From positions 21,028-85,027 of the forward strand of contig CAZJVN010000001.1 in NCBI GenBank assembly GCA_964549775.1: 64,000 nucleotides of DNA, in the 5' to 3' direction. Under the pieces are notes generated by a model. That model worked only from the letters and a program-made list of their open reading frames with translations, had not been told where the DNA came from and did no database searches. This document shows positions 1 to 64,000 of the stretch, piece after piece (the first letter of the stretch is position 1; every line of letters starts with the position of its first letter). The stretch comes from an uncultured archaeon. GTDB lineage: Archaea; Iainarchaeota; Iainarchaeia; Iainarchaeales; JAAZKV01. The translations under genes were made by a program, and so were the position numbers.

Positions 1-493
1 TACTAAGTCTGAACTGTGTTATCATTGGATGATGCTTAATGATACTACTGCTGTTACTGAAACAAGGTATAATAATTATTTGATTGTGTATAAATTGATT
101 GATGGCGCTTGGGTTAAACAATCAAATTATCCTTGGAGTATTATTTATCCAACCTCAACAAATGCTTTTTTTAAAAATATTCATTTTGTTTCATCTCAAC
201 CAGGTTCTGCTTTTAATGGATATAATCATATGATGCTTGATGATGAAGGAGTATTAAGAGAAACCAATTTGAATTATGGTATGTTATTACTTAGTAATGG
301 AGTATATTTACCAGACCCTTACCCTGAAAAATTAATTACCTCAACAAACCATCAAATATTAAATACTGAAACTTTATTGGCTTACAAGATGGATAGTGCA
401 ACTCAAAACCCTGGAACAAAAATGCCTGAGGGCAGAGTAAAGTATGATGCTAGTGCTAGAACAAATGCAGTCATACAAATGGAATTAATTTGA
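1..493 (+). CDS. C-terminal fragment of a longer ORF entering from upstream of the window; hypothetical N/T/Y-rich protein, possibly surface-associated
   Basis: Frame of listed ORF 29..493 stays open back to nt 2 (..TKSELCYHW-MMLND..), so the true start is off-window. Composition resembles the big surface proteins at 7-16.5 kb. No recognisable catalytic motif. Confidence 0.35.
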   Translation, partial: TKSELCYHWMMLNDTTAVTETRYNNYLIVYKLIDGAWVKQSNYPWSIIYPTSTNAFFKNIHFVSSQPGSAFNGYNHMMLDDEGVLRETNLNYGMLLLSNGVYLPDPYPEKLITSTNHQILNTETLLAYKMDSATQNPGTKMPEGRVKYDASARTNAVIQMELI

Positions 494-537
494 TTAATTA
501 TAAAAAAAATTAAATTATTTTTAGGAGTTGATGTAAA

Positions 538-684
538 ATGGCATTGTTTGGTCTTGGTACCCCTGAAATAATTTTGTTGCTTGTTGTTGCAGCAATTTTC
601 TTTTTTGGAGCACCAAAAGTAAAAGATTGGTTAAGTACTTTTAATAAAACAAAAAAAGAAGCTAAAAAAATGGTTAAAGAATGA
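538..684 (+). CDS. tatA: Sec-independent (twin-arginine) translocase subunit TatA/E, 48 aa
   Basis: Not in ORF track (<60 aa). ATG at 538. Product MALFGLGTPEIILLLVVAAIFFFGAPKVKDW.. has the TatA pattern (F-G-x-G-x-x-E + TM + FG-x-x-K amphipathic). Stop overlaps the next gene start (ATGA at 681-684). Confidence 0.6.
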   Translation: MALFGLGTPEIILLLVVAAIFFFGAPKVKDWLSTFNKTKKEAKKMVKE

Positions 685-1331
685 ATCTATTAAAATTTCT
701 TGGTGGGCTTTTTTTTACTTGCCTAATTATTGGAGGGTTACTTTCCCAAATCACGCTTGCAATTTTTGTTTCTTTTTTACCAAAAGAAGTTATTTTTGTT
801 GCATTAAATCCTTATGATGGTTTTTTGATTTTGATTTGGTGCGGACTTGCAATAACTTTACTTTTGTTTATGTTTTTTGCAGGATTTAGTTTATCAGTAT
901 ATTACAAAGATGCATTGTATGAGAAAGAAAAAAAATTTATTTTAAAAAATGTTATCCCTTCAGGGGTACTTTTTGTAATAGGTTTAGTTTTTGGTTTCTT
1001 TTTATACACCCAAATAATGTTGCCTTTTTTTGTGGAAACAAATTTACTAATAGGATTAACTAATTATTGGAATTTGTATTCAGTTATTTCTTCAGGAATT
1101 GGCTTAAGTATTGCACTAGGATTATCTTTCCAAATGCCTTTAGTAATTAGAGGATTAATTAAATTCAAATTTGTAGAAGCAAAGTTCTTTAGAGAAAAAA
1201 GACTAATCGTAATCTTTTTGCTTTTACTAATTTCAGGAATTATTACTCCCACTCCTGATGTTTTATCCCAACTAATTGTTGCAATCCCACTGTATTTATT
1301 ATTTGAACTAAGTTTAATTGGGTTAAAGTAA
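681..1331 (+). CDS. tatC: Twin-arginine translocase TatC (compact, 216 aa, about 6 TM)
   Basis: Polytopic membrane protein. C-terminal region IITPTPDVLSQLIVAIPLYLLFELS matches the conserved TatC signature (..TPPDV.SQ...A.P.Y.LFE..). Translationally coupled to tatA. Confidence 0.8.
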   Translation: MNLLKFLGGLFFTCLIIGGLLSQITLAIFVSFLPKEVIFVALNPYDGFLILIWCGLAITLLLFMFFAGFSLSVYYKDALYEKEKKFILKNVIPSGVLFVIGLVFGFFLYTQIMLPFFVETNLLIGLTNYWNLYSVISSGIGLSIALGLSFQMPLVIRGLIKFKFVEAKFFREKRLIVIFLLLLISGIITPTPDVLSQLIVAIPLYLLFELSLIGLK

Positions 1332-1417
1332 TTAAATCAAAAAATTATCCAAATAACTAAAAAGCACAATTTTTATAGTAGTTGATTCTAAATAATGTAC
1401 CTTTGGGGGTTTTTGAA

Positions 1418-1531
1418 ATGTTTGGATTAGGAGTTCAAGAAATAGTAGTTATTTTAATTGTGCTTGCAATTATTTTGTTTTTAGGAAGAAATAAAATTAA
1501 AAAATTCTTAGGAATAGGAAAAAAGAAATAA
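1418..1531 (+). CDS. Second TatA-like small protein, 37 aa
   Basis: ATG 1418, TAA 1529-1531. MFGLGVQEIVVILIVLAIILFLGRNKIKKF: F-G-x-G-x-x-E then TM then FLG-x-x-K, a TatA paralog pattern. Not in ORF track. Confidence 0.45.
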   Translation: MFGLGVQEIVVILIVLAIILFLGRNKIKKFLGIGKKK

Positions 1532-1589
1532 TTTTATTTTAAAAAAAATGTAACTAAAAGAATTAATTGAAATAATTATTCTTTTAATT

Positions 1590-1670
1590 TCATATTGCTT
1601 CTACAGTCCGACCCTGTTCGAACGGCCCAGAATATGCTAACATCCTGGCTTAGCAGCAGGATTAGAAAAT
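1590..1670. ncRNA. GC-rich island in convergent intergenic region; candidate small structured RNA (identity unresolved)
   Basis: About 65 nt at roughly 55% GC (gcttctacagtccgaccctgttcgaacggcccagaatatgctaacatcctggcttagcagcagg) in an otherwise very AT-rich spacer between tatA2 and NAC. Contains the palindrome GTTCGAAC (T-loop-like). A clean tRNA cloverleaf could not be built by eye. Confidence 0.2.
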
Positions 1671-1685
1671 TATTTTAAAAAAAGT

Positions 1686-2030
1686 TTATTCTTTTAGTTT
1701 CATTATTGCTTCTGCAATGTCACCATTAGTTTCTTCTAGTGCTTTTTTTGCTTCTTCGTAAGTTTTTCCACTAGTTTCTGCAACCATTTTAATATCATTT
1801 TCAGGAATACTATCCTCTTCAACCCCTTCACCGATTAGAGTGTAAGTTTTTTTTCCTTGCATTACCATTGCTTGGATTTGTGGTTGAGTGAATATTAGTT
1901 TTTTTCCATTTTCAAGTTCAAATATTACTTTTTCTGTTTTTATTTCTTCAACTTTTATCCCCATTTGTCTCATCATTTGAGCCATTTGTTTTGGGTTTAC
2001 TCCACCAGGAAACATATTTTTCACCTTCAA
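1686..2030 (-). CDS. nac: Nascent polypeptide-associated complex protein (archaeal NAC alpha; NAC domain + C-terminal UBA)
   Basis: 114 aa. NAC-domain pattern ..NPKQMAQMMRQMGI..EKVIFE..GKKLIFTQPQI.. and C-terminal UBA-like EEAKKALEETNGDIAEAIMKL. Confidence 0.85.
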   Translation of the reverse strand: MKVKNMFPGGVNPKQMAQMMRQMGIKVEEIKTEKVIFELENGKKLIFTQPQIQAMVMQGKKTYTLIGEGVEEDSIPENDIKMVAETSGKTYEEAKKALEETNGDIAEAIMKLKE

Positions 2031-2125
2031 AATTCAATTAACAATAATTTTTTGTTTTTACTAATTATTTATAATTTGAAAAGTCTTTTAAAGTAAAAGT
2101 TTCATTCATTACTAGACAAGTATTA

Positions 2126-2776
2126 GTGTTTTTTATGAGCGATGTTATTTCTGATATTAGATCTTTTGAAAAAAAATTCAAAAAACTAAAAAAAGATTCT
2201 CCAAGGTTTGTTGCAGTGGAAAGATACCTTGCTATTGGTGGAGTAATTAAAGCCTACCCTTCTGAAAAAGAATGGCCAAAACTAGGTTACCCTAACAACA
2301 CTGTTCTTGAATCTAAACTAAAAGAGGTTAGAGAGAAGAAAAAAATGTTTAATGAAAAATTAGCGTCTTGGGAGAAAGCCCACAAGAGTGCTTCTAATTA
2401 CCACTTAACTAATCAAATGCTAAAACTAAAAGAACCTCTTTATTGGAAACACATGGCAAAAATGGCTTCCGATCCTGATTACAGAAAAGATGCCGAAGCA
2501 GTAAAATTACCTGCCCATTTAGTTTCAGACAAAAAGTGGCAACCAATGGTAAAAATGTTTGTTAATGATTTGGATTATCGAAAACAATTATCAGAAACTG
2601 TTAGAACAAGTATCGCTTACAAAAAAGATAGAAAAGTCGCAAAGTATGCTGATGAGTTAAAAGATTTTAGAATGCAAACTTCAGATAAACAAATAAAAGA
2701 CTTAGAAAAAAGAATCAAAGAACTTGATGAAACTGAAATGGCTCTAAAAGAACTACAAGCTTGGTCAAAAGAATAA
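2126..2776 (+). CDS. Hypothetical charged / coiled-coil protein (216 aa)
   Basis: Long ORF, K/E-rich with heptad-like C-terminus (KQIKDLEKRIKELDETEMALKEL). No recognisable domain. Confidence 0.45.
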   Translation: MFFMSDVISDIRSFEKKFKKLKKDSPRFVAVERYLAIGGVIKAYPSEKEWPKLGYPNNTVLESKLKEVREKKKMFNEKLASWEKAHKSASNYHLTNQMLKLKEPLYWKHMAKMASDPDYRKDAEAVKLPAHLVSDKKWQPMVKMFVNDLDYRKQLSETVRTSIAYKKDRKVAKYADELKDFRMQTSDKQIKDLEKRIKELDETEMALKELQAWSKE

Positions 2777-2894
2777 TAAAAAAATCTTTTTTTCATATAA
2801 TCTTTTTCAATAAAAAATAATTTTTTTGACCACCGGCACGCTACTCTCGGCGCGTTTATAAATAAAAAAATCTGCATAATAATTAGAACCAAAA

Positions 2895-2926
2895 AGAGTC
2901 CGACAATAATTTGTTTTTCGGACTCT
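2895..2926. terminator. Perfect 9-bp stem hairpin (AGAGTCCGA / TCGGACTCT) with T-rich 14-nt loop; candidate terminator or regulatory stem-loop
   Basis: Inverted repeat read directly: 2895-2903 pairs with 2918-2926. Lies downstream of ORF 2126..2776 and upstream of two SD-preceded small ORFs. Confidence 0.3.
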
Positions 2927-2953
2927 ATTAGTTGGTTCAAAGGAGGAATTAGT

Positions 2954-3031
2954 ATGGTTGAATCAAGATTGTGTAGATTTATTGAAGCTGAAGGAAGGTT
3001 AACCCCAAATTTTTTTTATATTAAATTATAA
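2954..3031 (+). CDS. Micro-ORF (25 aa, MVESRLCRFIEAEGRLTPNFFYIKL) with a perfect Shine-Dalgarno site
   Basis: aGGAGGaattagtATG. The same GGAGGAATT-N3-ATG arrangement recurs at 3160-3175 in front of the next gene. Not in ORF track. May be a leader peptide or small protein. Confidence 0.2.
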   Translation: MVESRLCRFIEAEGRLTPNFFYIKL

Positions 3032-3172
3032 AAAAGATTTTTGAAAAGATTATAAAAAAATTATTTTTATTGTTTTGTTGGTTGGAGAGGAAGATAATAA
3101 TCACCCCACAGTTTTGTTTTCTTCTCCACTAACTCCCAATAATTAAAGTTTAATTGATATGGAGGAATTGTT

Positions 3173-3391
3173 ATGAAACCAGTTAAGAGTATAAAAGTAG
3201 GATCAGTTGAGGTTGCGGTTTGGGAGAACTCTTCAAAAGAAGGAAACAAGTTCTTTACAACAACTTTGAATAGAAATTATAAAGATAAAGAGGAATGGAA
3301 AAAAACCGATTCTTTAAGAGTGGATGATTTGCCTAAAGCAATTTTGGCTCTTGAAGAGGCTTATCGTTTTTCAGCAATAAAAGAAAGTTAA
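3173..3391 (+). CDS. Small hypothetical protein (72 aa), possibly a PC4/YdbC-like (DUF2128-like) ssDNA-binding fold
   Basis: GGAGGaattgttATG RBS. Sequence ..VEVAVWENSSKEGNKFFTTTLNRNYKDKEEWKKTDSLRVDDLPKAILALEEA has the beta-sheet + C-terminal helix layout recalled from YdbC/PC4-like proteins. Assignment is from memory only. Confidence 0.45.
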   Translation: MKPVKSIKVGSVEVAVWENSSKEGNKFFTTTLNRNYKDKEEWKKTDSLRVDDLPKAILALEEAYRFSAIKES

Positions 3392-3470
3392 TTATCCAAT
3401 TAATTTATTTTAAACCAACCAAAAACTCAAAAAACAAAGAGTTTTATATTACCACAATTAAGATTATTGT

Positions 3471-3755
3471 ATGCCAAATAAATTTCCTTCAAAAATTACT
3501 CAAAGAATTGCAGTTGCAAATGATAGAAGAGCTCAATTAATTAATGCTGGACAAAAATTAAGAATGAAATTACAAAAAGGTCCTTCTGTTTATTTTTTAG
3601 ATAAAAATGGAAGTGTTCATTTTGTTAAAAAGAGTGCTGGAGCAAAAGCAGTTAGTAAACTTGGTTGGAAGGAAATTGATTATTTAGAAGATTATAGAAT
3701 AAAACTTTTAGGAAGTCAAAACAGAAAAAAACTTTCTAATTTAACAAAAAAATAA
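3471..3755 (+). CDS. Hypothetical basic protein (94 aa)
   Basis: ORF with lysine-rich C-terminus. No motif recognised. Confidence 0.4.
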   Translation: MPNKFPSKITQRIAVANDRRAQLINAGQKLRMKLQKGPSVYFLDKNGSVHFVKKSAGAKAVSKLGWKEIDYLEDYRIKLLGSQNRKKLSNLTKK

Positions 3756-3844
3756 TTTTCTTTAATCCCTAATAAAACAATTCAAGGATTTATTTGCACC
3801 ACTAAATTAATAAGCATAAAATCAATATTTTTCTTGGTGTTTAA

Positions 3845-4678
3845 ATGGAAACTAAAAAAAATAAAACAGCTATTGTTTACATGGTTGCTGGACTTTCTTC
3901 AAGGTTTGGTGGAAAGATAAAACAATTTGCAAAAGTTGGGAAAAATAGTGAAACCCTAATTGAACTTTCAATGCAGCAAGCAATAAATGCTGGATTTAAT
4001 AAAATAATTTTTATTGTAGGAGATAAAACAGAAAAACCATTTGTGGAAAAATTTGGCAACAATTATTTTAACACCCCAATTTATTATGCAAAACAAATTT
4101 TTGATGAAAAAGTTCGAGAAAGGCCTTGGGGAACTCTTGATGCATTAATCTCTGCAAAAAAACTAATTAATTGTCCTTTTGCTATTTGTAATGGAGATGA
4201 TTTGTACGGAGAAAACGCGCTTAGAACAGTGTGTGATTTTTTAATAAAAAATGAAAACAAAAAAGTAGCTTTAACTATTGGTTATAAATTAAAAAACGCA
4301 ATTCCAAAAAAAGGATCCACAAATAGAGGAATTTACAAATTAGATAAAAATAATTTTGTAAAAGATATTAATGAAATAATTGGAATTGAATTTGATAAAT
4401 TAAAACAATTAAATTTAAACGAAAACGATTTGTGCAGCATGAATCTTTTTGGTTTGAATGAAAATATATTTTCTTTACTTGAAGAAAAATTAATTCTTTT
4501 CAAAAATAATCACAAAAATGAAAAAAGAATTGAATGCTATTTGCCTGTTGAATTAAGTAATTTAATTAAAGAAAAAAAAATTCTAATGAAATTAGCTCCA
4601 ACAAACGATGTTTGGTTAGGAGTAACTAACCCTGAAGATGAAGAAACAATCAAAAAGATTATAAAAGAAAATAAATAA
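3845..4678 (+). CDS. Sugar-phosphate nucleotidyltransferase family protein
   Basis: N-terminal glycine-rich loop MVAGLSSRFGG (equivalent of the GGxGxRL loop) and a GTLDA motif (cf. GTA[HD]A) typical of NDP-sugar pyrophosphorylases. Confidence 0.65.
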   Translation: METKKNKTAIVYMVAGLSSRFGGKIKQFAKVGKNSETLIELSMQQAINAGFNKIIFIVGDKTEKPFVEKFGNNYFNTPIYYAKQIFDEKVRERPWGTLDALISAKKLINCPFAICNGDDLYGENALRTVCDFLIKNENKKVALTIGYKLKNAIPKKGSTNRGIYKLDKNNFVKDINEIIGIEFDKLKQLNLNENDLCSMNLFGLNENIFSLLEEKLILFKNNHKNEKRIECYLPVELSNLIKEKKILMKLAPTNDVWLGVTNPEDEETIKKIIKENK

Positions 4679-4735
4679 CTTTACTTGGCAAGCTACTCCA
4701 GATTCCTTTTTAATCTTCATTAATCAATTTTTTAT

Positions 4736-6850
4736 ATGACTCAAGAAATAAGCGCATTAGTCCTTAAATCAAATAATTTTGAAAAATTTAATCCAATGCA
4801 AGAAAAGTGTTTGAATAAGTTAAATAAAAGTCTTGTTGTTTCAGCACCAACTGCGAGCGGAAAAACTATTGTTGCAGAACTTTTTGTTCTTCAAAGTGTT
4901 TTGATTGAAAAAAAGAAAGTAATTTACACTTGTCCTTTGCGTGCGCTTGCAAGTGAACATTATAAGGATTTTAAAAGAAAATATCCTCAAATTAAATTTT
5001 CTCTTTCTACTGGTGATCTTGATTCTAGTAGTTCTTATTTAAAAAAATTTGATGTAATAATGACTACTTATGAAAAACTTGCAAGTTTACTAAGGCATAA
5101 ATCAGAGTGGTTAAGTGAAGTTGGTTGTATTATTATTGATGAACTTCACGAACTTGATTCTTCGCGTGGACCAGTTCTTGAAATTGCTTTAACTCAATTA
5201 AGAAACAAAAACCCTTCACTAAAAATATTGGGTTTAAGTGCAACTATTCCTAATGCAAAAGAGTTGAGTGAATGGTTAAGTGCAGATTTAGTTGAAAGCG
5301 ATTTTCGTCCAACAAAATTAAAAGAAGGAGTATTTTTTGAAAACGAAATTACTTACCAAAATTTAGAAGTAGAAAATTTTAAAGATGTTGAAGATTTAAT
5401 TAATAATTTAATTAAAGAAAATAAACAAGCGCTTGTTTTTTTAAATTCAAGAAAACGTGCTGAAGGTTTTGCAAAAAAAATAAACAAAATTGTGGCCAAC
5501 AGTTTGAGCGAAAGAGAAATCCAAAAATTAAAAGAAGTTTCAAAAAGAGCATTAAATGTTTTAGAGTCCCCTACTGAACAATGTTCCTCTCTTTCAGAGT
5601 GTATAATGCAAGGGAGTGCCTTTCATCATGCAGGATTATTAAACGAGCAAAGAGAACTTGTTGAAGATAATTTTCGACTTGGACAAATTAAAGTTTTGTG
5701 TTCCACAACAACTCTCTCTGCAGGAATTAATTTGCCAGCAGATTTAGTAATTATTCCAAGTGTTTATCGTTTTGAAAAATTTTCAATGGAATTAATTCCA
5801 GTGAGGGAATATAAACAATGTGCAGGTAGAAGTGGTAGACCAAAATTTTCTAGCGAGGGAAAGAGTGTTATTTTAGCTAGTTCAGAACAACAAAAAGAAC
5901 TCTTAATTGAAAAATACATTAATGGGAGTATTGAAAAAATTGAATCTAAACTTTCAAATATCCCAATTTTACGTACCCACATTTTGGCACTAATCGCAAC
6001 TAATGAAATTTATGATATTAAAAGTATTGAATCCTTTTTTGAAAAAACGCTTTACGCAAAACAGTTTGGGGATTTTTCAGAGTTACTTGAAAAAATAGTT
6101 GAGATCATTTCAGATTTAGAAAAATTTGGTTTTGTTGAAAACAAAAATAACTTTTTTGTTTGTACCCCCTTAGGTAAAAGAGTGAGTGATTTATTTTTAG
6201 ATCCTGAAAGTGCATTTGATTTAATTACTGCATTAAGAAGCAAAAAAACTTTTACAAATATTTCTTACTTATATGCTTGGGTTAATTGTTTTGAATTTTT
6301 TCCACTTTTAAGTGTTCCAAAAAATATTAAACCAATTATTTATGAAGAATTTAGTGAAAGAATGGTGGAACTTCCTTTTAGTGAAGAAAAACTAATTTTA
6401 GAAGAAAATTCGGTTAACAAATATTTTTCTGCATTAATGCTTGAATATTGGATCAAAGAAAAAAAAGAGCAAGAATTATTCAAAGAGTATAATTTAGCTC
6501 CAGGAGTGCTTTTTGGAAAAACTAGAATTATTGAATGGTTATCTTATAGTACAATTGAATTATCAAAAGTTTTAGGTATTGAAAAACACATAATTGTAAG
6601 TAATAAATTGAGTAAGCGAATAAAGTATGGAGTTAAAGAAGAATTATTACAATTAGTTGAATTAAAAGGAGTGGGACGGGTACGTGCGAGGAAATTATTT
6701 AATGCAGGAATAAAAAAACCCACTGAAATCAGAAATAATTTAGCTAAAGTAGAGTCATTGTTAGGAAAAACCGTTTCAGATTCTTTAATTAAACAATTAA
6801 CTTTAAAAAAATCAATTAAAGCTGAATCAACTTTTCAAAAAAGCTTATAA
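4736..6850 (+). CDS. hel308: Ski2-like DNA helicase Hel308/Hjm
   Basis: 704 aa. Walker A APTASGKT, DEAH-type IIDELH, SAT motif, QCAGRSGR motif VI. C-terminal winged-helix and HhH region typical of archaeal Hel308. Confidence 0.85.
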   Translation: MTQEISALVLKSNNFEKFNPMQEKCLNKLNKSLVVSAPTASGKTIVAELFVLQSVLIEKKKVIYTCPLRALASEHYKDFKRKYPQIKFSLSTGDLDSSSSYLKKFDVIMTTYEKLASLLRHKSEWLSEVGCIIIDELHELDSSRGPVLEIALTQLRNKNPSLKILGLSATIPNAKELSEWLSADLVESDFRPTKLKEGVFFENEITYQNLEVENFKDVEDLINNLIKENKQALVFLNSRKRAEGFAKKINKIVANSLSEREIQKLKEVSKRALNVLESPTEQCSSLSECIMQGSAFHHAGLLNEQRELVEDNFRLGQIKVLCSTTTLSAGINLPADLVIIPSVYRFEKFSMELIPVREYKQCAGRSGRPKFSSEGKSVILASSEQQKELLIEKYINGSIEKIESKLSNIPILRTHILALIATNEIYDIKSIESFFEKTLYAKQFGDFSELLEKIVEIISDLEKFGFVENKNNFFVCTPLGKRVSDLFLDPESAFDLITALRSKKTFTNISYLYAWVNCFEFFPLLSVPKNIKPIIYEEFSERMVELPFSEEKLILEENSVNKYFSALMLEYWIKEKKEQELFKEYNLAPGVLFGKTRIIEWLSYSTIELSKVLGIEKHIIVSNKLSKRIKYGVKEELLQLVELKGVGRVRARKLFNAGIKKPTEIRNNLAKVESLLGKTVSDSLIKQLTLKKSIKAESTFQKSL

Positions 6851-6978
6851 ATGACTTAAAACCTATATTTTACGACAATATTTGGATTTTTGGGTAAAAA
6901 AATAAGGTTTTTTGTAATGGGGCAAGAAATTTTTAACAAAAAAATTTTCAAAAAAGCTTATAAATAACTTAAAACCTT
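6832..6978. repeat. Two copies of a 34-bp direct repeat (ttttcaaaaaagcttataaatgacttaaaaccta, 32/34 identical) at 6832-6865 and 6945-6978
   Basis: Read directly. Copy 1 contains the last codons and stop of hel308. Copy 2 lies about 50 bp upstream of the giant gene start. Both carry a TATA-like ttataaat. Confidence 0.6.
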
Positions 6979-6984
6979 AGTTTG

Positions 6985-7030
6985 AAAGAATATAAATAGT
7001 TTTTAGACTTTGTTTTGGTTGGGTTTTTAG
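6985..7030 (+). promoter_or_regulatory. Candidate BRE/TATA promoter (gaaagaaTATAAATAg) for the giant surface-protein operon
   Basis: TATA-like octamer 6991-6998 about 33 bp upstream of ATG 7031, preceded by a purine-rich stretch. Spacing is compatible with a short-leader archaeal transcript. Confidence 0.25.
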
Positions 7031-10000
7031 ATGGTTGGAAATGAGATTTTTCAAAAAATAACCACTTCTATTCAAAATTTTTATTACGCTTTAGAAGACA
7101 AATGGTACAATGTTCTTGACAAAATTGATCCAAAAGTACCAGTATACAAAATAATTGACCCAATTGACAAATTTGTTCCAAGTTTTGTACTATTTTTACT
7201 TTTTTTATTTTTTCTAATCTTACTTGCAGGATATTTAATTAGATTTTCTTCTCCCTACGAAGTAACTTTCACTATTAGTGATGCAAGTAATAACACAAAA
7301 CTTTCAGGAGTACAATTAAGTGGAGCAATTAATGAAAATGAGTTCAAACAAGTAATTACGGACAGTAAAGGAATAGCAACTGTTCAAACAATTGGATCAA
7401 AAAAGAATTTTTATGATATTTTAGCAGCAATCTTTTTTGGAAGTAAAGATCTTTTTATCGCACAGCTTTCAGTAAAAAAAGAAAATTATGTTCCTTGGGA
7501 AAATAAAATTGTTACTTTAGAAGGAAAAACTTATGAAATTGCTTTAAGTAAAGTTCCACAAGAACCTGTAAAATTTAAAGGGGTTGCAGTTGTTGAATTA
7601 TTAGATAAAGATACTCTTCAAAAAATAGTTGATCTTACTGGTTCTTCTTTTATTCAATATGATTGTAAAAACATAAAAATTGCAGGAGCTCCAATAACAG
7701 TTAAAGATGATAGTGACGGAGCAATTGATGGTTCATTTAAACTTGCAAAAGATAATTGTGAATTTATTATAACTAATGCGAGTGCTCCTGGATACGAGTC
7801 TTTAGGAATTTCAGTAAACCTCGACCCTACAAAAGATAAGCACAAAATTTCTTTACAAAAACAATCAGCTGATGAGGGGATTGCTAATGTTTTTGTTTAT
7901 GAATTAAAAGGATCAGAAAAAAAAGCAATTCCCGGGATAAAAGTGTTTTTTAATAAAATTAACACTAATGATTATTCTTTTACTAATAGTTCAGGGGTTG
8001 CACAAAAAACTTTAACTACAGGAGAATATGTAATAACAATTAATGATGAAAATTATTATCCAATAACTCAAACTTCAAACAAAAAAATCATTATTACAAA
8101 AGCCTCTTCTTCTACAATTGAAATTCAATTAACCTTTTTACCCCTAGCTCTAAGAAGATATGTTTACTTTAAAGTAATTGATTCAAACAGTCTTGCAATA
8201 GCGAATGCAAGTGTGTCTTTGATCGAATTACAAAAAGATAAGAATGGAAATTATTTTGGTGCAGATCTCAATTCAAACACAATTCATTACACTCCACTTA
8301 TAACAAATCTAACTGACACTAATGGTTTATTTAGACAACATGGTTTTACTGATACTAACATAAAAGTAATTGCGATTGTTAAAAAAGCTGGGTATTTAAA
8401 TAAAGTATTTTTAGCACAAATAGTAAAATACGATGCAACTTATGAAGTTGTAACTTTAGAAAAATTAGTTCCAGAAAATACTGCTTCTGCAAATATTATT
8501 GTTAAAGAAAAAGATACTAACAAAAGTATTTTTGGAGCAAATGCTTACTTATATTATTCTGCAACAATTGGAGGAGTATTTATAAAAAATATTCCAATAA
8601 CTCAACAAGGAGTAAAAACTGATTATTTAGGGAACGCAAAATACCAATATTTGATTCCTGGAAATTATTCTGCAGGAGCAGATGTAGAAAATAATTATTT
8701 TTCAGGAATTAGTGAAGAAAAATTCATTGATATTAATCAAACAAAAGATTTCAATATATTTGTTAAACTAAATGCAAGTTTGATTTCTTTTAGATTAATT
8801 AATGCTGTTACAAAAAACCCAATAGTTGGAATTATTGAAGTCTACTATTTGAGTGGTTCTTCAAAAGTTCTTATTGAAACTCTAACTACTACAAATAGCG
8901 GATTTGTTAAAAGTAATTTTGCTTTCAAAAAAACTGATAATTTATATTTAGTTGGAAAATCACCAGGGTACGCTAATGGATTTATGTACCATAATGGAAG
9001 TAGTTATCCACTTGCTATTGGCGAAAATAATTTTAGTGTTAAATTGTACCCAAAAAGTGCACTTGATTATAACAATGGAGGTCCTAGTGAAAGGAATACT
9101 TATACCATAGATAATAACCAGCTTTGTTTGAAATCTCCAACAGAAAATAGATGTTTAGACATAACTAACTTAAATGAGAATTATTCTAATGGAATAAAAG
9201 TTGGAAATTTTAGTTGTAATTTACAAACAGATAACTCAATTATTTGCAATAATAATTTGAGGTATTATTATTCTTCAAGAGTGAATATGTTTTTTGATAA
9301 TATTTATTCAACAACTGATAACCATCTTTCAGGATACTCTACTGCAGATTCTTTAGAGCCCGGAAGTTCTTATTCAGCAGTATTTGATGTAGTTGTAGAC
9401 GGAAATGTAAGTTACAGTGAATTATTGTCAATGATTCGACTTGAAGGGGCTGGAAAAATAACAAACATTTTGCCAGACATTTCTCCAAGAACTGGTCAAT
9501 TTGGACACAAATGTGATAACTCTTCACTAGATGGAAACATTAGAACTAGACCTGACAGTTATTATTATCCTACAAGCAGTAGTTGTAATTCTATTGGTGG
9601 AACAGATTCAATAATTGCAAGCATTAAGTGGGCACAAAATCCTTTACCAAAAGGGTCTTATACAGTTAGAGTAAATTTTAAAATAAATGCGAACTCTGAT
9701 GATGAACCATTAAATTTTTATTATCGAGCTAAAGAAAAGAGTCAAAATGGTTCAACTGAAACACTTTTAATGAGTAGACAATTTACTGTTGGAGAAATTT
9801 TAGGAACCGGAATTTATTATAGAATAAATAATAATGGGAAAAATATTATTGTTAAAGAGTCAAGTAATATTAGTTCAAACAATAGATTACTATTTGTTGA
9901 AGACGATGTTAACCCGTTAAGAATTTCTTTAATTAACAGACTTGAAAATTCTCTCTCAAATGCTACACTAACTCTGTATTCTTATTATGGAGATCCTTCT

Positions 10001-12127
10001 TCATTTAATATTTCTTCAAATGGTTCAGGAGATTTATTTTTTGGGTCAGACAAATTGAAAAAAGTTGTTCTTGGAACAAATATTAATTTACCTTCAAAAA
10101 CAAATCAAGAATTTTCTGTTAATGGGTACATTAACAAAAATAGTTCTTCTTGGATGGTTTTAACTCTAACTAGTGGTTCAGCAAGAATTAGTACTGTTTT
10201 TGTAATGGTTACAAGTGAATCAAGTTTATTAGAATTAAAAGATGCTTGCTTTTTAGCAGGAGTAAGTGGACAAGATTTGTACTTAAGATTTGGAACAAAA
10301 TACGGACAAGACAGTATTAGTATCCCAAGTGCAGAAATAAACATTTACAAGAATTGTGATACTGCTCCAAGATCTTTTTCAGAGCAAAAATTAATCCAAT
10401 CAAATACTGGTTCAATTAATACTACTCTTGACGAAAATAAAAGTTATGTTTATGGAAAAGATTGTTTGGAATATAAAATAAATGCTAAAGAGGGAACTTA
10501 TATTTATCCCGAACTTAGTGGAAAAATAATGGCTGGTTCTTGTGGGACTCCTGATCCTGAACTTGCTTGTCTTAGTGTTGATTTGATTTATGAAAATCAA
10601 AATGAAAGTCAAGGATTAATTACAATGGATTGGGACAAGAAAGCAACTATGAGAATTTCAAATCGTTCTTGTTCTGGACCAATAGATGTTGTAATTGAAA
10701 GTGGACTTATTTGTAAAATTGATGGTAAAAATTGTACTGCTCCAACCACAATTAATCAAAAAGCAACAAAAGATTTTGAAATAACTTCAAAGAATGTTAA
10801 TTATATTCCAAGTGAAATGCCAAACTTTAGTGATGTTTTAGGATATTACCCAGTGTATGTTAAAGCTAAATTAACTAATAATCCAAGAAAAGTTTATTCA
10901 ATCGCTAAAACAACAAATATTAGTATCTATAATAGTAAAAGTTGTTTTGCAATTTCAAAAGATTACTTTGATTTCCTTTCTTCAAACGAAGATTCTCCTT
11001 TCGAACTAAAAAATGAATGCCAATACACTTTAATTGGAGATTATTTTGTTCCAAAAGCAAATCTAAGTGCATTTGGTTATGATTTAAATTTAAACATTCC
11101 AATTTACTCAACAGTTCAATTTAAACCTAAACTTTTTATCACTGGTGCACCTTACCGAGTAGAGCAAAGAACTGAAACAGTTTCTTATTGGTTAAATAGC
11201 AAAATTATTGAGGATAGTGAAATTGAATCAGTTACAGTCCCTGGAGAAGATTATGTTAGATATGAAACTTATAATTTTGATTTAACTCAAACTCAAGGAA
11301 AAACTGATAAAATAAAAATAAAATTCAAGGACTTTAATTTTGATATTTACGATTTTGAGGAAGTAACCTCTTCTTTTGATGGAGGCTACCAATATTCAAG
11401 ATTTGCTTATGGGATGGCAATTGACGGAAATATTAAAGTTACTTTCAAGGATGGAAATTCAATTTTTATAAAACCTAGTAAAAATTTTAACATAACTAAT
11501 GCGCCAATTTGTACAAATGTTTCCGCTGAAAACAATGTGGAAAGTTGTAGAATAATTAATTCATTTTTAGACACTACTGAAGACAGGGTTGAAAAAGATA
11601 AAAACTTTGTGAGTGGAGAGTTGATTATCAAATTACCTACAAAGAAAACAATTGATTATATTGATTTTAATATTATTGGTAATCCCATCATGAGTAATTT
11701 AACTGTTAGTTTAAGCACTTTCCAATCAATTGACATGAATATTCCTTATTATGTATTAACAGATACTGATGTAAATTATACTATTGATTTAATCGACAAC
11801 AATAAAGAAATAGCTGCTATTGAAGGAATAGAATACTTAATCAAATCGTTTGATGACATAAACGCTTTTAGAAGCGGAATATTTTCTTCATTACACAATC
11901 CAAAAGTGTACATTATTTCAGGAAATCCTTTAGTTTCTGTTTGGATTGAAGGAGATTTAGTTAAAGCAAAATTCGTTGGACAAGACGTTGCACGATTTAA
12001 TAATGGAAAAATTGACGCTACATTAATTCAAGATTTTGCGCAAGGAAATAGTTTAGGGATAGTTGAAATTACAGATTATGTTTATCAAGTTCCAGGAAAA
12101 ACAATTAGTGGGGTTAATCAAAATTAA
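7031..12127 (+). CDS. Giant (1698 aa) membrane-anchored extracellular protein, probable cell-surface / S-layer-like or adhesin protein
   Basis: About 50-aa N-terminal segment then one hydrophobic helix (FVLFLLFLFFLILLAGYLI). The rest is N/S/T/Y-rich with dozens of N-x-S/T sequons and scattered Cys pairs. No enzymatic motif. Confidence 0.75.
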   Translation: MVGNEIFQKITTSIQNFYYALEDKWYNVLDKIDPKVPVYKIIDPIDKFVPSFVLFLLFLFFLILLAGYLIRFSSPYEVTFTISDASNNTKLSGVQLSGAINENEFKQVITDSKGIATVQTIGSKKNFYDILAAIFFGSKDLFIAQLSVKKENYVPWENKIVTLEGKTYEIALSKVPQEPVKFKGVAVVELLDKDTLQKIVDLTGSSFIQYDCKNIKIAGAPITVKDDSDGAIDGSFKLAKDNCEFIITNASAPGYESLGISVNLDPTKDKHKISLQKQSADEGIANVFVYELKGSEKKAIPGIKVFFNKINTNDYSFTNSSGVAQKTLTTGEYVITINDENYYPITQTSNKKIIITKASSSTIEIQLTFLPLALRRYVYFKVIDSNSLAIANASVSLIELQKDKNGNYFGADLNSNTIHYTPLITNLTDTNGLFRQHGFTDTNIKVIAIVKKAGYLNKVFLAQIVKYDATYEVVTLEKLVPENTASANIIVKEKDTNKSIFGANAYLYYSATIGGVFIKNIPITQQGVKTDYLGNAKYQYLIPGNYSAGADVENNYFSGISEEKFIDINQTKDFNIFVKLNASLISFRLINAVTKNPIVGIIEVYYLSGSSKVLIETLTTTNSGFVKSNFAFKKTDNLYLVGKSPGYANGFMYHNGSSYPLAIGENNFSVKLYPKSALDYNNGGPSERNTYTIDNNQLCLKSPTENRCLDITNLNENYSNGIKVGNFSCNLQTDNSIICNNNLRYYYSSRVNMFFDNIYSTTDNHLSGYSTADSLEPGSSYSAVFDVVVDGNVSYSELLSMIRLEGAGKITNILPDISPRTGQFGHKCDNSSLDGNIRTRPDSYYYPTSSSCNSIGGTDSIIASIKWAQNPLPKGSYTVRVNFKINANSDDEPLNFYYRAKEKSQNGSTETLLMSRQFTVGEILGTGIYYRINNNGKNIIVKESSNISSNNRLLFVEDDVNPLRISLINRLENSLSNATLTLYSYYGDPSSFNISSNGSGDLFFGSDKLKKVVLGTNINLPSKTNQEFSVNGYINKNSSSWMVLTLTSGSARISTVFVMVTSESSLLELKDACFLAGVSGQDLYLRFGTKYGQDSISIPSAEINIYKNCDTAPRSFSEQKLIQSNTGSINTTLDENKSYVYGKDCLEYKINAKEGTYIYPELSGKIMAGSCGTPDPELACLSVDLIYENQNESQGLITMDWDKKATMRISNRSCSGPIDVVIESGLICKIDGKNCTAPTTINQKATKDFEITSKNVNYIPSEMPNFSDVLGYYPVYVKAKLTNNPRKVYSIAKTTNISIYNSKSCFAISKDYFDFLSSNEDSPFELKNECQYTLIGDYFVPKANLSAFGYDLNLNIPIYSTVQFKPKLFITGAPYRVEQRTETVSYWLNSKIIEDSEIESVTVPGEDYVRYETYNFDLTQTQGKTDKIKIKFKDFNFDIYDFEEVTSSFDGGYQYSRFAYGMAIDGNIKVTFKDGNSIFIKPSKNFNITNAPICTNVSAENNVESCRIINSFLDTTEDRVEKDKNFVSGELIIKLPTKKTIDYIDFNIIGNPIMSNLTVSLSTFQSIDMNIPYYVLTDTDVNYTIDLIDNNKEIAAIEGIEYLIKSFDDINAFRSGIFSSLHNPKVYIISGNPLVSVWIEGDLVKAKFVGQDVARFNNGKIDATLIQDFAQGNSLGIVEITDYVYQVPGKTISGVNQN

Positions 12128-12190
12128 TTAAAAAAAGCATGATTAAATAGACATTAAGTGATATATGTTAGTTATTGTTTTGGTGAAAGA

Positions 12191-13858
12191 ATGTTAAAAA
12201 AGTATATTGTTTTGTTGTTAGCAATTCTGCTAATCTGCCCAGTAATATTTTCGCAAGACAATAATAACACTTACTGGGATGGATTTATTAAAATCCATTT
12301 AGATAAACCTGAATTTGATTTAAATGAAAACATTACTGGAACTCTAACTGTAAACAATTTAGAAAATTACCCCCTACTTGGAGGAAAAGTAATTTTAAAT
12401 ATTGCTCAAGGGGAATACAGTTATCCTTCAGAATTTAATAAAAGCAATATTGTTTATGAAAGCACTATTGATTCAATTTGGAGTTTACCAATTTATTCCA
12501 ATGTAATAAATTTTTCTTTACCAAGTCAAGCAAGTGGGGAATATAGAGTGGACGCTTATTTTGAAGTAGGAAAATCAGCTCTTTCTGGATCAAACAATAC
12601 TTTACTAGGTGCAGTTTGGAAAAACTTTTCAGTAAAAGGAACTGATAAAAAAAGAGTGATAATTGATAGAGAAAAAACTTTTTTTGGAGAATATAATGTG
12701 GGGCAAAGAGGCTTTTCTGTTAATAGTGAAGAAAGCGTATCGGGAAAAGTTGTTGTAAAAAATGAATCTAGTGAAAGAAAAACTAATTTAGAGTTATTAA
12801 TTAGTTTTTGTGATTGGGATGTGAGTTATTGTAATACTGAAACAAAAGCAAATAAGTTTACTATTGATTCTATTGAAGCAAATGAAGAAAAAGAAATACA
12901 AGTTGATCTAATTGCTCCAAGTAAAGCTTCACAATATGAAATTAACTTGAAAATTACTAGTGGGGAGTTTATTGAATCAATTTATAAAAATCAAGTAAAC
13001 GTTAATGGAGAAACTGCGAAAATAAAAAAGATATTTATGACAGGACTTGAAAATAATGATTATTCATTTAATGCTCTAATTATTGGAAATACTACTCAAA
13101 CAAATTCGACATTAAATAATTTCATAACAAAATTAGTGTTATTTAGAGAAAATTCAATAGTTGAAGAGTTGACAGAAAATATTGGGACAATGAGTAATGA
13201 TGAATTGATTAAAAAGAATTTCAAAATTAATTCTAGGGACTTTGATAAAGTTTGTTTAACAATAGAAAAAGGAACTGAATTAATAGATGAAGAATGTTTT
13301 AATGTTAATTTAATTGAGTTAACAAAAGCTCATGAAATTAGATTTCCAAATTTTGTTAATGTAGTTTACAATTATGATGAAAAAAATGAAACATTATCAA
13401 TTACTCTAAAGAAAAATGTGATTAATTCAAGAGTTAGAATTATTTCAAAAAGCGAAGTATTATTTGAAGAAGAAGTTTTAGAACAATCAAACATTTATTC
13501 AAAAAGTATTTCTTTACCAAAAGTGACTGCTCAACTTGTAGTTGATGATTGGGATGCAAAAAGACAACAAGTATTTGATTTAGTACTAGACGAAACAGTT
13601 GATGTTAGAGAAACTAGTGAAGTCACTTTGGAAACTAATCAATATATTTGTCAAGAAAACCTTTGTACTGAAGGATTTACTTGTTCAGGAAAAAGTTATG
13701 AAGCAATTGGTGGGATTTGTTGTTTAAGTGAATGTGTTCCTGAGTCAAAAATAGGAAATTCAGAGCTAGTACTACCTTTAATATTTTTTATTGCAATAAT
13801 TATTTTAATAATAGCAGTGTTTGTTATAAGATCAACAATTAAGCGGGTGAAAAAATGA
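12191..13858 (+). CDS. Secreted protein (about 555 aa) with N-terminal signal peptide and C-terminal TM anchor plus basic tail
   Basis: Likely start ATG 12191 (MLKKYIVLLLAILLICPVIFSQ, signal peptide). C-terminus has a Cys-rich patch CQENLCTEGFTCSG..GGICCLSECVP, then LVLPLIFFIAIIILIIAVFVI-RSTIKRVKK. 30-nt gap after the previous gene. Confidence 0.7.
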   Translation: MLKKYIVLLLAILLICPVIFSQDNNNTYWDGFIKIHLDKPEFDLNENITGTLTVNNLENYPLLGGKVILNIAQGEYSYPSEFNKSNIVYESTIDSIWSLPIYSNVINFSLPSQASGEYRVDAYFEVGKSALSGSNNTLLGAVWKNFSVKGTDKKRVIIDREKTFFGEYNVGQRGFSVNSEESVSGKVVVKNESSERKTNLELLISFCDWDVSYCNTETKANKFTIDSIEANEEKEIQVDLIAPSKASQYEINLKITSGEFIESIYKNQVNVNGETAKIKKIFMTGLENNDYSFNALIIGNTTQTNSTLNNFITKLVLFRENSIVEELTENIGTMSNDELIKKNFKINSRDFDKVCLTIEKGTELIDEECFNVNLIELTKAHEIRFPNFVNVVYNYDEKNETLSITLKKNVINSRVRIISKSEVLFEEEVLEQSNIYSKSISLPKVTAQLVVDDWDAKRQQVFDLVLDETVDVRETSEVTLETNQYICQENLCTEGFTCSGKSYEAIGGICCLSECVPESKIGNSELVLPLIFFIAIIILIIAVFVIRSTIKRVKK

Positions 13859-16560
13859 ATTACAAAAAAATAACTTTAATATTTTTCACTTTAATTATTT
13901 TTATTTCTTTAATAAGTTTTTCTCTGGCCTGGTATGCTACAGGTTGTGCAGGTTCTGGTGGGTGTAGAAATGTTTGTAACACTGGAGGAAATGGAAATAG
14001 AAATTGTTGTTCAGGAAGGAATTGGGTTTATTGTGAAGATCATGATGATGGATGTGGAAGAAATGATAACAAATGGATGTATAATATTCTTCAAACAAAC
14101 TCTCCATTATGTGGAGGTGGAGGAACTCCTGACACCGGACCAGTTTGCCCAGGAACTGGCGGTTGTGTTAATTTGGGTATTGTAAATGTAGACCCGGTTA
14201 GGGTAACTACTGAACAATGCCTCATCTCAGAAAATATGACTTTGAATGGAACCACATATTCTTTATTTGGAACTCCTGGATTTAGTTTAACTTTAACTGG
14301 ATTTGATTATTTTAAATGGGACCCTTCAGGAAACACTAAAACATTTTATATGTTAAATATAACTTCAACTACTGATTCAACAAAAAAAGTTTGGAAAACT
14401 AATGTTGCAAATAACGGACCATCAGTAAATTCAACAAAAAGAGCATGCACCACTGACGGTGCTGGATGTACTGTTGCCGGCCATTCATTAGGACAAGGAA
14501 CTTTCCCAAGAATAACCTATGTTTTCACAGACAATAATATAGGAGGTTTTAATTATAATTTAAGTAGAATTGCTAACTCTATACCAGAAACATTTAATTC
14601 CTGGGTGGGACCGGCCGGAATTGTTTCTGAAAAAGAATCGAATGTTTACATTGGCCTTCCTTCATTAGTAATTATGGGACCAACTGATGTTAATACAGGT
14701 TTTTTTGAAAAAAGTGGACAATATGAAAAGAAATTATTTTTCAACTTAATAAACACCTCTCCGCTAGACCTAAATTTAGAAAATTATAGACTAATTTGTA
14801 ATGGGGTCGGAGTAAGTTGTAGTATGGATCCAAATTATGCCGGATTTCAAATACCTAAATTAAATGGAGATTTAATTTTAACTGGAACTTTAAGAGTAGA
14901 CAAAAATAAGTTACCTACTACAGTTGGATTTGTTCTTGATGTTAATTATACTGTTCCTGCATTAAAAGATAAAGATTGTGGGGATTATTATACAGGAAAA
15001 ATTAGTACCTCTCTAAAACCAACTTTATTAAAATTGGGTTTAATGGATAAACAAAAATTCCAAGTCGGATTAATTTCAGAAAGTGATTCAACAAATTGTG
15101 TTGGAGAAAACGGAATGATAGGACAAACAGGAGAAGATTTTGTCCCAAGAGTAAATGTTGGATTTGGAGGAACCATTGATTCAAACAAAAAATTAATTTC
15201 TATTAATGAATGTGATACTTATGATATTAATGGAAGTCCTAATCCAAATTGGGTTTATTGTTCAAGAAAAGAATTTTTAGTTGAACTTGCAAGAAAAATT
15301 GACATTGCTTGGACAATACAAAAAACAATTAATGATTACAAACAATCGCCAAGTACTAGTGATGATTTACTAATAGAAGATTTAGAACTAGAAAAACAAA
15401 AATACTTATCGTTTGAAACAAATATTAGAAAACAATCTTTGTCAAAAGAAAATGTTTTAGCTTCAATAACTAATTTAAATTCAATACTTAATTCGCTAAC
15501 TGTTCAAACAGGTTTAGAAAATTTTGGAACACAAGATAAAATCAAACAAGCTACAAGATTAACAAATTTGTTTTCAAATGTTAATTTTACCTCTCTTGGC
15601 GGAGAGTATTTTGGAGAAATGCCTACTGGGACTTACAAAGTCAATATAAAATTGAGAGACATGAACATTAATACTCCTGATTTGTTTGAAACTGACGATA
15701 AATTGAATCCAAAGATTTCAATAAGTGTAGACTTTAGTACTTTACCAGTTGCACCAGAACTTAATTGGTTCTTTTATGATTATGCTGATGAAGATTTTAG
15801 CACTTTAACTAGCAAACCTCAATTAAACAATTTTAATAGTGTAAATATTATGAATAGGGGAAAATTATTTTCAATTAATCATGATCCAAATAACACCTCA
15901 CCAAGATTTGATTATAATTTTTACCCAAATTATGCTGTCCCTCTTTTTGTTAGATTAAAAACTGACACAAACGGAGATATGAACAATACTTTTTCTACAA
16001 ACATTACCGAACCTATTTATAATTTTAGTTATTGGACTGGATTTGCAAGTAGTTCTGAAGATGGATGTGAAAATATTGCTTCAGAGGAATTAACCACAAA
16101 TTCTGCTTTAATGCCTTATAGAGAAAGTGATTCTGTGAAGACTTTTGGTTCAAACGACTTTTATTTTCCTCAATTTGAGAACAACAAACCAAATAGTACA
16201 ATTTATTTAGAAACTATTTTGTTCTGGCCAAGCACAACAAATGATACAAAAACCATTAATTCACCTTTTGAAATTTACACCAACAATAATTTAAATAATT
16301 CAAAAAACAATGTGATTGTAAATAATATTGTTGAAACTGGAGAAAATAGTTTTTACATAAACAATATTGAGAGAATGTTTGATGCAATTAAAGATGAAAA
16401 GGTTTGTGTATACCAAGGAGTTAGTGCTGTTACAACTAATTGGACTTTGTTTTGGAATACAAAAAAGATTTATGATTCTATTAGTGACCTTAAGATAAAT
16501 GTAATTGAAGAAAATGATGATGCTACTATTTGTGAATCAAGAGAAGCACTTGGTGGATAA
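13855..16560 (+). CDS. Large (901 aa) secreted/surface protein with Cys/Gly-rich N-terminal module
   Basis: Start overlaps previous stop (ATGA). N-terminal TM/signal then CAGSGGCRNVCNTGGNGNRNCCSGRNWVYCEDHDDGCGRN..CGGGGTPDTGPVCPGTGGC, followed by an N/T/S-rich body with many N-x-S/T sequons. Confidence 0.7.
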   Translation: MNYKKITLIFFTLIIFISLISFSLAWYATGCAGSGGCRNVCNTGGNGNRNCCSGRNWVYCEDHDDGCGRNDNKWMYNILQTNSPLCGGGGTPDTGPVCPGTGGCVNLGIVNVDPVRVTTEQCLISENMTLNGTTYSLFGTPGFSLTLTGFDYFKWDPSGNTKTFYMLNITSTTDSTKKVWKTNVANNGPSVNSTKRACTTDGAGCTVAGHSLGQGTFPRITYVFTDNNIGGFNYNLSRIANSIPETFNSWVGPAGIVSEKESNVYIGLPSLVIMGPTDVNTGFFEKSGQYEKKLFFNLINTSPLDLNLENYRLICNGVGVSCSMDPNYAGFQIPKLNGDLILTGTLRVDKNKLPTTVGFVLDVNYTVPALKDKDCGDYYTGKISTSLKPTLLKLGLMDKQKFQVGLISESDSTNCVGENGMIGQTGEDFVPRVNVGFGGTIDSNKKLISINECDTYDINGSPNPNWVYCSRKEFLVELARKIDIAWTIQKTINDYKQSPSTSDDLLIEDLELEKQKYLSFETNIRKQSLSKENVLASITNLNSILNSLTVQTGLENFGTQDKIKQATRLTNLFSNVNFTSLGGEYFGEMPTGTYKVNIKLRDMNINTPDLFETDDKLNPKISISVDFSTLPVAPELNWFFYDYADEDFSTLTSKPQLNNFNSVNIMNRGKLFSINHDPNNTSPRFDYNFYPNYAVPLFVRLKTDTNGDMNNTFSTNITEPIYNFSYWTGFASSSEDGCENIASEELTTNSALMPYRESDSVKTFGSNDFYFPQFENNKPNSTIYLETILFWPSTTNDTKTINSPFEIYTNNNLNNSKNNVIVNNIVETGENSFYINNIERMFDAIKDEKVCVYQGVSAVTTNWTLFWNTKKIYDSISDLKINVIEENDDATICESREALGG

Positions 16561-16566
16561 AAAAAT

Positions 16567-17364
16567 TTAAACAAAAAGCGCTAAGTAAATTAAAAATAGT
16601 GCTAGAACTATTATAAGTAAAATTATTGTTTTTGTTGAAAAGAAACTTAAATCAATTTTTATTTTTGGAATAATTCTTTTAGATTCATTACCTTCTTCAT
16701 TTTTATCTTTTTTTGTAATAGATTCTTTTGTATCTGAAAAGAATTCTTTAGTATAAACTAACCAATTTTTTGGTTTTTTTAAATCGCTAAGAGTGCTTTT
16801 TGTTAATTCCACAATTCCTTTTTCTCTACTAGGAATTTTTTCTAACCCTTCAATTTTTTCATCAACTGCATTTATTTTTAAGTCAAATTCACTTTCGCCC
16901 ATCTTTATTTTTGTTAAATAAAAACCCAAAAGTACTTTTCTTACACTAGTAATTATTACGTTTTGTTTTGGAACATCAAAATAGTCTGCAGTTTTTAGTT
17001 GTATAACTTCGTGTTGTTGTTTTCTGTCAATATTATTCCATTTTTCTTCAAATTTTTCTTTAGGTATTGTTTGAATTGATTTTTTCCAAGTGTATTTAAT
17101 TAAATCTGTAAGTTTTTCTTCGATTTTTATTTTGTGTGCATTTATTACAAGTACTCCATCATGAGTTTCGTTTATTACTCCTTTAGCACTATTTTTGTGT
17201 TCAGTATAATAGTGATAATTGTATAAAAGATAAGGCACTAGAATTAGTGTTGGTTTTTCTATTTCAAACTCGTGCCAATCTTTTTTTTCTAATGCTTCTT
17301 TTATTTTTTGATTTATTTTAGGTATTGAAGCATTTAAGGGTAACAATGGATTACTTAAGTACAT
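16567..17364 (-). CDS. Hypothetical tail-anchored membrane protein (265 aa), co-directional with and immediately downstream of SepF
   Basis: Soluble K/E-rich body and a single C-terminal TM (TIILLIIVLALFLIYLALFV) at the extreme C-terminus. 20-nt gap to SepF. Confidence 0.5.
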   Translation of the reverse strand: MYLSNPLLPLNASIPKINQKIKEALEKKDWHEFEIEKPTLILVPYLLYNYHYYTEHKNSAKGVINETHDGVLVINAHKIKIEEKLTDLIKYTWKKSIQTIPKEKFEEKWNNIDRKQQHEVIQLKTADYFDVPKQNVIITSVRKVLLGFYLTKIKMGESEFDLKINAVDEKIEGLEKIPSREKGIVELTKSTLSDLKKPKNWLVYTKEFFSDTKESITKKDKNEEGNESKRIIPKIKIDLSFFSTKTIILLIIVLALFLIYLALFV

Positions 17365-17383
17365 GCATCCACTGTCCTCTTAA

Positions 17384-17713
17384 TTATTTTTTCTTAATTA
17401 TTTTTACTTTTGCAGGAGTAACTAAAAGTCTTTCTTGAGAGATTGCTGCCATGTCTCCGTCAATCTTTTTTATTTCTCCTTTTATTATTGAAATTAATTC
17501 TCTTAATTTAGTTGCGTTTCTCTTTTTCAAATCTGCTATATTTACTAAAACAATGTTTCCTGCTTTTGCTTCGTTTATTACTGCAGAAGCATCTGCTTCA
17601 ACAATTAAGTCCATTGGTTTAACAAATGCATCAGCATTTTCGTAAGATTCCTCTTCAACTTGATCCATATTATTTAATACGTCTTCTAAGTCAACTGACT
17701 CAGGTTTTGCCAT
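17384..17713 (-). CDS. sepF: Cell division protein SepF homolog (DUF552)
   Basis: Core ..DLIVEADASAVINEAKAGNIVLVNIADLKKRNATKLRELISIIKGEIKKIDGDMAAISQERLLVTP matches the SepF domain pattern (..KaGn.V.vNl..l......R.iDfl.G...algG.i.kI.e..fLftP). ATG at 17713 is preferred over the listed GTG at 17743. Confidence 0.7.
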   Translation of the reverse strand: MAKPESVDLEDVLNNMDQVEEESYENADAFVKPMDLIVEADASAVINEAKAGNIVLVNIADLKKRNATKLRELISIIKGEIKKIDGDMAAISQERLLVTPAKVKIIKKK

Positions 17714-17743
17714 TACATTACTAAAAAAACCCAAAATAACCAC

Positions 17744-18020
17744 CCCGCTTTAAAAGCGACTCTAATACATCTCCTTATACAAAACATATAAAAAGCTCTC
17801 GTTGTTAAGTTTGGATTTCAAACTCTAAAGGTATTAATCAAAGTAAATACACATATTAGTGGAAGTTTTAGTGATTGACTAGCACTTCCATTAATAATTA
17901 TTTGTTTTAAGAATTAATTTATTGTAAATTGTTTATTTTGTTGAAAATTATTTTAATAAAAATTATTTTAGAAAAAATTATTTATTATAAATTATTTTTT
18001 TATGTTGGGGGCGAAGAATT
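17744..18020. other. Candidate chromosomal replication origin (oriC): ORB-like inverted repeat + extreme-AT unwinding element directly upstream of orc1/cdc6
   Basis: 17860-17890 tGGAAGT-N17-ACTTCCa inverted repeat (resembles the GTGGAA core of archaeal mini-ORBs). 17808-17824 AGTTTG-gattt-CAAACT palindrome. 17891-18000 is about 110 nt with about 6% GC, containing four imperfect tandem about 14-nt A-tract units (aaaattattttag..). GGGGG at 18006-18010. Confidence 0.35.
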
Positions 18021-19229
18021 TTGGAAAATATTTTTGAAAAACAATTACTTAAGGGAAGCGTTTTTTTAAATAAAGACATTATTTCTCCTCACCACATTCC
18101 TGATAAACTTCCTTTTAGAGAAAAACAAATTGATTCAATCACTCACTCTTTAGGTCCAGTGCTTAATAATTCTAAACCAAATAATTTATTTGTTTATGGT
18201 AAAACTGGTAGCGGAAAAACTTCTACTGTTAAACATGTTTTAGAACAACTTGATGAGTTTGTTAAAAAGAGGGAGATGAATGTAATTAATTGTTATGTTA
18301 ATTGTAGGAGTCACTCTTCAAAGTACAAAATTTTACTTAAAACCTTAAGAACTCTTTATCCTGAAAAAGAATTTTTAGGGTACAGTTCTTCTTTTGTTTA
18401 TGAAAAAACTTTAGAGTATTGTAGTCAAAAAAAATCTCATTTAATTTTAGTTCTTGACGAGATTGATAAAGTAAAGGATGTTGATGATTTAGTTTATTCT
18501 TTGAGTAGGGGAAATGATGAACTTGAAACGGGTTCAATTACTTTAATTGGTATCTCAAATAATTTAATGTTTAAAGAAAAACTTGATCCTCGTACTAGAA
18601 GTTCTCTTTGTGAAAGAGAAATGGTTTTTGACCCATATAATGCTACAGAACTTAAAGAAATTTTGAGTGAAAGATCAAAAATTGCTTTTAAAGAAGGGTG
18701 TGTTCTTGATTCTGCAATCTCTCTTGCCGCTGCTTTTGCTGCACAAGAATCAGGGGACGCAAGAACTGCAGTAATGTTACTTCAAAGAGCTGGAGAAATA
18801 GCTGACCTTTCACAAAAAACAGTGGTGACTGATGCTGAAGTTTCTAAAGCTAAAGCAAGCGTGGAAGAAGAAATAATTTTATCAATGGTTTCAACACTAC
18901 CAATGCAACAACAATTAGTACTTTATTCAATCGCACAAATGACTACTCAAAAGAAAGGGGTAAAAAAAGTTACGGGAGAAATCGAAGAGGGAGTATTGTT
19001 TAGTGGAGAAATATTTGAAACCTACCTTGATCTTGCAAAAAAATTCAATGAAACTACTATCACTAGTCGATGGTATCGTCAATACATTAACGAACTTGAA
19101 ATGTATGGACTTATCCTTGTAACAAATTCTGGAAAGGGAATCAAAGGACAAACAAGATTAATTAAACTTGGTTTTGATGCTACAAAAATTAAAACTGCGC
19201 TTGAAAGAGAATTATTCAAGAAAGATTAA
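18021..19229 (+). CDS. orc1: Orc1/Cdc6 replication initiator (AAA+ ATPase + C-terminal winged helix)
   Basis: N-terminus ..HIPDKLPFREKQIDSITHSL.., Walker A YGKTGSGKTSTV, Walker B ILVLDEID, sensor/WH region. 402 aa. Confidence 0.9.
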   Translation: MENIFEKQLLKGSVFLNKDIISPHHIPDKLPFREKQIDSITHSLGPVLNNSKPNNLFVYGKTGSGKTSTVKHVLEQLDEFVKKREMNVINCYVNCRSHSSKYKILLKTLRTLYPEKEFLGYSSSFVYEKTLEYCSQKKSHLILVLDEIDKVKDVDDLVYSLSRGNDELETGSITLIGISNNLMFKEKLDPRTRSSLCEREMVFDPYNATELKEILSERSKIAFKEGCVLDSAISLAAAFAAQESGDARTAVMLLQRAGEIADLSQKTVVTDAEVSKAKASVEEEIILSMVSTLPMQQQLVLYSIAQMTTQKKGVKKVTGEIEEGVLFSGEIFETYLDLAKKFNETTITSRWYRQYINELEMYGLILVTNSGKGIKGQTRLIKLGFDATKIKTALERELFKKD

Positions 19230-19248
19230 TTATTAAAAAATTTATTAA

Positions 19249-19977
19249 GTGAATACTATGCCTCTAAGTTATGAACAAGCAAAAGCAAGAGAAAGATACA
19301 AAATTAAAAGAAAATTATTTGGGCATGTTGGAAGTGGTGCTGAGTCAAACGTTTATGCCGCTGATCTTATTTTTAAAAATAAAAGAAAAAGAAAAAATGT
19401 TGTTGTTAAAGAAATGAATGACAAATTAGGCGTGTTTTTTTCACCACACTTAAACGCTCTTGGGTATCGACAAAGAATAATTAATGCCAAAAAAGTTTAT
19501 ACTTTTTTAAAAAGAAAAGGAGTTGCAGTACCATCATTTTTTGTTCCAAGAATAAGAATGTATTCTGGAAGAGAGAGTATCATCATGGAAGATTTGCGAA
19601 TAAACCATGGAAAATTATACCCAATAAATCCAAAAAAAAGCCCAGACCCTTTATTTTTAAAAAAATTATCTGTGAAAAAAGATTATATCTTGATAAAAGA
19701 AATAGCTCGTGATTTTGCCACAATATTAAACGGTGGATTTATTCCACACGCACTTGATTTTTGGATGTTTTATAAAAAAGAAAATAGTTATGGTAGAGTA
19801 ATTAGTGACTTAACTTTATTTACTCACAAAAATGATGAAATATATTCAGCAACTCCTAGAAGTTATTTTACAGAACAAAAACAAGAATTATTAAATGAAT
19901 TTTACCATTTTTTAGGAAAAGAAGAATTTAAATTATTCTTGAAAGAGTATGAATCCCACATAACAACTGAAAAATAG
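19249..19977 (+). CDS. Atypical protein-kinase-like fold protein (possible pseudokinase), 242 aa
   Basis: Gly-rich loop GHVGSGAESNVY, beta3-Lys context NVVVKE, hinge-like IIMEDL. The catalytic-loop region reads HALDFW (no canonical HxDxxxxN) and ISDLT in place of DFG. Confidence 0.35.
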   Translation: MNTMPLSYEQAKARERYKIKRKLFGHVGSGAESNVYAADLIFKNKRKRKNVVVKEMNDKLGVFFSPHLNALGYRQRIINAKKVYTFLKRKGVAVPSFFVPRIRMYSGRESIIMEDLRINHGKLYPINPKKSPDPLFLKKLSVKKDYILIKEIARDFATILNGGFIPHALDFWMFYKKENSYGRVISDLTLFTHKNDEIYSATPRSYFTEQKQELLNEFYHFLGKEEFKLFLKEYESHITTEK

Positions 19978-20009
19978 AAAAAATTATAACAAAAAAAGTT
20001 TAATTAATA

Positions 20010-23000
20010 TTAAGCAAATTCAAATAGCGATTTTTGTTGTACAGTGTCACTTTTGAATACTGAATCTATTTCTTTTTCAACCATGTCAAGTCTTTGGATT
20101 AAATATGAAGATAAATTTTCCTGTCTTGCAATATTTTGAGCAATTTTTAAGTATTTACGAACTGAACCTTCATGAATTGTTAAAATCAAAGAAGACTTTC
20201 CACATTTGTAACATTTTCCGCTTAATGGTATTCTTCTATAAATTTCGTTACATGCAGTGCATCTAAATGTTTGTCGAGAAAATGCTCTTGCATTTCCAAT
20301 AATGTCTGGCAAGAAGTGTGAAACCATTACTCTTTCAAGAGCGTCTTTTGAGTCAACCGCCATTATTTTTTTCTGTAAATTGTTTTGTCTTTGTAGTTTT
20401 TCATCCATTGTTTTTAGTTGAATGTATCTTGACATTTTTGGTCCTTCATCAAACAAATCTGTTTCATGAGTGTAACCTAAACCAGAGTATTGTTCTTTTT
20501 TATCTAAAATTTCTTTTACTGTTTTTATTTCTTTTATATTTGGTTCGCATATTTGTAAAGATTTTTCATAAAGATCTAAAGGATAACTCCAACAGGTTTC
20601 CATTTTGTGTACTTCATCATCAACTTCGGAAGGATCCATTTTTCCCCCACTTCTATTTGCTAAAAACTTTTGTGAAAAATTTAGTAAACCATCCATTAAA
20701 AGAATTACAGAATCTTGATCCCCATCAACGTTTCTTCTCTTTGCGCAAACAAAATAAGGGTGACCAAATCCAAGTCTTGCTTTTGTGTAACCTATTACTC
20801 TTGATACTACTGACGCTGAAGTGTGAGGCGCAAGTCCTAAAACTATCTCTCCAATTAAATCCTCTTTTGTTTTTGCGTTATAAAATCTTTCAACCCCATA
20901 ATATTTTTCAAGCAAATCATCAATAAATTTACTCACTTGAAGCATCCAATCTCCACAAGTATCATTTACAATAATGTCTTGCGGAAAAATTTCTATTATT
21001 TGATCAACAGTAGTTATTTCTTTACCGAAAATGTCTGTTTTGTATCCAAGTTCTTTTATTTTTTCTATTGATAAATTAATTTCTTTTGGCTTGAAGTGTG
21101 TGATTGTTGCATTTAGTAGTTCAAATCTTGAAGTACCATCTCTAAAAATATGAACATCATGTTTTGCTCGAAGTATTCCTTTTTCTAATGGTTCAATTTC
21201 TTTTGCATCAGAAATCATCCCCTTTACTCCTTTAATTAAATCTGGCAAAGGTTCACGAAGATTACTCTTAGCTTTTTCAAGTTCTATTCTTAAATTAAAT
21301 TCGTGTTCTCCTGAAAAAAATGTTTTATTTCCACAACTAGGACATTTATCTGCAAGTACACTTTTTTTACACTCTTTACAGTAGCTCATTAATTTTGTTC
21401 TGACCTTACATTCTTGACAATAAGAGTGGAAAGATTTCTTTTTGCATTTTGGGCAAACATATTCTGCAATTTCTGCAGAAACATTCCCTGTTTCATTATT
21501 GTACTCATCAGTTGCTTTAATTATACTCCTTGTACTTCCACCTTTGAGTCCAATTGGGTAAAGTACATGCGGGTTACCTATCATTTTTCTTGGTTTTGCT
21601 TGTTCAGGTCTACCCATTCTTCCACCAACAAAAGACCCTGCTTTATCTCTTATTTTCATCTCGGAAATTTCTGATAAATAATCAAGAACAGTGTTTGCAG
21701 TAGAATCTTTTTCTTTTTTATCTAAAGCGAAAGTTTGAATTATTGACTCTCCAAACTCGCCAATTAAAATTTTTCCTTGTTTTAATTTATGAGGCAACCC
21801 AATCTTTTCAAGTAGTTTTTTTACTTCAAGATTGTTTTCAACAAGTAATTTCTTCTCATTACTCTCTTCAAGAATTTCACATTTTAATAATTCTTGTCTT
21901 AAAAATTTTACCTCTTTTTCATTTAATGCTTTGTAAAAATGAATATAATTGGGGTGAAGAGAAACACCAGTTGTCCTAGAAATTGCGATTGATTGTTTTT
22001 GTGTAACTGTTCTTGGATTTTTTATTATTTCATCTAAATTAATTTTTTCTCCAAGTTCTTTTTCTAACTTTAACTCGAGTTCTTTTTTTTCTTTTGTAGC
22101 AATAATATTTTTTAGTTCCTCTAACCACCATTCTTCACAATAACCCACAGGCACTAAGGGGTGAGAGGTTTTCTTAAAATCCCCATACGTTGTTAGTATG
22201 TCACCTAAGTAAATAATTTTGTCTACTTGTGCTTTAACAATTTCTGCTTTTTCTTTTGTATTTATTCTTTCAACTGATCCGTCTTTTAGTAAAACTATTG
22301 GACCTTCAATCGTAGTGCATGGAAAAAATTGTGTTGCTTTTCCAGGCCTTTCCATTCGACCGTGTGTTCCTACTGCAATAAATTCATCAGTTAGTATCAT
22401 TGTTCCTGGATTAATTGCTTTTGCCATTATTCCTGTATTTCTTCCCCTTCCGTATCTCAATCTAAATCCTCCCCAAGTACTTGGGTAAGCTAGTATTGGT
22501 CTCCCTGCAGCAAGTCTGTCAAGAAATGCACGGTTTGGTTTTACCTCAATTTTTGTTTGAGTTTTTTCAACTTTAGCTATTTTTTCTAAAAAACTCCAAT
22601 CAAGTCCAAGAGACTTTGCAGTCTCCATTACCCACATTGCTTTTAGTGCAAGTCCTTCAGAAATTACTAGCCCCATTCCCCCACGAATTCTATTTGTTGG
22701 AATTCTTTGTAAATCTCTATGCGCTGAAACTTCAAGTAATTCTGTTGGAACTCCATTTACACAAACTGGGCACCCTCGAATAATTATTCTTATTTCTTCA
22801 TCTTTCATTGTGTATTGTCTTGAAATTACTTCAGTTTGGTATAACCCTATTTCTTCAACATATCTTTCTATTTCATCTTCTGTTGGTTTGTATCTATCAA
22901 GTCCTAAATATTTTCTAGCAAAGTCTGCAAGAATTAATGGAATAACTGTTGAAGACCCTCCAGCTGCACGAATGGGTCCTGCAAAATAAAGATCAATATA

Positions 23001-23453
23001 TTTTGAGCCGTCAGGATTTCTATTTATTTCAATTTTTGGTATTCCATCAAGCGGAGCTACAACTACTCCTTCTGTTTCTATTAGTAGACAAGCTTTGATT
23101 GCAATTTCTACTCTTTTTTGTTCATCAGGAATACTCCACCATTTTTGTGCAAGAATTTCTTCAAATAATTTAAAGTACGCTTTTCTTCTATTTGGTTCTT
23201 CAAGAGCAAGTTCTCTAAATCTTTGAGCAAGCCCTTTTAATCCAATAATTGTTTCTGCTCGATCTGCTAAATCAAGTGCAGGAATTATTTCAACCGAATC
23301 GTTTATGTCAATTCCTTTTGATTTTGCTTTTTGTGCAAGCAAGTATCCTTTTTTTGTATGCTCTTGGAGTAGTTTGAAATATTCTTTTACGTGTGTTTCT
23401 GCCGGAAAAGGAACTTCTTTTTCCAAAAGCGAAATTGTTTCTTCATTATTCAT
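20010..23453 (-). CDS. DNA polymerase II (PolD) large subunit DP2
   Basis: 1147 aa. Characteristic DP2 blocks and C-terminal Zn-finger clusters (CPKCKKKSFHSYCQECK..CKECKK..CPSCGNK; CTACNEIYRRIPLSGKCYKCGK). Length is consistent with an intein-free DP2. Overlaps DP1 by 8 nt. Confidence 0.9.
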   Translation of the reverse strand: MNNEETISLLEKEVPFPAETHVKEYFKLLQEHTKKGYLLAQKAKSKGIDINDSVEIIPALDLADRAETIIGLKGLAQRFRELALEEPNRRKAYFKLFEEILAQKWWSIPDEQKRVEIAIKACLLIETEGVVVAPLDGIPKIEINRNPDGSKYIDLYFAGPIRAAGGSSTVIPLILADFARKYLGLDRYKPTEDEIERYVEEIGLYQTEVISRQYTMKDEEIRIIIRGCPVCVNGVPTELLEVSAHRDLQRIPTNRIRGGMGLVISEGLALKAMWVMETAKSLGLDWSFLEKIAKVEKTQTKIEVKPNRAFLDRLAAGRPILAYPSTWGGFRLRYGRGRNTGIMAKAINPGTMILTDEFIAVGTHGRMERPGKATQFFPCTTIEGPIVLLKDGSVERINTKEKAEIVKAQVDKIIYLGDILTTYGDFKKTSHPLVPVGYCEEWWLEELKNIIATKEKKELELKLEKELGEKINLDEIIKNPRTVTQKQSIAISRTTGVSLHPNYIHFYKALNEKEVKFLRQELLKCEILEESNEKKLLVENNLEVKKLLEKIGLPHKLKQGKILIGEFGESIIQTFALDKKEKDSTANTVLDYLSEISEMKIRDKAGSFVGGRMGRPEQAKPRKMIGNPHVLYPIGLKGGSTRSIIKATDEYNNETGNVSAEIAEYVCPKCKKKSFHSYCQECKVRTKLMSYCKECKKSVLADKCPSCGNKTFFSGEHEFNLRIELEKAKSNLREPLPDLIKGVKGMISDAKEIEPLEKGILRAKHDVHIFRDGTSRFELLNATITHFKPKEINLSIEKIKELGYKTDIFGKEITTVDQIIEIFPQDIIVNDTCGDWMLQVSKFIDDLLEKYYGVERFYNAKTKEDLIGEIVLGLAPHTSASVVSRVIGYTKARLGFGHPYFVCAKRRNVDGDQDSVILLMDGLLNFSQKFLANRSGGKMDPSEVDDEVHKMETCWSYPLDLYEKSLQICEPNIKEIKTVKEILDKKEQYSGLGYTHETDLFDEGPKMSRYIQLKTMDEKLQRQNNLQKKIMAVDSKDALERVMVSHFLPDIIGNARAFSRQTFRCTACNEIYRRIPLSGKCYKCGKSSLILTIHEGSVRKYLKIAQNIARQENLSSYLIQRLDMVEKEIDSVFKSDTVQQKSLFEFA

Positions 23454-24972
23454 TTATTTCACGCTCGGTCGCTTCTCTTAAAAACTGCATTTCTACAATT
23501 TTTCTATTTTTTAAATTAATTATTGGAATCGCACAAGGAGTAGGTACGTGACCTATTTTTTTTTGAAAATCACTTTGTGCTTCCCAAGTTCCAGTGTTAA
23601 GAATTGTTGTTCCTCTATAAGTTGCATAACCATTACAGTGCATATCTCCAAACCAAACAAGATCCGGTTCTTCTTTAATCACCATATAATCTTTTTTTTC
23701 AGGAACGTAAGGATTTTTCCCACCATACTTTGGCATCAAGTCTCTTTTCTTTAATAATTCTATCATCCCTTCTTGGGGCTTACTCATTTCAAGAAAACTA
23801 ACTGAACTAATAAGATCATGTACACTTGGCCCGTGGTAAACCAAATTTTTTAGTCCTTCAGTTTCTATCCATGAAGGAGAGGAAATAAAATGAAAATTAC
23901 TTAATTTGCTTAACCTTGGAACAAATTCTTTATCTATTCCTGGTTGAGGTTCTGCTCTTCTAACCGCATCATGTTGTCCAGGGCAAATAAATACTTGAAT
24001 GTATTCTGGAACTTGTAACATAAAATCTTCAAATCTTTCATACTGTGCGTAAATATCTTTTATTATTAAGTCATCATATTGTCCAGGGTAAACTCCAATT
24101 CCTGAAACATTATCTCCATTAACAAAAAGGTATTGTATTTTTCCAACTTTTTCTTGTTGTTTTTGTGTTAATCCTTTCCCGTTTAAATAATCAAAAAATC
24201 TTTGTAATTGTTCTTCATAACAAAGTTTACTCCCAATGTGAAAATCACTTACCCCGCAAGAATAAATTTCTTCATCTAAAAGTTTTGTTGGTCTTATCGG
24301 TAGGTCCGGCCAATATACTTCTTTAATTATTATAAAATCGTCTCCAACTTTTGCACCCTTAATCCCAACTACATTATCTTCCAATATCCTTTCTGCTTTT
24401 TTCATTATTTCTTTGTCTTTTTCCATTACAAGTGCAATACATTTTGTTTCAAGATCTTCAATCTCGTAAGCAATATGTCCTTTTTTAGTGGTCCATTTTC
24501 TATTAACTATTCCAATCACATCAACTGATTCATTTTTTGGTCTTGATTTTAATTCTTTTATTGGAATTGGAGAAAGGTTGTGTCTTTGTTTTAACATTGT
24601 TGAAAGCAAATCAAATTTGCTTCTAAATAAACGCAGAAAATCGTCAACCGTTCCACTTGACACACTTTTCCCAGTAACATCATTCTCTTCCATTACTCTA
24701 AACTCTGGTTTTCTTTCACTAGCAAAAGCAACAAAACTTTTTTTTATCACTTCAACTTTTTCTGGAGCCACTTGTGATAATTTTGTTCGAGAAAGTTTTT
24801 TTTCTAAAAGCAGTGGTTCAAGAACAAACACTCCCTCAGCACTAAATTCTTCTAAAATTTCTTTCCAGTTATCTTCTTTTGAAATTAATTCAATAGATTC
24901 TTTTGATAAAATTAGTCCTAGATTTTCCGCAGTAGAAAATACTTCTTGAGTTCTTGAGATATCTTTTAGCAA
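23446..24972 (-). CDS. DNA polymerase II (PolD) small subunit DP1 (OB fold + calcineurin-like phosphoesterase/exonuclease)
   Basis: 508 aa. MPP-type motifs (GDxHIG.. ; GDMHCNGYATYRGTTILNTGTW) and upstream OB-fold region. Operonic with DP2. Confidence 0.8.
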   Translation of the reverse strand: MLKDISRTQEVFSTAENLGLILSKESIELISKEDNWKEILEEFSAEGVFVLEPLLLEKKLSRTKLSQVAPEKVEVIKKSFVAFASERKPEFRVMEENDVTGKSVSSGTVDDFLRLFRSKFDLLSTMLKQRHNLSPIPIKELKSRPKNESVDVIGIVNRKWTTKKGHIAYEIEDLETKCIALVMEKDKEIMKKAERILEDNVVGIKGAKVGDDFIIIKEVYWPDLPIRPTKLLDEEIYSCGVSDFHIGSKLCYEEQLQRFFDYLNGKGLTQKQQEKVGKIQYLFVNGDNVSGIGVYPGQYDDLIIKDIYAQYERFEDFMLQVPEYIQVFICPGQHDAVRRAEPQPGIDKEFVPRLSKLSNFHFISSPSWIETEGLKNLVYHGPSVHDLISSVSFLEMSKPQEGMIELLKKRDLMPKYGGKNPYVPEKKDYMVIKEEPDLVWFGDMHCNGYATYRGTTILNTGTWEAQSDFQKKIGHVPTPCAIPIINLKNRKIVEMQFLREATEREINE

Positions 24973-25069
24973 AAAAATCTTCCTTGCAAAAAAACAGTAA
25001 AACTTTTTTCAGCACTCTTTTCTTTTTAGAACTTAACACACAATTTTAACTAAATTTCTTAGTTAAATT

Positions 25070-25312
25070 TTATTTTAGTTTTTCTTTTGCAGATTCAATC
25101 ATAGATATTGATTGCCAAATATCTGTTCTTGTATGATCCGGCATGTTAATATCTGAACTAATATCGTCAAGCAAATAAATTGCTTCACTTAGTGTTGTTA
25201 CTGTGTTTTGTTTTATTTTAGAAAGAGCTTCTTCTACTTTAGCTCTGATGTTTCGTGGAACTAGTCTATCATTAAGTATACTTTCAAGTAACTCAATAAT
25301 ATCTTCATTCAT
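25070..25312 (-). CDS. Small conserved archaeal protein, UPF0147-like (about 80 aa)
   Basis: Helical protein with ..LVPRNIRAKVEEAL.. segment recalled from the UPF0147 family. Start taken at MNEDII. Confidence 0.4.
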   Translation of the reverse strand: MNEDIIELLESILNDRLVPRNIRAKVEEALSKIKQNTVTTLSEAIYLLDDISSDINMPDHTRTDIWQSISMIESAKEKLK

Positions 25313-25455
25313 AAAAAACACCTTGCACCGAAAAAATATATTACTATCCGTATGCTACAAGAAATTAATACACAAATCCTTTTAAACAAAATCTTTAAGA
25401 AACAAAAAAGACACTTTTTTATTTTAAAAAAGAAAATAGAAAAATTAGAGGCAAA

Positions 25456-26427
25456 TTATTTTTTAACTAAAAGTTCTTCTTTTAGGTTGTTTAATCCTTC
25501 CCCTTCCAGAACTATTTTTTGACCAACAAAAGAATTCTTTGCTTCTTCAACCTGATCTTTTGAAGCAAGGTCAGTTTTTGTTATAATCACCCAAATTAAT
25601 TTATTTGAAAAAAGCTTTTTTGTTTCTGCAAATAAATTTATTTGCGCATTAAGGTCAGATAAAGGGTCTACTACAAAAAGAATTGTCCCTTTTAAGTATT
25701 GGAAAGCAGCTATTGCTTTTAACTCAATTTTATTTCTATCCTTAATTGGTCTATCAAGTAAACCAGGAGTATCAATTACTTGTATTTGTAAAAATTTTTT
25801 TGTAAAAAATCCAACATTAAGTCCTTGTGTAGTAAATGGATAAGGAGCTACTTTTGGTTTTGATTCAGTAATTTTATTCATTAAAGTACTTTTTCCAACA
25901 TTTGGAAATCCTGCTAAAATGTAACATTCTTCATTAACATCTATTTTTGGTAGTTCTCTTAATTTTTTTGTAGAATCATTATAGAGTTCAACAGGTTTGT
26001 TTAAGTTTTTCATTAATGAGCCCAGTCTTCCTAAAAATCTTTTTGAAACAATTAGTGCCTTTTTTTCATTCCCATAAACGTATTTCATTTCTTTTAATTC
26101 AATTAATGTATTTCTTCTTAGAGTTTTAACTATTTTTGCGGTTGAAAAGATTGAGGCTAGTGCTTTTCTTGTTTCATCCACATCAATTATGCATTCAAAT
26201 AGTTCTCTAGTAAAGGAAGGTAGTTCTTCAACATTAGGAAAAGTAGTTACTGCTTTTTCTAATTTTTCAATAATATATTCTGAAACCACATCAATTCTTG
26301 CAATTTCTTTCCCCTTTATTGTGTAAAAAAGTGTTTTTTGTTTAGGGTAAGTTGCAGCATTTTTTCTCCCCTTATTTAGTGCAAGATCCAGCAATTTTTG
26401 GGGTTTTTCTATCATTGGTAAATCCAT
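25456..26427 (-). CDS. NOG1-family GTPase (archaeal Nog1 homolog)
   Basis: G1 GFPNVGKST, G2 T-rich FTTQ, G3 DTPGLLDRP, N-terminal NOG1 helical domain. 323 aa. Confidence 0.75.
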   Translation of the reverse strand: MDLPMIEKPQKLLDLALNKGRKNAATYPKQKTLFYTIKGKEIARIDVVSEYIIEKLEKAVTTFPNVEELPSFTRELFECIIDVDETRKALASIFSTAKIVKTLRRNTLIELKEMKYVYGNEKKALIVSKRFLGRLGSLMKNLNKPVELYNDSTKKLRELPKIDVNEECYILAGFPNVGKSTLMNKITESKPKVAPYPFTTQGLNVGFFTKKFLQIQVIDTPGLLDRPIKDRNKIELKAIAAFQYLKGTILFVVDPLSDLNAQINLFAETKKLFSNKLIWVIITKTDLASKDQVEEAKNSFVGQKIVLEGEGLNNLKEELLVKK

Positions 26428-26562
26428 ATTGTTTCAACTCTTAAAAATAAGTTAATTTTTTGCGCTTTGCATAACATATTTAAGGTTAAGGGGTTTTTTA
26501 ATATGTACTAAAGATGAATTATTTACTATATGCCTTTAAATTAAATTAAAAATGGTTTTTTT

Positions 26563-27612
26563 ATGATTAACGATTTGTACACAGGGAGATACAAAAAATT
26601 AATGATTATTCCAATAATCATTTTAATTCCTTTACTAATATTTGCTTTTGTTTATCCAGGACTAAAATTAGGTATTGAACTTACTGGAGGAAATGTGTTA
26701 ATTGTTAGAACTGACAAAGAAATGTCTGCTCAATCAGTTGAAGAGGTTTTGATAAATAATTTTGGTTTAAGCCAAGTAAAGGTTTCAACAATTAATTCTC
26801 CTAATAGTAATGGAGCTTATATCGAGTATAGTAAAGACGCTATTATTGTTCAAGCTGAAGAATTAATTAATTTAGCTCAATTAGCTGTTGAAGAGGAAAA
26901 AGACAGTGAAGCGATTGGTTATTCTGTTCAAGCAATTAAATTACTTTCTGGAAAAGACTCTACGTTTGACAATCCAAAACTTGCCTTAATTGCAGCACAA
27001 GATGAACTTCTTTTAGCTAATGATAATTTTTCTGAAAAAATGAAAGAGGTTTTAATACAAGAATTTAATTTAAGTCCAACTACTGAATTTCAAATTAGAG
27101 AGGTTTCTCCAACACTAGGAAAAGCTTCACTTGAGTCAGGAGCATTTATTGGATTAATTGCATTAATTTTAATTACAATAGTTATTTTTATTTCATTTAG
27201 ACAATTAATCCCAACTGTTGGAATTGTTCAAGCAATGTTTTACGATGTTATAGCTGCTTGTGCAGGAATGGCTTTACTAAATATTCCAGTGTCTCTAATT
27301 ACTCTTTCAGCACTATTAATGATTATTGGTTACTCTGTTGATTCAGACATTATGCTTACTTCAAGAATGTTAAAAGATAAAACTGGAGTTCCTGGAGAAA
27401 AAGCTACAGGGTCTTTAAAGACCGGATTAACTATGGCAGGAACAACAATTGTTGCAATACTTTCAATGATAATAATTTCTTACCTTTATCAAATTGATGT
27501 GATTTTACAAATATCAATAGTTTTACTTTTTGGACTTATTGGAGACTTGATCTCTACTTGGATTATTAATGTAGGAATATTAATGTGGTTTATTGAGGGG
27601 CGAAAAAAATGA
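26563..27612 (+). CDS. secF: Protein-export membrane protein SecF
   Basis: 349 aa. N-terminal TM, periplasmic domain, then about 5 C-terminal TMs with the SecD/F signature (..LSALLMIIGYSVDSDIMLTSRM..). Stop overlaps secD start. Confidence 0.7.
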   Translation: MINDLYTGRYKKLMIIPIIILIPLLIFAFVYPGLKLGIELTGGNVLIVRTDKEMSAQSVEEVLINNFGLSQVKVSTINSPNSNGAYIEYSKDAIIVQAEELINLAQLAVEEEKDSEAIGYSVQAIKLLSGKDSTFDNPKLALIAAQDELLLANDNFSEKMKEVLIQEFNLSPTTEFQIREVSPTLGKASLESGAFIGLIALILITIVIFISFRQLIPTVGIVQAMFYDVIAACAGMALLNIPVSLITLSALLMIIGYSVDSDIMLTSRMLKDKTGVPGEKATGSLKTGLTMAGTTIVAILSMIIISYLYQIDVILQISIVLLFGLIGDLISTWIINVGILMWFIEGRKK

Positions 27613-29225
27613 ATCCACTAATTAAAAATTGGAGATTTATTCTTGTAGCAATATTCTTGCTAATTTCAATATCTTCATTATTATTTTACGGAATTACTTT
27701 TGGAATTGATTTTAAGGGAGGAACCCTTTATCAAATAGAATTACAAAGAGAAGTTTCTGCAACAGAAATTGCAAGAATTAGTACTATTATTCAACAAAGA
27801 ATTGATCCCGGCGGACTACGAGGAGATACTCTTTCTCCAGTTGGAGGAAAGTACATAATGATTCAAACTGCTGAAACTAATCCAACAGAGCTTGATAAAA
27901 TAGAATCAAGAATAAGACAACAAGGAAAATTTGAAGCAGTACTAAATGGAGAATTATTATTTACTGGAGATGAAATAAAAAGAATATCAAGAAAAGACGG
28001 GTATGGAGTTTCAAAAAATGGGAATGTGTATGAATGGAATTTACCTTTTGTTTTAAATGAAGCTTCTGCAAAACGATTTTCAGAAATGACTTTCCATCAA
28101 TGTACAGCAGTTTCTTTTACCCCTCAAGGAAAACCAGTTTATAATTGTGAAAAAACAATGTTCTTTTTAGATAAACCAAATGCACTTGTAGTACTAACTC
28201 AAGACCAATATGATTTTGATGAAGAAGAATTATTACTTGGAAATACTTTCCTAAATATCCCTGAAGGAACTAGTATTAGTGAAGTCATTGAAGATTCAAA
28301 AGTAGATGTATTAATTTATGACGGGACTGACTTTAATTCAATTTATTTGACAGAAGTATTAAAAGAAACAAATCAAGCAATTGTTTCTACTGATTTAAGT
28401 CAAAAAGCAATTGAAGACTTAAATAATTTTGGATTTATTGTAACAAAATCAACTGCCTCAAAAGATACTCCTTGGATTTGGAGTACCTTAAATGCTAAAC
28501 AAATTATTCGACTAAGTGAAGGAATAACAAATGAGGATGTTACTGATATTTCTCAAGCAAAAATATTTACTCAATTAAACATTAGTGGATCAAGAGAGAC
28601 AGCACAAATTGCCTTCCAAGACCTAGAAGAATTAGCAATATTACTTGAGTCAGGTTCACTACCAACTCCAGTTAAGAGTATTTCTAAAGAAACAATTTCT
28701 CCTTCACTAGGAAGTTCTTTTTTCATGAATGTTATAATAATGGGAATAGTTGCAATAATTTTTGTTTCTTTAGTGATAATTATAAGATACAAAAAAGCAA
28801 TTCTTGCTGTACCAATAATAGCTACTCTTCTTTTTGAAATAATAATTATGCTTGGAATACTTTCATTACCAATAATAAAACAACCACTTAATTTAGCCGC
28901 ATTTGCAGGAATTATAGCTGCGATAGGAACAAGTGTGGATTCAGAAGTAATTATTGTTGATGAAATAGTCGGAAAAGCAAGAAAGGAACACCTTTCTTTA
29001 ATTCAAAAAGTTAAAGAAGGATTATTCATCATCACTACTTCAGTATTAACAATGATAGCAGTAATGGGACCAATAGTTTTATTTTCAAGAACAATGCCTG
29101 GAATAAGCAACTTGTATGGATTTGCAGTAGTAGCAATTCTTGGAGGACTAATTGGAGTGTTAATTACAAGACCTGCTTTCACAAAAGTAGTTGAAATGAT
29201 TTCGGACAAAATAGATAAAAACTAA
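27609..29225 (+). CDS. secD: Protein-export membrane protein SecD
   Basis: 538 aa. Large extracytoplasmic loop then C-terminal TM bundle with ..AGIIAAIGTSVDSEVIIVDEI.. (SecD/F motif). Translationally coupled to secF. Confidence 0.75.
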   Translation: MNPLIKNWRFILVAIFLLISISSLLFYGITFGIDFKGGTLYQIELQREVSATEIARISTIIQQRIDPGGLRGDTLSPVGGKYIMIQTAETNPTELDKIESRIRQQGKFEAVLNGELLFTGDEIKRISRKDGYGVSKNGNVYEWNLPFVLNEASAKRFSEMTFHQCTAVSFTPQGKPVYNCEKTMFFLDKPNALVVLTQDQYDFDEEELLLGNTFLNIPEGTSISEVIEDSKVDVLIYDGTDFNSIYLTEVLKETNQAIVSTDLSQKAIEDLNNFGFIVTKSTASKDTPWIWSTLNAKQIIRLSEGITNEDVTDISQAKIFTQLNISGSRETAQIAFQDLEELAILLESGSLPTPVKSISKETISPSLGSSFFMNVIIMGIVAIIFVSLVIIIRYKKAILAVPIIATLLFEIIIMLGILSLPIIKQPLNLAAFAGIIAAIGTSVDSEVIIVDEIVGKARKEHLSLIQKVKEGLFIITTSVLTMIAVMGPIVLFSRTMPGISNLYGFAVVAILGGLIGVLITRPAFTKVVEMISDKIDKN

Positions 29226-29273
29226 TAAATAAAAAACTATTAACTTACAAAAAAACCAATTTTTAATTAAATA

Positions 29274-29849
29274 TTAAATTAATTCATAAAGCTCTTTTTT
29301 GTAAAGATATTTTAATCCAAAAATCAAAATTAACAAAATAAGTCCACTCATTAAAAACCAAGTCAATGAATGAACTAAATCTGCATCAAATCCAATCATT
29401 GCAGAATAAACTACTAGAATCAATCTTGGGATATTTAGTAGAAAAATTATCCCCCCTCCAATTAACACTAAGCTAACTTTTTTTACTAATTCTAACTTTT
29501 TTAGTGAAAAAACAATGGCGATCAGTATACTAATACTAAAAAAACCAAGGCAAGCATTAGAAATAGTAAAAACAGTTTTACCAACTAATACTTGGTTATT
29601 AATCACACTTAACCCTAAAAAACTTGAAACAATACCTGCTAGCACAGTACTAATGAAAGAAAGATCAATTATTTCAATTAGATAAATTAAAATGAAGAAA
29701 ATTAGAAAGAACTTTATTGAAAAGAAAATTAATTTTTTTAATTGAGAATTAGATTTATTCACAACATTTTTGGTGTTTTTAACAAAAGGTTTTATCTTTT
29801 TTTTAGAAGAAAACTTTTTTTTAATGAGGTTTTTTTTAATTTTGTTCAA
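29274..29849 (-). CDS. Small polytopic membrane protein, possibly a compact exosortase/archaeosortase-family protein
   Basis: K-rich N-terminus then about 5 TMs. TISNACLG (Cys in an ACxG-like context) and NIPRLILV (N-x-x-R) are spaced as recalled for the exosortase catalytic Cys/Arg. Low certainty. Confidence 0.3.
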   Translation of the reverse strand: MNKIKKNLIKKKFSSKKKIKPFVKNTKNVVNKSNSQLKKLIFFSIKFFLIFFILIYLIEIIDLSFISTVLAGIVSSFLGLSVINNQVLVGKTVFTISNACLGFFSISILIAIVFSLKKLELVKKVSLVLIGGGIIFLLNIPRLILVVYSAMIGFDADLVHSLTWFLMSGLILLILIFGLKYLYKKELYELI

Positions 29850-29854
29850 CTATT

Positions 29855-30364
29855 TCACCAAGGTACTTTTTTCAATTTTAATTTATACGCAATAATGTTA
29901 GTGGCAGAGTGCATAAAAATTGTAATAATTAGTAATGCTAAAATTACTTCAAGTTCGGGAAATCTTACAAATGAACTCAAAATTAGTCCGCCTAAAATGA
30001 AATCCCATTGATCTGCAACAGCCCAATGTGACCCTCTTTCGAGACCAATTCTTCGTTTTAAGAAACTCTTAACTATGTCTCCAAGCATTGCTCCAACTGA
30101 TAAAAAAACTATGAAAGTAAAATATTGATTTATTGATTGAGATAATGGAACTAAAAAATAAATAAGGGTTCCTGCTGAAGCCCCTACTAAAATTCCACTA
30201 AAAGTACCTAAAATTGTTTTCCCATCGCCAAAAATTCTTTGCCCAAACAACTTTTTTCCAAAATCAAGCGGAACGGTTCCGTGCAACATTATGGGCGCAG
30301 CATTAGCAAAATACATTGGAACTGCATAAATTAGAAACATAAAAAACAAATTAATTAAGTCCAA
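29855..30364 (-). CDS. carS: CDP-archaeol synthase CarS (CDP-2,3-bis-O-geranylgeranyl-sn-glycerol synthase)
   Basis: 169 aa, 5 TMs. ..FGDGKTILGTFSGILVGA.. and ..AVADQWDFILGGL.. match the CarS/DUF46 family pattern. Confidence 0.65.
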   Translation of the reverse strand: MDLINLFFMFLIYAVPMYFANAAPIMLHGTVPLDFGKKLFGQRIFGDGKTILGTFSGILVGASAGTLIYFLVPLSQSINQYFTFIVFLSVGAMLGDIVKSFLKRRIGLERGSHWAVADQWDFILGGLILSSFVRFPELEVILALLIITIFMHSATNIIAYKLKLKKVPW

Positions 30365-30393
30365 AAAAATTCAACCCCTAAAAAATAATCATA

Positions 30394-31089
30394 TTAAATT
30401 ATTAAAAAATAAATTATTATTACAAATACTGCTCCTGATGTTGATCCTAGAAGATTTACTTGCATGTTGTTTAATAACTTTCTTGTTTCAAACACTGCCC
30501 CAAATATAGAATCTACATTTGAACCAACTATCCCTGCAATAAAAATCAGTAAAGCAAATCCAAAATTTTGGTGAGACAAATAGTAAAGTAAAGCAATAAC
30601 AAGTCCCCCAAAAGCAGCTGCGCATTCTCCAAGTAAAGTTATCCCCCCATCTGTCCCTCTTGGAACTTTTTTTAGTGTGGTTATCATAATGGGATCTTTT
30701 TTTGAGTAATACCCAATTTCTGAAGACAAAGTGTCTGCTAAAGCTGCTGAAATTGCTGCAAAAAATGCTAACTCAAAAAGAACCGTACTTTCTGGAAAAA
30801 TTACTATTAAAATAATTGATATTAAAGCTGGTAAAGAATTCCCGACCACATTGAATACATTTCGTTTTTCGTGTTTCTTTTTTGGATAATTACTTGCAAT
30901 TTCTCCAATAATAAAAAATGTTACAACTGTAAAAAAAGCAATTGTGGGATTAGGAGCATAACTTATTGCAGCCAAACCCACTACATTAGCCACTAGCACT
31001 CCTTCAAAATCTAGTAACTTTTTATAATAAGAAAATAAAGAAAATACTATTAAGAAAAAAACAACTAAAAGCAATTCTTCAATATACAT
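30394..31089 (-). CDS. DUF92/TMEM19-family integral membrane protein (polyprenol/phytol-kinase-like superfamily)
   Basis: 231 aa polytopic. ..VPRGTDGGITLLGECAAAFGGL.. matches the DUF92 conserved block (R-G-x-D-G-G-[IV]-[ST]..G). Confidence 0.55.
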   Translation of the reverse strand: MYIEELLLVVFFLIVFSLFSYYKKLLDFEGVLVANVVGLAAISYAPNPTIAFFTVVTFFIIGEIASNYPKKKHEKRNVFNVVGNSLPALISIILIVIFPESTVLFELAFFAAISAALADTLSSEIGYYSKKDPIMITTLKKVPRGTDGGITLLGECAAAFGGLVIALLYYLSHQNFGFALLIFIAGIVGSNVDSIFGAVFETRKLLNNMQVNLLGSTSGAVFVIIIYFLII

Positions 31090-31257
31090 ATCAACTAACT
31101 TAATTAGTTAAAACTAATTTATATAACTTATACTATACAAAAAATTAGTGAAAAAAATAGTTTTCGTAGTGAAAAAATTTTAAAAAATCTGTTAAAAGAA
31201 ATAGATTTAGAGAAATTAATTTAATTAATTAAATCTAATTAACTTAATTTAACTAAA

Positions 31258-31872
31258 TTAATTTTTTTTCTCAGTAAATATTCCTTTTGCTGGAATAACT
31301 TTTTTAACTAAGAACACTTTTCCAGTTTTTTTTGCTAATTCACTTAATAAGTTTCCTAAAAGCAATTCTTTTGATACTTCTTCAAAGTCTTTTCCGGCTA
31401 AAGTAAATAATTCTTTTTGCATTATTTCTCTTATACCTGCTTCTTGTCTTCTTGTAGCTTTTTTGTCAGTTATTGCTACAATAGTGAATCTTGCTTCCCC
31501 ATTAGCTACAGGAATTTTTTCAATTAATGTAACTTTACTGTTTCTTCTTCTAATTGATCTTCCTAAAGATCCTTTATTCATTTCGAATTTTGATAATTTT
31601 GTAGAAACATTTTGTCCTTGTATGTCTGATACTTTTAAGTAAATATACCAATCTCTTTTCATTCTGTTTCCAGTTAATGTGTCAAGAGTTGTTCTTATTG
31701 TTCTATTAGCTAAATTTTTTGGTTTTTCTGCTGGTGTTTCTGCAATTGGTTTTCTGTCAAATAAAGGAGATGCGTTAATTGTGAACCATTTTTTCTTTTT
31801 CCATTTATCCACTACTCTTCTTGATCCTTTTCCTGCAGCCGCTGCTTGTGGTTTTACTTGTTGTTCTGCCAT
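31258..31872 (-). CDS. rps3ae: 30S ribosomal protein S3Ae (eS1)
   Basis: 204 aa, N-terminal ..KGSRRVVDKWKKKKWFTI.. and overall archaeal S3Ae pattern. Confidence 0.85.
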   Translation of the reverse strand: MAEQQVKPQAAAAGKGSRRVVDKWKKKKWFTINASPLFDRKPIAETPAEKPKNLANRTIRTTLDTLTGNRMKRDWYIYLKVSDIQGQNVSTKLSKFEMNKGSLGRSIRRRNSKVTLIEKIPVANGEARFTIVAITDKKATRRQEAGIREIMQKELFTLAGKDFEEVSKELLLGNLLSELAKKTGKVFLVKKVIPAKGIFTEKKN

Positions 31873-31885
31873 AAAATCATCCCAT

Positions 31886-32005
31886 TTATTTTAAAAATTC
31901 ATTAATTCTTTTTAATCCTTCAATTCCTTTTTCTTCTAAAATAATTTCTTCCCCTTTTTCACTCTTCTTTTTCAATTTTGCTTTTATTATAAGTCTTTCA
32001 ACCAT
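31886..32005 (-). CDS. Candidate 39-aa K/E-rich micro-protein between rps15 and rps3ae
   Basis: ATG 32005 to TAA 31886: MVERLIIKAKLKKKSEKGEEIILEEKGIEGLKRINEFLK. Exactly fills the intergenic gap. Not in ORF track. Could be a chance ORF. Confidence 0.2.
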   Translation of the reverse strand: MVERLIIKAKLKKKSEKGEEIILEEKGIEGLKRINEFLK

Positions 32006-32010
32006 AAAAA

Positions 32011-32445
32011 TTATTTAACAAGTAATGCTGCTTGTTCTGCAGAGTATTTCCAATCAAGTGGAAGTTTTCCTTTTTTAGAATAATATTTACCTAATTTTCT
32101 TATTTTTGAAACAGTTATCTCATATCCTCTTTTAGCAGAGAAGTCTTTTTTGTTTTTAGTTAAGTGTTTTTCTAGTATTACACTTCTTCTAATTAAATTT
32201 ATTAAATCTTCAGGCATTTCTCCTAAAAGCTTGTTTTCTTGTAAAACTCCTTGGATACTTTTACCGTTTGATAATTCAAAAAAATCTTTTACTCCATACT
32301 CATCTCTTAAAATTAGTCCAATTTTACTTGGAGAGTGCCCAGCGTTTGCTAGTGATAAGATTACTTCTTCAGCTTCTTCTAAAGGAATTTGTTTAGTAAC
32401 TTCTTTCCCTTTTTTTGATTCTTTCTTTTTAGCCATTTCAATCAC
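32011..32445 (-). CDS. rps15: 30S ribosomal protein S15 (uS15 / S13e)
   Basis: 144 aa. N-terminal S13e-type extension and C-terminal S15 helix-hairpin (..EITVSKIRKLGKYYSKKGKLPLDWKY..). Confidence 0.85.
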   Translation of the reverse strand: MIEMAKKKESKKGKEVTKQIPLEEAEEVILSLANAGHSPSKIGLILRDEYGVKDFFELSNGKSIQGVLQENKLLGEMPEDLINLIRRSVILEKHLTKNKKDFSAKRGYEITVSKIRKLGKYYSKKGKLPLDWKYSAEQAALLVK

Positions 32446-32612
32446 TTTAACCTTTCCATCCTTTTGGCATGGAAAAGAACAACAAAATTATGACATAATT
32501 CTCATAGCTAAGGTTTAAAAAGCTTGAGTCAAAGTTTTAAAAAATAACTAAAAAACGAAACTAAATTGAATTTGATAAAAAAAATCCACCCAAATCAAAA
32601 AAAGTTGAAAAA

Positions 32613-33236
32613 TCAATGATATCTTGCTCGTTTTTCTATTTTTTCCATTTGTTTTAGTAAATCAACATCAGGAGAATAACCTTTCATTACTAACGCCCAC
32701 CCCTTTTTTATCCCAGAATGGGTAGCGTTAAAGGTTTTTTTAAATACAATTAAATCAGTAGCTTTGTCTTCTAATTTTTTTGAAAAATAACCTAAACCAA
32801 AATCAATAAAAAAAATCTTTTCTTTATTTTTAGACCCTTTTTTTTCTAAAAAATATAATAAATTTGATGTAGTTAAATCTCCATGAATTACACCTAAGTT
32901 ATGCATTTTTTTTATTTCTTGACCCATAACTAAACACAAGTCTTTATTTTTTTCAATAACTTCTTTCACTGGAACACCTTCTACAAATTCCATTATTATT
33001 TCTGAAGAGTTTTCATTTACAAAAAATATTTGAGGAACATTAATTACTTTTGACGCTTCTTTTATTAATTTTGTTTCAGCACGAGTTCTTTTTTTTCTAA
33101 TAGACAGATCAAGAGAGAAATTTCTATAATTTTTTTGCGTTCTTTTTTTGTTAAGTGCTTTTTTTTGCTCAAAAATTGTTTCTATTAATTCAGCTTCTGC
33201 CCCTTTTTTATAAAATTTTTCCAAAATCATCACCAT
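32613..33236 (-). CDS. bud32: KEOPS complex kinase Bud32/PRPK (Kae1-associated kinase)
   Basis: 207 aa. ..LIKEASKVINVPQI.., catalytic HGDLTTSN, DFGL. Minimal RIO/Bud32-type kinase. Confidence 0.75.
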   Translation of the reverse strand: MVMILEKFYKKGAEAELIETIFEQKKALNKKRTQKNYRNFSLDLSIRKKRTRAETKLIKEASKVINVPQIFFVNENSSEIIMEFVEGVPVKEVIEKNKDLCLVMGQEIKKMHNLGVIHGDLTTSNLLYFLEKKGSKNKEKIFFIDFGLGYFSKKLEDKATDLIVFKKTFNATHSGIKKGWALVMKGYSPDVDLLKQMEKIEKRARYH

Positions 33237-33340
33237 TAATTTACAATTTTTTATAAAATAATTAACAATTAAAATTTAATTAATGACAAAACTTGTTTAA
33301 CAAAAAATTACTTAATAAAATATTTAATTAAAAAAAGTAA

Positions 33341-33835
33341 TTAATTTAAATTTGAACAAGCTTGTTTTAGTTCTGTTTTTATTTGCTGAGCTACAGTCAA
33401 GTATTCTTCAATCATTTCTTTTTGTCCAACTCTTAATAATTCTTGTTCGTTTTTACTTAATGAATTAATTTTTTCAATTGCTTTAATTGCTGCACTCTCT
33501 GACAATTTTGCTGCTTGGTAAGATTTTATCAAGTAAGGCGATTTGCAGTTTTCTGAAATTATTTGAATATTTGACGCTTGTTTCATGGACATTAAAACAT
33601 AATAAAATGATTGAGCTGAATATAGTTCAGCATTAGCTAAATTAGAATTCATATTTTCAAGAACTAAATCATTAATGTAAGCTAACATTATTTCATCATT
33701 TTGAGAAAATGCTGTTTGCATTGAATATTTTTCTTTTAAATGATTAATTCTTGCCGAGTCATTTGTGCCAGTTTCAATACACCCAAAAGTTAGCAAAATC
33801 AACAATATTGTTATTATTGCAACTGTTTTTTTCAT
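33341..33835 (-). CDS. Hypothetical secreted lipoprotein (164 aa)
   Basis: Signal peptide MKKTVAIITILLILLTFG-C (lipobox-like) then helical body. No domain recognised. Confidence 0.5.
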   Translation of the reverse strand: MKKTVAIITILLILLTFGCIETGTNDSARINHLKEKYSMQTAFSQNDEIMLAYINDLVLENMNSNLANAELYSAQSFYYVLMSMKQASNIQIISENCKSPYLIKSYQAAKLSESAAIKAIEKINSLSKNEQELLRVGQKEMIEEYLTVAQQIKTELKQACSNLN

Positions 33836-33895
33836 AATAATATAAGGATTAGTTAGTATTAAATTCTTTCTTAGCTTTAAAAAATGCGATAATTT

Positions 33896-35035
33896 TTATT
33901 CACCAAATATCTTTTCAAAAAGCCCTTTTCTTTTTTTTGAAGAATTTTCTTCGTTTTTTAATTGCTCCAGTATTTCTTTTTGTTTTTTTGATAATTTTGA
34001 AGGAGTTTCGATTATTACTTTTATATATTCATCCCCAATTTCGCTAGACTCTAATTTTTTTATTCCTTTTCCTTTCATTTTGAATATTGTTCCTGTTTGA
34101 GTTCCCGCAGGTATTTTTAAATCAGCTTTTCCTTTTAGTGTTGGTACTTCCACAGTTGCTCCAAGTGCTGCTTCTGAAAAACTTATTGGAATTTCTGCGT
34201 AAATATCTTCATCGTCTCTTTTGAATATTTCATGTTTTTCTACTAGAATTACTAAAAATAAATCTCCTGAACCGTGTTTTCCTTCATTTCCTTTTCCTTG
34301 TAATCTTAAATGATTTCCTGAATTTATTCCAGCTGGAATTTTTATACTTAATTTTTCTGCCTTCTCTTTTAATCCAATCCCTGCACATTTTGTACATTGT
34401 TTTTCTGCAACTTTTCCTCTCCCTTTACATTTGTGGCAAGTAGTTTGCATTTGGAATATTCCAAATGGGGTTCTTTGTTGTTTTATTTCGACTCCTCGAC
34501 CGTTACAAACTGTGCAATTTTTTAATTCTCCTTCAGAACCACTCCCTCCACAATTTTCACATTTAACAAATCTATCATAATTTATTTCTTTATTTACCCC
34601 AAAAGCAGCTTCTTCAAATTTAAGTGTTAAAGTTATTTTTATGTTTGAACCCAAATCTTTTTTTTCTCTTCTTTGTCCACGTGAGGAACCAAATATATCA
34701 TTTATGTCATCAAAACCAAATCCGCTAAATCCTGAAAAATTATTAAAAAGATCTTCAAAATCAAAATCGGTTCCGTGCCCAAATCCTTGCTGTTTGTATC
34801 CTGAAAAGTTTTTGTATGCTTCCCCGTAGTTGTCATAATTTTGTTTTTTTTCAGGATCTGATAAAACGGAGTAGGCTTCATTTATTTCTTTAAACTTTTT
34901 TTCAGATTCTGCTTCTTTTGAAACATCAGGGTGGTATTTTTTTGCGAGTTCTTTGTATGCTTTTTTTATTTCATCAATAGAGGCATTTTTTTTTACTCCT
35001 AAAATGTCGTAATAATTTTCAGGCACAAAAATCAA
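33896..35035 (-). CDS. dnaJ: Chaperone DnaJ (Hsp40), type I with CxxCxGxG zinc-finger repeats
   Basis: J-domain (YYDILGV..HPD), G/F region, four CxxCxGxG repeats, C-terminal domains. Listed start is TTG; GTG 9 nt downstream is also possible. Confidence 0.9.
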
Positions 35036-35238
35036 CTCTTTTTTCCCAAGGCTTTTTAATTAGTTAAATTATATTCAAAAGGTTTAAGAAGTTGGTTTAT
35101 ACTAGCTAATAAAATTAGCTAGCAAACCAATTTCCTTTTTGTTGATTATTGTTTTGAATATTATTTTTTTCTTTTATTGACTCATTATCTTTTTCTTTTA
35201 CTTTTTTGTCTTCTTTTTGAATTTCACTTTGAGGTGAT

Positions 35239-37101
35239 TCACTTTTTATCTGATTTTTCTTCGAAATCTGCGTCAACAACTTTTTCATCCCCTTCACTTC
35301 CTTTTGATTCTTGACCCTTGTTGTTTTCTTGTGGATTTTGTCCTTGTTGCGCTTTTTGATAAACTTCTGTTCCTACTTCTTGCAGTATTTTGTTTAGTTC
35401 TTCCATTTTTGTTTTTATTTTTGAACTTTCTTTTTTGTCTTTTGCTAATTCGTCTTTTAGTTCTTTTAATGTTTCATTTATTTTATTTTTATGCGCTTCA
35501 GAAATTTTGTCTTTTAGTTCTTCTAACATTTTTTCTGTACTATATACTGTTGCATCAGCATTGTTGAAGAGTTCTATTTCTTCTTTTACTTTTTTGTCTT
35601 CTTCTGCGTGAACTTCTGCTTCTTTTTTCATTTTTTCTATTTCTGCGTCGTTTAGTTTTTGTGAGGCAACAATTTTGATACTTGTTTCTTTTCCAGTACC
35701 AGTATCCTTTGCTGTTACATGCACTATTCCATTTGCATCAATATCAAATGATACTTCAATTTGAGGCATTCCTCTTGGCGCAGGTAAAATTCCCGTTAAT
35801 TGGAATCTTCCTAGTGATTTATTGTCTTTTGCAAGAGGTCTTTCTCCTTGGATAATGTTGATATCAACTGTTGATTGATTGTCTGCTGCTGTTGAGAACA
35901 CTTGACTCTTTTTTGTTGGGATTGTGGTGTTTCTATCAATTATTTTTGTTGATACTCCTCCAAGTGTTTCTATTCCTAAACTTAGTGGAGTTACATCAAG
36001 TAACAGTACATCTTTTACTTCTCCTGCTAATACTCCTGCTTGAACTGCTGCACCAATTGCAACACATTCCATTGGATCTATCCCTCTTTCAGGTTCGATT
36101 CCAGTTATTTTTTTTACAAAGTTTTGTACTATTGGCATTCTTGTTGGCCCTCCAACTAAAATTACCTTATTTATTTCTGCCGCAGTTAATTTTGCGTCTG
36201 CTAGAGCTTGTGTTATTGGTTTTTCACATCGAGTAATTATTGGTTTTATTAATTCTTCAAGTTTTGCTCTGTTAATTTTTATTGATAAGTGTTTTGGGCC
36301 TGTTGAATCTGCTGTAATGTAAGGCAAATTTATATCTGTTTCAAGAACTGTAGATAATTCTATTTTTGCTTTTTCTGCAGCTTCTCTTACTCTTTGTAAA
36401 GCCATGGAATCTTTTTTCAAATCTAGTCCTTGTTCTTTTTTGAATTCTTCACACAAGTAGTCTAAAATGATTTCATCCATATCTGTTCCACCAAGTTCAG
36501 TGTCTCCTGAAGTTGATTTTACTTCAAATACTCCTGAACCTAGTTCCATTATGGTTACATCAAGTGTTCCTCCACCTAAATCAAATACTAAAATTTTTGA
36601 GTCTTTGTTTTGTTTGTCAAGCCCATATGCTAGTGAAGCTGCTGTTGGTTCATTAATTATTCTTATTACTTCAAGACCTGCTATGGCTCCTGCGTCTTTT
36701 GTTGCTTGTCTTTGGTTATCATCAAAGTATGCTGGAACAGTAATTACTGCTTTTTCTACTTTGTCTCCCAAAAAGCTTTCTGCGTCTCTTTTTATTTTTT
36801 GTAAAATGAATGCTGATATTTGTTGTGGTGTGTATTCTTTTGCATCAATTTTGTATTTGTGACTTGTCCCCATTTTTCTTTTTGCTCTTGTAATTGTTCG
36901 ATCAGGATTTGTTACTGCTTGTCTTCTTGCTGGTTCTCCAACTAAAACTTTTCCATCTTTTGAGAATGCAACGTAACTTGGAAACGCTTTTCCATAAACT
37001 GTGTTTCCTTCTGCTGAGGGAATAATTTTTCCTTTTCCTCCTTCAAGCACTGCTGCTGCACTATTACTTGTTCCTAAATCTATTCCAATTATTTTACTCA
37101 T
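35239..37101 (-). CDS. dnaK: Chaperone DnaK (Hsp70)
   Basis: [18 protein letters not shown], full NBD + SBD + acidic C-terminus. ATG 37101 preceded by GGTGAT. Confidence 0.95.
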
Positions 37102-37187
37102 ACAAATCACCACTCCATTTTTTAAAAAATAACTTTTTTAAAAATAAATAACTCCTAATTTCTTGATAAACCCATTAATCTTTTTTT

Positions 37188-37724
37188 TCACAAACAAATT
37201 TTTTTTCCACTTGAAATACTTACTTTTGTTGGTCTTAGTACTTTTTTATTTAAAAAATATCCATTCAATAATACTTTCACTACTTTATCTTCTCCAAATT
37301 CTGAATCTTCTTTCATCAAACAATCCATTGTTTCATGATCAAAGTTTTTTCCTTCACTTACTTGTATTTTTTCTAACCCGTTTTTTTTCAAAATTGCATA
37401 TAATTGTTCATAAATTAAAACAAATTCTTTATTGTGTTTTACCCCTTGTTCAAGTGTGTCAAGAACTGGAAGTAATTGCTCAATTAAGGAAGCATTTGCA
37501 AATTCCTTAAATTCCAAATTATTTTTGTGTGTTCTTTTTTGATAATTTTCAAACTCTGCTTGAAGTCTTTGCAATGTTTCTGTTAATTCTTTGATTTTTA
37601 TTTGATCCTTATTTGATTCTTGATTATTGTTTTTATCTTGAGTATTATTTACTTCTTGATTTTTACTTATTTCTTTCTCTATTTCTTTTGACTCATTTTT
37701 TGCATTTAATTCAACTTCAACCAT
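37188..37724 (-). CDS. grpE: Nucleotide exchange factor GrpE
   Basis: 178 aa. Coiled-coil N-terminal half and C-terminal beta-domain (..KVSISSG..) typical of GrpE. First gene of grpE-dnaK-dnaJ. Confidence 0.8.
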   Translation of the reverse strand: MVEVELNAKNESKEIEKEISKNQEVNNTQDKNNNQESNKDQIKIKELTETLQRLQAEFENYQKRTHKNNLEFKEFANASLIEQLLPVLDTLEQGVKHNKEFVLIYEQLYAILKKNGLEKIQVSEGKNFDHETMDCLMKEDSEFGEDKVVKVLLNGYFLNKKVLRPTKVSISSGKKICL

Positions 37725-37892
37725 AAAAAAACACTAATCAATATATGGTGCCGAAATATTTAATAATCTTTCCCAAGTGTCTAAATAGTTTGAACAATAA
37801 TGCTACTGTTTAGACAATCTTTTTAAATTGATTGGTGTTTAATATTAATACAAGTCAAAATCAAATGAAAATATACATTAACCGGTGTTTTT

Positions 37893-38402
37893 ATGAAAAA
37901 ATCAACAATTAATTTTTCAAATACTCAAGATGCACCAAATGCGCTTCCAATTTTAAAAAGCCCACTTAAACAAGAAACCCCTAAACGAAGTAAGTTTAGA
38001 TTAACTATTAGAAAAGTCGATCTTTCCACTAATCAAGATTTTGATAATAAAATTGCTTGGATTTGTTCCTCACTTGGTTTTTTTGAAATGATTGATAAAA
38101 ACAAAAATGCCGCCGCAATATTTAAAGAAATATTTTTAGCAACCTCTATTGGACAAGTGCTAACTAGCACTACAATTGCTCAAAGAATTGGAATGAGTCG
38201 AGGGAGTACAATTAATCATTTAAATAATCTAACAAGAGCTGGATTAATTGAAAAAAACGGAAAATATTATTATGCAAGAAGTAAAACCATGGTTGGAACA
38301 ATTAATGAAATCGAAGATGATTTAGCACACATTTTTTCCAGAATAAAAAAAGTTGCTGAAAATATTGATGCTGAAACAGGAAGTATAATTAGAATGAAAT
38401 AA
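37893..38402 (+). CDS. Winged-helix (HTH) transcriptional regulator, divergent from the grpE-dnaK-dnaJ operon
   Basis: 169 aa. ..TIAQRIGMSRGSTINHLNNLTRAGLIEKNGKYYY.. is a typical wHTH recognition helix + wing. Confidence 0.5.
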   Translation: MKKSTINFSNTQDAPNALPILKSPLKQETPKRSKFRLTIRKVDLSTNQDFDNKIAWICSSLGFFEMIDKNKNAAAIFKEIFLATSIGQVLTSTTIAQRIGMSRGSTINHLNNLTRAGLIEKNGKYYYARSKTMVGTINEIEDDLAHIFSRIKKVAENIDAETGSIIRMK

Positions 38403-38523
38403 AATGTATACTAAAAAAATTAATTCAATATTAAAAAATAAGTTGAGATTAAAAGAGTGAATTTTTTTAGGATTTTTTCTAAACAAATGATTTTTAAATT
38501 CTAAAATCCTTGTTTTTGTTGTT

Positions 38524-40569
38524 ATGAGTAATAAGTTAGATAAGTTATTTTCTCCAACAAGTGTAGCTATTGTTGGTGCATCAAACACTCCTGGGAAAGT
38601 GGGTTATTCAATTTTAAAAAACCTTATTGAAGCAGAATTTATTGGAGAAATTTACCCAGTAAATATTAATGATAAAATGGTCCAAGGAATTAAATCATTC
38701 TCTAGTTTAGTAGAAATTAAAAAAAATATTGATTTAACAATTATTTGTGTTCCTGCGCCAGTAGTTATTAAAGTAATGCAAGATTGTGTTAAAGCAAATG
38801 CTAAAAATGTAGTAATTATTACTTCAGGTTTTGCTGAAACTGGAGCGGAAGGAAAAAAATTGCAAGAGGAATTAGAAAAAATTGTTATTGAAAACAAAAT
38901 TAATGTTGTTGGACCAAACACTCTCGGAGTAGTTAATACTGAAAATGGACTTAATGCTTCCTTTGCCTCAACTTTCCCTAGACAAGGAGATATTGCTTTA
39001 GTTTCTCAATCAGGAGCCTTATGTACTGCAGTTCTTGATTGGGCAAGACAAGAAAAAATTGGTTTTAGCAAATTCATTAGTACGGGTAATAAAGCTTTTT
39101 TGTCAGAATGTGATTACTTTAATTATTTACAACATGACCCAAAAACAAAAGCAGTTTTTGTTTATATGGAATCAGTAAAAAATTATAAAAAGTTTTTGAA
39201 AGAAGCTAGTGAACTTGCGAAAAAGAAACCAGTCATTTTATTAAAATCTGGAAGAAGTCTTGAAGGGCAAAAAGCCGCATCTTCTCACACTGGTGCTTTA
39301 AGTGTGGATGATGAAATTTTTTCTATTGCTTGTAAAAAAACAAATATTATTAGAGTAAACTCAATTGAAGGTTTTTTTGATTTAGCAAAAATGGTTTCTA
39401 AAATAAAAAAAATTAAAGGATTCAAACTTGCAGTAGTTACTAACGCTGGAGGACCAGGAGTGATAGTAGCTGATAGTGCTGCTGCTCATAAATTTCCTCT
39501 ACCTGAATTTAGTCCAAAAACAATTCAAGCAGTAAAAGAAATTAATCCTCATTCTTCTAATCCGTTAGACTTAATTGGGGATGCAAAGCCAATTGATTAT
39601 AGAACAGCGTTAAAAGTTCTTCAAGAGGATTCAAACATTGATTTAATTTATTGTTTACTTACTCCTCAAAGTATGACTAACCCTGAAAGAGTAGCTGATG
39701 TAGTAATTTCTTTAAACAAAAAGAAACCAATAATTTGTTCGTTTATTGGAGGAACTTCTGTTTCACATCCTAGAAGATTTTTAAAAGAAAACGGGGTCCT
39801 TGAATTTGAAACTCCTGAACGAGGAATAAAAACACTTGCAAGAATGAAAGAATACTACCAAAAAAGAGAGATAAAAAAAATATTTGAACAAAAAATTGTT
39901 GTTAATAAAGATGTTAAAAAATCATTAACTGGAAAAAATAAATTAAATTTAAAAGAATCTTTTGATTTATTAAAAAAATACAATATCCCTACTTGTCAAA
40001 CAATATTTGTTTATTCAATAAGGGATATTGAAGAAAAAATTAGTTTAATCAAATTCCCAGTTGCACTAAAAACTGCTTCTGGGCTTGCTCACAAAACAGA
40101 TTTTGGCCTTGTAAAAGCAAATATTCAATCAAAAGAAGAGTTATTTATTGAAGCTGACAAAATGTTTACTATTTCAAAAGAACAAAACGTGGAAACTTGT
40201 TTAGCTGTTCAAGAAATGATTAAAGGGGAAGAATTGTTAGTGTCTTCAATTAGTAATGAGTTTGGAAAAATTATTACCTTTGGTTTAGGTGGAATATTTG
40301 TTGAAGTAATGAAAGACATTTCTCAAAAAATTGCTCCAATAAATGAATCAGATATTGAGGAAATGTTAACTGAAGTTAAGGGGGCAAAGATTTTACAAGG
40401 AATTAGAACAAAAAAGAAATATGACATTAATTCTTTAAAAAAATTGATTAAATCTTTATCAGATTTAGCTTTAACTTACCCTGAAATTAATGAGATTGAA
40501 TTTAACCCCATAATTATAACTGAAAACGGAGCATTTGTAGTAGATGCAGTAATTACAATTAAAAAATAA
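38524..40569 (+). CDS. acd: Acetyl-CoA synthetase (ADP-forming), fused alpha-beta (NDP-forming acyl-CoA synthetase)
   Basis: 681 aa. CoA-binding N-terminus (AIVGAS..PGKVGY), succinyl-CoA-synthetase-like ligase-CoA domain with active His context (SSHTGAL), C-terminal ATP-grasp. Confidence 0.85.
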   Translation: MSNKLDKLFSPTSVAIVGASNTPGKVGYSILKNLIEAEFIGEIYPVNINDKMVQGIKSFSSLVEIKKNIDLTIICVPAPVVIKVMQDCVKANAKNVVIITSGFAETGAEGKKLQEELEKIVIENKINVVGPNTLGVVNTENGLNASFASTFPRQGDIALVSQSGALCTAVLDWARQEKIGFSKFISTGNKAFLSECDYFNYLQHDPKTKAVFVYMESVKNYKKFLKEASELAKKKPVILLKSGRSLEGQKAASSHTGALSVDDEIFSIACKKTNIIRVNSIEGFFDLAKMVSKIKKIKGFKLAVVTNAGGPGVIVADSAAAHKFPLPEFSPKTIQAVKEINPHSSNPLDLIGDAKPIDYRTALKVLQEDSNIDLIYCLLTPQSMTNPERVADVVISLNKKKPIICSFIGGTSVSHPRRFLKENGVLEFETPERGIKTLARMKEYYQKREIKKIFEQKIVVNKDVKKSLTGKNKLNLKESFDLLKKYNIPTCQTIFVYSIRDIEEKISLIKFPVALKTASGLAHKTDFGLVKANIQSKEELFIEADKMFTISKEQNVETCLAVQEMIKGEELLVSSISNEFGKIITFGLGGIFVEVMKDISQKIAPINESDIEEMLTEVKGAKILQGIRTKKKYDINSLKKLIKSLSDLALTYPEINEIEFNPIIITENGAFVVDAVITIKK

Positions 40570-40651
40570 AAAATTAAAATAATTAGCTAATCACTATTTA
40601 TTTTTTCTCAAAAACATCAATCATAATAATACTTCTATTAAATAATTAATT

Positions 40652-41614
40652 ATGACCAAAATTGGTTCTTTAAGTATTAATGAAGGGGCATTTCTTGCCC
40701 CAATGGCAGATTATAGCAACATTGCTTTTCGAACACTTTGTAAAGAATATGGAGCAGCTCTTGTTTATACTGAATTAATTTCGGTTAAAGGATTGATTCA
40801 TAAAAATAAAAAAACTCCTAAATTACTAAAAGTTAGTGATCAAGAAAAGCCAATATTTTTACAATTATTTGGAAATAACCCTATTGAATTTAGTAAAGCT
40901 ATTGATTTTGTTGAAAAAAATTATCCTAATAATTTTTCAGGGTATGATCTTAATGCTGGTTGTAGTGTGCCTAAAGCAAAAAAAGGAAAATATGGTTCAT
41001 ATTTACTAAATTACCCAAAATTGATTGGAGAAATAATTAAAGAAATGAAAAAATCTACCTCCAAACCAATTACTCTAAAAATGAGAATTGGTCTTGAAAA
41101 AGAAACTTTTATGGAATGCGCAAAAATTGCAGAAAATGAAGGAGTGGACGCAATTTGTTTACATGCCCGACTTGGAACTGAAGGATATTCTGGCAAAGCC
41201 AATTGGTTAAAGATTTTTGAAATTAAAGATGAAATTAATATTCCAATTATTGGAAATGGGGACATCACTTCTGCTGAAAAAGTAATTGAAATGAAAAAAC
41301 AAACTAGCTGTGATTTTGTAATGATCGGACGAGGAAGTATTGGGAATGCTTTTTTATTTAAACAAACAAAAGAGGCTCTTTTAAAAAAGAAGATTAGTGA
41401 GAGAACTTTTGAACAAAAACTAATTGAGGCCAATAGATTTATTGAATTAAGTAAAGAATTTGGTTTGGAAATGAATGATACTAAACGGTATTTTATTAGC
41501 TGGGTTAAAGGAATGAAAAGTGCTCCTGAATTAAGAAACGAAATTGTTTTTACTAAAGACTTAAATGATTTAGAAAAAGTTATTTCAAAAGCTAAACCAA
41601 TAGAAGAACTTTAA
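40652..41614 (+). CDS. dus: tRNA-dihydrouridine synthase (Dus family, FMN-dependent TIM barrel)
   Basis: 320 aa. ..LAPMADYSNIAFR.., DLNAGCSVPKA (catalytic Cys context), GNGDI. Confidence 0.8.
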   Translation: MTKIGSLSINEGAFLAPMADYSNIAFRTLCKEYGAALVYTELISVKGLIHKNKKTPKLLKVSDQEKPIFLQLFGNNPIEFSKAIDFVEKNYPNNFSGYDLNAGCSVPKAKKGKYGSYLLNYPKLIGEIIKEMKKSTSKPITLKMRIGLEKETFMECAKIAENEGVDAICLHARLGTEGYSGKANWLKIFEIKDEINIPIIGNGDITSAEKVIEMKKQTSCDFVMIGRGSIGNAFLFKQTKEALLKKKISERTFEQKLIEANRFIELSKEFGLEMNDTKRYFISWVKGMKSAPELRNEIVFTKDLNDLEKVISKAKPIEEL

Positions 41615-41643
41615 AAAATTAATTAATTTAATTTTTAAAAAAA

Positions 41644-41796
41644 TTAACTTTCAATATAATTTTTTCTTGGGGCAGTTGGTTTTTTTATAAATCCGAGGTT
41701 AGATTGCTTGAATTTGTGTTTACATTTTTCTGAACAAAATTTAACATCATTTTTTACTTCAAATATTACCCCGCAAGAAGCACACATTTTTTTCAT
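41644..41796 (-). CDS. 50-aa zinc-ribbon protein (MKKMCASCGVIFEVKNDVKFCSEKCKHKFKQ..)
   Basis: ATG 41796 to TAA 41644, not in ORF track. CxxC..(14)..CxxxC arrangement. Confidence 0.4.
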   Translation of the reverse strand: MKKMCASCGVIFEVKNDVKFCSEKCKHKFKQSNLGFIKKPTAPRKNYIES

Positions 41797-41934
41797 TTTA
41801 CCAACCATCCACCACTAACAACTCTAATGTTTTATTAGATTTGAAAGTATTTATGATGTATTAAGAACAGCTTTTAAATCACACTATTTTTTTAACGAAA
41901 GGAGTTATTTAAACCTTAAAGTTATAATAATGTT

Positions 41935-42651
41935 ATGCCTGAAGAACAAATTCAACAAAAAAGTGAACCAAAACCAGTTGTAGGAGTGGTTGTAAGCTCT
42001 ATTGATAAAGCTGATCAAAAAGAAACTGAAATAAAAAAAAGAATACTTAATGAAGCTGAAACTTGGTTAAAAAAGAAACAAACTATACTAAAATTATCCC
42101 AAATTACTCTAACTCTTGATACTTATGAAGACCTTTTTTCAGATTTTGATCCAAGACCATTTAATGAAAGAGCACTATCAATTGATTTTTTATCAGAAAT
42201 AAAGGGTGCAAGTAAAGAAAAAGCAAATGGTGCACTTGAACTAAAATTTTTGGTTCCAAAAACGAAAAGAAACCCAAAGGACGAAATTTTAATTAATAAA
42301 AGATTAAGAAGCCACTTTAGAAAACACTATGAAATTGTTAGAAAGGAAGTTAGTAGATTAAAGAAAATTGGAATGAGTATGGTAGGGATTGGATTTTTTT
42401 TAGGAATTTTAGTAGTACTAGTATTAGAAAATGTTAGCCACAATATTGACCATTCAGTTATTTTCCAAAATCCATTAGCTTGGTTATTAATGATTTTTCC
42501 AAGCGTAATTTTAGTTTTAATGGAACCTGCTTCGTGGTTTTTGATTTGGGAAGGATTTAATAAAATTGTTTTTGACTGGGAAGAAAAAAAACCAGATTTG
42601 GAATTTTACGAAAAAATGACTAAATGTGAAATTGTTTTTGAAGAGTACTAA
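41935..42651 (+). CDS. Hypothetical membrane protein (238 aa, 2 C-terminal TMs)
   Basis: Soluble charged N-terminal half and two hydrophobic helices. No motif. Confidence 0.5.
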   Translation: MPEEQIQQKSEPKPVVGVVVSSIDKADQKETEIKKRILNEAETWLKKKQTILKLSQITLTLDTYEDLFSDFDPRPFNERALSIDFLSEIKGASKEKANGALELKFLVPKTKRNPKDEILINKRLRSHFRKHYEIVRKEVSRLKKIGMSMVGIGFFLGILVVLVLENVSHNIDHSVIFQNPLAWLLMIFPSVILVLMEPASWFLIWEGFNKIVFDWEEKKPDLEFYEKMTKCEIVFEEY

Positions 42652-42686
42652 GTTATTTAAAAATAATTATTTAAAAATAGATAAAA

Positions 42687-42708
42687 GCACCACAAGCGCG
42701 GTGCTTAA
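42687..42708. terminator. GC-rich hairpin (AAGCACC-acaagcgc-GGTGCTT) between convergent genes; likely bidirectional terminator
   Basis: 7-bp perfect inverted repeat read directly, flanked by A/T runs, between the stop at 42651 (+) and the stop at 42719 (-). Confidence 0.3.
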
Positions 42709-42718
42709 ATAAAATTAT

Positions 42719-42871
42719 TTATTCTTCTTCTGCGAATGCTTTTATTGCATCCATATTTTCAACAATTAATTTTGCCTTTCCTTTACCAAATTGAAATGGA
42801 AAATTATCAGTTTCATTTCTCTTTAGTATTATCATTTTGTTTCCTTTAAATTCACCATATTCTACAACCAT
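42719..42871 (-). CDS. Candidate 50-aa small protein (MVVEYGEFKGNKMIILKRNETDNFPFQFGKGKAKLIVENMDAIKAFAEEE)
   Basis: ATG 42871 to TAA 42719, not in ORF track. Followed by the hairpin above. Confidence 0.3.
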   Translation of the reverse strand: MVVEYGEFKGNKMIILKRNETDNFPFQFGKGKAKLIVENMDAIKAFAEEE

Positions 42872-42973
42872 TTTTACATCACCTTTTTTGATTAAAAAAT
42901 CAATTTATTCTAAAAGATTGTTGGTTCTTAACATTTAAAAAACTACTTAAAGTTATGTGCCAATAAGTTAATT

Positions 42974-43729
42974 ATGATTGAAAAAATTGCTATTGTGTGT
43001 TCTTTACAAGATGAGGCAAGTGTTAATATTTCAAGGGAATTAAAAAAACTAGGAATTCCTTCTTGGGCCAATTTTTATGAATTTACTGAAGACACAATTT
43101 TTTTGCCTTTAGAAAAATTAACTGAAAAAAACATTATTGTTGTTTCTAAACATGAAAGTAAAGCACAAAAAAAATCCCTAACTGTTCACAGCATTGGTAA
43201 TTTTGGAAAAGCTGAATATGGAGGATTAGAGAGAAAACTTTGTGGAACCCTACCAAAAATTGGATCTAATTATTTACGTGCATTAAACCAAAAAAAATCA
43301 GAACTTAATTTAATGGAGTTTGAAATTTGTTATGAGGTTACCCATCATGGCCCCTTTGTTGATAAAAATGTTGTTTTTATAGAAATTGGGAGTTCAAAAA
43401 TTGAATGGATTAACCCATTGTTTGGAAAATTAATTGCCGAAATTATAATAAATAGTACTTTTACTGAAAATAAGGATGTTATTGGCATTGGCCTCGGAGG
43501 AACTCACTATGCCCCGGAATTTACTAAATTAGTTTTAAAAGAAAATTATGCTTTGGGACACATTTGTCCAAGCTATAATTTAGAAAACATTGATTTAGAA
43601 ATGTTAGAGCAAATGTTGTCTAAAAGTAATGCTTCAATTATTATTTTAGATTGGAAAGGACTTAAAAGTTTTAAACAAACCATCCTTGAGTTATGCGAAA
43701 AAACTAATATACCTACAAAAAAGATTTAA
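42974..43729 (+). CDS. Probable archaeal-type D-aminoacyl-tRNA deacylase (DtdA/DTD2)
   Basis: 251 aa. N-terminus ..IAIVCSLQDEASVNISRELKKLG.. follows the pattern recalled for the archaeal D-Tyr-tRNA deacylase family. Confidence 0.45.
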   Translation: MIEKIAIVCSLQDEASVNISRELKKLGIPSWANFYEFTEDTIFLPLEKLTEKNIIVVSKHESKAQKKSLTVHSIGNFGKAEYGGLERKLCGTLPKIGSNYLRALNQKKSELNLMEFEICYEVTHHGPFVDKNVVFIEIGSSKIEWINPLFGKLIAEIIINSTFTENKDVIGIGLGGTHYAPEFTKLVLKENYALGHICPSYNLENIDLEMLEQMLSKSNASIIILDWKGLKSFKQTILELCEKTNIPTKKI

Positions 43730-43834
43730 TATTATTGTAAAATAGTAACAAATATACAGCGTGGAAAATCTCATTTTTCATTAAAAGAAACAAATATTAG
43801 GCACTTTAATCATATTATTATTAGGTGATATTAA

Positions 43835-44083
43835 GTGGATTTTTCAAAAATAGTAAATAAATTTGATGTAATGGATATTGCTCTGATTAAGTTAGGAGTA
43901 TTGTTTTTTGCATTCTGGATTGTTTCAGCATCGGCAACAATCGCTAACTGGGTTATTGCAATGAATCATTGGATCTTTTTTGCAGCATTTGTTATTTTAA
44001 TAGCAAGACCTCTTTATAGAGCTTATTTTAAAAAAGAAAAGAAATTAATTGTTAAAAAAGTGGTTAAGAAAAAAAGAAAGTAA
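43835..44083 (+). CDS. Small membrane protein (82 aa, 2 TM, K-rich tail)
   Basis: ORF with two hydrophobic helices. No motif. Confidence 0.35.
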   Translation: MDFSKIVNKFDVMDIALIKLGVLFFAFWIVSASATIANWVIAMNHWIFFAAFVILIARPLYRAYFKKEKKLIVKKVVKKKRK

Positions 44084-44172
44084 GATATTCTTACTTTCTT
44101 ATTTAATTAATTTTTTAAAAAATAAGCGGGTTTTTAATGTTTTGTCTTTAATAAGTTATTAAGGTGATTTGA

Positions 44173-44469
44173 ATGGGTGGAACATTAACTTATAATTCTC
44201 AAAAGAGATTCAAAACAGCAAATGAATCGGTTATTTCTTTAGCAGGAGAATTTCCTAAATGTAAAGGACTATACCCTGATTGCCCAGAAGAACCTTCATT
44301 AGCAAATCCAATGTGCAGAACTTGCCCAAAAACTGAAGGAATGAAAAAACCAAAACTAGAAGAAATTGAAGAACAAAGAAAAGAAAAAAAGAATGAAGAA
44401 CCAGAAGTTTTAATTGAAGAAGATAAACCTGTTGAAACTTTAGAAGAAGCTAATAAAGAAACTAATTAA
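44173..44469 (+). CDS. Hypothetical acidic protein with a 4-Cys cluster (98 aa)
   Basis: CKGLYPDCPEE..CRTCP then an E/K-rich tail. RBS-like aaGGTGAtttgaATG. Confidence 0.4.
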   Translation: MGGTLTYNSQKRFKTANESVISLAGEFPKCKGLYPDCPEEPSLANPMCRTCPKTEGMKKPKLEEIEEQRKEKKNEEPEVLIEEDKPVETLEEANKETN

Positions 44470-44512
44470 TTTTTTCATTTTGTGAAAAAGCTACTTTTCT
44501 TTTTCACTTATT

Positions 44513-45070
44513 TTATTTTTTATTTTTGTTTAAATAATATTCCTTAAATTTTTCAAGAGCTCTCTTTCTGTGACTTATCTCATTTTTTTCTTTTGAATGC
44601 ATTTCTGCAAATGTTTTTGTTTTGCCTTCCGGAATAAATATTGGATCCCAACCAAACCCTGATTCACCTTTTGGTTTCACTATTTTTCCTTTAATAGTTC
44701 CTTCAAAAAATAGTATTTCTTTTCCATTTGAATAACCAATCATGGTTTTTGCTTCAGCCCCAAATAAACCAGCTTTATTAGCTAACTCAAATATTCCTTT
44801 TCTGTCCAAAGCTTTTACAAACCATTTAATTAATGGACCTGGCAATTTCCAATTAAGTGCTTCTAGTGAGAGAGAGGTGTCTTCAACTAGTAACTCCCCT
44901 TGTTGATATTTTGATGCTTCAATTAATTTAAATTTTATTACTTCTTTTGAATCAATACTTTGAATCTCGGGTAATTCAATATCTTTTTGATAAACTTTTA
45001 TTTCTGGTGAAAGAATACTATTAAATTCTTCTAATTTATGTTCATTTCCTGTAATAAAATATAGTTCCAT
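44513..45070 (-). CDS. Non-canonical purine NTP pyrophosphatase (Ham1/ITPase/RdgB)
   Basis: ..YFITGNEHKLEEF.. N-terminus, ..FGWDPIF.P..KTFAEM.. C-terminal Ham1 motifs. Start at MELYF. Confidence 0.8.
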   Translation of the reverse strand: MELYFITGNEHKLEEFNSILSPEIKVYQKDIELPEIQSIDSKEVIKFKLIEASKYQQGELLVEDTSLSLEALNWKLPGPLIKWFVKALDRKGIFELANKAGLFGAEAKTMIGYSNGKEILFFEGTIKGKIVKPKGESGFGWDPIFIPEGKTKTFAEMHSKEKNEISHRKRALEKFKEYYLNKNKK

Positions 45071-45138
45071 CAAGACCACCAAAATATTGTCCAACAAATT
45101 GAGTTTAATATTATTTAGCTTTTTAAAAATTATATTAA

Positions 45139-46062
45139 TTAAAACAAAGTGTCGAATATTTTTTTACCGTTTGATTCTTCTAAGTATTTCCATCTTTCGT
45201 CAACATATTTTTGTATTTTTTCAACAAGATCGGGAGTCAAATGTTTGAATCTTCCTTGCATCATCAAGTATTGTTCAACTGGTTTTTTTTCTGCTGGAGT
45301 GTAATTTAATTTCATTACCCCATTTTCAATTTCATATAATGGATAAACAGTTGTGTCTTGTGCTATTCTTGATAAATCAATTACAATTGAGGAATCAATT
45401 TTCCATCCAGGAATGCATGGAACAAATACTGAAATAAATGAGGGCCCATCAGTGTTGAGTGCTTTTTGTACTTTGTTTTTTAAATCAAATAAATTTGATA
45501 CGCTTGCAGTTGCAACATATTTTGCTCCGTGTGCTGCAATAATATAAGGTAAAGGTTTTTTTGGTTGAGTTTTTCCATGAATTACACTTCCATTTGGGCT
45601 TGTTGTTGTTGCAGCGTAAGGAAAAGTTGCTCCGCTTCTTTGTATTCCTGTATTTTGGTAAGCTTCATTGTCTGTTGCTATGTAAAGTATTTTGTGTCCT
45701 CGTTCTACAGCTCCGCTTATTGCTCCAAAGCCAATATCAAACATTGCTCCATCTCCACCAATTGCGATTACATTTGTTTTTGTATTTCCTTTTGATAAAA
45801 GCGATGCTTTTACTCCACTTGCAACAGCTGCTGCATTTTCAAATGCGCAGTGCACCCAAGGTACTTCCCATGCTGATTCTGGATAAGGGGTTGAAACTAC
45901 TTCCATACACCCAGTAGCCATTACAATCATTGTGTCTGCCCCTGCAGCTTTTAGTATGTGTCTTATTGCTAGTGCTTCTCCACATCCAGCACAAGCTCTG
46001 TGTCCGCTTGCAAAATATTCTTTTTCGTCTAAACCCAAAATTACCATAATCATCAATTCCAT
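45139..46062 (-). CDS. porB: Pyruvate:ferredoxin oxidoreductase beta subunit (TPP-binding)
   Basis: CAGCGEA.., TPP motif IAIGGDGAMFDIGFGAISGAVERGHKILYIATDNEAYQNTG. Confidence 0.85.
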   Translation of the reverse strand: MELMIMVILGLDEKEYFASGHRACAGCGEALAIRHILKAAGADTMIVMATGCMEVVSTPYPESAWEVPWVHCAFENAAAVASGVKASLLSKGNTKTNVIAIGGDGAMFDIGFGAISGAVERGHKILYIATDNEAYQNTGIQRSGATFPYAATTTSPNGSVIHGKTQPKKPLPYIIAAHGAKYVATASVSNLFDLKNKVQKALNTDGPSFISVFVPCIPGWKIDSSIVIDLSRIAQDTTVYPLYEIENGVMKLNYTPAEKKPVEQYLMMQGRFKHLTPDLVEKIQKYVDERWKYLEESNGKKIFDTLF

Positions 46063-46079
46063 TTTTGTTTTTTAAAAAA

Positions 46080-47234
46080 TTATTTTAACCAAACTCCTTC
46101 TTGTCCTTTTTCAATTATTTCAAATGCTTTTTTTATTCTTGTTCGATCAATATCTCTCCCACCAAGTCCCGCAATAAATCCAGTCACTTTTACTTTTTCT
46201 TCTTTTAGTGCAGCCTTGATGTCAGTACATAATGGCCCTTCATATCCAATTGAAACGTGTCTATCTATTACCCCTAAATTTTTTAATTTTTTTGTTGCAG
46301 AAATTATTTCTTCTTTTGGAAAGGGTCTCATTGATTTTATTCTAATTATTCCTGCTTTTTTTCCAGATTTTTGTAATTCTTCAAGAACCATTCTTGCAGT
46401 TCCAGTTACTCCACCAACTGTAACAAGAGCATATTCTGCATCTTTCATTTCTATTAACTCAATTAATCCGCCACCATATTCTCTTCCAAATTCTTTTGCA
46501 AATTCTTCATGAACTTTTTGTATTTCCTCTTTAGCTTCACTCATTGCATTTTGTTCTATTTCTTTAAATTCAAAGTAAGTGTTTGGTTGAGCAAATGCTC
46601 CAAAAGTTTTTGGGTTTTTTACATCTAAAAAATGTTCAGGGGTGTATTCTGGCAAAAATGAATCTACTTTTTCGCTAGTTTCAATTATCACTGGCTCGTA
46701 CACGTGGGTTAGAGAAAATCCATCCATGCAAACCATTACTGGGAGTAATACATTTTTTTTCTCTGCAATTTTGTAAGCCATTATTGTTGTGTCAAATGCT
46801 TCTTGTACATTTTCGCAGTAAAGTTGTATCCATCCTTGGTCTTTTTCACTCATTGTGTCAGAGTGATCGTTCCAAATATTTAGTGGGCCTGATAGTGCTC
46901 TATTTGCTACTACCATTACTGCAGGCATTCTTGATGCTGAAACAATTGGAATTATTTCATGCATTAGTGCAAGACCTTGTGAGGCTGTTGCAGTAAATGC
47001 TCTTGATCCTGCCGCGTACGCCCCATAAAGTGCACTAATTGCAGAGTGTTCACTTTCGACATGAATTAATTGAGCGTCAATTTCTCCATTAGCAATATAT
47101 TCTGATAATTTTTCTGGAATTAATGTACTTGGAGTGATTGGGTACATTGGTAAAACTTTTGGTCTACAAAGTTTTACTGCATTAGCAACTGCTTCTGAAC
47201 CAGACATAACTTTTGTTTCACTCATAAAAATCAC
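46080..47234 (-). CDS. porA: Pyruvate:ferredoxin oxidoreductase alpha subunit
   Basis: 384 aa. N-terminal ..MSGSEAVANAVKLCRPKV..YPITPST.. typical of PorA/KorA. Confidence 0.85.
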   Translation of the reverse strand: MIFMSETKVMSGSEAVANAVKLCRPKVLPMYPITPSTLIPEKLSEYIANGEIDAQLIHVESEHSAISALYGAYAAGSRAFTATASQGLALMHEIIPIVSASRMPAVMVVANRALSGPLNIWNDHSDTMSEKDQGWIQLYCENVQEAFDTTIMAYKIAEKKNVLLPVMVCMDGFSLTHVYEPVIIETSEKVDSFLPEYTPEHFLDVKNPKTFGAFAQPNTYFEFKEIEQNAMSEAKEEIQKVHEEFAKEFGREYGGGLIELIEMKDAEYALVTVGGVTGTARMVLEELQKSGKKAGIIRIKSMRPFPKEEIISATKKLKNLGVIDRHVSIGYEGPLCTDIKAALKEEKVKVTGFIAGLGGRDIDRTRIKKAFEIIEKGQEGVWLK

Positions 47235-47270
47235 TATTTTTATTTCCCCAAATTAATTTATTCAAATATT

Positions 47271-47603
47271 TTATTTTTCTTCAACCTTATATGCAATGCA
47301 TTTTACTGGGCATTCTTTTGCACAAATTAAACATCCTTTACAATATTCATAATTTACTTGAAATTTTCCGTCTTTGTCTTTATAGATTGCACCGTCAGGA
47401 CAATTTAACCAGCATTTTCCACATTTTATACATTTTGCTTGATCAATTTCTGGTTTAAATGTTCTCCAATCCCCAGTTTTGTATTTCTTTGATGAGCCTG
47501 CTTCAAGTACTGTTGCTCCAAGGTTTAGTATTATCCCTGAAGAAGTTTTCTCAACTTTTGAAACTTCTTTTTTGTTGTCCTTTTTTTCAACCATAAAATT
47601 CAC
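47271..47603 (-). CDS. porD: Pyruvate:ferredoxin oxidoreductase delta subunit (2x[4Fe-4S] ferredoxin)
   Basis: Two CxxCxxCxxxCP motifs (CIKCGKCWLNCP; CKGCLICAKECP). Confidence 0.8.
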   Translation of the reverse strand: MNFMVEKKDNKKEVSKVEKTSSGIILNLGATVLEAGSSKKYKTGDWRTFKPEIDQAKCIKCGKCWLNCPDGAIYKDKDGKFQVNYEYCKGCLICAKECPVKCIAYKVEEK

Positions 47604-47626
47604 TTTTTTTATTTACCAAAAATTAT

Positions 47627-48172
47627 TTATTTTTTTAACGAGTCTTCATAAACTTGTTTTATTGCAGACAAATTTTTTTCAAGCATTGTTCCTTTTGAAC
47701 CCATTTGTTGTTTGATTGCATTTTCTAGGGACTCTATTGTTACTTCTTTTGTTAATGCACTAAATGCTCCAAGTGCAGCAATATTTACAAAAGGTTTTCC
47801 TATTTTACTTATTGCAATTGCTGAAATATCTACACACTTTATTTTTGCTTTTGTATTTAATTTAAATTCTTCCGGTTTTTTATGAGAATTAATTATTATT
47901 AAATCACTAATATTTTCAGTTAATCCGTTTAGAAGTGTTGCATCAAGCACTATTGCATAATTTGCGTCATAAACTTGTTCTCTAAGAGTAATTTTTTTCT
48001 CATCAATTCTTGCATAACTTCTTACGGGGGCCCCAGTTCTTTCTACTCCAAAATTTGGAAAAGCTTGAGAATGTTTTTTGTCAAAGAACGCTGCTATCGC
48101 TATTATTTGTGAACTTGTAACAGCTCCTTGCCCCCCTCTTCCTAGTACTATTATTTGTTTCATTTTTTGCAT
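47627..48172 (-). CDS. porG: Pyruvate:ferredoxin oxidoreductase gamma subunit
   Basis: 181 aa. ..IVLGRGGQGAVTSSQI.. (GxGGQG) motif of POR gamma. First gene of porGDAB. Confidence 0.8.
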   Translation of the reverse strand: MQKMKQIIVLGRGGQGAVTSSQIIAIAAFFDKKHSQAFPNFGVERTGAPVRSYARIDEKKITLREQVYDANYAIVLDATLLNGLTENISDLIIINSHKKPEEFKLNTKAKIKCVDISAIAISKIGKPFVNIAALGAFSALTKEVTIESLENAIKQQMGSKGTMLEKNLSAIKQVYEDSLKK

Positions 48173-48291
48173 CTCAATTTGTTTAACTTAATAAAAAGAA
48201 AATATCAACAAACCTTTAAAAATTAAACTAACGAACAAGACTTCGTCAATTGTACTATGCTTTTATTTTTTTAAATTTATAAAAAAAATAA

Positions 48292-49092
48292 TTATAACTT
48301 AATTTTTGTAGAAATTAATTCTTTTCCAAGTAGTGCTTTTTCTAAATTTCCTTTTGTAAATAAATTAAATATTTGTGCTTCGCTTCCATTTAGTTGTTCT
48401 GCTAATTTTTCTAGTTTTCCTTTCATCCCACCAGTTACATCAACTGAATTTGATTCGCTCGCCATTTTTATTACTTCATTAAAATTTTCTTTATTAATTT
48501 CTTTTATTAACTTTGCAGCAGGATTAATTTTTGGGTCAGCAGTATAAATTCCATTCACATCAGTCCCTAATAGTATTTTGTCAGGTTTCATTAATTTTGT
48601 TATTTGTGCAATTGCTGTATCTCCACTCATTACACTCCATTTTAGTGTTCTGTCTTTTACCATTATTCCTGTTGTTATTGGAATCTCTCCTCCACGCAAT
48701 GCTTTTTCATACTCTTCTATTTCATAAGTTATTACTTTTTTGTTATCTTGTTTACAAACCCAATAACCTGGTATGTGTCTTGTTTTTAGTTTTTGTTTTT
48801 CAAGTGTTTCTATTACTTGGTCAGCAACATAATCGCAATCTTTAATTGTTTTTTCAGTCCCTTCTTCTTGCTTTTTTGTTTTTATTCCATCATTTAAGTC
48901 ATATTCTTTTACATTTGTGTGACCAAATGGACCAACCCCACAAATAATAATTAAATTAAAATCTCTTTCTTTTAGCGCGAATGCAATTTCTTTTGCTGCA
49001 TCATCTATCACAGCAATATTCATTTCAAATTTGTTGTCAGCTTTTTTGGTTATTGAAGAACCACCAAGTTTTAATAAAATTAATTCTTTCAT
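48292..49092 (-). CDS. ipk: Isopentenyl phosphate kinase (IPK; amino-acid-kinase fold)
   Basis: 266 aa. ..LLKLGGSSITKK.. and ..ICGVGPFGH.. match IPK. Confidence 0.8.
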   Translation of the reverse strand: MKELILLKLGGSSITKKADNKFEMNIAVIDDAAKEIAFALKERDFNLIIICGVGPFGHTNVKEYDLNDGIKTKKQEEGTEKTIKDCDYVADQVIETLEKQKLKTRHIPGYWVCKQDNKKVITYEIEEYEKALRGGEIPITTGIMVKDRTLKWSVMSGDTAIAQITKLMKPDKILLGTDVNGIYTADPKINPAAKLIKEINKENFNEVIKMASESNSVDVTGGMKGKLEKLAEQLNGSEAQIFNLFTKGNLEKALLGKELISTKIKL

Positions 49093-49122
49093 CCACCCAC
49101 CAAATTTAATTTAAAAAAATAG

Positions 49123-49515
49123 TTATTCTAAAATTATTTTTGCGCTAGTCGCATTAACAATTACTTTTTGTCCGTTTTTTATTTTTGAAATATCAATTTT
49201 GTCTACACATGGAATTTCCGAAATAATTGCCCCCACTGCAACTATTGTTTCGCATTCTTTATTTATTAATGCGATTGGTGCTGTTCCTTGTTTTTTCATT
49301 CTGTAAAGCGCGTAACTTCCAACAGTTGAACCTTTTCCTTGTGGGAAAACTAAAATTTTTCCACTAATACTTTTTCCTTCAAGTTCGTGTCCTTTTTCTG
49401 TAACTACTCCGTTCGCAGGATCTACTCCTCCAAAGAAACTTATTCCTTGTGTGGTGACAAGTGCTTCCCCTTCTGCATTCCCTTTACAAATTTTTCTTCC
49501 AATCATTTCAACCAT
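49123..49515 (-). CDS. AcnX-type small subunit (DUF126 swivel domain), inferred phosphomevalonate dehydratase small subunit
   Basis: About 130 aa. G-rich core ..GGVDPANGVV..GKILVFPQGKGSTVGSYALYRM.. matches DUF126. Adjacent to the DUF521 gene. Confidence 0.7.
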   Translation of the reverse strand: MVEMIGRKICKGNAEGEALVTTQGISFFGGVDPANGVVTEKGHELEGKSISGKILVFPQGKGSTVGSYALYRMKKQGTAPIALINKECETIVAVGAIISEIPCVDKIDISKIKNGQKVIVNATSAKIILE

Positions 49516-49553
49516 AAAATTCACTTTTTTTATTTACCAAAAATTAATTTAAT

Positions 49554-50729
49554 TTATTTACATGCCTCTTCAACTAACTTTTCTAAAGGAAGAATTTTTG
49601 TTTTTGATTGATTTTTTGAGTATGCGTAGTAGCACCCTTTTGCCGAGTCTGTTGCAAGGCATTTGAATCTTCCTTTTATTGGAGCCACTACACAACAAGT
49701 GTCTGCTGCAAATTTTGCTCCAGCTGCTTCAATTATTTTAGAGTACCCTGCGGTGTCAGCTATTCTTTTTGTTGGTCTTGCTGTAGTTATCCAAAATTCT
49801 TTTGTAACTTTTTTTCCTTTTAAAAGTTCTGCCACTTTTGCTATTTCATTTATACTTGCGTGTGGGCAACCAATACTTACAAAATCCACTTCACAATCAT
49901 CCATTGTCATTTCTTTTAATGCTTTATCAATATCTTCTCTTATTACTATCATTTCTTCTTTGGGAGTAGGAGTTTTGTTTGGAGTTATTCCTTTTATGTG
50001 GAAAATTGCTGCACCCCCATAAGTTGCAATACTTGCTGAAAAAGATTTTAGTTCTTCAATTGTAGCTTCTTTTATTCCTATAATTAAAACTGGTTTTGCT
50101 TTTACTTTTTCCCCAATTACTTTCCCAAGGGCTCCAAATTCGTTTGTTCCTTTTATTTTTGCTTTTAATTTTACTTTTATTTGTGCATTTCTATTTTCAT
50201 CTAAATGCATTCCATAAAGCGGGGTCTTTCCAGTTAATGCACTTGCAAGTGCACTTGGTCCACCTTCTCTATTTGTTTTTGCTCCAAGAACTGAATTTGC
50301 ATACGCTACTGCGCTACTTTCACTCCAAGCAATGTGTTGACCAAAGTGAGGATTGTTTCCAATTAAGTATGGGGTACAAGTACAAGTTGGTAGTACTCCC
50401 ATTTTTGTAAATGCGTCTATTACTAATTTTTGTTTTACTGCAAAATCTTCACTTATTCCAAGTGCTTGGTAATTTTCTAAATCCATTCCTGCAGGGTTTA
50501 ATGTTGTTAATACTCTCACTTTTCCATCTTTTGCTAAGTCATCTAAAAATTCTAGCCCAGCGTCTCCTAAATTGTCATAACTTACTCCTGCAATTTGTAC
50601 ACTAGTTACATCGACTAAATTCTTTGCCCCATAAATTTCTCCTAAGGCGACAAGTATTTCCATACTTTTTCTTAGCGCGGGTCCGTTTTTTCCTTCAAGC
50701 ATTTTTTGTTCGGCTTTTGTTAATTCCAT
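49554..50729 (-). CDS. AcnX-type large subunit (DUF521, aconitase-X), inferred phosphomevalonate dehydratase large subunit
   Basis: 391 aa, Cys-containing aconitase-like core (..TCTCTPY.., ..SIGCPHAS..). Genomic context between the UbiD-like decarboxylase and IPK. Confidence 0.75.
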   Translation of the reverse strand: MELTKAEQKMLEGKNGPALRKSMEILVALGEIYGAKNLVDVTSVQIAGVSYDNLGDAGLEFLDDLAKDGKVRVLTTLNPAGMDLENYQALGISEDFAVKQKLVIDAFTKMGVLPTCTCTPYLIGNNPHFGQHIAWSESSAVAYANSVLGAKTNREGGPSALASALTGKTPLYGMHLDENRNAQIKVKLKAKIKGTNEFGALGKVIGEKVKAKPVLIIGIKEATIEELKSFSASIATYGGAAIFHIKGITPNKTPTPKEEMIVIREDIDKALKEMTMDDCEVDFVSIGCPHASINEIAKVAELLKGKKVTKEFWITTARPTKRIADTAGYSKIIEAAGAKFAADTCCVVAPIKGRFKCLATDSAKGCYYAYSKNQSKTKILPLEKLVEEACK

Positions 50730-50774
50730 TTTTTCACCAATTCAATTTTTAAAAACCATCATTAAATTTATTTT

Positions 50775-52049
50775 CTATAAATAATCTTTTATGTTATATT
50801 TTGGAAATTCGGTTCTTGTCATTTTTGCAACTTTGTCTAGTCTCATTGTTAAATCAAATCCTGCTTTTGCTGTTTCTCTTGTTATTTGGTCTGCACTTGC
50901 ATCAAGTGAAGATCCTTTTTGTTTTGTGAATAAATAAAAGTTTTTGTCCGCTTGGAAACGTGTAGCCATTGCCCACTCTACTTCTAAAGGGTCATAAATA
51001 TTTATGTCTTTATCCACGATGAAAAAATGTTTTCCTGATGTGTGTCCTTTCATTGCTGCATCAATTGCTTTTTTCCCATCTTCTTCATTTTGTTTATTAA
51101 TTTTTACAATCACGTGAAACCATGAGCTTCCGCCAGGATTAACACTCACGTCAATTACATCTACCCCTGCTTTTTTTACACAATCAAATACTGTTGGTTC
51201 TCTTGGCATCCCCATTAGAATTTTATGTTCAAATCCTCCTGGTAAGAGTGCGTGGTAAATATAATTTGGTCTTACATAAATTTTGTCAACTGTAAAAACT
51301 GGTTCTTGTCTCACTATATCGCTTGTTCCTGTTAAATCAACAAATGATCCTTCAGCATGTTTTTCATTTAGTGATAAATTTCCTTCCATTATTATTTCTG
51401 CGTCAGAGGGAAGTATTGCGTCAAAAGTTTTTGCTTTAATTACTTCAATCGGTTTAATTGAATTGGCAATTTCAAGTTCATTTACTCCTAAAGGTGGTGC
51501 CATTGCCGCAGCTAAAGCAGTTTCTCCTCCAATTCCAATACAATATGCTGCTCGCATTCCCCCATTATTTTTTTTCAACAACTCCATTGTATTTCTTTCA
51601 AGGATTCTAAGCGCAATTTTATTTTTTCCAATAATCATTCCTCTGTGATAACAAACATTTTGACCAACTACTGAATCTTTTACTATAATAATTCCACTTG
51701 AAATATATGCTCCCCCATCTTTTGAGGTGTGCGTTAAAATTGGTAATTTTTCTAAATCTACTTCAATTTCAGTATGATCGGTCGAATTAACTTCTTTTGG
51801 TTTTGTGGGGGCATTTAGTGCTTTAGTCATTATTGGTACAAGATCTTTTACCTCGCAACTTAAGTATTTTGCTACTTTTTCTTTTGAAGCGAAAACATTT
51901 GCAACTATTTTATTTTTTGATTCTTTTACATTTTCAAAAATTATGCTTTTGTCTCCAGCGGAGTAAATTATTCCACTCGCTTCTAAATTTTTTGAAACAG
52001 GCTTTGTTATTGTATAGTCCGCTTTTGTTACAAATTCTCTAAAACTCAT
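50775..52049 (-). CDS. UbiD-family decarboxylase, inferred trans-anhydromevalonate-5-phosphate decarboxylase
   Basis: About 425 aa UbiD fold (shorter than canonical UbiD), immediately downstream of UbiX. Context within the mevalonate operon. Confidence 0.7.
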   Translation of the reverse strand: MSFREFVTKADYTITKPVSKNLEASGIIYSAGDKSIIFENVKESKNKIVANVFASKEKVAKYLSCEVKDLVPIMTKALNAPTKPKEVNSTDHTEIEVDLEKLPILTHTSKDGGAYISSGIIIVKDSVVGQNVCYHRGMIIGKNKIALRILERNTMELLKKNNGGMRAAYCIGIGGETALAAAMAPPLGVNELEIANSIKPIEVIKAKTFDAILPSDAEIIMEGNLSLNEKHAEGSFVDLTGTSDIVRQEPVFTVDKIYVRPNYIYHALLPGGFEHKILMGMPREPTVFDCVKKAGVDVIDVSVNPGGSSWFHVIVKINKQNEEDGKKAIDAAMKGHTSGKHFFIVDKDINIYDPLEVEWAMATRFQADKNFYLFTKQKGSSLDASADQITRETAKAGFDLTMRLDKVAKMTRTEFPKYNIKDYL

Positions 52050-52071
52050 AAAAATCACCTTTAAACTAACA

Positions 52072-52629
52072 TTAAATCTTGTTCCATCTATTGAATTTGT
52101 TGTTAGAAACTCCTAATAAATCTAATGCTTTTCCAACAATAAAATCTTCAACATCTTCTATTTTTTTTGGTTTGTGATAAAACGCTGGACTCAAAGGAAA
52201 AATTATTGCGCCATATAAGGATAGTTTCCATAAATTTTCAAGTACAGGCCCACTTAGTGGAGTTTCTCTTACCCCAATTATTAATTTATTTCTTGTTTTG
52301 AGCATATTGTCTGAACATCTAGTAATTAGATTATTTGTGTGTGCGTGAAGTATTTCTGAAACTGTTTTTATTGATGCAGGAATAATTATCATTCCATCTA
52401 CTAAAAAGGAACTAGAGGATATGCTTGAGGATAAATCATCATTGGAATAATTTTTTGTTGCAAGTTTTTTTATTTGAGAAATTTTTGTTTTTGTTTCTTC
52501 TTTAATTACTTCATTAGCCCATTCGCTAATAATTAAGTGTGTCTCAATTTTTTTTTGTTTTAATTCCTTTAAAAGAGCCACTGCATAATTTGCTCCACTT
52601 GCTCCAGTTATTGCAATAATTATTTTCAT
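52072..52629 (-). CDS. ubiX: Flavin prenyltransferase UbiX (prenyl-FMN synthase)
   Basis: 185 aa. MKIIIAITGASGANYAVALLKEL.. flavoprotein N-terminus. Confidence 0.85.
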   Translation of the reverse strand: MKIIIAITGASGANYAVALLKELKQKKIETHLIISEWANEVIKEETKTKISQIKKLATKNYSNDDLSSSISSSSFLVDGMIIIPASIKTVSEILHAHTNNLITRCSDNMLKTRNKLIIGVRETPLSGPVLENLWKLSLYGAIIFPLSPAFYHKPKKIEDVEDFIVGKALDLLGVSNNKFNRWNKI

Positions 52630-52639
52630 AAAAATAATT

Positions 52640-53584
52640 TTAATTTATTTTTACTTTTATTGAATTGTAATTTTTTGCAGAGTACATTGTCATTAGTTTA
52701 TCTTGTTGTGCTTCATTGTAACACAATATTAGAACATTTCCGCCCATTCCTGCCCCAGTTATTTTTGCTCCTCGTGCATTTTCATAACTAGCAATTTTTA
52801 TTATTTCATCTATTTCTTTTGTTGAAATATTTAGTTCTTTTAATAATAAGTGATTTTGATTCATTAGTTTTCCAATCTCTTCTACTCCGCCGAATTGAAC
52901 TTCTTTTTTTGCCTTAGTTACAATACTTTTGTATTCTAAAAATAATTTTTCATATTTTTTTGGATTCTTTTCTTTGTCTTCTTTTACCATTTGAACTGCT
53001 TGTTTAGTATCATGTTTTATCCCTGTGTCAACTAATAAACATAAAAGTGCTTTTCCACATTTAAATGGACGAATTATGTTTTCTCCACCTTTCATATTTT
53101 TTTCAAACCATATTACTGTCCCATACGTTGCGCAAGAGTTATCTATCCCGCTTGGGTTTCCATGATTTATTTTTTCTGCTCTAAAAGCAGCTTCATTAAT
53201 TTTGTCTTGTTTCCACCCTAAATCAAATATTTGGTTTAATGCTCCCGCCATTGCTACTGATAGTGCTGCTGAGTAACCTAACCCTCCTCCAGCAGGTAGA
53301 TTTGCATTAATGTTTATTTTTAGTCCTTCGAGTTTTAAAAATTCTTCTCCTTCAAGTATCGCTTTTAGTATTTTTGATTTTATGTGATCAGGTTGTTCTT
53401 TTAGTGAAACTTTTTCTTTGAATATTTTATCATCAAATATCACATCATTAGAATCTTTTAGTTGTTGTATTTCTACTTCTACATATTTATCTATCCCTGC
53501 GGCAATCCCGGGTAAACCATAAACTACAAAGTGTTCTCCAAAAAGAATTACTTTTCCATACCCTTTTGCTTTTGAGCTAGCCAT
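52640..53584 (-). CDS. mvk: Mevalonate kinase (GHMP kinase)
   Basis: ..KVILFGEHFVVYG.. and GHMP motif PAGGGLGYSAA. Confidence 0.85.
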   Translation of the reverse strand: MASSKAKGYGKVILFGEHFVVYGLPGIAAGIDKYVEVEIQQLKDSNDVIFDDKIFKEKVSLKEQPDHIKSKILKAILEGEEFLKLEGLKININANLPAGGGLGYSAALSVAMAGALNQIFDLGWKQDKINEAAFRAEKINHGNPSGIDNSCATYGTVIWFEKNMKGGENIIRPFKCGKALLCLLVDTGIKHDTKQAVQMVKEDKEKNPKKYEKLFLEYKSIVTKAKKEVQFGGVEEIGKLMNQNHLLLKELNISTKEIDEIIKIASYENARGAKITGAGMGGNVLILCYNEAQQDKLMTMYSAKNYNSIKVKIN

Positions 53585-53689
53585 AATTTGTTACCTACTA
53601 ATATTATTGAATTTAATGTTTATAAAAGTGCCTTTGAAAAAATTAATTAAAGGCAAAATAATTTTGAAATAACTTTAAAATTGATTTTT

Positions 53690-54094
53690 TTAGAATTTTG
53701 GAATGAATTTTGTTCCATAGTGAATTATTCCTTTTTGTCCACTTTTATAGAATTTTCTAAATACTGCTTCAACTTCTTGTCCAATTTTTAGTTCTTCATA
53801 TTTGCAATCAATTACTTGCCCAGTTATTTTTGCTCCTTCTTTTAATTCAATTATTGCTACACAGTATGGAGCCATTTGGGAGAATACTTCTGGACCAGAA
53901 TGAACTTGAGTGTAAGAAATTATTTTTCCGCTTCCAGAAAAATCCATTTCTGCATAATCTAAATTTCCGCAAGTACACATTCCTTTTTTTTCAAAATATG
54001 TTGCCCCGCATTTTGTGCATTTATACCCGCGTAATTTGTATCGGTCGTTGTAATTTCGCCATCTTAGTATTGGACTTTCTCGGAACATATTCAT
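53690..54094 (-). CDS. DUF35 OB-fold/Zn-ribbon protein (scaffold of archaeal thiolase/HMGCS complex)
   Basis: 134 aa. Zn ribbon CTKCGATYFEKKGMCTCGN and C-terminal OB fold. Confidence 0.75.
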   Translation of the reverse strand: MNMFRESPILRWRNYNDRYKLRGYKCTKCGATYFEKKGMCTCGNLDYAEMDFSGSGKIISYTQVHSGPEVFSQMAPYCVAIIELKEGAKITGQVIDCKYEELKIGQEVEAVFRKFYKSGQKGIIHYGTKFIPKF

Positions 54095-54131
54095 TTCACC
54101 ATTTTAATTTTTTCAAAATTTAAAATCAATC

Positions 54132-54335
54132 CTAGTATTTTCTTTTATATTCACTTCTTTTTACAAGTGGTTCTTCAGCAGCTTTTGCTTCTCTCCACTT
54201 TTTTGCTCGTAAATATAATGGTTCGTTATCTTCTTGTATTTCTTTTTCTTCAAGAGTTTTTCCCAGTCTAACCACTGGTTCTTCTTCTGTTTGTTTTGCT
54301 TTGAATGCTGACTTAACTCTATCTAGTATTCCCAT
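54132..54335 (-). CDS. Small basic hypothetical protein (67 aa) between thiolase and DUF35 genes
   Basis: MGILDRVKSAFKAKQTEEEPVVRLGK..LYLRAKKWREAKAAEEPLVKRSEYKRKY. Fills most of a 282-nt gap inside an otherwise tightly packed operon. Confidence 0.4.
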   Translation of the reverse strand: MGILDRVKSAFKAKQTEEEPVVRLGKTLEEKEIQEDNEPLYLRAKKWREAKAAEEPLVKRSEYKRKY

Positions 54336-54376
54336 AAAATCACCCTTTATGAAAATTTTGTCTTCATAAAAATAAT

Positions 54377-55531
54377 TTATTTCATTCTCTTAAACACGTG
54401 TATGCAAGCTGTTGCTCCGCTTCCACCAACGTTGTGTGTTACTCCTATTTTTGCATCTTTTACTTGTCTTTTTCCGGCTTCTCCTCGAAGTTGTGTTGTT
54501 GCTTCAATTGCTTGTTTAATTCCTGTTGCTCCTACTGGATGTCCGCATGCTTTTAATCCACCAGAAGTATTTACTGGGTGACTAGCATCAAAGTAAGTTT
54601 GTTTTTCTTTGTAAAGTTTTCTTGCTTCTCCGTGTTTTGCAAGGGCTAGTGCTTCTACTGCGTATATTTCTGCTATTGAAAAACAATCATGCACTTCTGC
54701 AAATGAAATATCTTTTGGAGTAATTTTTGCTTGAGCATAAGCTGATTCTGCTGCTATTCTTCCTGCTTTTATTTCTAAGAGTGATTCTCTTCTTGCAAGT
54801 GAGAGTGTGTCTGTTGCAAGAGCTGAAGCTGTAATGTAAACTTCGCTTCCCATTTTTTTTGCCACAGTTTCGTTTGCAATAATTATTGTTGCTGCTCCGT
54901 CTGTTATTGGTGAACAATCCATTAGTGTTAGTGGATCTGCTACCATTGTAGAATTTATTACATCGTCAAGGGTTAATTCGTTTTTGAATTGTGAGTAATC
55001 GTTTCTTGCTCCGTGGAAGTGATTTTTTACTGACACTTCTGCTAGTTCTTCTCTAGTTAAACCAAATTTGTGCATGTAAGCTTTTGCTAGTAATGCGTAA
55101 AGTCCTGGGAAAGTTAATCCATTGAATCCTTCAAGTTCTTCGTCTCCTGCTCCCATTAGTGCAGTTGTTACTTGCTCAGTAGAAACATCTGTCATTTTTT
55201 CTACTCCATTAACCATTACAATATTTGCTGCTCCGCTTTCAATTGCTTGCACTCCTTGTCTTAGTGCGATTGATCCAGAAGCACATGCTCCTTCTACTCT
55301 TATTGAGGGTTTGTCTAAATTTAGATTTTCAGTAGCCATTGCTCCAACGTGAAGTTGTCCTGAGAGTGAATCTCCACACATGTTTCCAGTAAACATTGAA
55401 TCGATTTGTTCTGGAACGATTTTTGCATCATTTAGTGCACGAAGTTGTGAGTCAAGTAATAATTCTCTAAGCCCTCTATCCCAAATTTCACCGAACTTGG
55501 TGATACCAATTCCTAAAACACCGACTTTCAT
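54377..55531 (-). CDS. Acetyl-CoA C-acetyltransferase (archaeal-type thiolase)
   Basis: MKVGVLGIGITKFGE.. start, catalytic Cys context (EGACASGS), C-terminal His/Cys thiolase motifs. Confidence 0.85.
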   Translation of the reverse strand: MKVGVLGIGITKFGEIWDRGLRELLLDSQLRALNDAKIVPEQIDSMFTGNMCGDSLSGQLHVGAMATENLNLDKPSIRVEGACASGSIALRQGVQAIESGAANIVMVNGVEKMTDVSTEQVTTALMGAGDEELEGFNGLTFPGLYALLAKAYMHKFGLTREELAEVSVKNHFHGARNDYSQFKNELTLDDVINSTMVADPLTLMDCSPITDGAATIIIANETVAKKMGSEVYITASALATDTLSLARRESLLEIKAGRIAAESAYAQAKITPKDISFAEVHDCFSIAEIYAVEALALAKHGEARKLYKEKQTYFDASHPVNTSGGLKACGHPVGATGIKQAIEATTQLRGEAGKRQVKDAKIGVTHNVGGSGATACIHVFKRMK

Positions 55532-55806
55532 TTTTTTTCACCTAATGAAATAAAAATATATGAAATTACTGGCATAATTAATAACATTATGTAATAGTTA
55601 ACTACTTGATTGATTGACGCACAATAATACTCACAAGAAGCAAATAATATTAACCAAGAATAATTTTGTTCACAAACAAATCCTGCAGGGACAACTCCAC
55701 AATATGTGAATAAGGATAATAAAACAAATAAAATTATCTCAACTATAACAATCCCCACAAAGACGAATGCTTTATTTTTTGTAATATTAAAATTCATAAT
55801 CATCAA
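55528..55806 (-). CDS. Small 3-TM membrane protein (92 aa) with Cys pairs, between HMGCS and thiolase
   Basis: Fills the 280-nt HMGCS-thiolase gap exactly, 4-nt ATGA overlap with thiolase start. Hydrophobic helices plus YCGVVPAGFVCEQ..SCEYYCAS. A chance 92-codon ORF is unlikely in DNA this AT-rich. Confidence 0.45.
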   Translation of the reverse strand: MMIMNFNITKNKAFVFVGIVIVEIILFVLLSLFTYCGVVPAGFVCEQNYSWLILFASCEYYCASINQVVNYYIMLLIMPVISYIFISLGEKK

Positions 55807-55810
55807 ATCC

Positions 55811-56860
55811 TTAATGTATTAACTCCATGTGTGATTCGTATTCTGGGTAGGTTAAGTATTCTTTTCTTTTTACATAGTCCTCTGTTGTTTTTGCTTTTTT
55901 TTGCGCAGCAGTGATTTTATCTGTTGCAGTAAAAATAAATGAATCGCTTCCAGATCCTGATCCATAAGATGTCACTAAAATTTTGTCGCCTGGTTTTGCA
56001 ATATCAAGTACACAAGTTAAACCAAGTATTGAACTTCCAGAGTAAGTGTTTCCTATTTTTGTTACAATTAATCCTGGATTAATTTGTTCTTTTGTTACCC
56101 CAAACATTTTTGCTACTCTAAGTGGAAATTTTCCGTTCGGCATGTGGAACACTACATATTTAAAATCAGTAATTTTCATTTTTGTTTTTTCTAAGATATT
56201 TTTTGTTGCATTTACTACGTGTTTAAAATATGCGGGTTCCCCAGTGAATCTCCCTGCATGACTTGGATATGGTTCTAGTGCCCTTCTCCAAAAATCTGGA
56301 GTATCTGATGTAAATGAAAGTGTTGCATCAAGTGTTGCAACTGCATCTTTGTTTTCTCCAATTATAAATGCTGCTCCGCCAGCGGCTGCAGAGTATTCTA
56401 GCGCGTTTCCTGGTTCGGCTTGACTAGTATCTGAACCAATACTTAAACCGTATTTTATCATTTTTGAATCAACTAGCCCTGCGTTTATTTGAATTGTTGC
56501 ACTTCCTGCTTTGCATGCAAACTGAGTGTCAAGAGCCGTGTAATTATTTCCAATATCAAGTGCTTCTCCAACAATTGAAGAAGTTGGTTTTACTGCATAA
56601 GGAGGAGATTCACTCCCAACATACACTGCTCCAATTTCTTTTCTGTTAATATTTGCTCTTAGTAATGCATTTCTTGCTGCAGCCACTGCAATAGTTGCTG
56701 TGTCCTCGTCTTTTCCTGGGACACTCTTTTCAACTAACCCAAGTCCGTTTTTTATTGATTCGGGTGTAGTATGTTGTACTTTTGCTATTTCTTCTACAGT
56801 TATTCTGTATTTTGGAATGTATGCTCCCCAACCAATTATTCCTGCCATGATATTATTCAC
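55811..56860 (-). CDS. Hydroxymethylglutaryl-CoA synthase (archaeal HMGCS)
   Basis: ..GIIGWGAYIPKYRI.., catalytic Cys context (TQFACKAGS), C-terminal GSGSGSD. Confidence 0.85.
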   Translation of the reverse strand: MNNIMAGIIGWGAYIPKYRITVEEIAKVQHTTPESIKNGLGLVEKSVPGKDEDTATIAVAAARNALLRANINRKEIGAVYVGSESPPYAVKPTSSIVGEALDIGNNYTALDTQFACKAGSATIQINAGLVDSKMIKYGLSIGSDTSQAEPGNALEYSAAAGGAAFIIGENKDAVATLDATLSFTSDTPDFWRRALEPYPSHAGRFTGEPAYFKHVVNATKNILEKTKMKITDFKYVVFHMPNGKFPLRVAKMFGVTKEQINPGLIVTKIGNTYSGSSILGLTCVLDIAKPGDKILVTSYGSGSGSDSFIFTATDKITAAQKKAKTTEDYVKRKEYLTYPEYESHMELIH

Positions 56861-56888
56861 TCTCTTTCGTTTTATAAGTCTAACTTTT

Positions 56889-58187
56889 CTATTTTTTTCT
56901 CAATTTTTTTATTATCTCTTCTGCTTTAGCTTGATTTATTTCTTTTGAAGTGATCATTTCTTCTGCAACTTTGTCAATTTCATTTTCGCTTGCTCCAGCT
57001 CCTGCAGCTAATGCTCGAGCGTGTAACTTCATGTGTCCTTGTTGAATTCCTACTGTTGCAAGTGCTCTTAGTGCGGCAAAATTTTGTGCTAACCCCACGC
57101 ATGCTGCTATGCTTGTTAGTTCTTTTGAATTTTTTACTCCAAGAATTTTTAGTGATAATTGCGCCATGGGGTTTAGTTTTGCTGTTCCTCCAATTGTTGC
57201 AAGAACAATTGGTAATTCTATCTCTCCAACCAAGTCTCCTTTTTTATTTTTATAATATTTGGTTAGTGGAAGATATTTCCCTTTTTCTTTATAAGCCGCA
57301 AAAGAATGTACTCCTGCTTCAACCCCTCTAAAATCATTTCCAGTAGCAATTGTTAGTGCGTCAATTCCATTCATTATTCCTTTGTTATGAGTTGCTGCTC
57401 TAAATGGAGAACTTATTGCAAATTCGTAAGCGTCTAAAATATTTTCAATTATTTGTTCTCCACTTAAACCAAATTGACCGCTTCCTTCTAGTTTTTCTTT
57501 TGTCCAAATTGTACTAGCTCTTGCTTTTCTATGAATTGCAAGATTTGAAATAATTCTAAGAAGTGCTTTTCCTCCAGAAATTTTTTCAACTAAAGGAGTT
57601 ATTTTTTCTGTCATTGTATTTATTGCATTTGCCCCCATTGCATCACGAACATCCACTAATAATTGTAATTCTATCATCTCTCCGCGTGTTGTTTTTAGTA
57701 CCTCTCCTTTTAGGTCACGCGGCCCTCCTCCAAATTTTACTAAAACTGAATCTACTTTTTCTGCTTCTGCCAAAATTTCTTTTTTTGAATCAAGAATTTT
57801 CTTTAATGCACTTTTTGCATTCTTCATTTTTACTAATTGTATTTGTCCTATCATTACTGGTTCATCACTGGATGTGGAAAATCCACTAGATAATTTTGCG
57901 GCGTTACTTGCAGCCGCGACCACACTTGGTTCTTCAAGAACAAATGGAACCAAATATTCTTTTCCATCAATAACAAAATTTGTTGCAATTCCATAAGGTA
58001 GAGAAAATGTACCCACTACATTTTCTATCATTTTGTCTGCGTTAGATAAAGGTAAATTACTTTCTTTAAGTAAAGTGTTTTTTTCTTCAATAGTTAATGC
58101 ATATTCTTTTGATAGAATTTCTTGTCTTTCTTTTATTGTCTTTTTGTAAAATCCATCAAAATTTTTTGAATTCAAATTAATCACCAA
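56889..58187 (-). CDS. hmgA: HMG-CoA reductase (class I, NADPH-dependent)
   Basis: 432 aa. ..DAMGANAINTM.., ..GTIGG.., C-terminal GHMKLHARA. Confidence 0.9.
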   Translation of the reverse strand: MVINLNSKNFDGFYKKTIKERQEILSKEYALTIEEKNTLLKESNLPLSNADKMIENVVGTFSLPYGIATNFVIDGKEYLVPFVLEEPSVVAAASNAAKLSSGFSTSSDEPVMIGQIQLVKMKNAKSALKKILDSKKEILAEAEKVDSVLVKFGGGPRDLKGEVLKTTRGEMIELQLLVDVRDAMGANAINTMTEKITPLVEKISGGKALLRIISNLAIHRKARASTIWTKEKLEGSGQFGLSGEQIIENILDAYEFAISSPFRAATHNKGIMNGIDALTIATGNDFRGVEAGVHSFAAYKEKGKYLPLTKYYKNKKGDLVGEIELPIVLATIGGTAKLNPMAQLSLKILGVKNSKELTSIAACVGLAQNFAALRALATVGIQQGHMKLHARALAAGAGASENEIDKVAEEMITSKEINQAKAEEIIKKLRKK

Positions 58188-58221
58188 AAAAATTTAAAAT
58201 TAAAAACTTCTTTTATAAAAT

Positions 58222-59559
58222 TTATTCTCCGTTTTTTTGTTTATTTTTTTCTAACTCCTGTTCTATTAATTGTCTTTGTTTTGCTTCTGCTTCTGCTTTA
58301 TCTTTTTTATTAAAATAATGGATTATTGATTTTGCAGCGTCTCTTCCTGTGGATATTGCTTCAATCACTGTTTTTGGTCCGTGTACACAATCTCCGCCTG
58401 CAAATAAATTTGGCACAATGGTTTGTTTATTTTTGTTTACTAGTATGCATCCGTCTGGTCCAATTTTTATTACATCTTTTAAAGAATCATTATCATGTTG
58501 TTGCCCAATTGCTACTATTACTTTATCCGCTTCAATTGATCCACTTTCTCCATTTTTATAATATACCTTTTCTACATGTTCTTTTCCTTCAAATTTTTCC
58601 ACTTGAACACCAAAAATAAATTTTACTCCTTCCTCTTCTGCTTCGATATAATCTTTTTCAGTTACTGACTTGTGAGCTTCTTCTTTTGATGCATAAGTTA
58701 TACAAGTTACTTTTCCGCCTAAACGTACTGCACTTCTTGCAGCGTCTATTCCAACATAGCCTGCTCCTATTACAACTACTTTTTCTCCTGGAGAAATCAT
58801 TGGTAGTGAACTTTGATTTAAATTTACTAAAAATTTCATTGCGTTCATTATTCCTTTAAGTTCGCTTCCCTCATTATTTAGCATTTTTGGTTTTCCTACT
58901 CCAGTCCCCATAAATACTACGTCATATTTTTTTACTAGTTCTTCTAAAATATCTGCGTCAATTTTTACGTTGGGTTCAAAGTCTACCCCGAGATCATGTA
59001 ATCCTGATATTTTTCTTGATACTATTTCTTTTGGTAGTCTGAATTCTGGAACTCCATATTTTATTACTCCCCCAAAAGTGTTTGTTCCTTCCATTACGGT
59101 TACATTTGCTCCATAAATTGATAAAAGTGCGGCCACTGTTAATCCACTTGGACCTGAACCTATTACTGCTACTTTTTTTTCATTATTCTTTTCTCGTTTT
59201 GGAAAAATTGTGTTATCCCCAATGTATCTTTCTATTGCTCCAATTGAGATTGGATCTTTTTTTGAATTAAGAATGCAAGCCCCTTCGCATTGTTTTTCAT
59301 GTTGACAAATTCTTCCACAAATACTTGGGAAAAAATTACTTTCTCTTATTATTTCTCCTGCTTCATTAGTGTTTCCTTCTCTAAAGGCTTTAAGAAATGC
59401 GGGAATATTTACTTTTGCGGGGCAACCTTCCACGCATTTTGGTAATTTACATTGAAGACAACGGTTTGCCTCAATTATTGCTTCTTCTTTAGTAAAACCT
59501 AGTTCTACCTCTTTAAAGGAATTTTTTCTTTCATCTAAAGGCAATAGCGGTACTTTCAT
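58222..59559 (-). CDS. GltD/NfnB/SudA-like NAD(P)H-dependent Fe-S flavoprotein (glutamate-synthase small-subunit family)
   Basis: 445 aa. N-terminal 2x[4Fe-4S] Cys clusters (CLQCKLPKCVEGCP; CGRICQHEKQCEGAC), then FAD (VAVIGSGPSG) and NAD(P) (VVVIGAGYVGID) Rossmann motifs. 35 nt upstream of hmgA. Confidence 0.75.
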   Translation of the reverse strand: MKVPLLPLDERKNSFKEVELGFTKEEAIIEANRCLQCKLPKCVEGCPAKVNIPAFLKAFREGNTNEAGEIIRESNFFPSICGRICQHEKQCEGACILNSKKDPISIGAIERYIGDNTIFPKREKNNEKKVAVIGSGPSGLTVAALLSIYGANVTVMEGTNTFGGVIKYGVPEFRLPKEIVSRKISGLHDLGVDFEPNVKIDADILEELVKKYDVVFMGTGVGKPKMLNNEGSELKGIMNAMKFLVNLNQSSLPMISPGEKVVVIGAGYVGIDAARSAVRLGGKVTCITYASKEEAHKSVTEKDYIEAEEEGVKFIFGVQVEKFEGKEHVEKVYYKNGESGSIEADKVIVAIGQQHDNDSLKDVIKIGPDGCILVNKNKQTIVPNLFAGGDCVHGPKTVIEAISTGRDAAKSIIHYFNKKDKAEAEAKQRQLIEQELEKNKQKNGE

Positions 59560-59590
59560 TAATAATCCCTTTTAGTTTTAAAATTTTTAA

Positions 59591-59615
59591 CTAGCCTTTT
59601 TATAAAAAAGGTTAG
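59591..59615. promoter_or_regulatory. Imperfect 25-bp palindrome/hairpin (ctagcctttttataaaaaaggttag) in the putative promoter region of the gltD-like/HMGR operon
   Basis: Read directly. Sits 30-55 nt upstream (minus-strand sense) of the ATG at 59559. A second perfect palindrome CGTCAATTGACG lies at 59682-59693. Confidence 0.25.
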
Positions 59616-59763
59616 CTCACCAACAGTAAGATGAATAAGGGGTTTAAGTATAAAAACCTATCCAAACAACGAAGAGCAAAACGTCAATTGACGAAAGAAA
59701 CTGGTTTTTTGAGCAATGTGGCCTTTTTTTAATAATTATTTGAATTATTTGATCTTTAAAATT

Positions 59764-60363
59764 TTATTTTTCTATTTTTTTGTTTTGTTCTTTTTTTAAA
59801 AGTAGTTTTTTCCAATCAAATAAAAAAAATGCTAAAATTGATACAACCCCTATTATTTCAATTGTTATGATCCAAATAGTTGCGCTCCCTGCGAGAGTTG
59901 TTTCAAGAGAGGTAAATATTTTTTCTGAAGTGAATACCAAAAATAAATAACTTATACTTCTTCCAACAAAAAATCCTGCGATAATTTCTCTTAGCCTTAT
60001 TTTTGTTGTTCCTACTGCAATAAAGAGTGAATTTGAAGGGAAAGGGAGTAGAGAAAAAATAACACTAAAAATAAATTTTTTCCAACTCTTTCCTTTTAAC
60101 TTGTTTCGAATTATCCCCATTTCTTCTTTTTTATCTTGACTTGCTAATTTATAAAAAACTTTTCTTGATAATATCGCAAGTACATATCTTCCGCAAGTCG
60201 AAGCTGTTACCCCTATAAAAATTAAAATAAGCAAATTTTGAGGGTTTGCAATATAAAAATAAGCGAGAACAATCCATGTTGGAGGGGCAAAAACAGGGAC
60301 AACATTTAACCCAAAAATAATTAACCATTCAAAAATTAGTTGTATTAGATCCATAATTATCAA
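59764..60363 (-). CDS. DedA/TVP38-like membrane protein (candidate)
   Basis: 199 aa, about 5 TMs. ..LLPFPSNSLFIAVGTTKIRLREIIAGFFVGRSISY.. resembles the DedA re-entrant loop motifs (conserved R/G). Confidence 0.4.
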   Translation of the reverse strand: MIIMDLIQLIFEWLIIFGLNVVPVFAPPTWIVLAYFYIANPQNLLILIFIGVTASTCGRYVLAILSRKVFYKLASQDKKEEMGIIRNKLKGKSWKKFIFSVIFSLLPFPSNSLFIAVGTTKIRLREIIAGFFVGRSISYLFLVFTSEKIFTSLETTLAGSATIWIITIEIIGVVSILAFFLFDWKKLLLKKEQNKKIEK

Positions 60364-60376
60364 AAAAGTAAACTAA

Positions 60377-61423
60377 TTATTGTTTTAACCAGTCTTTTAA
60401 TTTCCCTAAAACTACATATTCTTGTTTTTGTAGTTGAGAAATATTTTTACACCCTAACAAAAATGAAGTTATTTGCATTTCTTTTTTGAAATTTTCTAAA
60501 TAAGTTATAATTTCTTTTGAACCATTTTTTGTTTGTGCTTTTAAAATTGGTAAAGCATTTCCGACCATGTCTGCTCCAAGCACTATTGCTTTTGTTGCTT
60601 CAAGTCCGTTTCTTATTCCACCTGAAGCAATTATTTTTTTGTTTGTTCCATGTAGCGCGTTTTTTGTTTCAATTATTGATACTGCTGTTGGTATTCCAAT
60701 ATCTCTAAATTCACCACCAAAACTTTTTTTGTGTCGTAAAGAATCTACTCTTGTCCAACTTGTTCCGCCCGCTCCTTGTGTATCAATTGCAGAAATTTTT
60801 GTTTCACGTAACATCATTGCGGTTTCATAACTTACTCCGTGTCCAACTTCTTTTACATAAACTGGTACACTTAGTGTGTCAGAATATTCTATAATTTTTT
60901 CTACCACTCCTGAAAAGTCTAAATTTCCTTCAGGTTGCATTGCTTCTTGTGCTGCATTAATATGGATTGCAAGAGCATTTGCTTCTATTGCAGAAAGCGC
61001 ACTATCCACCTCTTTTGGATCATATTCTTTTAATTGCGCTGCACCTAAGTTTCCTGAAATAAAAATATCAGGAGCCACATCACGAACAAAATAAGTTTCT
61101 GTGAGTGAAGGTTGCTCAAGCATTGCTCTCATGCTTCCAAGACCCATCCCCACTCCTACTTCTTGAGCCGCAAGTGCAATATCTAAATTCACTTTTTTTG
61201 ATACTTGCGCTCCGCCAGTAATTGCTGAAACTAAAAATGGAAAAGAAAACTTTTTACCCAAAAATTCTGTAGACAAATTAATGTCAGAAAAGTTTATTTG
61301 TGGTAAAGCTAAGTAATTTAGTTCGATAAATTCAAGCAAGGTTGTTTTTTCTTTAAAGGAGACATCTTTTTTTGAACAAAGATCTAAGTGTTCTTTTTTT
61401 CTTTTTTCTATTTGAGAAATCAT
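60377..61423 (-). CDS. fni: Isopentenyl-diphosphate delta-isomerase type 2 (FMN-dependent, IDI-2)
   Basis: 348 aa TIM barrel. ..KKEHLDLC.., ..SAITGG.., ..ASGGIRNGLEATKAIVLGADMVG... Confidence 0.85.
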   Translation of the reverse strand: MISQIEKRKKEHLDLCSKKDVSFKEKTTLLEFIELNYLALPQINFSDINLSTEFLGKKFSFPFLVSAITGGAQVSKKVNLDIALAAQEVGVGMGLGSMRAMLEQPSLTETYFVRDVAPDIFISGNLGAAQLKEYDPKEVDSALSAIEANALAIHINAAQEAMQPEGNLDFSGVVEKIIEYSDTLSVPVYVKEVGHGVSYETAMMLRETKISAIDTQGAGGTSWTRVDSLRHKKSFGGEFRDIGIPTAVSIIETKNALHGTNKKIIASGGIRNGLEATKAIVLGADMVGNALPILKAQTKNGSKEIITYLENFKKEMQITSFLLGCKNISQLQKQEYVVLGKLKDWLKQ

Positions 61424-61449
61424 AAAATCACTTAAATAAATTTACTAAA

Positions 61450-62238
61450 TTATATTCTTCTTCTTTCTTCATTAATCATTCTTGAGAATTCCCCATATTT
61501 TTCACCAATTTCTTCTTGTATAATTTTTCCTATAGCGTCTTGCATTGCGATAAAAACGAAATGATTTGTAAAAGAAACTAATTTTGGAGAAGGGGTCGAT
61601 TTTGGATTAATTACTAATTGAGCTTTTGTTATTTCTGCAATTAATGATTCGTTTGCAGGATTTTTTAGCATAAGTACAAGAGAAGGATCACTTTTGTTTC
61701 TTGTTTTTCCATCAAAAGCTTCAATAAATAAATTAATTACTCCGTGGTTATTTGAAAATAATCTAACAATTAAAGGTTTATTTTTTTTTGTAAAAGAATG
61801 AAACTCCTCAACCACCTCTACTGGTGCGATTCCTCTCGCTTTTGCTAAAATTGAAGCAGCTTTTCTTAATCGAAATAAATAAAGAATATTTGTTAACTTT
61901 GTTCCCCTAAAACCAAGTCCTAATAAAACTTTTTTTCGAGCATTCATTACTTGTTCATTTTTTTGAACAAACGCTTTTCCTACAAGTTCTTTTACCTCTC
62001 CAAAAGCAGGGGTTTGGGTTATGAAAGCTTCTTTTCTATTTTTTTCTTTTAATTCTCTTTTCTTTGCTTCGACTTCTTTAAGTAAACTTAGATTTATTTT
62101 TTCTCTAACTTCCTTTCCTTTTTTTTGAGAAATAGTTATTATTGTATCATCTTTTGAAGCGTTTCTTATTTTTATCCTTGAAGTTGGATTAGTTTTTGGT
62201 TTTTTGTAAACTGGCATAAAATCACATTTTTCTTTCAA
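61450..62238 (-). CDS. Conserved hypothetical protein (about 255-262 aa) embedded between GGPP synthase and IDI-2
   Basis: Basic N-terminus, no motif recognised (..GIAPVEVVEEFHSF..FIEAFDGKTRNKSDPSLVLMLKNP..). Likely ATG at 62217 (MPVYKK) giving a 4-nt gap to GGPPS. Confidence 0.5.
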   Translation of the reverse strand: MKEKCDFMPVYKKPKTNPTSRIKIRNASKDDTIITISQKKGKEVREKINLSLLKEVEAKKRELKEKNRKEAFITQTPAFGEVKELVGKAFVQKNEQVMNARKKVLLGLGFRGTKLTNILYLFRLRKAASILAKARGIAPVEVVEEFHSFTKKNKPLIVRLFSNNHGVINLFIEAFDGKTRNKSDPSLVLMLKNPANESLIAEITKAQLVINPKSTPSPKLVSFTNHFVFIAMQDAIGKIIQEEIGEKYGEFSRMINEERRRI

Positions 62239-63316
62239 CTAAATATTCTGCAAATTTTTGTAACATTATTTTTGCATTGCTTTTTGGTAAAGTTTTGTCT
62301 AGTTTTTTCCAAGCAGTTTCAACTAATTTTTCTGCTTTCTTTTTTGAATATTTTATTCCATCATATTTATTTATTAGGTCTAAAGCTTCTTGTAATATTT
62401 TTTCATCAGTGGCGTGAGAGTCAAGGATTTCTATTAATCTTTTTTTATCTTCTTCACTTGCTACTTGTAGAGTTCTTATTACAATTAGGGTTCTTTTTCC
62501 TTCATGTATATCTCCACAAATACTTCCTTTTCCTTCTTTAAATTTGCTTTCAGTTAATTCTAGTATGTCATCTTGTATTTGAAATCCTACTCCTACAATT
62601 TGCCCAAAATCGGCCAACGCATTTTGTTGACTCTTGTTTGCTCCCCCAATTATTGCTCCAAGTTCGCAAGCAAATCTAGTCAATACTCCAGTTTTACATA
62701 AACACATGTTCAAGTATTGTTTTTCGTTCGGAGTGTATCCTCCTTTGTGCCAAGCAATGTCCCATGCTTGTCCACTCGATACTCTTAACATTTCTGTTAA
62801 ATACAAGTCTTGTATTGCTGCTTTCTTTTTTTCACTTAATTTAAATTCATTTGTAATTATTTTTGCCATTGGCCAATAATACATTATTGTTCCAGTATTC
62901 ACTGCTGTATCTACTCCAAATATTTTGTGTACACAAGCTTTTCCCCTTCTTGCAATTGAATCATCTTCCACATCATCGCACATTAATGTTCCGTTGTGAA
63001 TGATTTCAACTATTGGAGCTAATTTTTTTGCTTTATCATATTCTCCTCCAACTGCTTCTGCTGAAAGACAAGCTAAAACGGGTCTAAATCTTTTTCCCCC
63101 TCTGTCGAGTAAATCCCAAATTGGTTCATTTACTCCTTTTGTGTAAGCAACTAAGTCAAGTTCAAAAACGGTTTTTCCAAGAACACTTTCTATCCATTTT
63201 TTATTAGCTGTTCTTGGGATGTAATTTTCTATTTCTTTTTCTATTTCTGGGACTTTTAATTTTAAAAATTCTTTAATCTCCATTTTTGTTTCTTTATCAG
63301 TTACTTTATATCCCAA
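62222..63316 (-). CDS. Short-chain (E)-polyprenyl diphosphate synthase, probable geranylgeranyl diphosphate synthase
   Basis: FARM DDVEDDSIARRG and SARM GFQIQDDILE. 364 aa. Confidence 0.8.
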   Translation of the reverse strand: MGYKVTDKETKMEIKEFLKLKVPEIEKEIENYIPRTANKKWIESVLGKTVFELDLVAYTKGVNEPIWDLLDRGGKRFRPVLACLSAEAVGGEYDKAKKLAPIVEIIHNGTLMCDDVEDDSIARRGKACVHKIFGVDTAVNTGTIMYYWPMAKIITNEFKLSEKKKAAIQDLYLTEMLRVSSGQAWDIAWHKGGYTPNEKQYLNMCLCKTGVLTRFACELGAIIGGANKSQQNALADFGQIVGVGFQIQDDILELTESKFKEGKGSICGDIHEGKRTLIVIRTLQVASEEDKKRLIEILDSHATDEKILQEALDLINKYDGIKYSKKKAEKLVETAWKKLDKTLPKSNAKIMLQKFAEYLVERKM

Positions 63317-63420
63317 AAAAATCTCCCCCTTTAATTAAGTTCTAAAAAATTTAGTTCTTTTAGCCTTAATTAAATTATGGTTAGATGTGTTATTAAAAGT
63401 TATTAATGGACAAAATTGGA

Positions 63421-64000
63421 TTAAATTTGATTGTTTAAAAACTGTAAATCAAATTTTTTTTCAAGTAGTTCTAAAAATTCTTTAATCCTTTCTTCATTAA
63501 CTTTACAACCTGCCGCAATTTTGTGCCCCCCTCCTTCTACCCCACTTAACTCTGACGAAATTTCTTTGAACGCTTTACCCAAATTAATTCCTTTCCTTAG
63601 TAAAGAAGAGGTTGCTCTTCCTGAAACTTTTATTGTACCATCAGAATTCTTTGCAAGTGCAATTATTGGTTTATCTTCTCTAATTACTGATCCATAAAGC
63701 ATTCCTGCAATTATTCCAACTAAAGAATCTTGTATTTGGTCACTCGCATCAAAAAAATAATAATTTTTTCTTTCCTCAACTCCCTTTTCGAAAACAAATT
63801 GTATTCCTTTTGCAAGGGCAGTTCTATGCTCTTGAATTAACCCTAACAACTCTCCATATTCTTCAGCAAGATTTCTATTACCTAAGCAAACTTTTAAACC
63901 AATTTCTGGTCTTGCATGTCTCCCGCAAGAATTTAGTGCAGTCGCAAATTCTTTTGCATCACGAAGAGGAGATTTTCTTTCTTCTAAAAGTAAAGTGTAA
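63421..64000 (-). CDS. DHH-family phosphoesterase (RecJ/GAN-like), C-terminal DHHA1 part; N-terminus lies beyond the window
   Basis: DHHA1 signature GGGHKIAAG. The listed start is a TTG; the frame stays open upstream to the window edge (..YTLLLEERKSPLRDAKEF..LAEEYGELLGLIQEH..). Confidence 0.55.
   Translation of the reverse strand, partial: YTLLLEERKSPLRDAKEFATALNSCGRHARPEIGLKVCLGNRNLAEEYGELLGLIQEHRTALAKGIQFVFEKGVEERKNYYFFDASDQIQDSLVGIIAGMLYGSVIREDKPIIALAKNSDGTIKVSGRATSSLLRKGINLGKAFKEISSELSGVEGGGHKIAAGCKVNEERIKEFLELLEKKFDLQFLNNQI

Follow-up and report, generated by a model that had tools for sequence, protein, structure and literature searches.

A syntenic three-gene locus of Iainarchaeota encoding fast-diverging, predicted surface proteins with Ig-like domains

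Results

Three intact genes in an operon-like arrangement

Within the 64,000-nucleotide stretch of DNA analysed here (the window), three consecutive, co-oriented genes occupy the + strand: gene A (7031..12127; 1698 aa), gene B (12191..13858; 555 aa when read from its ATG) and gene C (13855..16560; 901 aa, a reading frame backed by 18 homologues). The initial annotation had raised the possibility of pseudogenes with frameshifts or internal stops, and no stop was found inside any of the three frames. At 28.7% GC, stops make up ~8% of random codons, so that by our own arithmetic 1698 codons would stay open by chance with a probability of ~1e-63. The three products sum to 3154 aa and 14.9% of the window, matching the ~3150 aa and 15% given before, and the genes equal their neighbours in GC and GC3. 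Calling these proteins "giant" is generous for the 1698 aa of A, yet fits single-chain relatives, which reach 2.2-2.9 k aa.

Mechanical ORF calling starts gene B at a GTG (12158), which yields 566 aa and leaves 30 nt to A. The ATG at 12191, 63 nt from A, is the likelier start, since homologues begin there and a Shine-Dalgarno-like GGTGA lies 6 nt upstream. The gap of 30 nt reported earlier is thus right if counted to the GTG, and so is the 4-nt ATGA overlap at the B/C junction. The ATG of C, too, is preceded by GGGTGA at a distance of 6 nt. Upstream of A, a repeat search revealed a 36-nt direct repeat (6829..6977, + strand) with two 94% identical copies (6829-6864 and 6942-6977), each containing the TATA-like AAGCTTATAAAT. 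The first copy overlaps the end of the Hel308 gene, and the repeat may have a regulatory role. Besides, a TATA-box-like ATATAAATA was read from the + strand at 6990..6998, 32-40 nt upstream of the A start codon. In the light of general knowledge on archaeal TATA/BRE promoters, this element is a candidate promoter of the operon.

Protein A: a conserved N-terminal motif and a long all-beta ectodomain

Protein A comprises a conserved N-terminal motif, one transmembrane (TM) helix and an all-beta ectodomain of ~1620 aa, and has 11 full-length homologues of 28-42% identity. Invariant alignment columns and hydropathy delimit motif and putative anchor to aa 17-75 (7079..7255, + strand). A ~35-aa sequence, YY.LEDKWY..LDKI..K.PVYKIIDPIDK.VPSF, precedes the helix, whose hydrophobic segment spans aa 44-75. 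The motif, also written as YY.LEDKYY..LDKI...PVYK.IDPID..VPSF, recurs as a consensus across 44 proteins with ectodomain identities of no more than ~30%. The motif matched nothing in Pfam or NCBIfam, and a literature search with motif strings retrieved nothing relevant. Among bacteria, extended N-terminal signal regions are found on very large secreted proteins, namely ESPR on autotransporters and TpsA proteins, and YSIRK-G/S. The A motif is similar to these in that it is much better conserved than the passenger behind the helix and is confined to very large surface proteins, yet it bears no sequence relationship to them.

The first part of the ectodomain (aa 77-679; 7259..9067, + strand) appears to be built of repeated transthyretin/prealbumin-like beta-sandwiches of the CarboxypepD_reg, Big_1 and PEGA-like types, as judged from weak Pfam matches and from homologues. 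Window A scores 18.8 bits against CarboxypepD_reg (PF13620; gathering cut-off 32.3), and its Big_1 and PEGA matches are sub-threshold as well. The same PF13620 model matched nine of the 11 homologues at E<=0.01 (best E 1.5e-9) and is also matched by distant relatives. We infer that this part forms a stalk. The C-terminal half (aa 680-1698; 9068..12124, + strand), which holds 18 of the 20 cysteines of A, was predicted by AlphaFold2 to consist essentially of strands alone (model m00d3cc0b626a; pLDDT 70, pTM 0.37), as would befit a chain of further beta-sandwich domains. When this half was compared to the PDB with Foldseek, multi-Ig strings were returned at TM-scores of ~0.1, among them the Ig domains of PrgB and the MG domains of bacterial and human alpha-2-macroglobulin, CD109 and complement C5.

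The latter matches, and faint bMG3 and MG4 Pfam matches in relatives, would be expected if A were an alpha-2-macroglobulin-like protease trap or some other MG-domain host-defence protein. We regard this as extremely improbable and rejected it because the thioester motif C[GLA]EQ is absent from A, B and C. Moreover, TM-scores of ~0.1 limit the likeness to single beta-sandwich domains, no TED or bait-region family was matched, and PADLOC gave no match.

Protein B: a predicted type-I membrane protein with an invariant cysteine module

Sequence features identify B as a type-I membrane protein composed of a Sec-type signal peptide, an ectodomain, a six-Cys module, a C-terminal TM helix and a basic tail. 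Its hydrophobic segments, as delineated by hydropathy, lie at aa 1-24 and ~520-553, and the latter is followed by RSTIKRVKK. Alignment with 15 homologues (35-43% identity) revealed an invariant juxtamembrane module at aa 487-515 (13649..13735, + strand) of the pattern C-x4-C-x5-C-x11-CC-x3-C, in which all six cysteines are invariant. This framework recurs, with somewhat different spacings, in the distant B-like proteins of two further loci (L029 and L030; see below). An invariant proline, P-L-I-F, the TM helix and the tail RSTIKRVKK make up the C-terminus (aa 529-555; 13775..13855, + strand), as seen from hydropathy and alignment. The cysteine patch with TM helix and basic tail, as pointed out in the initial annotation, is hence real and conserved across the B family.

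P-L-I-F, TM helix and basic tail resemble the tripartite signal of archaeosortase substrates (PGF-CTERM and related types, with a PGF/PEF-type motif) in layout only. There was no NCBIfam CTERM match at E<=1, nor did exosortase/archaeosortase (PF09721) match any of the 48 window proteins scanned. In hhalign comparisons, B was similar neither to A nor to C, and we therefore dropped the idea that B originated from a fragment of a giant protein.

Protein C: Ig-like domains, a widespread C-terminal module and a variable insert

In protein C, a signal peptide (hydrophobic segment at aa 3-31) is followed by a variable insert rich in Cys and Gly, by Ig-like domains and, at the C-terminus, by a conserved module. 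Hydropathy is thus in accordance with the N-terminal signal or anchor helices previously attributed to all three proteins, and it found no C-terminal helix in A or C. In the AlphaFold2 model of C (mda12f4af4cf0; pLDDT 75), aa 116-394 (14200..15036, + strand) are predicted to fold into two to three Ig-like beta-sandwiches, as judged from secondary structure and a pLDDT of 75-90. Foldseek matched the model to tandem Ig-like folds in the PDB, e.g. CfaE, RbmA and Fab. Structure prediction had been suggested as a check for Ig-like or beta-sandwich repeats, and both models (C and the C-terminal half of A) are mainly Ig-like beta-sandwiches.

The remaining ~500 aa (aa 395-901; 15037..16557, + strand) are defined by invariant columns and referred to as the C-module. 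Its parts are a region of motifs (C.GE.GMIGQTGE..PR.N, ECD, NWVYCS..EF), a bundle of helices at aa 471-575 and, at the C-terminus, a beta-rich domain (DWFFY, FSYWTGFASS..GCE, LPYR.PD, WTLFWN). The C-module matches 297 representative proteins at E<=1e-3, forms the very C-terminal end in most of the more remote ones (800-2900 aa) and caps other archaeal proteins that carry PKD, FlgD_ig, Laminin_G_3, RCC1, CBM96 or H-lectin domains. Residues invariant throughout its broad family are Cys, Gly, Pro, Trp, Tyr, a single Asp and a single Asn, i.e. not of a catalytic type, and neither Pfam nor NCBIfam nor PDB sequences gave a match.

The Cys/Gly-rich stretch of C (aa 29-125; 13939..14229, + strand) had been proposed as a new binding or metal-coordinating domain. 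We counted 11 Cys in it, rather than the ~16 reported, along with 19 Gly, 12 Asn and one His; the two strings quoted from it are indeed present, at aa 31 and aa 86. If the stretch were a new conserved domain and also the operon's functional centre, this would accord with the density of 11 Cys and 19 Gly within 97 aa, with a motif common to one subclade (GC-x3-C..G.NGNR.CC, in the window, P0002, P0003 and P0005) and with a framework, C-x5-C-x3-C-x9-CC-x7-C, that resembles the invariant juxtamembrane module of B. However, the stretch is missing from nine of the 17 full-length C family members and poorly conserved in the remainder, its carriers differ in length and sequence, the wider C family does not share it, and most of it has a pLDDT <50. 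With its single His, it also lacks a typical metal-site pattern. Alignment and model thus mark it as a variable, subclade-specific insert, and the domain proposal seems quite improbable. As for the origin of this variability, DGR-type or other repeat-driven hypervariation was considered and discarded, there being no template-like repeat within the window.

A conserved position, a fast-evolving cassette and single-chain relatives

Across 24 GTDB species-level Iainarchaeota loci, the gene order, read wherever the locus was long enough, is Hel308 - A - B - C - 265-aa gene(-) - SepF(-) - Orc1, and one relative contains a tandem duplicate of the entire A-B-C cassette. A-like, B-like and C-like genes in the same order and with overlapping junctions also exist at L029 and L030, which belong to more distant archaea (GC ~40%); the B-like proteins match B at E 1e-85 and 1e-98. 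The genomic contexts of these two cassettes are unrelated, and an IS200/605-type TnpB is encoded 2.5 kb from that of L029.

The A-B-C cassette evolves much faster than its neighbours. Over the same loci, the median identity to the window is 30% for A, 36% for B and 30% for C, compared with 64% for Hel308, 68% for SepF and 77% for Orc1; for the nearest genome, the values are 42%, 43% and 39% versus 82-90% for Hel308, SepF and Orc1. Nucleotide similarity amounts to 78-82% in the flanks and breaks into short patches exactly within the cassette, with sharp drops at ~7.07 kb and ~16.56 kb. The conserved parts within the cassette are the N-terminal motif of A, the C-terminal module of C and the juxtamembrane six-Cys module of B.

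A divergent island in a conserved frame, the differing contexts of L029 and L030, the nearby TnpB and the class-II-fusogen-like type-I layout of B (signal peptide, Cys-containing beta-rich ectodomain, TM helix) could all be reconciled with a mobile or virus-derived cassette, e.g. one encoding fusogen-like or receptor-binding proteins of an integrated element. However, the cassette holds the same position, between core replication and division genes, in 24 species genomes, its GC and GC3 are those of its neighbours, and neither an integrase nor a tRNA, flanking repeats or PHROGs matches were detected. A fold search of C against BFVD gave generic beta-sandwiches only. On the grounds of synteny, composition and the missing tRNA, integrase and PHROGs match, we rejected this origin, to which we give next to no credence. 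With regard to class-II fusogens and archaeal fusexins (Fsx1, HAP2-like), the B profile had no PDB sequence match, and the fold searches with C (PDB, BFVD) returned no fusogen.

In other archaea, A and C can be parts of one polypeptide. Among the 150 best-ranked representative relatives of C, 28 are fusions of 2170-2890 aa that match the A profile at their N-terminus and the C profile at their C-terminus. In one of them (P0128), the A end maps to aa 1435-1479 and the C-module begins at aa 1814, leaving ~330 aa in between, which is the size of the Ig-region of C. Fused proteins occur as tandem arrays of 2-3 paralogues. In about seven of the 28, a hydrophobic segment lies internally, where A and C join, so that the topology may be more complex than that of a mere stalk. 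At every split locus, B lies between A and C, while no B-like ORF was found within 10 kb at two fused-protein loci (five fused giants), the only two on which the link of B to the split state rests.

Family searches and composition

Neither Pfam, NCBIfam, PHROGs nor PADLOC yielded a significant family for A, B or C, be it an enzyme, S-layer, phage or defence family, and no recognised binding domain was present in these three proteins. The earlier statement that there is no recognisable enzyme motif therefore agrees with Pfam and NCBIfam, and the homology to known S-layer or protease families that would have counted against its proposal did not surface in these libraries. PDB profile searches with the three family alignments retrieved nothing, and a search with the broad-family alignment nothing but a PKD domain, which distant members carry in their variable region. 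Foldseek searches with the C model (PDB, BFVD) and the A C-terminal model (PDB) were confined to generic strings of beta-sandwiches. Cysteine positions are conserved in the alignments of all three proteins. The many N-x-S/T sequons from which likely heavy N-glycosylation had been deduced (33, 10 and 18 in A, B and C) barely exceed the 24, 7 and 17 expected from composition, and their abundance mostly reflects an N/S/T-rich, AT-rich composition. They do not point to heavy N-glycosylation beyond this level.

Discussion

The overall picture of an operon-like unit for secreted or membrane-anchored, non-enzymatic surface proteins is supported by our data. We propose, with a rough probability of 0.6, that A-B-C is a conserved module for a membrane-tethered, non-enzymatic surface complex, most likely with a role in contact or adhesion. 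Signal or anchor helices in all three proteins, conserved cysteines and all-beta Ig-like folds argue for a location at the surface. In this model, A would be held in the membrane by its N-terminal helix, preceded by the ~35-aa motif, and would project a long stalk. Going by its length and the partial model, we estimate this stalk at some 15 beta-sandwich domains, or ~50 nm. C would be exported by its own signal peptide and bear the Ig-like domains and the ~500-aa C-terminal module. Since A and C are a single polypeptide in other archaea, they most likely constitute one functional unit, and the split proteins may assemble into a two-chain equivalent of the fusion. B, seen only at loci with A and C as separate genes, might serve as an adaptor or as a second tether by which the split-off part, C, stays attached to the cell. 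The ATGA overlap and the GGTGA 6 nt 5' of both starts suggest that its translation is coupled to that of C. Such an exposed, fast-evolving complex could mediate adhesion to surfaces or to other cells, or act as an envelope scaffold above the S-layer, and would probably be a virus target, too. A single-copy, syntenic and phylum-wide locus fits a housekeeping role in the envelope equally as well as that of an adhesin.

This raises the question of whether the operon encodes the S-layer itself, with A and/or C as lattice protein and B as the membrane-anchoring partner, in analogy to SlaA/SlaB of Sulfolobales. There are parallels: a large secreted, beta-rich protein is encoded beside one of ~500 aa (~555 aa for B) with signal peptide and C-terminal TM anchor, in an envelope-associated two-gene logic, and both systems evolve fast. 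Very fast divergence is typical of S-layer genes, the locus is single-copy, syntenic throughout the phylum and adjoins the Orc1 region, and archaeal S-layer proteins are commonly built from beta-sandwich units (bioRxiv 10.1101/2024.05.28.596244). Yet, A has a predicted TM anchor of its own at the N-terminus, there is a third gene, and no sequence similarity of the present proteins to SlaA/SlaB was detected; PDB profile searches with A, B and C and Foldseek searches with C and the C-terminal half of A uncovered no homology to SlaA (the lattice protein) or SlaB (a coiled-coil stalk with a C-terminal TM helix). Pfam and NCBIfam, including their S-layer models, gave no match at E<=1, and the same applies to the MSTP-like families (S_layer_N/S_layer_C, DUF1608/MSTP). 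The fused form comes in tandem arrays of 2-3 paralogues in other archaea, and the company that the C-module keeps (lectin, PKD, LamG) is more adhesin-like than lattice-like. Besides, a published AlphaFold survey assigns another protein to Iainarchaeota, A0A2G9N319, described as 1039 aa in length, p6 and of an MSTP-like class common to DPANN phyla. By that description, it is set apart from A-B-C, and we downgraded the S-layer interpretation accordingly. A-B-C is thus probably not the main S-layer, and we hold that role to be unlikely.

The surface complex that we favour finds its closest counterparts among multi-Ig proteins. The giant SPEARE proteins of nanohaloarchaea (SVXNc_0300, BNXNv_0298; PMC10266531) likewise stem from DPANN archaea, possess a Sec signal or anchor, expose long Ig-like strings on the surface, have a proposed role in cell contact and vary between otherwise collinear genomes. 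As far as described features allow a comparison, they differ in being single chains of 8.9-9.4 k aa that include a cytoplasmic VirB4/TraG-like ATPase domain and have a secretion ATPase encoded next to them (PMC10266531). The present operon has three genes for 0.55-1.7 k aa and encodes no ATPase, nor is there one beside it: A, B and C contain no ATPase domain, and their neighbours encode Hel308, a 265-aa tail-anchored protein and SepF. Bacterial multi-Ig adhesins (PrgB, MSCRAMM/SdrD-type B repeats, SpaA-type) share with the archaeal proteins the strings of CarboxypepD_reg/SpaA/SdrD_B-like domains and a stalk-plus-tip architecture. This likeness is at the domain level only (TM ~0.1), and the archaeon has no cell wall and would rely for anchoring on an N-terminal TM helix with a conserved motif instead of LPXTG and sortase. 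As far as the evidence goes, A-B-C is an uncharacterised variant of multi-Ig-domain surface proteins and not a new kind of biology.

One could go further and see in A-B-C and its relatives of 2.2-2.9 k aa an undescribed surface apparatus with two new domain families, which would be the principal contact device of several lineages of uncultured, mostly DPANN-type archaea. The N-terminal motif would then serve very large substrates as a dedicated signal for targeting or insertion, and B would be a dedicated tether, evolved or kept only in the case of a split giant protein. In each of these respects we find this extension conceivable but doubtful.

How DPANN archaea build their envelopes and make contact with other cells is largely unknown because almost none of them are cultured. 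The present locus is a phylum-wide, easily recognised gene set that generates predictions: A and C should form one structure, as they do as a single chain elsewhere, B should tether the split-off part, and targeting should be the task of the highly conserved N-terminal motif. Motif and C-module, the latter with matches to 297 representative clusters (E<=1e-3), are two uncharacterised sequence families; if entered into domain databases, they would help to annotate giant archaeal proteins that are now labelled "hypothetical" by the hundreds. Because similarity falls off steeply within a conserved frame, the cassette is probably under selection by viruses or partners, which could make the locus useful for strain typing in metagenomes.

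With regard to the organism, its assignment to small DPANN-type archaea agrees with its close relatives, all of which are Iainarchaeota/Diapherotrites MAGs. The attribute "host-associated" is uncertain, given that Cand. Iainarchaeum, as noted in a review, may manage an independent life (PMC6349945) and that an archaeal cluster of mevalonate and lipid genes in the window looks complete.

Gene architecture and export signals

In the AT-rich window (GC about 29%), three consecutive plus-strand genes, here termed A, B and C, are free of internal stops: A (7031-12127; 1698 aa), B (from a GTG at 12158 or an ATG at 12191 to 13858; 566 or 555 aa) and C (13855-16560; 901 aa). Given this base composition, stops were computed to account for ~8% of random codons, so that a 1698-codon open frame would arise by chance with a probability of ~1e-63; intact frames and conservation together exclude pseudogenes. 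The A-B gap measures 30 nt to the GTG, as counted in the initial annotation, or 63 nt to the ATG, and B and C join through an ATGA overlap. The ATG is the better start of B because homologues begin there and a Shine-Dalgarno-like GGTGA is found 6 nt ahead of it; C has this motif ahead of its start as well. A TATA-like ATATAAATA lies 32-40 nt upstream of A. The three genes form an operon-like unit. Besides, a 36-nt direct repeat (6829-6864 and 6942-6977; 94% identical, 113 nt apart) is located between Hel308 and A. Both copies hold a TATA-like AAGCTTATAAAT, and the repeat could be a duplicated promoter or regulator-binding element.

Hydropathy agreed with the proposed N-terminal signal or anchor helices of all three products: A has one helix (aa 44-75), B a signal-like N-terminal helix and a C-terminal helix followed by RSTIKRVKK, and C a signal-like N-terminal helix. 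In Pfam, NCBIfam, PHROGs and PADLOC, A, B and C matched no enzyme family, likewise in line with the initial annotation, no S-layer or protease family and indeed no above-threshold family at all. The supposed wealth of N-x-S/T sequons, on the other hand, proved close to the level expected from amino-acid composition, with 33, 10 and 18 in A, B and C versus 24, 7 and 17 expected.

Domain anatomy

A begins with a strongly conserved motif preceding its transmembrane (TM) helix, whose consensus in 44 proteins reads Yy..EDkyY..LDkin.k.PvYk.iDPIDkvvPSF, while the ectodomains of these proteins are at most about 30% identical. After the single helix follow CarboxypepD_reg/transthyretin-like sandwiches, found in 9 of 11 family members, and the last 1019 aa yielded an all-beta model (pLDDT 70). 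Foldseek likened the latter to strings of multiple Ig or MG domains (TM about 0.1). An alpha-2-macroglobulin-like trap was rejected, because A has no thioester motif and the similarity is at the domain level only.

In B, a signal peptide precedes an ectodomain with the conserved Cys pairs CDW...FC (C207/C214) and C355/C369. The Cys patch noted at its C-terminus proved to be an invariant six-Cys module, C-x4-C-x5-C-x11-CC-x3-C (13649-13735; aa 487-515), directly followed by an invariant Pro and then by TM helix and basic tail.

C (model pLDDT 75) starts with a signal peptide and a Cys/Gly-rich stretch, followed at aa ~116-400 by two to three Ig-like sandwiches whose PDB matches were CfaE, RbmA and Fab-type folds. 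The remainder (aa ~395-901) is a conserved tripartite module: a region of motifs (C.GE.GMIGQTGE..PR.N, ECD, NWVYCS..EF), a bundle of helices (aa 471-575) and a beta-rich C-terminal domain (DWFFY, FSYWTGFASS..GCE, LPYR.PD, WTLFWN). Its invariants across the broad family are six Cys plus Gly, Pro, Trp, Tyr, one Asp and one Asn, a pattern that suggests a scaffold or binding module rather than a catalytic one. In distant members it is paired with PKD, FlgD_ig, Laminin_G_3, RCC1, CBM96 or H-lectin domains.

Structure prediction thus bore out the suspected beta-sandwich character for A's C-terminal part and C's Ig-like region, whereas the Cys/Gly stretch (C aa 29-125), put forward as a possible new domain with about 16 Cys, contains 11 Cys and was modelled mostly at pLDDT below 50. 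In an alignment of 18 C proteins, it was missing from 9 of the 17 full-length members and elsewhere variable in length and sequence; GC-x3-C..G.NGNR.CC was recognisable only in a small subclade (the window and the homologues P0002, P0003 and P0005). It also lies outside the module common to the wider family. We read it as a lineage-specific N-terminal insert, probably disulfide-bonded, and not as a new conserved domain. The first half of the insert (13945-14034; C aa 31-60) reads C-x5-C-x3-C-x9-CC-x7-C and so shares a C-C-C-CC-C framework with the six-Cys module of B on the other side of the gene junction. This likeness could reflect duplication or pairing; both elements would be near the membrane if C's N-terminal helix stays uncleaved.

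Conservation and divergence of the A-B-C cassette

Close homologues of A, B and C came only from metagenome-assembled genomes (MAGs) labelled as uncultured 'archaeon', Diapherotrites, Iainarchaeum or 'ainarchaeum'. GTDB species genomes were pattern-scanned with the C alignment, which yielded 24 loci, all in Iainarchaeota-type MAGs, Cand. Forterrea among them; gene order was then determined by tblastn. Every sufficiently long locus had the order NTP-transferase, Hel308, A, B, C, a 265-aa protein gene (minus strand), SepF (minus) and Orc1 (plus). In one genome (L001; GCA_035355675.1, DAOQRN010000001.1, 3271-22052), the entire cassette occurs twice in tandem (1640/559/898 aa and 1673/556/834 aa), bordered by the same flanks.

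The cassette was also present in two more distant archaea with a GC of about 40%, L029 (GCA_964402015.1) and L030 (GCA_974426465.1), which encode A-like proteins of 1464 and 1221 aa, B-like proteins of 582 and 573 aa (E 1e-85 and 1e-98 against the B profile) and C-like proteins of 789 and 1428 aa, respectively. There, the gene order is kept and the junctions overlap, but the surrounding genes are wholly different. That the triplet stays together in differing surroundings argues more strongly than any other finding for a joint function of the three products. About 2.5 kb downstream of the cassette, L029 carries an IS200/605-type pair (Cas12f1-like TnpB and Y1 transposase; 11686-12997).

Within the same loci, median identity to the window proteins was 30% for A, 36% for B and 30% for C, versus 64% for Hel308, 68% for SepF and 77% for Orc1. 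In the nearest genome (L005), A, B and C were 42, 43 and 39% identical, versus 82, 90 and 88% for Hel308, Orc1 and SepF. Nucleotide identity of 78-82% across the flanks gave way to short patches of 65-75% exactly between about 7.07 and 16.56 kb. Such divergence is typical of an exposed surface locus that is strongly selected or recombines while its position stays fixed.

Single-chain counterparts in other archaea

Two distant matches of A, P0033 (2453 aa) and P0034 (2516 aa), carry C motifs near their C-termini; in P0033, the A profile covered aa 2-787 (E 9e-42) and the C profile aa 1753-2427 (E 2.5e-36). The C alignment, used in an exhaustive profile search, retrieved 297 representative clusters (E<=1e-3). 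About 50 of these were full-length C-type proteins, and the others, of 800-2900 aa, had C's C-terminal module at their extreme C-terminus. Among the top 150 relatives, 28 were proteins of 2170-2890 aa with the A profile N-terminal and the C profile C-terminal. P0128 matches collinearly: the last ~50 A profile positions map to aa 1435-1479 and the conserved C module starts at aa 1814, leaving ~330 aa, the size of C's Ig region. A TM-like segment marks the A/C junction in about 7 of the 28. By sequence, A and C are two halves of a protein that is single-chain in other archaea.

B stands between A and C in every split locus, and no similarity of B to A or C was detected. The two fused loci examined are tandem arrays of two to three paralogous giants of 2381-2778 aa (L027, 1-19122; L028, 294-27229), with no B-like ORF within 10 kb; in this small sample, B occurs with split A and C genes only. 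Following the giants, both loci have a run of five to seven small (55-150 aa) multi-TM proteins without a Pfam family, which may represent a conserved accessory set.

A putative split surface complex

Taken together, the feature is real and coherent, and its initial interpretation was partly right. More interesting than the Cys/Gly stretch are the conservation of A-B-C as a module, the counterpart that other archaea make as a single chain, and two conserved sequence modules that are as yet undescribed. We propose that A would be anchored N-in by its helix and extend a stalk of about 15 beta-sandwich domains outward, while C, exported separately, would dock onto A and rebuild the distal part of the giant protein. 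B, with its C-terminal helix as anchor and its synthesis coupled to that of C, might tether or adapt the split-off part. The exposed complex could serve contact, adhesion or envelope scaffolding under diversifying pressure. By analogy with the ESPR and YSIRK signals that large surface proteins of bacteria carry, A's N-terminal motif may signal the targeting or insertion of very large substrates.

That the operon encodes an S-layer is attractive on gene layout and evolutionary rate, both of which fit. However, this reading is weakened by the lack of homology of A, B and C to S-layer families, by A's own anchor and by relatives that occur in paralogue arrays or fused with lectin domains; besides, a different Iainarchaeota protein, A0A2G9N319 (1039 aa), has been predicted to form the S-layer (bioRxiv 10.1101/2024.05.28.596244). 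The closest known kind is that of the giant, Ig-rich surface proteins found in other DPANN archaea, e.g. nanohaloarchaeal SPEARE; these consist of one 9-k-aa chain each and include a VirB4-like ATPase domain (PMC10266531) that A-B-C lacks.

Chromosomal context

The window is ordinary chromosome, encoding TatC, SecD/SecF, CDP-archaeol synthase (29855-30364), DnaK, DnaJ, GrpE, PFOR, PolD, Orc1/Cdc6 and SepF. A, B and C have the same GC and GC3 as their neighbours, and no tRNAs, Rfam matches or mobile-element-type repeats were found in the window. Synteny, composition and the results with PHROGs and BFVD led us to reject a mobile or viral origin.

A full, complete-looking archaeal-type mevalonate cluster (48292-63316, minus) comprises thiolase, HMG-CoA synthase, HMG-CoA reductase, GHMP kinase, AcnX (phosphomevalonate dehydratase type), a UbiD-like decarboxylase, an amino-acid-kinase-fold IPK, FMN-dependent IDI and polyprenyl synthase. 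Together with CDP-archaeol synthase, it points to a lipid autonomy that is unusual among DPANN and counts against strict host dependence. The host-associated lifestyle initially implied should not be assumed either, because, according to a review, Cand. Iainarchaeum may be free-living (PMC6349945).

Downstream of the cassette, the 265-aa protein gene (16567-17364, minus) encodes a single C-terminal TM helix in a tail-anchored layout and has no Pfam family. It lies directly downstream of SepF (17384-17743, minus; PF04472, E 1.8e-11) on the same strand, and the pair adjoins Orc1/Cdc6 in essentially all Iainarchaeota loci. The 265-aa protein may be a membrane partner, specific to this lineage, of the SepF/FtsZ division machinery. 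The AT-rich SepF-Orc1/Cdc6 intergenic region (17744-18020, especially 17932-17982) contains short overlapping repeats (AAAATTATTTTA...), with the PolD genes just downstream, and may be a replication origin region. Lastly, a 72-aa ORF (3173-3391, plus) in ORF-poor surroundings is conserved in L005 and L001 (about 79% nucleotide identity).

Follow-up and report, generated by a model that had tools for sequence, protein, structure and literature searches.

A typical archaeal replication origin adjoins an initiator gene and contains both ORBs and an A+T-rich stretch (PMC4010727). The standard operational definition calls an intergenic region a putative oriC if it lies next to an initiator gene and carries ORBs, and the adjacency of initiator genes to experimentally verified origins stood at 70.7% in the benchmark of the same source (Ori-Finder-Arch preprint). 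In the canonical functional unit, a duplex-unwinding element (DUE) is flanked by two ORBs in inverted orientation; in Sulfolobus, the ORB2 and ORB3 elements flank a DUE of ~130 bp and are both essential (PMC12141716). In the Thermococcales (Pyrococcus abyssi and Pyrococcus furiosus), the initiator gene is found beside the genes for PolD DP1 and DP2 (PMC1904270). There cdc6, dp1 and dp2 are co-transcribed, with clusters of mini-ORBs and ORBs on their upstream side, and the origin contains A+T-rich regions, many mini-ORBs and two 34-bp ORBs, with a second cluster inside dp1. For DPANN archaea, no experimentally characterised replication origin was found in the searched literature.

We analysed a stretch of 64,000 nucleotides (the window) from an archaeon of the Iainarchaeota/Diapherotrites (DPANN) whose GC content is 29.9%. 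Within it, a region of 277 bp (17744-18020) had been flagged as a candidate oriC; it is the spacer of the divergent genes sepF (- strand) and orc1 (+ strand). Like oriC1 of Sulfolobus and Aeropyrum, the region is intergenic and directly upstream of an Orc1-1-type initiator gene, and it has inverted repeated boxes, an adjoining A+T-rich region and an overlap with the initiator's promoter. Unlike the ORBs of these organisms, which span 22-36 bp, the box of the window is ~10-13 bp long and has neither a TTCC/TTTC left half nor the G-rich ISM element; the A+T tract is found beside the boxes rather than between them as in Sulfolobus. The proximity of the initiator gene to PolD and the A+T richness are shared with Thermococcales oriC. 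In contrast to Pyrococcus, the window has two to three boxes, none of them recurrent in DP1; the TTCC motif described as 'perfectly conserved' in Pyrococcus is missing from them, and DP2 and DP1 are convergent with orc1. On balance, we consider it reasonably likely that the sepF-orc1 intergenic region is an orc1-adjacent chromosomal oriC with lineage-specific ORB-like boxes.

The sepF-orc1 locus and its Orc1 protein

Searches of Pfam and NCBIfam upheld the predicted gene island of SepF, Orc1/Cdc6, PolD DP2 and PolD DP1 (Table 1). The same searches returned zero matches for the ORF at 19249-19977, which had been called 'kinase-like'. The GTG at 17743 is the true start of sepF: the N-terminal MVILGFF helix that it encodes is kept in relatives, and the internal ATG is absent from one of them (locus L004). 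The closeness of orc1 to polD likewise stands: orc1 ends at 19229 and DP2 begins at 20010, and in 62 of 80 genomes at most 6 kb separates orc1 from PolD. The block formed by a 265-aa gene, sepF and orc1 is inverted relative to DP1-DP2 between two clades. The divergent pairing of sepF and orc1 is found in 69 of 80 loci, and this conserved arrangement prompts the question whether replication initiation and division are controlled together.

Among solved structures, the best relatives of the window Orc1 are Orc1-1 of S. solfataricus (2qby_A, E = 1.4e-75) and ORC1 of A. pernix (2v1u_A, E = 1e-59), with far weaker matches to Orc1-3 and ORC2. Judged by these matches, the protein is an initiator of the Orc1-1 type. 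In Orc1-1, the ISM glycine and an arginine of the helix-turn-helix contact DNA (PMC3089459). Gly120 of the ISM and Arg350 of the helix-turn-helix are invariant in 34 homologs of the window protein, and the wing arginine of Orc1-1 is not conserved in this comparison. The closest Orc1 homologs all belong to the phylum Iainarchaeota, as do the 80 related loci (L001, L002 and so on) that formed our comparison set; their Orc1 orthologs are 57-93% identical, and the DNA upstream of each was inspected.

Table 1. Coordinates of the features described in the text, numbered from the first letter of the window.
Feature	Position	Strand	Remarks
sepF, cell division	17384..17743	-	Pfam SepF, E = 1.8e-11; transcribed away from orc1
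sepF leader and promoter	17744..17800	-	near-invariant base for base in L001-L003; recognisable across the clade
sepF leader hairpin, CGCTTTAAAAGCG	~17747-17758		small; in the sepF leader
sepF TATA box, CTTTTTATATG on the - strand	17785-17795	-	inferred from the archaeal TATA consensus
Box B palindrome, AGTTTG-gattt-CAAACT	17808..17824	.	direct reading
TATA-like element, GTATTAAT	17831..17838	+	7 nt past box B; invariant in the window and L001-L003
Box A1, TATTAGTGGAAGT	17854..17866	+	left arm of the inverted repeat; PWM score 15.4, top 5 in 64 kb
Spacer A1-A3, 17 bp	17867..17883	.	degenerate third box TTAGTGATTG inside; alignment of the window with L001-L003
Box A3, TATTAATGGAAGT on the - strand	17884..17896	-	inverted copy of box A, right arm; PWM score 15.4
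A+T tract, 110 bp, 6.4% GC	17893..18002	.	candidate duplex-unwinding element
GGGGG, Shine-Dalgarno-like (inferred)	18007..18011	+	10-14 nt before the orc1 start
orc1/cdc6, TTG start	18021..19229	+	Pfam Cdc6_lid, Cdc6_C, AAA; TIGR02928, E = 1.3e-107
ORF 3' of orc1	19249-19977		GxGxxSxVY...VVVKE motif; kept in only 6 of 80 related loci
PolD DP2	20010-23453	-	Pfam PolC_DP2 domains, E = 1e-90 to 1e-112; convergent with orc1
PolD DP1	23446-24972	-	Pfam DNA_pol_E_B; convergent with orc1

An inverted pair of boxes upstream of orc1

The intergenic region contains the inverted repeat as originally described, with the core TGGAAGT-N17-ACTTCCA at 17860-17890. Its full arms are positioned at 17854-17872 and 17878-17896, are complementary at 16 of 19 positions and are separated by a 5-nt gap. 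When folded as + strand RNA or DNA, the segment 17850-17900 reaches -20 kcal/mol (z = -6.9), which none of 200 shuffles equalled, and among 42,634 windows of 51 nt taken from both strands it ranks third in stability (top 0.02%). Inverted repeats of equal quality occur at only four places in the 64-kb window. The inverted repeat, the box B palindrome and the A+T tract with its array are each a statistical outlier in the 64-kb window, and in a PWM scan the two top-scoring boxes lie 28 bp apart.

Parts of box A recur in known sites, AGTGGAA(C/G)T in the Pyrococcus mini-ORB TTCCAGTGGAACT (PMC1904270) and the pattern TG[AG]AA in the Sulfolobus mORB GATTTTCAGATGAAACG (PMC3089459). Over the 13 bp of the Pyrococcus mini-ORB, 9-10 positions are shared with TATTAGTGGAAGT/AATTAGTGGAACT, AGTGGAA included. 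The box thus matches the TGGAA half of published mini-ORBs, with neither the TTCC/TTTC left half nor the G-rich element. The 'ORB-like core' of the original prediction holds as far as AGTGGAA(C/G)T is concerned and falls short in that the TTCC half, invariant in classical ORBs, and their G-rich element are missing. As ORB sequences vary widely between lineages (review, PMC4010727), the TTCC...GAA dyad and the G-rich ISM element form a non-strict criterion.

Conservation of the box across Iainarchaeota

Box A, of ~10 bp with the sequence TTAGTGGAAG(T), recurs upstream of orc1 across Iainarchaeota loci. A strict form of the box, TA[GC][TC]GGAA[GC]T, gave 40 matches in 37 loci at most 300 bp upstream of orc1, compared with 9 matches in ~880 kb of other DNA, an enrichment of ~170-fold near orc1. 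Upstream of orc1 there were 51 pairs of boxes 8-40 bp apart, spread over 46 of 81 loci, versus 14 elsewhere; the pairs are ~120-fold denser upstream of the gene. Set against these relatives, the arms of the inverted repeat are recognisable as two copies of a box that is kept upstream of orc1 across the phylum. A region-specific conserved repeat present at least twice, one of the criteria for an oriC, is provided by the two boxes of the window and by the pairs of the wider set.

The boxes are arranged in four ways. In the window and its closest relatives (L001-L003), an inverted pair encloses a spacer of ~17 bp; both boxes are invariant, and the spacer is kept in length and free in sequence. 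A second group (L004-L022) has box A followed 14-16 bp on by a direct GGAAG box and then by an inverted partial box (CCAGTA/CCACTA). In a third group (L023-L027), two or three direct repeats of the box follow one another with a 14-bp period and were found independently by TRF. The fourth group, of 29 genomes with 57-64% Orc1 identity, carries the inverted pair in a tight form with 9 bp between the boxes, ATTA-SY-GGAAG-TGGTTYR-CTTCCACAACTC. Box A is absent from ~16-20 more distant Iainarchaeota, some of which have a sepF-orc1 spacer of just 70-140 bp.

Elsewhere in the 80 loci, up to 6 kb on either side of orc1, no box cluster was found to recur, whether in DP1 or in the loci that have no upstream boxes. 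A scan of IMG/VR (viruses and plasmids) with the element of the distant clade gave zero matches. The single match there to the window-type pattern falls inside a phage ORF of 2269 aa and was set aside as a chance match.

These distributions bear on the simplest alternative, namely that a palindrome and low-complexity A+T DNA have come together in a 30% GC genome as a functionless coincidence. Local intergenic DNA is generally A+T-rich, four other tandem arrays of the window score at least 60, and a lone 7-bp inverted repeat is not rare in 277 bp. Against this stand the rarity of the extended repeat and the rank of its fold energy given above, together with the conservation and orc1 specificity of the boxes in at least 46 genomes whose non-coding DNA is otherwise unalignable. 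We therefore give coincidence next to no credence as an account of the whole; for the boxes it is already refuted, and the A+T array may owe its exact form to it.

DNA site or RNA hairpin

The box occurs in direct and in inverted arrangements at fixed spacing with free spacer sequence, which argues for a protein-binding DNA site. An alternative is that the inverted repeat functions at the RNA level, its hairpin being a small RNA or part of the orc1 5'UTR. The calculated + strand hairpin of the window is very stable, a TATA-like box lies ~20 nt upstream of it and T-runs follow, and in some relatives the element would fall in the orc1 5'UTR. The relatives speak against such a structure. A covariation test of the putative 7-bp stem in 29 distant sequences found none, with all measures at or below shuffled values, so that the stem fails on compensatory change; four of the seven pairs are invariant, and in 17-20 of the 29 the two outer pairs do not form. 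The mismatches favour neither strand consistently (C.A in 13, T.G in 3). In L023-L027 the boxes are direct repeats, which makes a hairpin impossible there, and in the distant clade the element is positioned upstream of the TATA-like box. Rfam produced no match in a gathering-threshold scan of the window or in a scan of 17650-18100 at E <= 1, and a tRNA search found no tRNA. A structured RNA or 5'UTR hairpin is thus disfavoured, and we hold it to be very improbable. The inversion or direct repetition of the pairs by clade, combined with zero RNA covariation, favours DNA over RNA, and comparison of the loci points to the box pair as a protein-binding DNA site rather than a hairpin.

The A+T-rich tract

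The lowest-GC segments of 60, 100 and 120 bp in the 64 kb (1.7%, 7% and 8.3% GC) all fall within the A+T tract, as would be asked of the DUE in an ORB-type oriC; the 120-bp minimum is tied by 33237-33356. A tandem array at 17933-18002 has a period of 15 bp and 4.7 copies, and its TRF score of 84 is the maximum of the window. The tract had been foreseen as 110 bp of about 6% GC with four tandem units of about 14 bp; its length and composition agree with our values, and the period is 15 bp rather than 14.

The further claim of a 'textbook' DUE did not survive comparison with relatives. With a tract defined as at most 10% GC over 60 bp, 13 of 27 close relatives have one, to the right of the boxes in 5 and to the left in 8, and ~14 have none. 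In L003, whose Orc1 is 85% identical, the tract is absent, the whole intergenic region measures 199 bp with a minimum GC of 29%, and the boxes lie only ~30-40 nt before the start codon. The tract of the window is unalignable with L001-L003. Many relatives have A+T-rich tandem arrays in front of orc1, with units and periods that differ by genome. If the region is an origin, the most likely reading of the tract is that of a local, non-conserved unwinding aid, and it probably also holds the proximal orc1 promoter. For origin calling, this advises caution: a conspicuous A+T-rich 'DUE' can turn out to be an accessory of one lineage, the conserved signal here being the 10-bp box pair.

Position of the boxes relative to the orc1 promoter

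The main rival of the origin reading is that the boxes are a transcriptional operator only, bound by Orc1 in autoregulation or by an unrelated regulator of orc1, perhaps also of sepF, with replication beginning at another site or lacking a fixed origin altogether. Under this reading, the A+T tract would be ordinary promoter or spacer DNA expanded by slippage. Several observations are in line with this proposal. The boxes overlap promoter elements and are always found within ~50-260 bp of the orc1 start. Five relatives (L011, L014, L016, L022 and L023) have 6-22 nt between the end of the cluster and the start codon; the cluster, being ~20 nt past a TATA-like box, would there coincide with the inferred transcription start. 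In the distant group it is immediately upstream of a T-rich TATA-like element. Where boxes meet the inferred promoter in this way, an operator controlling only orc1 would look identical. There is a single cluster of two to three boxes, no boxes flank a DUE, the A+T tract is dispensable in many relatives, and neither skew nor gene orientation gives a signal (see below).

Other observations sit poorly with a strict operator. The position of the cluster relative to the TATA-like element, where promoter positions are those inferred from sequence, is variable, being downstream in the window clade and upstream in the distant clade. In the window, L001, L002 and L007, the boxes are 120-210 bp from the start codon. 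Both features are unusual for a strict operator, and the box is similar to the half of the ORB to which Orc1-1 orthologs bind. We regard operator function alone as unlikely, while keeping it as a serious contender. In characterised archaea, ORBs that overlap the orc1 promoter belong to the origin, so operator and origin are not mutually exclusive, and the site probably doubles as an orc1 regulatory site.

Origin layout and strand composition

The ORB(-)/DUE/ORB(+) layout is not what is observed in the window, where the inverted boxes enclose 17 bp and the A+T tract lies to the right of both. About a third of predicted Cdc6-type origins also depart from this pattern (Ori-Finder-Arch preprint). 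The PWM scan found no credible third or fourth box beyond the A+T tract; scores on the far side were 7.1-7.3, which is noise, with 137 such matches in the window. Of these far-side matches, those at 18017 and 18048 were rejected as being at noise level and overlapping the orc1 start codon and N-terminal codons, and the one at 18207 as lying inside the Walker-A coding sequence.

Raw GC skew tracks the gene strand. Third-position skew was therefore regressed on gene orientation and side for 628 genes from 81 loci, the relatives contributing 6 kb on each side. The regression gave no GC3 polarity switch at orc1 (t = -0.06), and the AT3 side effect was small (t = 2.7) for loci that are not phylogenetically independent. 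For the window alone, the values were t = 0.08 for GC3 and t = 1.2 for AT3. Relative to forks leaving the site, 276 genes are co-directional versus 352 head-on. Both GC skew and gene orientation are uninformative as origin tests here. Overall, the original interpretation of the region as a candidate oriC is partly supported.

Proposed function of the boxes

By the criteria of the field, the site would be a 'Type I' putative oriC. In the mechanism that we propose for it, the two inverted ORB-like boxes TTAGTGGAAGT at 17854-17866 and 17884-17896 are predicted to be recognition sites of the neighbouring Orc1. Bound Orc1 would recruit MCM to the adjoining, easily melted DNA, here 17893-18002, so that we infer replication to start at this site with the A+T tract as the place of melting. 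The same binding would probably feed back on orc1 transcription, since the boxes are inside the orc1 promoter region, and possibly on that of sepF.

A broader and more speculative version, which we put forward tentatively and think rather doubtful, is that a minimal, non-canonical origin module serves the Iainarchaeota. In it, two to three half-ORB boxes TTAGTGGAAG, with a 9-17 bp spacer or a 14-bp period, would lie beside any unwinding region and inside a bidirectional sepF/orc1 promoter, such that a single Orc1-bound element fires the origin and couples the expression of orc1 and SepF. If true, this module would differ in architecture from the ORB(-)/DUE/ORB(+) origin. The geometry of the boxes in the putative oriC is atypical, which would matter only if confirmed.

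The box TTAGTGGAAG(T) supplies a concrete sequence for Orc1 binding assays. It also offers a motif for placing origins in the ~1-Mb genomes of Iainarchaeota, where GC skew carries no signal over the stretches examined, and a known origin is needed by methods that estimate growth rate from peak-to-trough read depth in metagenomes.

Box B and promoter elements

The second palindrome of the original prediction, AGTTTG-gattt-CAAACT, was confirmed (box B, Table 1). Box B with its flank, AGTTTGgatttCAAACTC, and the segment 17776-17786, TTATACAAAAC, resemble the oligonucleotide GGTTTAATTATACAAACTC of ucm, a Sulfolobus element (TTATACAAAC) that is bound by the nucleoid protein UBP. The resemblance rests on the short A+T-rich word CAAAC(TC), and the Sulfolobus ucm sits inside the DUE between ORBs, unlike its counterparts in the window. 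We treat the likeness of box B to ucm as a lead only.

Among the relatives, the full palindrome GTTT[GA]-N3-7-[TC]C[AG]AAC is present in 13 of 77 loci and is 47-fold enriched upstream of orc1, and the short half-site is merely 3-4-fold enriched there. Box B was rejected as a phylum-wide element, because only the full palindrome is clearly enriched and only at 13 loci. At the position of the Shine-Dalgarno-like GGGGG, relatives have GGGTGG or AGGTGA. In loci that lack box A, such as L075 and L080, a module made of box B, seven nucleotides and a TATA-like element is positioned ~35 nt before the orc1 start codon, and GTATTAAT is probably an ancestral or distal orc1 promoter.

Gene Order around the Candidate Origin

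The divergent pairing of the cell-division gene sepF with the initiator gene orc1 is kept phylum-wide, in 69 of the 80 related Iainarchaeota loci (L001–L080) compared with the window, and hints that division and replication initiation are under coupled control. In 55 of the 80, sepF is followed by the gene for a conserved 265-aa protein, which has a transmembrane anchor at its C-terminus and for which a family search returned zero matches. In the window's clade (L001–L031, L035, L044, and L063), the PolD genes DP2 and DP1 are found downstream of orc1 and on the other strand, whereas most of the distant genomes (compared set L034–L080) have them upstream of orc1 and on its own strand, consistent with a single inversion, relative to PolD, of a block that comprises the 265-aa gene, sepF, and orc1 and that would take in the candidate origin.

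The 242-aa ORF between orc1 and PolD, termed kinase-like in the original prediction, does have a protein-kinase-like N-terminus (GHVGSGAESNVYAA...VVVKE), but the name finds no support from Pfam or NCBIfam, where searches gave no match. Because homologs occur in only 6 of the 80 loci, this ORF is a fast-evolving or accessory gene. On the other side, three large ORFs (1698, 566, and 901 aa) are oriented head-on to the candidate origin; the latter two had no Pfam match, and the 901-aa ORF is conserved in 26 loci at 26–44% identity.

In two relatives, L028 and L031, the tblastn match begins only at Orc1 residue 64, and the residues leading into it read ...IANGIISHN, directly followed by TGK. The Walker-A loop of both orc1 genes seems to be interrupted by an intein.

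Sequence Elements and Stable Folds

Perfect tandem duplications occur shortly before the orc1 start, or across it, in three other relatives, and repeat formation seems to be favored in the orc1 upstream region throughout the phylum. Two further, extremely A+T-rich stretches in the window show that A+T-rich repeat tracts are not confined to the orc1 region in the genome. Both TTATACAAAAC and AGTTTGgatttCAAACTC, the latter covering the palindrome box B with its flank, are similar to ucm (TTATACAAAC), a Sulfolobus origin motif to which the nucleoid protein UBP binds, and to the ucm oligonucleotide GGTTTAATTATACAAACTC; the likeness spans a short, A+T-rich word and may be a coincidence.

The most stable 51-nt fold of the window (−22 kcal/mol) is intergenic, and several more very stable folds cluster in a second non-coding region. 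Since Rfam gives no family for the folds at either site, they may be unannotated structured RNAs.

Features in the window and in related loci
Feature	Position	Strand	Remarks
Stable fold cluster	2887–3360	+	within non-coding 2777–3470
Three large ORFs in succession	7031–16560	+	
265-aa gene and sepF	16567–17743		
TTATACAAAAC	17776–17786		overlaps sepF TATA region
AGTTTGgatttCAAACTC	17808–17826		ucm-like
242-aa ORF	19249–19977	+	
A+T-rich intergenic stretch	31151–31270		12.5% GC; 14 bp × 3.7 tandem array
A+T-rich intergenic stretch	33237–33356		8% GC
Most stable fold	35086–35136	+	within intergenic 35036–35238
Stretch upstream of tblastn match	L028:4500–6010; L031:4300–6010		apparent "intergenic" gap, 1.4–1.7 kb
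Tandem duplication	L065:1060–1210		59 bp × 2.5; just upstream of/spanning orc1 start
Tandem duplication	L039:5710–5795		29 bp × 2.9; same location
Tandem duplication	L078:5925–5965		20 bp × 2; same location

Follow-up and report, generated by a model that had tools for sequence, protein, structure and literature searches.

A one-strand archaeal gene array predicted to lead from pyruvate to isoprenoid lipid precursors

Clustering of archaeal mevalonate (MVA) genes, including with the GGPP synthase gene, is already published: surveys report that MVA genes usually cluster, and that they are syntenic with a trans-prenyl synthase gene (PMC6107057; PMC11052028). Large, similar MVA clusters occur in Asgard archaea and Aenigmatarchaeota, and a 10-gene core block (HMGR-HMGCS-thiolase-DUF35-MVK-UbiX-UbiD-AcnX-IPK) recurs throughout Iainarchaeia in our synteny table, retained down to 48-54% UbiD identity. 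Given these surveys and this synteny, the initial annotation of the locus described here overstated its case in calling such genes normally scattered. Two additions to the known pathway and its clustering look new, namely an Fe-S flavoprotein gene beside HMGR, and a putative common control motif linking pyruvate oxidoreductase (POR) genes to the pathway.

Gene content and order of the array

The window, i.e., the whole 64-kb stretch of DNA analysed, has an even base composition (GC 0.29-0.36). From 44513 to 63849, the ORF listing and translations give 23 consecutive ORFs, all on the minus strand. The outermost is a RecJ-like gene cut by the window edge, of which the C-terminal part is included, and the other 22 follow in transcription order:

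62222-63316, minus: short-chain trans-prenyl diphosphate synthase, IdsA/GGPPS-like (PF00348 1.5e-63)
61450-62238, minus: orphan protein unk262 (255 aa from 61450-62217)
60377-61423, minus: type 2 IPP:DMAPP isomerase, IDI-2 (TIGR02151 equivalog 376 bits, cut-off 281)
59764-60363, minus: DedA/VTT-like membrane protein (PF09335 E 9.7e-7, 29.7 bits, under the gathering score of 33.9)
58222-59559, minus: NfnB/SudA-type Fe-S flavoprotein (Fer4_20 and Pyr_redox_2), first labelled GltD-like
56889-58187, minus: class II HMG-CoA reductase, HMGR (TIGR00532 439 bits, cut-off 260)
55811-56860, minus: archaeal HMG-CoA synthase, HMGCS (NF003274 525 bits, cut-off 244; TIGR00748 490 bits)
55528-55806, minus: small Cys-rich two-TM ORF, 92 aa, with a 4-nt overlap into the thiolase start
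54377-55531, minus: acetoacetyl-CoA thiolase, archaeal type (NF004720 513 bits, cut-off 420)
54132-54335, minus: conserved 67-aa charged protein
53690-54094, minus: DUF35/OB-fold scaffold protein of the thiolase-HMGCS complex (PF01796 and PF12172)
52640-53584, minus: mevalonate kinase, MVK (TIGR00549 equivalog 241 bits, cut-off 163)
52072-52629, minus: UbiX flavin prenyltransferase, which makes prFMN (NF004685 217 bits, cut-off 188; TIGR00421 214 bits)
50775-52058, minus: UbiD-family decarboxylase (TIGR00148 299 bits, cut-off 245)
49554-50729, minus: phosphomevalonate dehydratase (PMDh) large subunit, AcnX type II/DUF521 (PF04412 3.5e-146)
49123-49524, minus: PMDh small subunit, DUF126 swivel domain (PF01989 2.8e-35; NF003046 180 bits, cut-off 163)
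48292-49092, minus: isopentenyl phosphate kinase, IPK (NF040647 equivalog 169 bits, cut-off 120)
47627-48172, minus: 2-oxoacid:ferredoxin oxidoreductase gamma subunit, porG (PF01558; subfamily TIGR02175 passes)
47271-47603, minus: delta subunit, porD, ferredoxin-like with two [4Fe-4S] motifs (Fer4 families; TIGR02179 passes)
46080-47234, minus: alpha subunit, porA (POR_N and PFOR_II)
45139-46062, minus: TPP-binding beta subunit, porB (PF02775)
44513-45097, minus: Ham1/ITPase-family NTP pyrophosphatase (PF01725 2e-44), at the 3' end of the array

The genes and coordinates first annotated match this listing exactly, and all the family labels are backed by Pfam and NCBIfam searches. The annotated spans are shorter for DedA/VTT-like (59764-60354), HMGCS (55811-56848), UbiD (50775-52049), DUF126 (49123-49515), porD (47271-47594), porA (46080-47225) and Ham1 (44513-45070). 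An assembly artefact had been raised as a possible objection; the array is not one, because at least nine contigs, assembled independently from other samples, have the identical gene order.

By family membership, the array is predicted to carry every gene from pyruvate to isoprenoid lipid precursors on one strand. Thiolase, HMGCS with its DUF35 scaffold, class II HMGR and MVK would perform the first steps of the "archaeal" mevalonate pathway; PMDh (the two AcnX subunits, large and small), a decarboxylase of UbiD type using prFMN from UbiX, and IPK would then lead to IDI-2 and the short-chain prenyl diphosphate synthase. NCBIfam equivalog cut-offs are cleared by MVK, IPK, HMGCS, class II HMGR, IDI-2 and DUF126, and subfamily cut-offs by UbiX, UbiD and thiolase (the thiolase scores 476 bits against the acetyl-CoA acetyltransferase equivalog, under its cut-off of 600). 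These searches uphold the complete AcnX/UbiD-type route, with IDI-2, a prenyl synthase and a four-subunit oxidoreductase, that had been proposed, and they agree with the earlier reading in detecting no PMK, DMD or PMD in the 64-kb window.

The AcnX large subunit matches 7cnr_A at 343 bits vs 190 bits for type I AcnX, and the small subunit matches 7cnr_B at 144 bits. The large subunit has C118, C288 and C345, corresponding to the three Cys ligands of PMDh, together with E138, and its site C is Val, not Cys (site C and ligands as defined for A. pernix PMDh; PMC10040528). In the UbiD-like protein, N131, R136, E233 and D238 align with N150, R155, E261 and E266 of AnInD, and the Arg/Glu/Asp catalytic network is retained. 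Orthologues with 44-50% identity adjoin AcnX and MVK in Asgard archaea, Nitrososphaeria and Aenigmatarchaeota. Because the PDB has no experimentally characterised anhydromevalonate phosphate decarboxylase (AMPD) sequence, and no NCBIfam model for the enzyme passed, it is from context and orthology that we infer AMPD identity for this protein. Membership of the AcnX and UbiD proteins in clades of other function, raised at the outset as a counter-argument, was checked, and the outcome leaves the route standing.

At the prenyl synthase end, only part of the "GGPPS" label holds. The protein, starting at TTG 63316 or ATG 63283, belongs to the short-chain prenyl synthase family; it misses all NCBIfam equivalog cut-offs (best models IdsA_Meth, 243 bits with cut-off 468, and GGPP_syn, 192 bits with cut-off 500), and GGPP chain length is unproven. 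Its stop lies 4 nt from unk262 or is overlapped by it. unk262 has no Pfam or NCBIfam match and just six homologs among 5.8e9 proteins; homologs fill the GGPPS-x-IDI2 slot in relatives L139/L140, and in L141 the slot holds an unrelated 216-aa ORF without detectable similarity. Its AF2 model is all-alpha (pLDDT 69.5), with no fold match in the PDB. The DedA/VTT-like protein is 82% identical to its L139 orthologue in the matching slot. Among the upper-pathway genes, neither small ORF has a family match in the Pfam search. An analogous 85-aa ORF takes the slot of the 92-aa two-TM ORF in L141, and L001 has one of 87 aa; this pair shares 37% identity and is only weakly similar to the window's ORF (23%, E 0.009). 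The 67-aa protein, between thiolase and DUF35, has ORFs 41-48% identical to it in the matching slot of L001, L142 and L008.

Transcription units and a shared operator-like motif

Counted from the first ATG, array gaps are mostly -17 to 45 nt, with four larger ones: RecJ-GGPPS (104-137 nt), DedA-GltD (204 nt), DUF35-MVK (105 nt) and IPK-porG (119 nt). The "single supercluster" first described stands as one co-directional gene run. BRE/TATA-like boxes lie in all four of these 104-204 nt gaps, and the IPK stop is immediately followed by a T8 run (48275-48291), so the array probably comprises four co-directional transcription units rather than one: GGPPS-unk262-IDI2-DedA; NfnB-like-HMGR-HMGCS-tm92-thiolase-s67-DUF35; MVK-UbiX-UbiD-AcnXL-AcnXS-IPK; and porGDAB-Ham1. 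As archaeal TATA-like strings are frequent at 30% GC, the four-unit model is a prediction. The TATA-like boxes of the GltD-like/HMGR unit and of porG each have, ~20-35 nt further upstream, a near-palindromic motif, TCGTCAATTGACGA (consensus TCGTCAAT-N3-ACGA). The promoter features are:

59648-59693, minus: upper-pathway promoter module, with the perfect palindrome CGTCAATTGACG at 59682-59693
59667-59673, minus: TTCGTTG, between the palindrome and the BRE/TATA-like box
59648-59663, minus: BRE/TATA-like GGATAGGTTTTTATAC
53618-53632, minus: putative TATA-like box GGCACTTTTATAAAC, in the DUF35-MVK gap (105 nt)
48213-48255, minus: porG promoter region, with GTACAATTGACGAAG, the operator inverted, at 48241-48255, then TTCGTTAG
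48213-48227, minus: TATA-like TTTAATTTTTAAAGG of the porG promoter, after TTCGTTAG

The motif columns of the upper-pathway promoter are invariant in an alignment of eight orthologous promoters. The motif also precedes porG in L004, L005, L006, L012 and L013, and more weakly in L010. Points against it at porG are that the copy in the window is degenerate, with one perfect half-site and an orientation opposite to that in relatives, and that L001 has none there. No operator motif was found in the gap before MVK. The 9-mer CAATTGACG has four matches at three sites in the window vs 0.12 expected, two of the three falling in the array's two largest gaps. Of 24 sites of a degenerate form in 432 kb of relatives, 19 precede GltD, HMGR, HMGCS or porG by no more than 260 nt, and in a metagenome scan GltD-like or HMGCS homologs immediately follow 21 of 54 matches. 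The motif is also found before HMGR in deep relatives without the GltD-like gene. Through it, one putative dimeric transcription factor would co-regulate the upper-pathway unit and porG.

Two accessory modules

The flavoprotein has eight Cys and the cofactor motifs GSGPSG at 134 and GAGYVG at 265, and by PDB ranking it resembles the NfnB/SudA large subunit more closely than it does GltD: top-ranked are two large subunits of Pyrococcus Nfn (5vj7, 304 bits; 5jca_L, 301 bits), followed by T. maritima NfnB (283 bits) vs GltD (225 bits). At 23 of 24 loci its gene immediately precedes class II HMGR on the shared strand, with identities as low as 43%, and the pairing extends to lineages with the classical MVK-MDD-PMK lower pathway. 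A NAD kinase-like gene sits between the two in L142 and adjoins HMGR in L003. No NfnA/S small subunit was found near the gene; as a stand-alone protein, the NfnB-like flavoprotein could use reduced ferredoxin as electron donor to NAD(P)+ and so supply HMGR, a role for which we found no biochemical precedent. Canonical NfnB handles NADPH. The window's HMGR (389 bits vs P. mevalonii HMGR, 1qax) keeps an Asp where Pm D146 aligns, which we take to suggest NADH rather than NADPH, a point against the supply role.

The oxidoreductase genes are of pyruvate type by their scores: porA has 513 bits for PorA_Arch (cut-off 550) vs 341 for VOR alpha, and porB 392 bits for PorB (cut-off 405) vs 317 for VorB. 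The best NCBIfam match of porG is POR gamma (188 bits, under the cut-off of 225), and porD, with Cys at 55, 58, 61, 65, 85, 88, 91 and 95, scores 113 bits for PorD_Arch (cut-off 120). All four subunits thus narrowly miss the pyruvate-specific cut-offs, and pyruvate is the predicted substrate. The window shares the "fusion" of POR to the pathway with eight distinct relatives; the fusion is real but lineage-restricted, being absent in L142 (78% UbiD identity) and all deeper relatives examined, so the adjacency is limited to the window's own sub-clade.

This restricted distribution also fits another explanation, that the POR linkage could in part be inherited gene order. The unrelated neighbours Ham1, D-Tyr-tRNA deacylase and ADP-forming acetyl-CoA synthetase are conserved alongside POR; Ham1, which is probably outside the isoprenoid pathway, is retained after porB in L001, L004 and L006, with an HD-domain gene in its place in L141. 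In favour of a single module, L141 packs the run from the GltD-like gene to porB, plus the HD-domain gene, with gaps of at most 39 nt (IPK-porG 10 nt). The functional tie of POR to the pathway, as initially proposed, gains independent support from the common upstream motif.

The gene-array observation was thus confirmed, and its interpretation was right in part. Two accessory modules appear to have been recruited to the pathway: the NfnB-like flavoprotein and, in the window's sub-clade only, POR, which would supply acetyl-CoA and reduced ferredoxin. The array is likely to be where a small-genome, low-GC DPANN archaeon of Iainarchaeia (Diapherotrites) type encodes its isoprenoid-precursor synthesis, and likely to work as a co-regulated pyruvate-to-isoprenoid module.

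Layout and relatives of the mevalonate array

The window is part of an archaeal chromosome and has a low GC content (about 0.29–0.36), and family searches show that it also encodes Orc1/Cdc6, PolD DP1 and DP2, SepF, SecDF, DnaK/DnaJ/GrpE and ribosomal proteins. In databases, the nearest matches to its UbiD-like and GltD-like proteins carry the label Candidatus Iainarchaeum or Diapherotrites. Listing and translating the ORFs reproduced the gene order and coordinates of the initial annotation exactly, as 23 consecutive minus-strand ORFs from 44513 to the window end. An assembly artefact is ruled out by the recurrence of the same synteny in independent assemblies, and the base composition of the window carries no sign of horizontal transfer of the block. 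Across the whole window no Rfam family matched at gathering thresholds, and there was no tRNA or rRNA marker and no known riboswitch. Elsewhere in the window, three consecutive large ORFs, 7031-12127 (+), 12158-13858 (+) and 13855-16560 (+), of 1698, 566 and 901 aa, have no Pfam match at E <= 0.001; they may be lineage-specific surface or giant proteins, which are common in DPANN.

Counted from the first ATG, intergenic distances in the array are mostly -17 to 45 nt, and GGTGA/GGGGG-type Shine-Dalgarno-like motifs lie upstream of many internal genes. There are four larger gaps, one of 104–137 nt before the prenyl synthase gene and the following three, all in the minus-strand array:

59560-59763: 204 nt, before the gene first labelled GltD-like (here called NfnB-like)
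53585-53689: 105 nt, before MVK
48173-48291: 119 nt, before porG

The array was originally described as a single supercluster of 19 kb. One polycistronic super-operon over its whole length would agree with the common strand of all genes, with the short spacing and Shine-Dalgarno-like sequences before internal genes, and with the related locus L141 (L numbers denote contigs of relatives compared with the window), which has almost no intergenic space from the NfnB-like gene to porB. We nevertheless consider this arrangement unlikely, because each of the four gaps of 104–204 nt contains a BRE/TATA-like box, two of them hold an operator-like motif, and an oligo-T (T8) run follows IPK. In addition, the array of some relatives is interrupted by genes on the opposite strand: L001 and L142 have a Zip transporter gene and one without known function, and L003 has YjbQ. 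The array is thus probably not a single operon.

Searching with all array proteins against 83 related loci (tblastn) gave a synteny table in which the collinear core HMGR-HMGCS-thiolase-DUF35-MVK-UbiX-UbiD-AcnX large subunit-AcnX small subunit-IPK, sometimes with IDI-2 next, is kept down to 48–54% UbiD identity (L003/L022, L015, L024, L031). The order in Aenigmatarchaeota is GGPPS-MVK-UbiD-AcnX-UbiX...IPK-IDI2, and in Loki-type Asgard archaea HMGCS-HMGR-UbiD-AcnX-MVK-IPK-IDI2. Excerpts of the literature state that archaeal mevalonate genes "usually form gene clusters" (Zhu et al. 2024, PMC11052028) and that they are syntenic with a trans-prenyl synthase gene (Hoshino & Gaucher 2018, PMC6107057), so the core of our finding is known biology. 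The array is real and correctly annotated, and its core is a kind of cluster already described. In the same excerpts (PMC6107057, PMC11052028), the accounts of mevalonate synteny mention no POR operon, no NfnB/GltD-like gene and no shared promoter motif. The NfnB-like gene beside HMGR and the shared upstream motif appear to be new.

Enzymes of the upper and lower pathway

Every family label of the initial annotation was backed by Pfam and NCBIfam, with corrections for two finer ones, "GltD-like" and "GGPPS". NCBIfam equivalog cut-offs are passed by MVK, IPK, archaeal HMGCS, IDI-2, the DUF126 protein and HMGR, and subfamily cut-offs by UbiX, UbiD and thiolase.

Table. NCBIfam matches of array enzymes
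HMGCS, archaeal: passes NF003274 and TIGR00748
IDI-2: passes TIGR02151
DUF126 protein: passes NF003046
MVK: TIGR00549 equivalog, 241 bits against a cut-off of 163
UbiX flavin prenyltransferase (prFMN supply): NF004685, 217 bits against a cut-off of 188
IPK: NF040647 equivalog, 169 bits against a cut-off of 120
HMGR, class II (bacterial-type): TIGR00532, 439 bits against a cut-off of 260; class I model TIGR00533, 52 bits

In a PDB sequence search the class II HMGR matched the P. mevalonii structure 1qax with 389 bits, and it carries Asp at the position aligned with P. mevalonii D146, a residue that presumably favours NADH. Class II HMGR is given as frequent in DPANN in the excerpt of Hoshino & Gaucher (2018, PMC6107057). 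At the isoprenoid end, the prenyl synthase belongs to Polyprenyl_synt (Pfam), but as regards chain length the name GGPPS is putative, as the protein falls below every NCBIfam equivalog cut-off. It reads IHNGTLMCDD, with Gly in the residue pattern before the first DDxxD, a place at which many archaeal GGPPS have an aromatic residue. The DedA/VTT match of the array's membrane protein lies below the Pfam gathering score.

In the window, as in all related loci, the genes for thiolase, HMGCS and DUF35 stand side by side on one strand, and they correspond to the archaeal channeling complex reportedly described by Voegeli et al. in 2018. The arrangement here differs by its interleaved small ORFs, which encode a Cys-rich two-TM protein and a charged protein of 67 aa, and, unlike the known complex, the trio lies behind HMGR and the NfnB-like gene in a single predicted unit. 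The highly charged 67-aa ORF (54132-54335 (-)), between thiolase and DUF35, has no family match; judged by the 41–48% identical ORFs in the same slot of L001, L142 and L008 (motif AKKWRE...PLVKR), it is a real gene. The two-TM ORF (55528-55806 (-)) has positional analogues in L141 (6669-6926) and L001 (8167-8430); these share 37% identity with one another but have little similarity to the window ORF. A 4-nt overlap with the start of the thiolase gene is present both in the window and in L141. Another orphan, unk262 (255 aa, 61450-62217 (-)), is translationally coupled to the prenyl synthase gene and has six homologs in 5.8e9 proteins, of which those with known context lie between GGPPS and IDI-2. 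It is predicted to be all-alpha with a basic disordered N-terminus, and a structure search gave no fold match. The same slot in L141 holds an unrelated 216-aa ORF, which has a basic N-terminus as well.

Some further features lie in and around the array. A repeat search (family D1) found about 42 nt near-identical upstream of porD and of the AcnX small subunit gene (47585-47626, 49506-49547), spanning the Shine-Dalgarno-like region and the first codons (ATGGTTGAA); its possible origins are the copying of a translation-initiation region and gene conversion. The CDP-archaeol synthase gene (CarS, 29855-30364 (-)) adjoins a gene for a DUF92 membrane protein (30394-31089 (-)). DUF92 is, we assume, the family of the plant phytyl-phosphate kinase VTE6, and the protein beside CarS may be a prenyl-phosphate kinase; kinase or not, the pair puts more lipid genes in the same 64 kb. 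In the relative L139, a geranylgeranyl reductase gene and an adjacent gene for a 61-aa two-[4Fe-4S] ferredoxin (1450-2937) are found upstream of the array's RecJ-GGPPS end, at a distance of about 6 kb, and the window stops before the equivalent position.

For the lower pathway, DUF521 (PF04412) and DUF126 (PF01989) occur in adjacent ORFs, which is the split architecture of AcnX type II. The large subunit scores 343 bits against 7cnr_A (TkAcnX type II), far above type I, and the small subunit 144 bits against 7cnr_B. In Aeropyrum pernix PMDh the [4Fe-4S] ligands are Cys122, Cys297 and Cys356, without a Cys at the type-I "site C" (PMC10040528). The large subunit from the window has C118 (TCTPY), C288 (GCPHAS) and C345 (DTC) as the PMDh Cys ligands, Val at position 347, which is site C, and E138 at the place of ApPMDh E145. 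The initial annotation had raised the case that AcnX would group with proteins of other function; the large subunit proved closer to type II, with the PMDh Cys triad, and the small subunit likewise.

The UbiD-like protein retains the active-site residues of its family: N131, R136, E233 and D238 align with AnInD N150, R155, E261 and the catalytic E266. The PDB holds no characterised AMPD, and no AMPD-specific NCBIfam model matched the protein; among solved structures it is closest to the furandicarboxylate decarboxylase HmfF (192 bits). Orthologues at 44–50% identity adjoin AcnX and MVK in Asgard, Nitrososphaeria and Aenigmatarchaeota contigs, and the gene context UbiX-UbiD-AcnX-MVK is kept across phyla. 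By this context the UbiD-like protein is a strong candidate for the AMPD.

Alternatively, AcnX and the UbiD-like protein could belong to a different pathway, such as the dehydration of hydroxyproline or the decarboxylation of aromatic acids, with the lower mevalonate pathway left incomplete. UbiD family functions are diverse, the nearest solved structure is that of HmfF, and the NCBIfam name of the UbiD-like protein stays at the family level. We consider this extremely improbable, given the PMDh-specific Cys triad, the type II score and split subunits, and the co-location of UbiX, UbiD, both AcnX subunits, MVK and IPK in several archaeal phyla. The window also contains no alternative lower-pathway enzyme: PMK, DMD, PMD and M3K were not found, and among window ORFs of at least 70 aa there is no further GHMP-family member. 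Finally, exactly this block is replaced by MDD and a GHMP kinase in L144 within the same frame, as would be expected of functionally equivalent modules. L144 (3668-17171) keeps the frame GGPPS-unk-IDI2-NfnB-like-HMGR-HMGCS-thiolase-DUF35-MVK and then continues with the two genes of the classical route, without UbiX, UbiD, AcnX or IPK in the cluster, so that the lower mevalonate pathway is exchanged as a module. In L144 the gene for the prenyl synthase (819 aa) has Hint/intein and LAGLIDADG matches.

An assignment of the block to the lower mevalonate pathway agrees with the archaeal pathway of A. pernix and Methanosarcina mazei, as excerpted in later papers (Hayakawa et al. 2018, via PMC10040528 and PMC8184944). 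Common to both are MVK, a heterodimeric AcnX type II with three Cys ligands, a UbiD-type protein plus UbiX, and IPK, and both do without PMK or DMD. The window differs, at the level of genes alone, in that all steps are contiguous on one strand with thiolase/HMGCS/DUF35, HMGR, IDI-2 and the prenyl synthase, and in that its HMGR is class II, not class I.

UbiD-like genes 43–47% identical to that of the window also occur on eight bacteria-labelled contigs (L050, L051, L062, L071, L074, L076, L081, L083), with labels of Anaerolineae/Brevefilum, Nanopelagicaceae and Thermodesulfobacteriota MAGs. Some of these genes adjoin AcnX, and L050 carries a full Asgard-like mevalonate set. Either some bacteria have the archaeal-type route or these contigs are mis-binned.

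An NfnB-like flavoprotein beside HMG-CoA reductase

The most interesting lead of the locus is the pairing of HMGR (56889-58187 (-)) with the gene directly upstream of it (58222-59559 (-)). The label "GltD-like" had to be revised, since the encoded protein is closer to Nfn/Sud large subunits (5vj7, 304 bits; 5jca_L, 301; 4ylf_B, 283) than to GltD (225 bits). It has eight Cys in two cluster motifs, and the sequences GSGPSG (FAD) and GAGYVG (NAD(P)H). With NfnSL/NfnAB of P. furiosus (5jca, 5vj7) and T. maritima (4ylf) it has in common the large-subunit plan of two [4Fe-4S] motifs, FAD and an NAD(P)H site; it differs in that there is no adjacent small-subunit gene and in that the conserved partner gene is HMGR. 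We searched for a small Nfn subunit (NfnA/S, PyrK-like, FAD + [2Fe-2S]) throughout the 64-kb window and next to the gene in L139, L141, L143, L144 and L145, and found none. Bifurcation of the canonical type is therefore unlikely, and the protein was rejected as a canonical Nfn.

A conventional small subunit of glutamate synthase, or an NADPH oxidoreductase of general function that has no part in isoprenoid synthesis, would account for the "glutamate synthase small chain" labels of homologs in source databases and for the top NCBIfam model, TIGR01316 gltA. We regard this as very unlikely: the match to that model (364 bits) is below its cut-off of 472, as are those to the other GltD-specific models TIGR01317 and TIGR01318, and a GltB/GltA large subunit was found neither in the window nor in any related locus. 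Moreover, the Nfn large subunits are closer, and the gene heads the upper mevalonate unit with its predicted operator. In all but one of the 24 loci with room downstream, a homolog (43–87% identity) immediately precedes class II HMGR on its strand; the two genes abut (0 nt) in L141 and overlap in L143, and the pairing outlasts the replacement of the lower pathway by the classical route in L144.

The NfnB-like protein may instead be a non-bifurcating ferredoxin:NAD(P)+ oxidoreductase feeding HMGR, a role suggested by its sequence and gene context. As a caveat, the Asp that HMGR carries at the place of P. mevalonii D146 points to NADH. A literature search returned nothing relevant linking NfnB-like proteins to HMG-CoA reductase. 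An NAD kinase-like gene separates the NfnB-like gene from HMGR in L142 (1239-2036), and a divergent one adjoins HMGR in L003 (3660-4496), which hints that nicotinamide cofactor supply is organised around HMGR.

A shared upstream motif and the porGDAB operon

Both of the largest internal gaps of the array contain CAATTGACG. Over the 64 kb, where 0.12 matches would be expected, this sequence has 4, at 3 sites. The two predicted promoters read as follows:

59682-59693 (-): NfnB-like promoter, perfect palindrome CGTCAATTGACG, then TTCGTTG, then GGATAGGTTTTTATAC
48241-48255 (-): porG promoter, GTACAATTGACGAAG, then TTCGTTAG, then TTTAATTTTTAAAGG

Alignment of orthologous promoters leaves no invariant columns outside the motif and the TATA box. 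A scan of a metagenome collection with a strict promoter pattern, too strict for porG-type promoters, gave 54 matches. Directly upstream of NfnB-like or HMGCS homologs lay 21 of these, and several more with the same consensus were found at contig ends. The scan also picked up an unrelated repeat family, AAGCGTCAATACACGC...GGTTTTTATAAAA, from higher-GC organisms, which was set aside. We then took a census of the degenerate 12-mer CG[TG]CAA[TA]NNNCG over 432 kb of 20 Iainarchaeia-type sequences, in which 19 of 24 sites lie no more than 260 nt upstream of the NfnB-like gene (8), HMGCS (6, including L001), HMGR (3) or porG (2). The motif precedes the NfnB-like gene in L144, and it precedes HMGR in deep relatives without an NfnB-like gene (L003, L015, L031). 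With up to 2 mismatches the exact 12-mer palindrome is not enriched alone (2 matches against 0.8 expected), and support for the motif comes from its position, its conservation among orthologs and the degenerate-pattern census.

Copies before porG are more degenerate, with one perfect half-site, and in L001 the motif is absent before porG. The copy in the window is inverted relative to those of relatives, which would be tolerable for a palindrome bound by a dimer. We read the motif as the predicted operator of a regulator of the upper mevalonate unit, which in this sub-clade would also control POR, in L141 by co-transcription and in the window and others by a second operator copy. Candidates for the regulator are, for example, the HTH protein encoded at 37893-38402 in the window and an HTH_3 protein encoded upstream of the NfnB-like gene in L145. 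The TATA-like box lies about 89 nt from the ATG of the NfnB-like gene in the window (59560-59647 (-)) and 60–150 nt in relatives, which implies a long 5' leader; in the window this leader holds an inverted repeat, CCTTTTTTATAAAAAGG, and matches no Rfam family at gathering thresholds.

The four por genes encode the domains POR (porG), Fer4 (porD), POR_N/PFOR_II (porA) and TPP_enzyme_C (porB), and porD has 8 Cys in two CxxCxxCxxxC motifs. Every one of the subunits matches a POR model best, but just under its equivalog cut-off (score/cut-off 392/405 for porB, 513/550 for porA, 113/120 for porD, 188/225 for porG), and pyruvate, as opposed to a VOR, KOR or IOR substrate, is the putative substrate. 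The subunit set, the gamma-delta-alpha-beta order and the TPP and ferredoxin-like domains are common to the four-subunit POR of Pyrococcus and methanogens; the operon here differs in standing at the 3' end of a mevalonate array and in bearing the array's upstream motif.

A fusion of this operon to the isoprenoid pathway was part of the initial annotation. The adjacency is borne out, with porGDAB directly after IPK in the window and in eight relatives (L001, L004, L005, L006, L010, L012, L013, L141), but only within this sub-clade: it is absent in L142 (78% UbiD identity), which has ilv genes there, and in every deeper relative, with L008 and L009 uninformative. The attachment of POR is lineage-specific. 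The tightest array is that of L141, with gaps of at most 39 nt from the NfnB-like gene to porB and an HD-domain gene.

POR may be a mere neighbour by inherited gene order, a central catabolic enzyme without a dedicated functional or regulatory link, which would pass pyruvate through acetyl-CoA to acetate and ATP with the nearby ADP-forming acetyl-CoA synthetase. The restriction to one sub-clade (the adjacency is missing in L142, L002, L003, L015, L024 and L031) and the 119-nt gap with its T8 run between IPK and porG in the window favour such a reading. So does the co-conservation, in the same POR-bearing relatives, of the unrelated neighbours Ham1, D-aminoacyl-tRNA deacylase and ADP-forming acetyl-CoA synthetase, which makes adjacency alone weak evidence for a functional link. 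On the other side, the operator-like motif of the upper pathway is also found before porG in the window, L004, L005, L006, L012 and L013, and in L141 porG follows IPK by 10 nt in a packed array that starts at the operator-bearing NfnB-like promoter. We take the neighbour-only reading to be possible, though we lean against it; because the operator is shared, a functional tie of POR to the pathway is plausible.

The ADP-forming acetyl-CoA synthetase gene (38524-40569 (+); CoA_binding, Succ_CoA_lig and ATP-grasp_5) is some 4 kb away from the array and comes after a gene for a winged-helix HTH protein (37893-38402 (+)), and it is found just past the array in L001 and L141 too. Together with POR it could convert pyruvate to acetate and ATP, and the region could be viewed as an "acetyl-CoA island".

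In the mechanism that we propose, POR would turn pyruvate into acetyl-CoA and reduced ferredoxin, and thiolase, HMGCS and DUF35 would form HMG-CoA. Class II HMGR would reduce HMG-CoA with NAD(P)H, which the NfnB-like protein would regenerate from ferredoxin. The route would run on to IPP by way of MVK, PMDh, AMPD (its prFMN made by UbiX) and IPK, and from there IDI-2 and the prenyl synthase would give DMAPP and prenyl diphosphates. What the sequences themselves show is the gene content, the residues, the synteny and the motif; inferred from them are the transcript structure, the substrates, the chain length, the redox link and the regulator. Our fullest version of this is tentative, and we hold it as more doubtful than probable: an NfnB/SudA-type flavoprotein would be a hitherto unrecognised, dedicated upper-mevalonate component in DPANN, passing electrons from ferredoxin reduced by the co-regulated porGDAB to class II HMGR directly or via NAD(P)H. 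Isoprenoid synthesis from pyruvate would, in this version, be a largely self-contained redox module, in which three pyruvate would yield six electrons, HMGR would take four, and the two left over could serve later saturation of the chains; one transcription factor at the palindrome TCGTCAATTGACGA would switch the whole module. If this is true, archaeal isoprenoid synthesis would have its first defined regulon in the one-factor module at TCGTCAATTGACGA.

Most DPANN archaea are thought to draw lipids from their hosts. This lineage has a full, compact and apparently regulated route from pyruvate to prenyl diphosphates, with CDP-archaeol synthase in the same window. Should our inferences fail, the locus would be a well-preserved example of a cluster already in the literature. 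If they hold, the defined operator would be a handle on the first regulator of archaeal mevalonate genes, the NfnB-like protein would be a candidate for electron supply to HMG-CoA reductase in ferredoxin-based anaerobes, and the array would offer a ready-made set of co-linear genes with which to rebuild the archaeal mevalonate pathway in another host.
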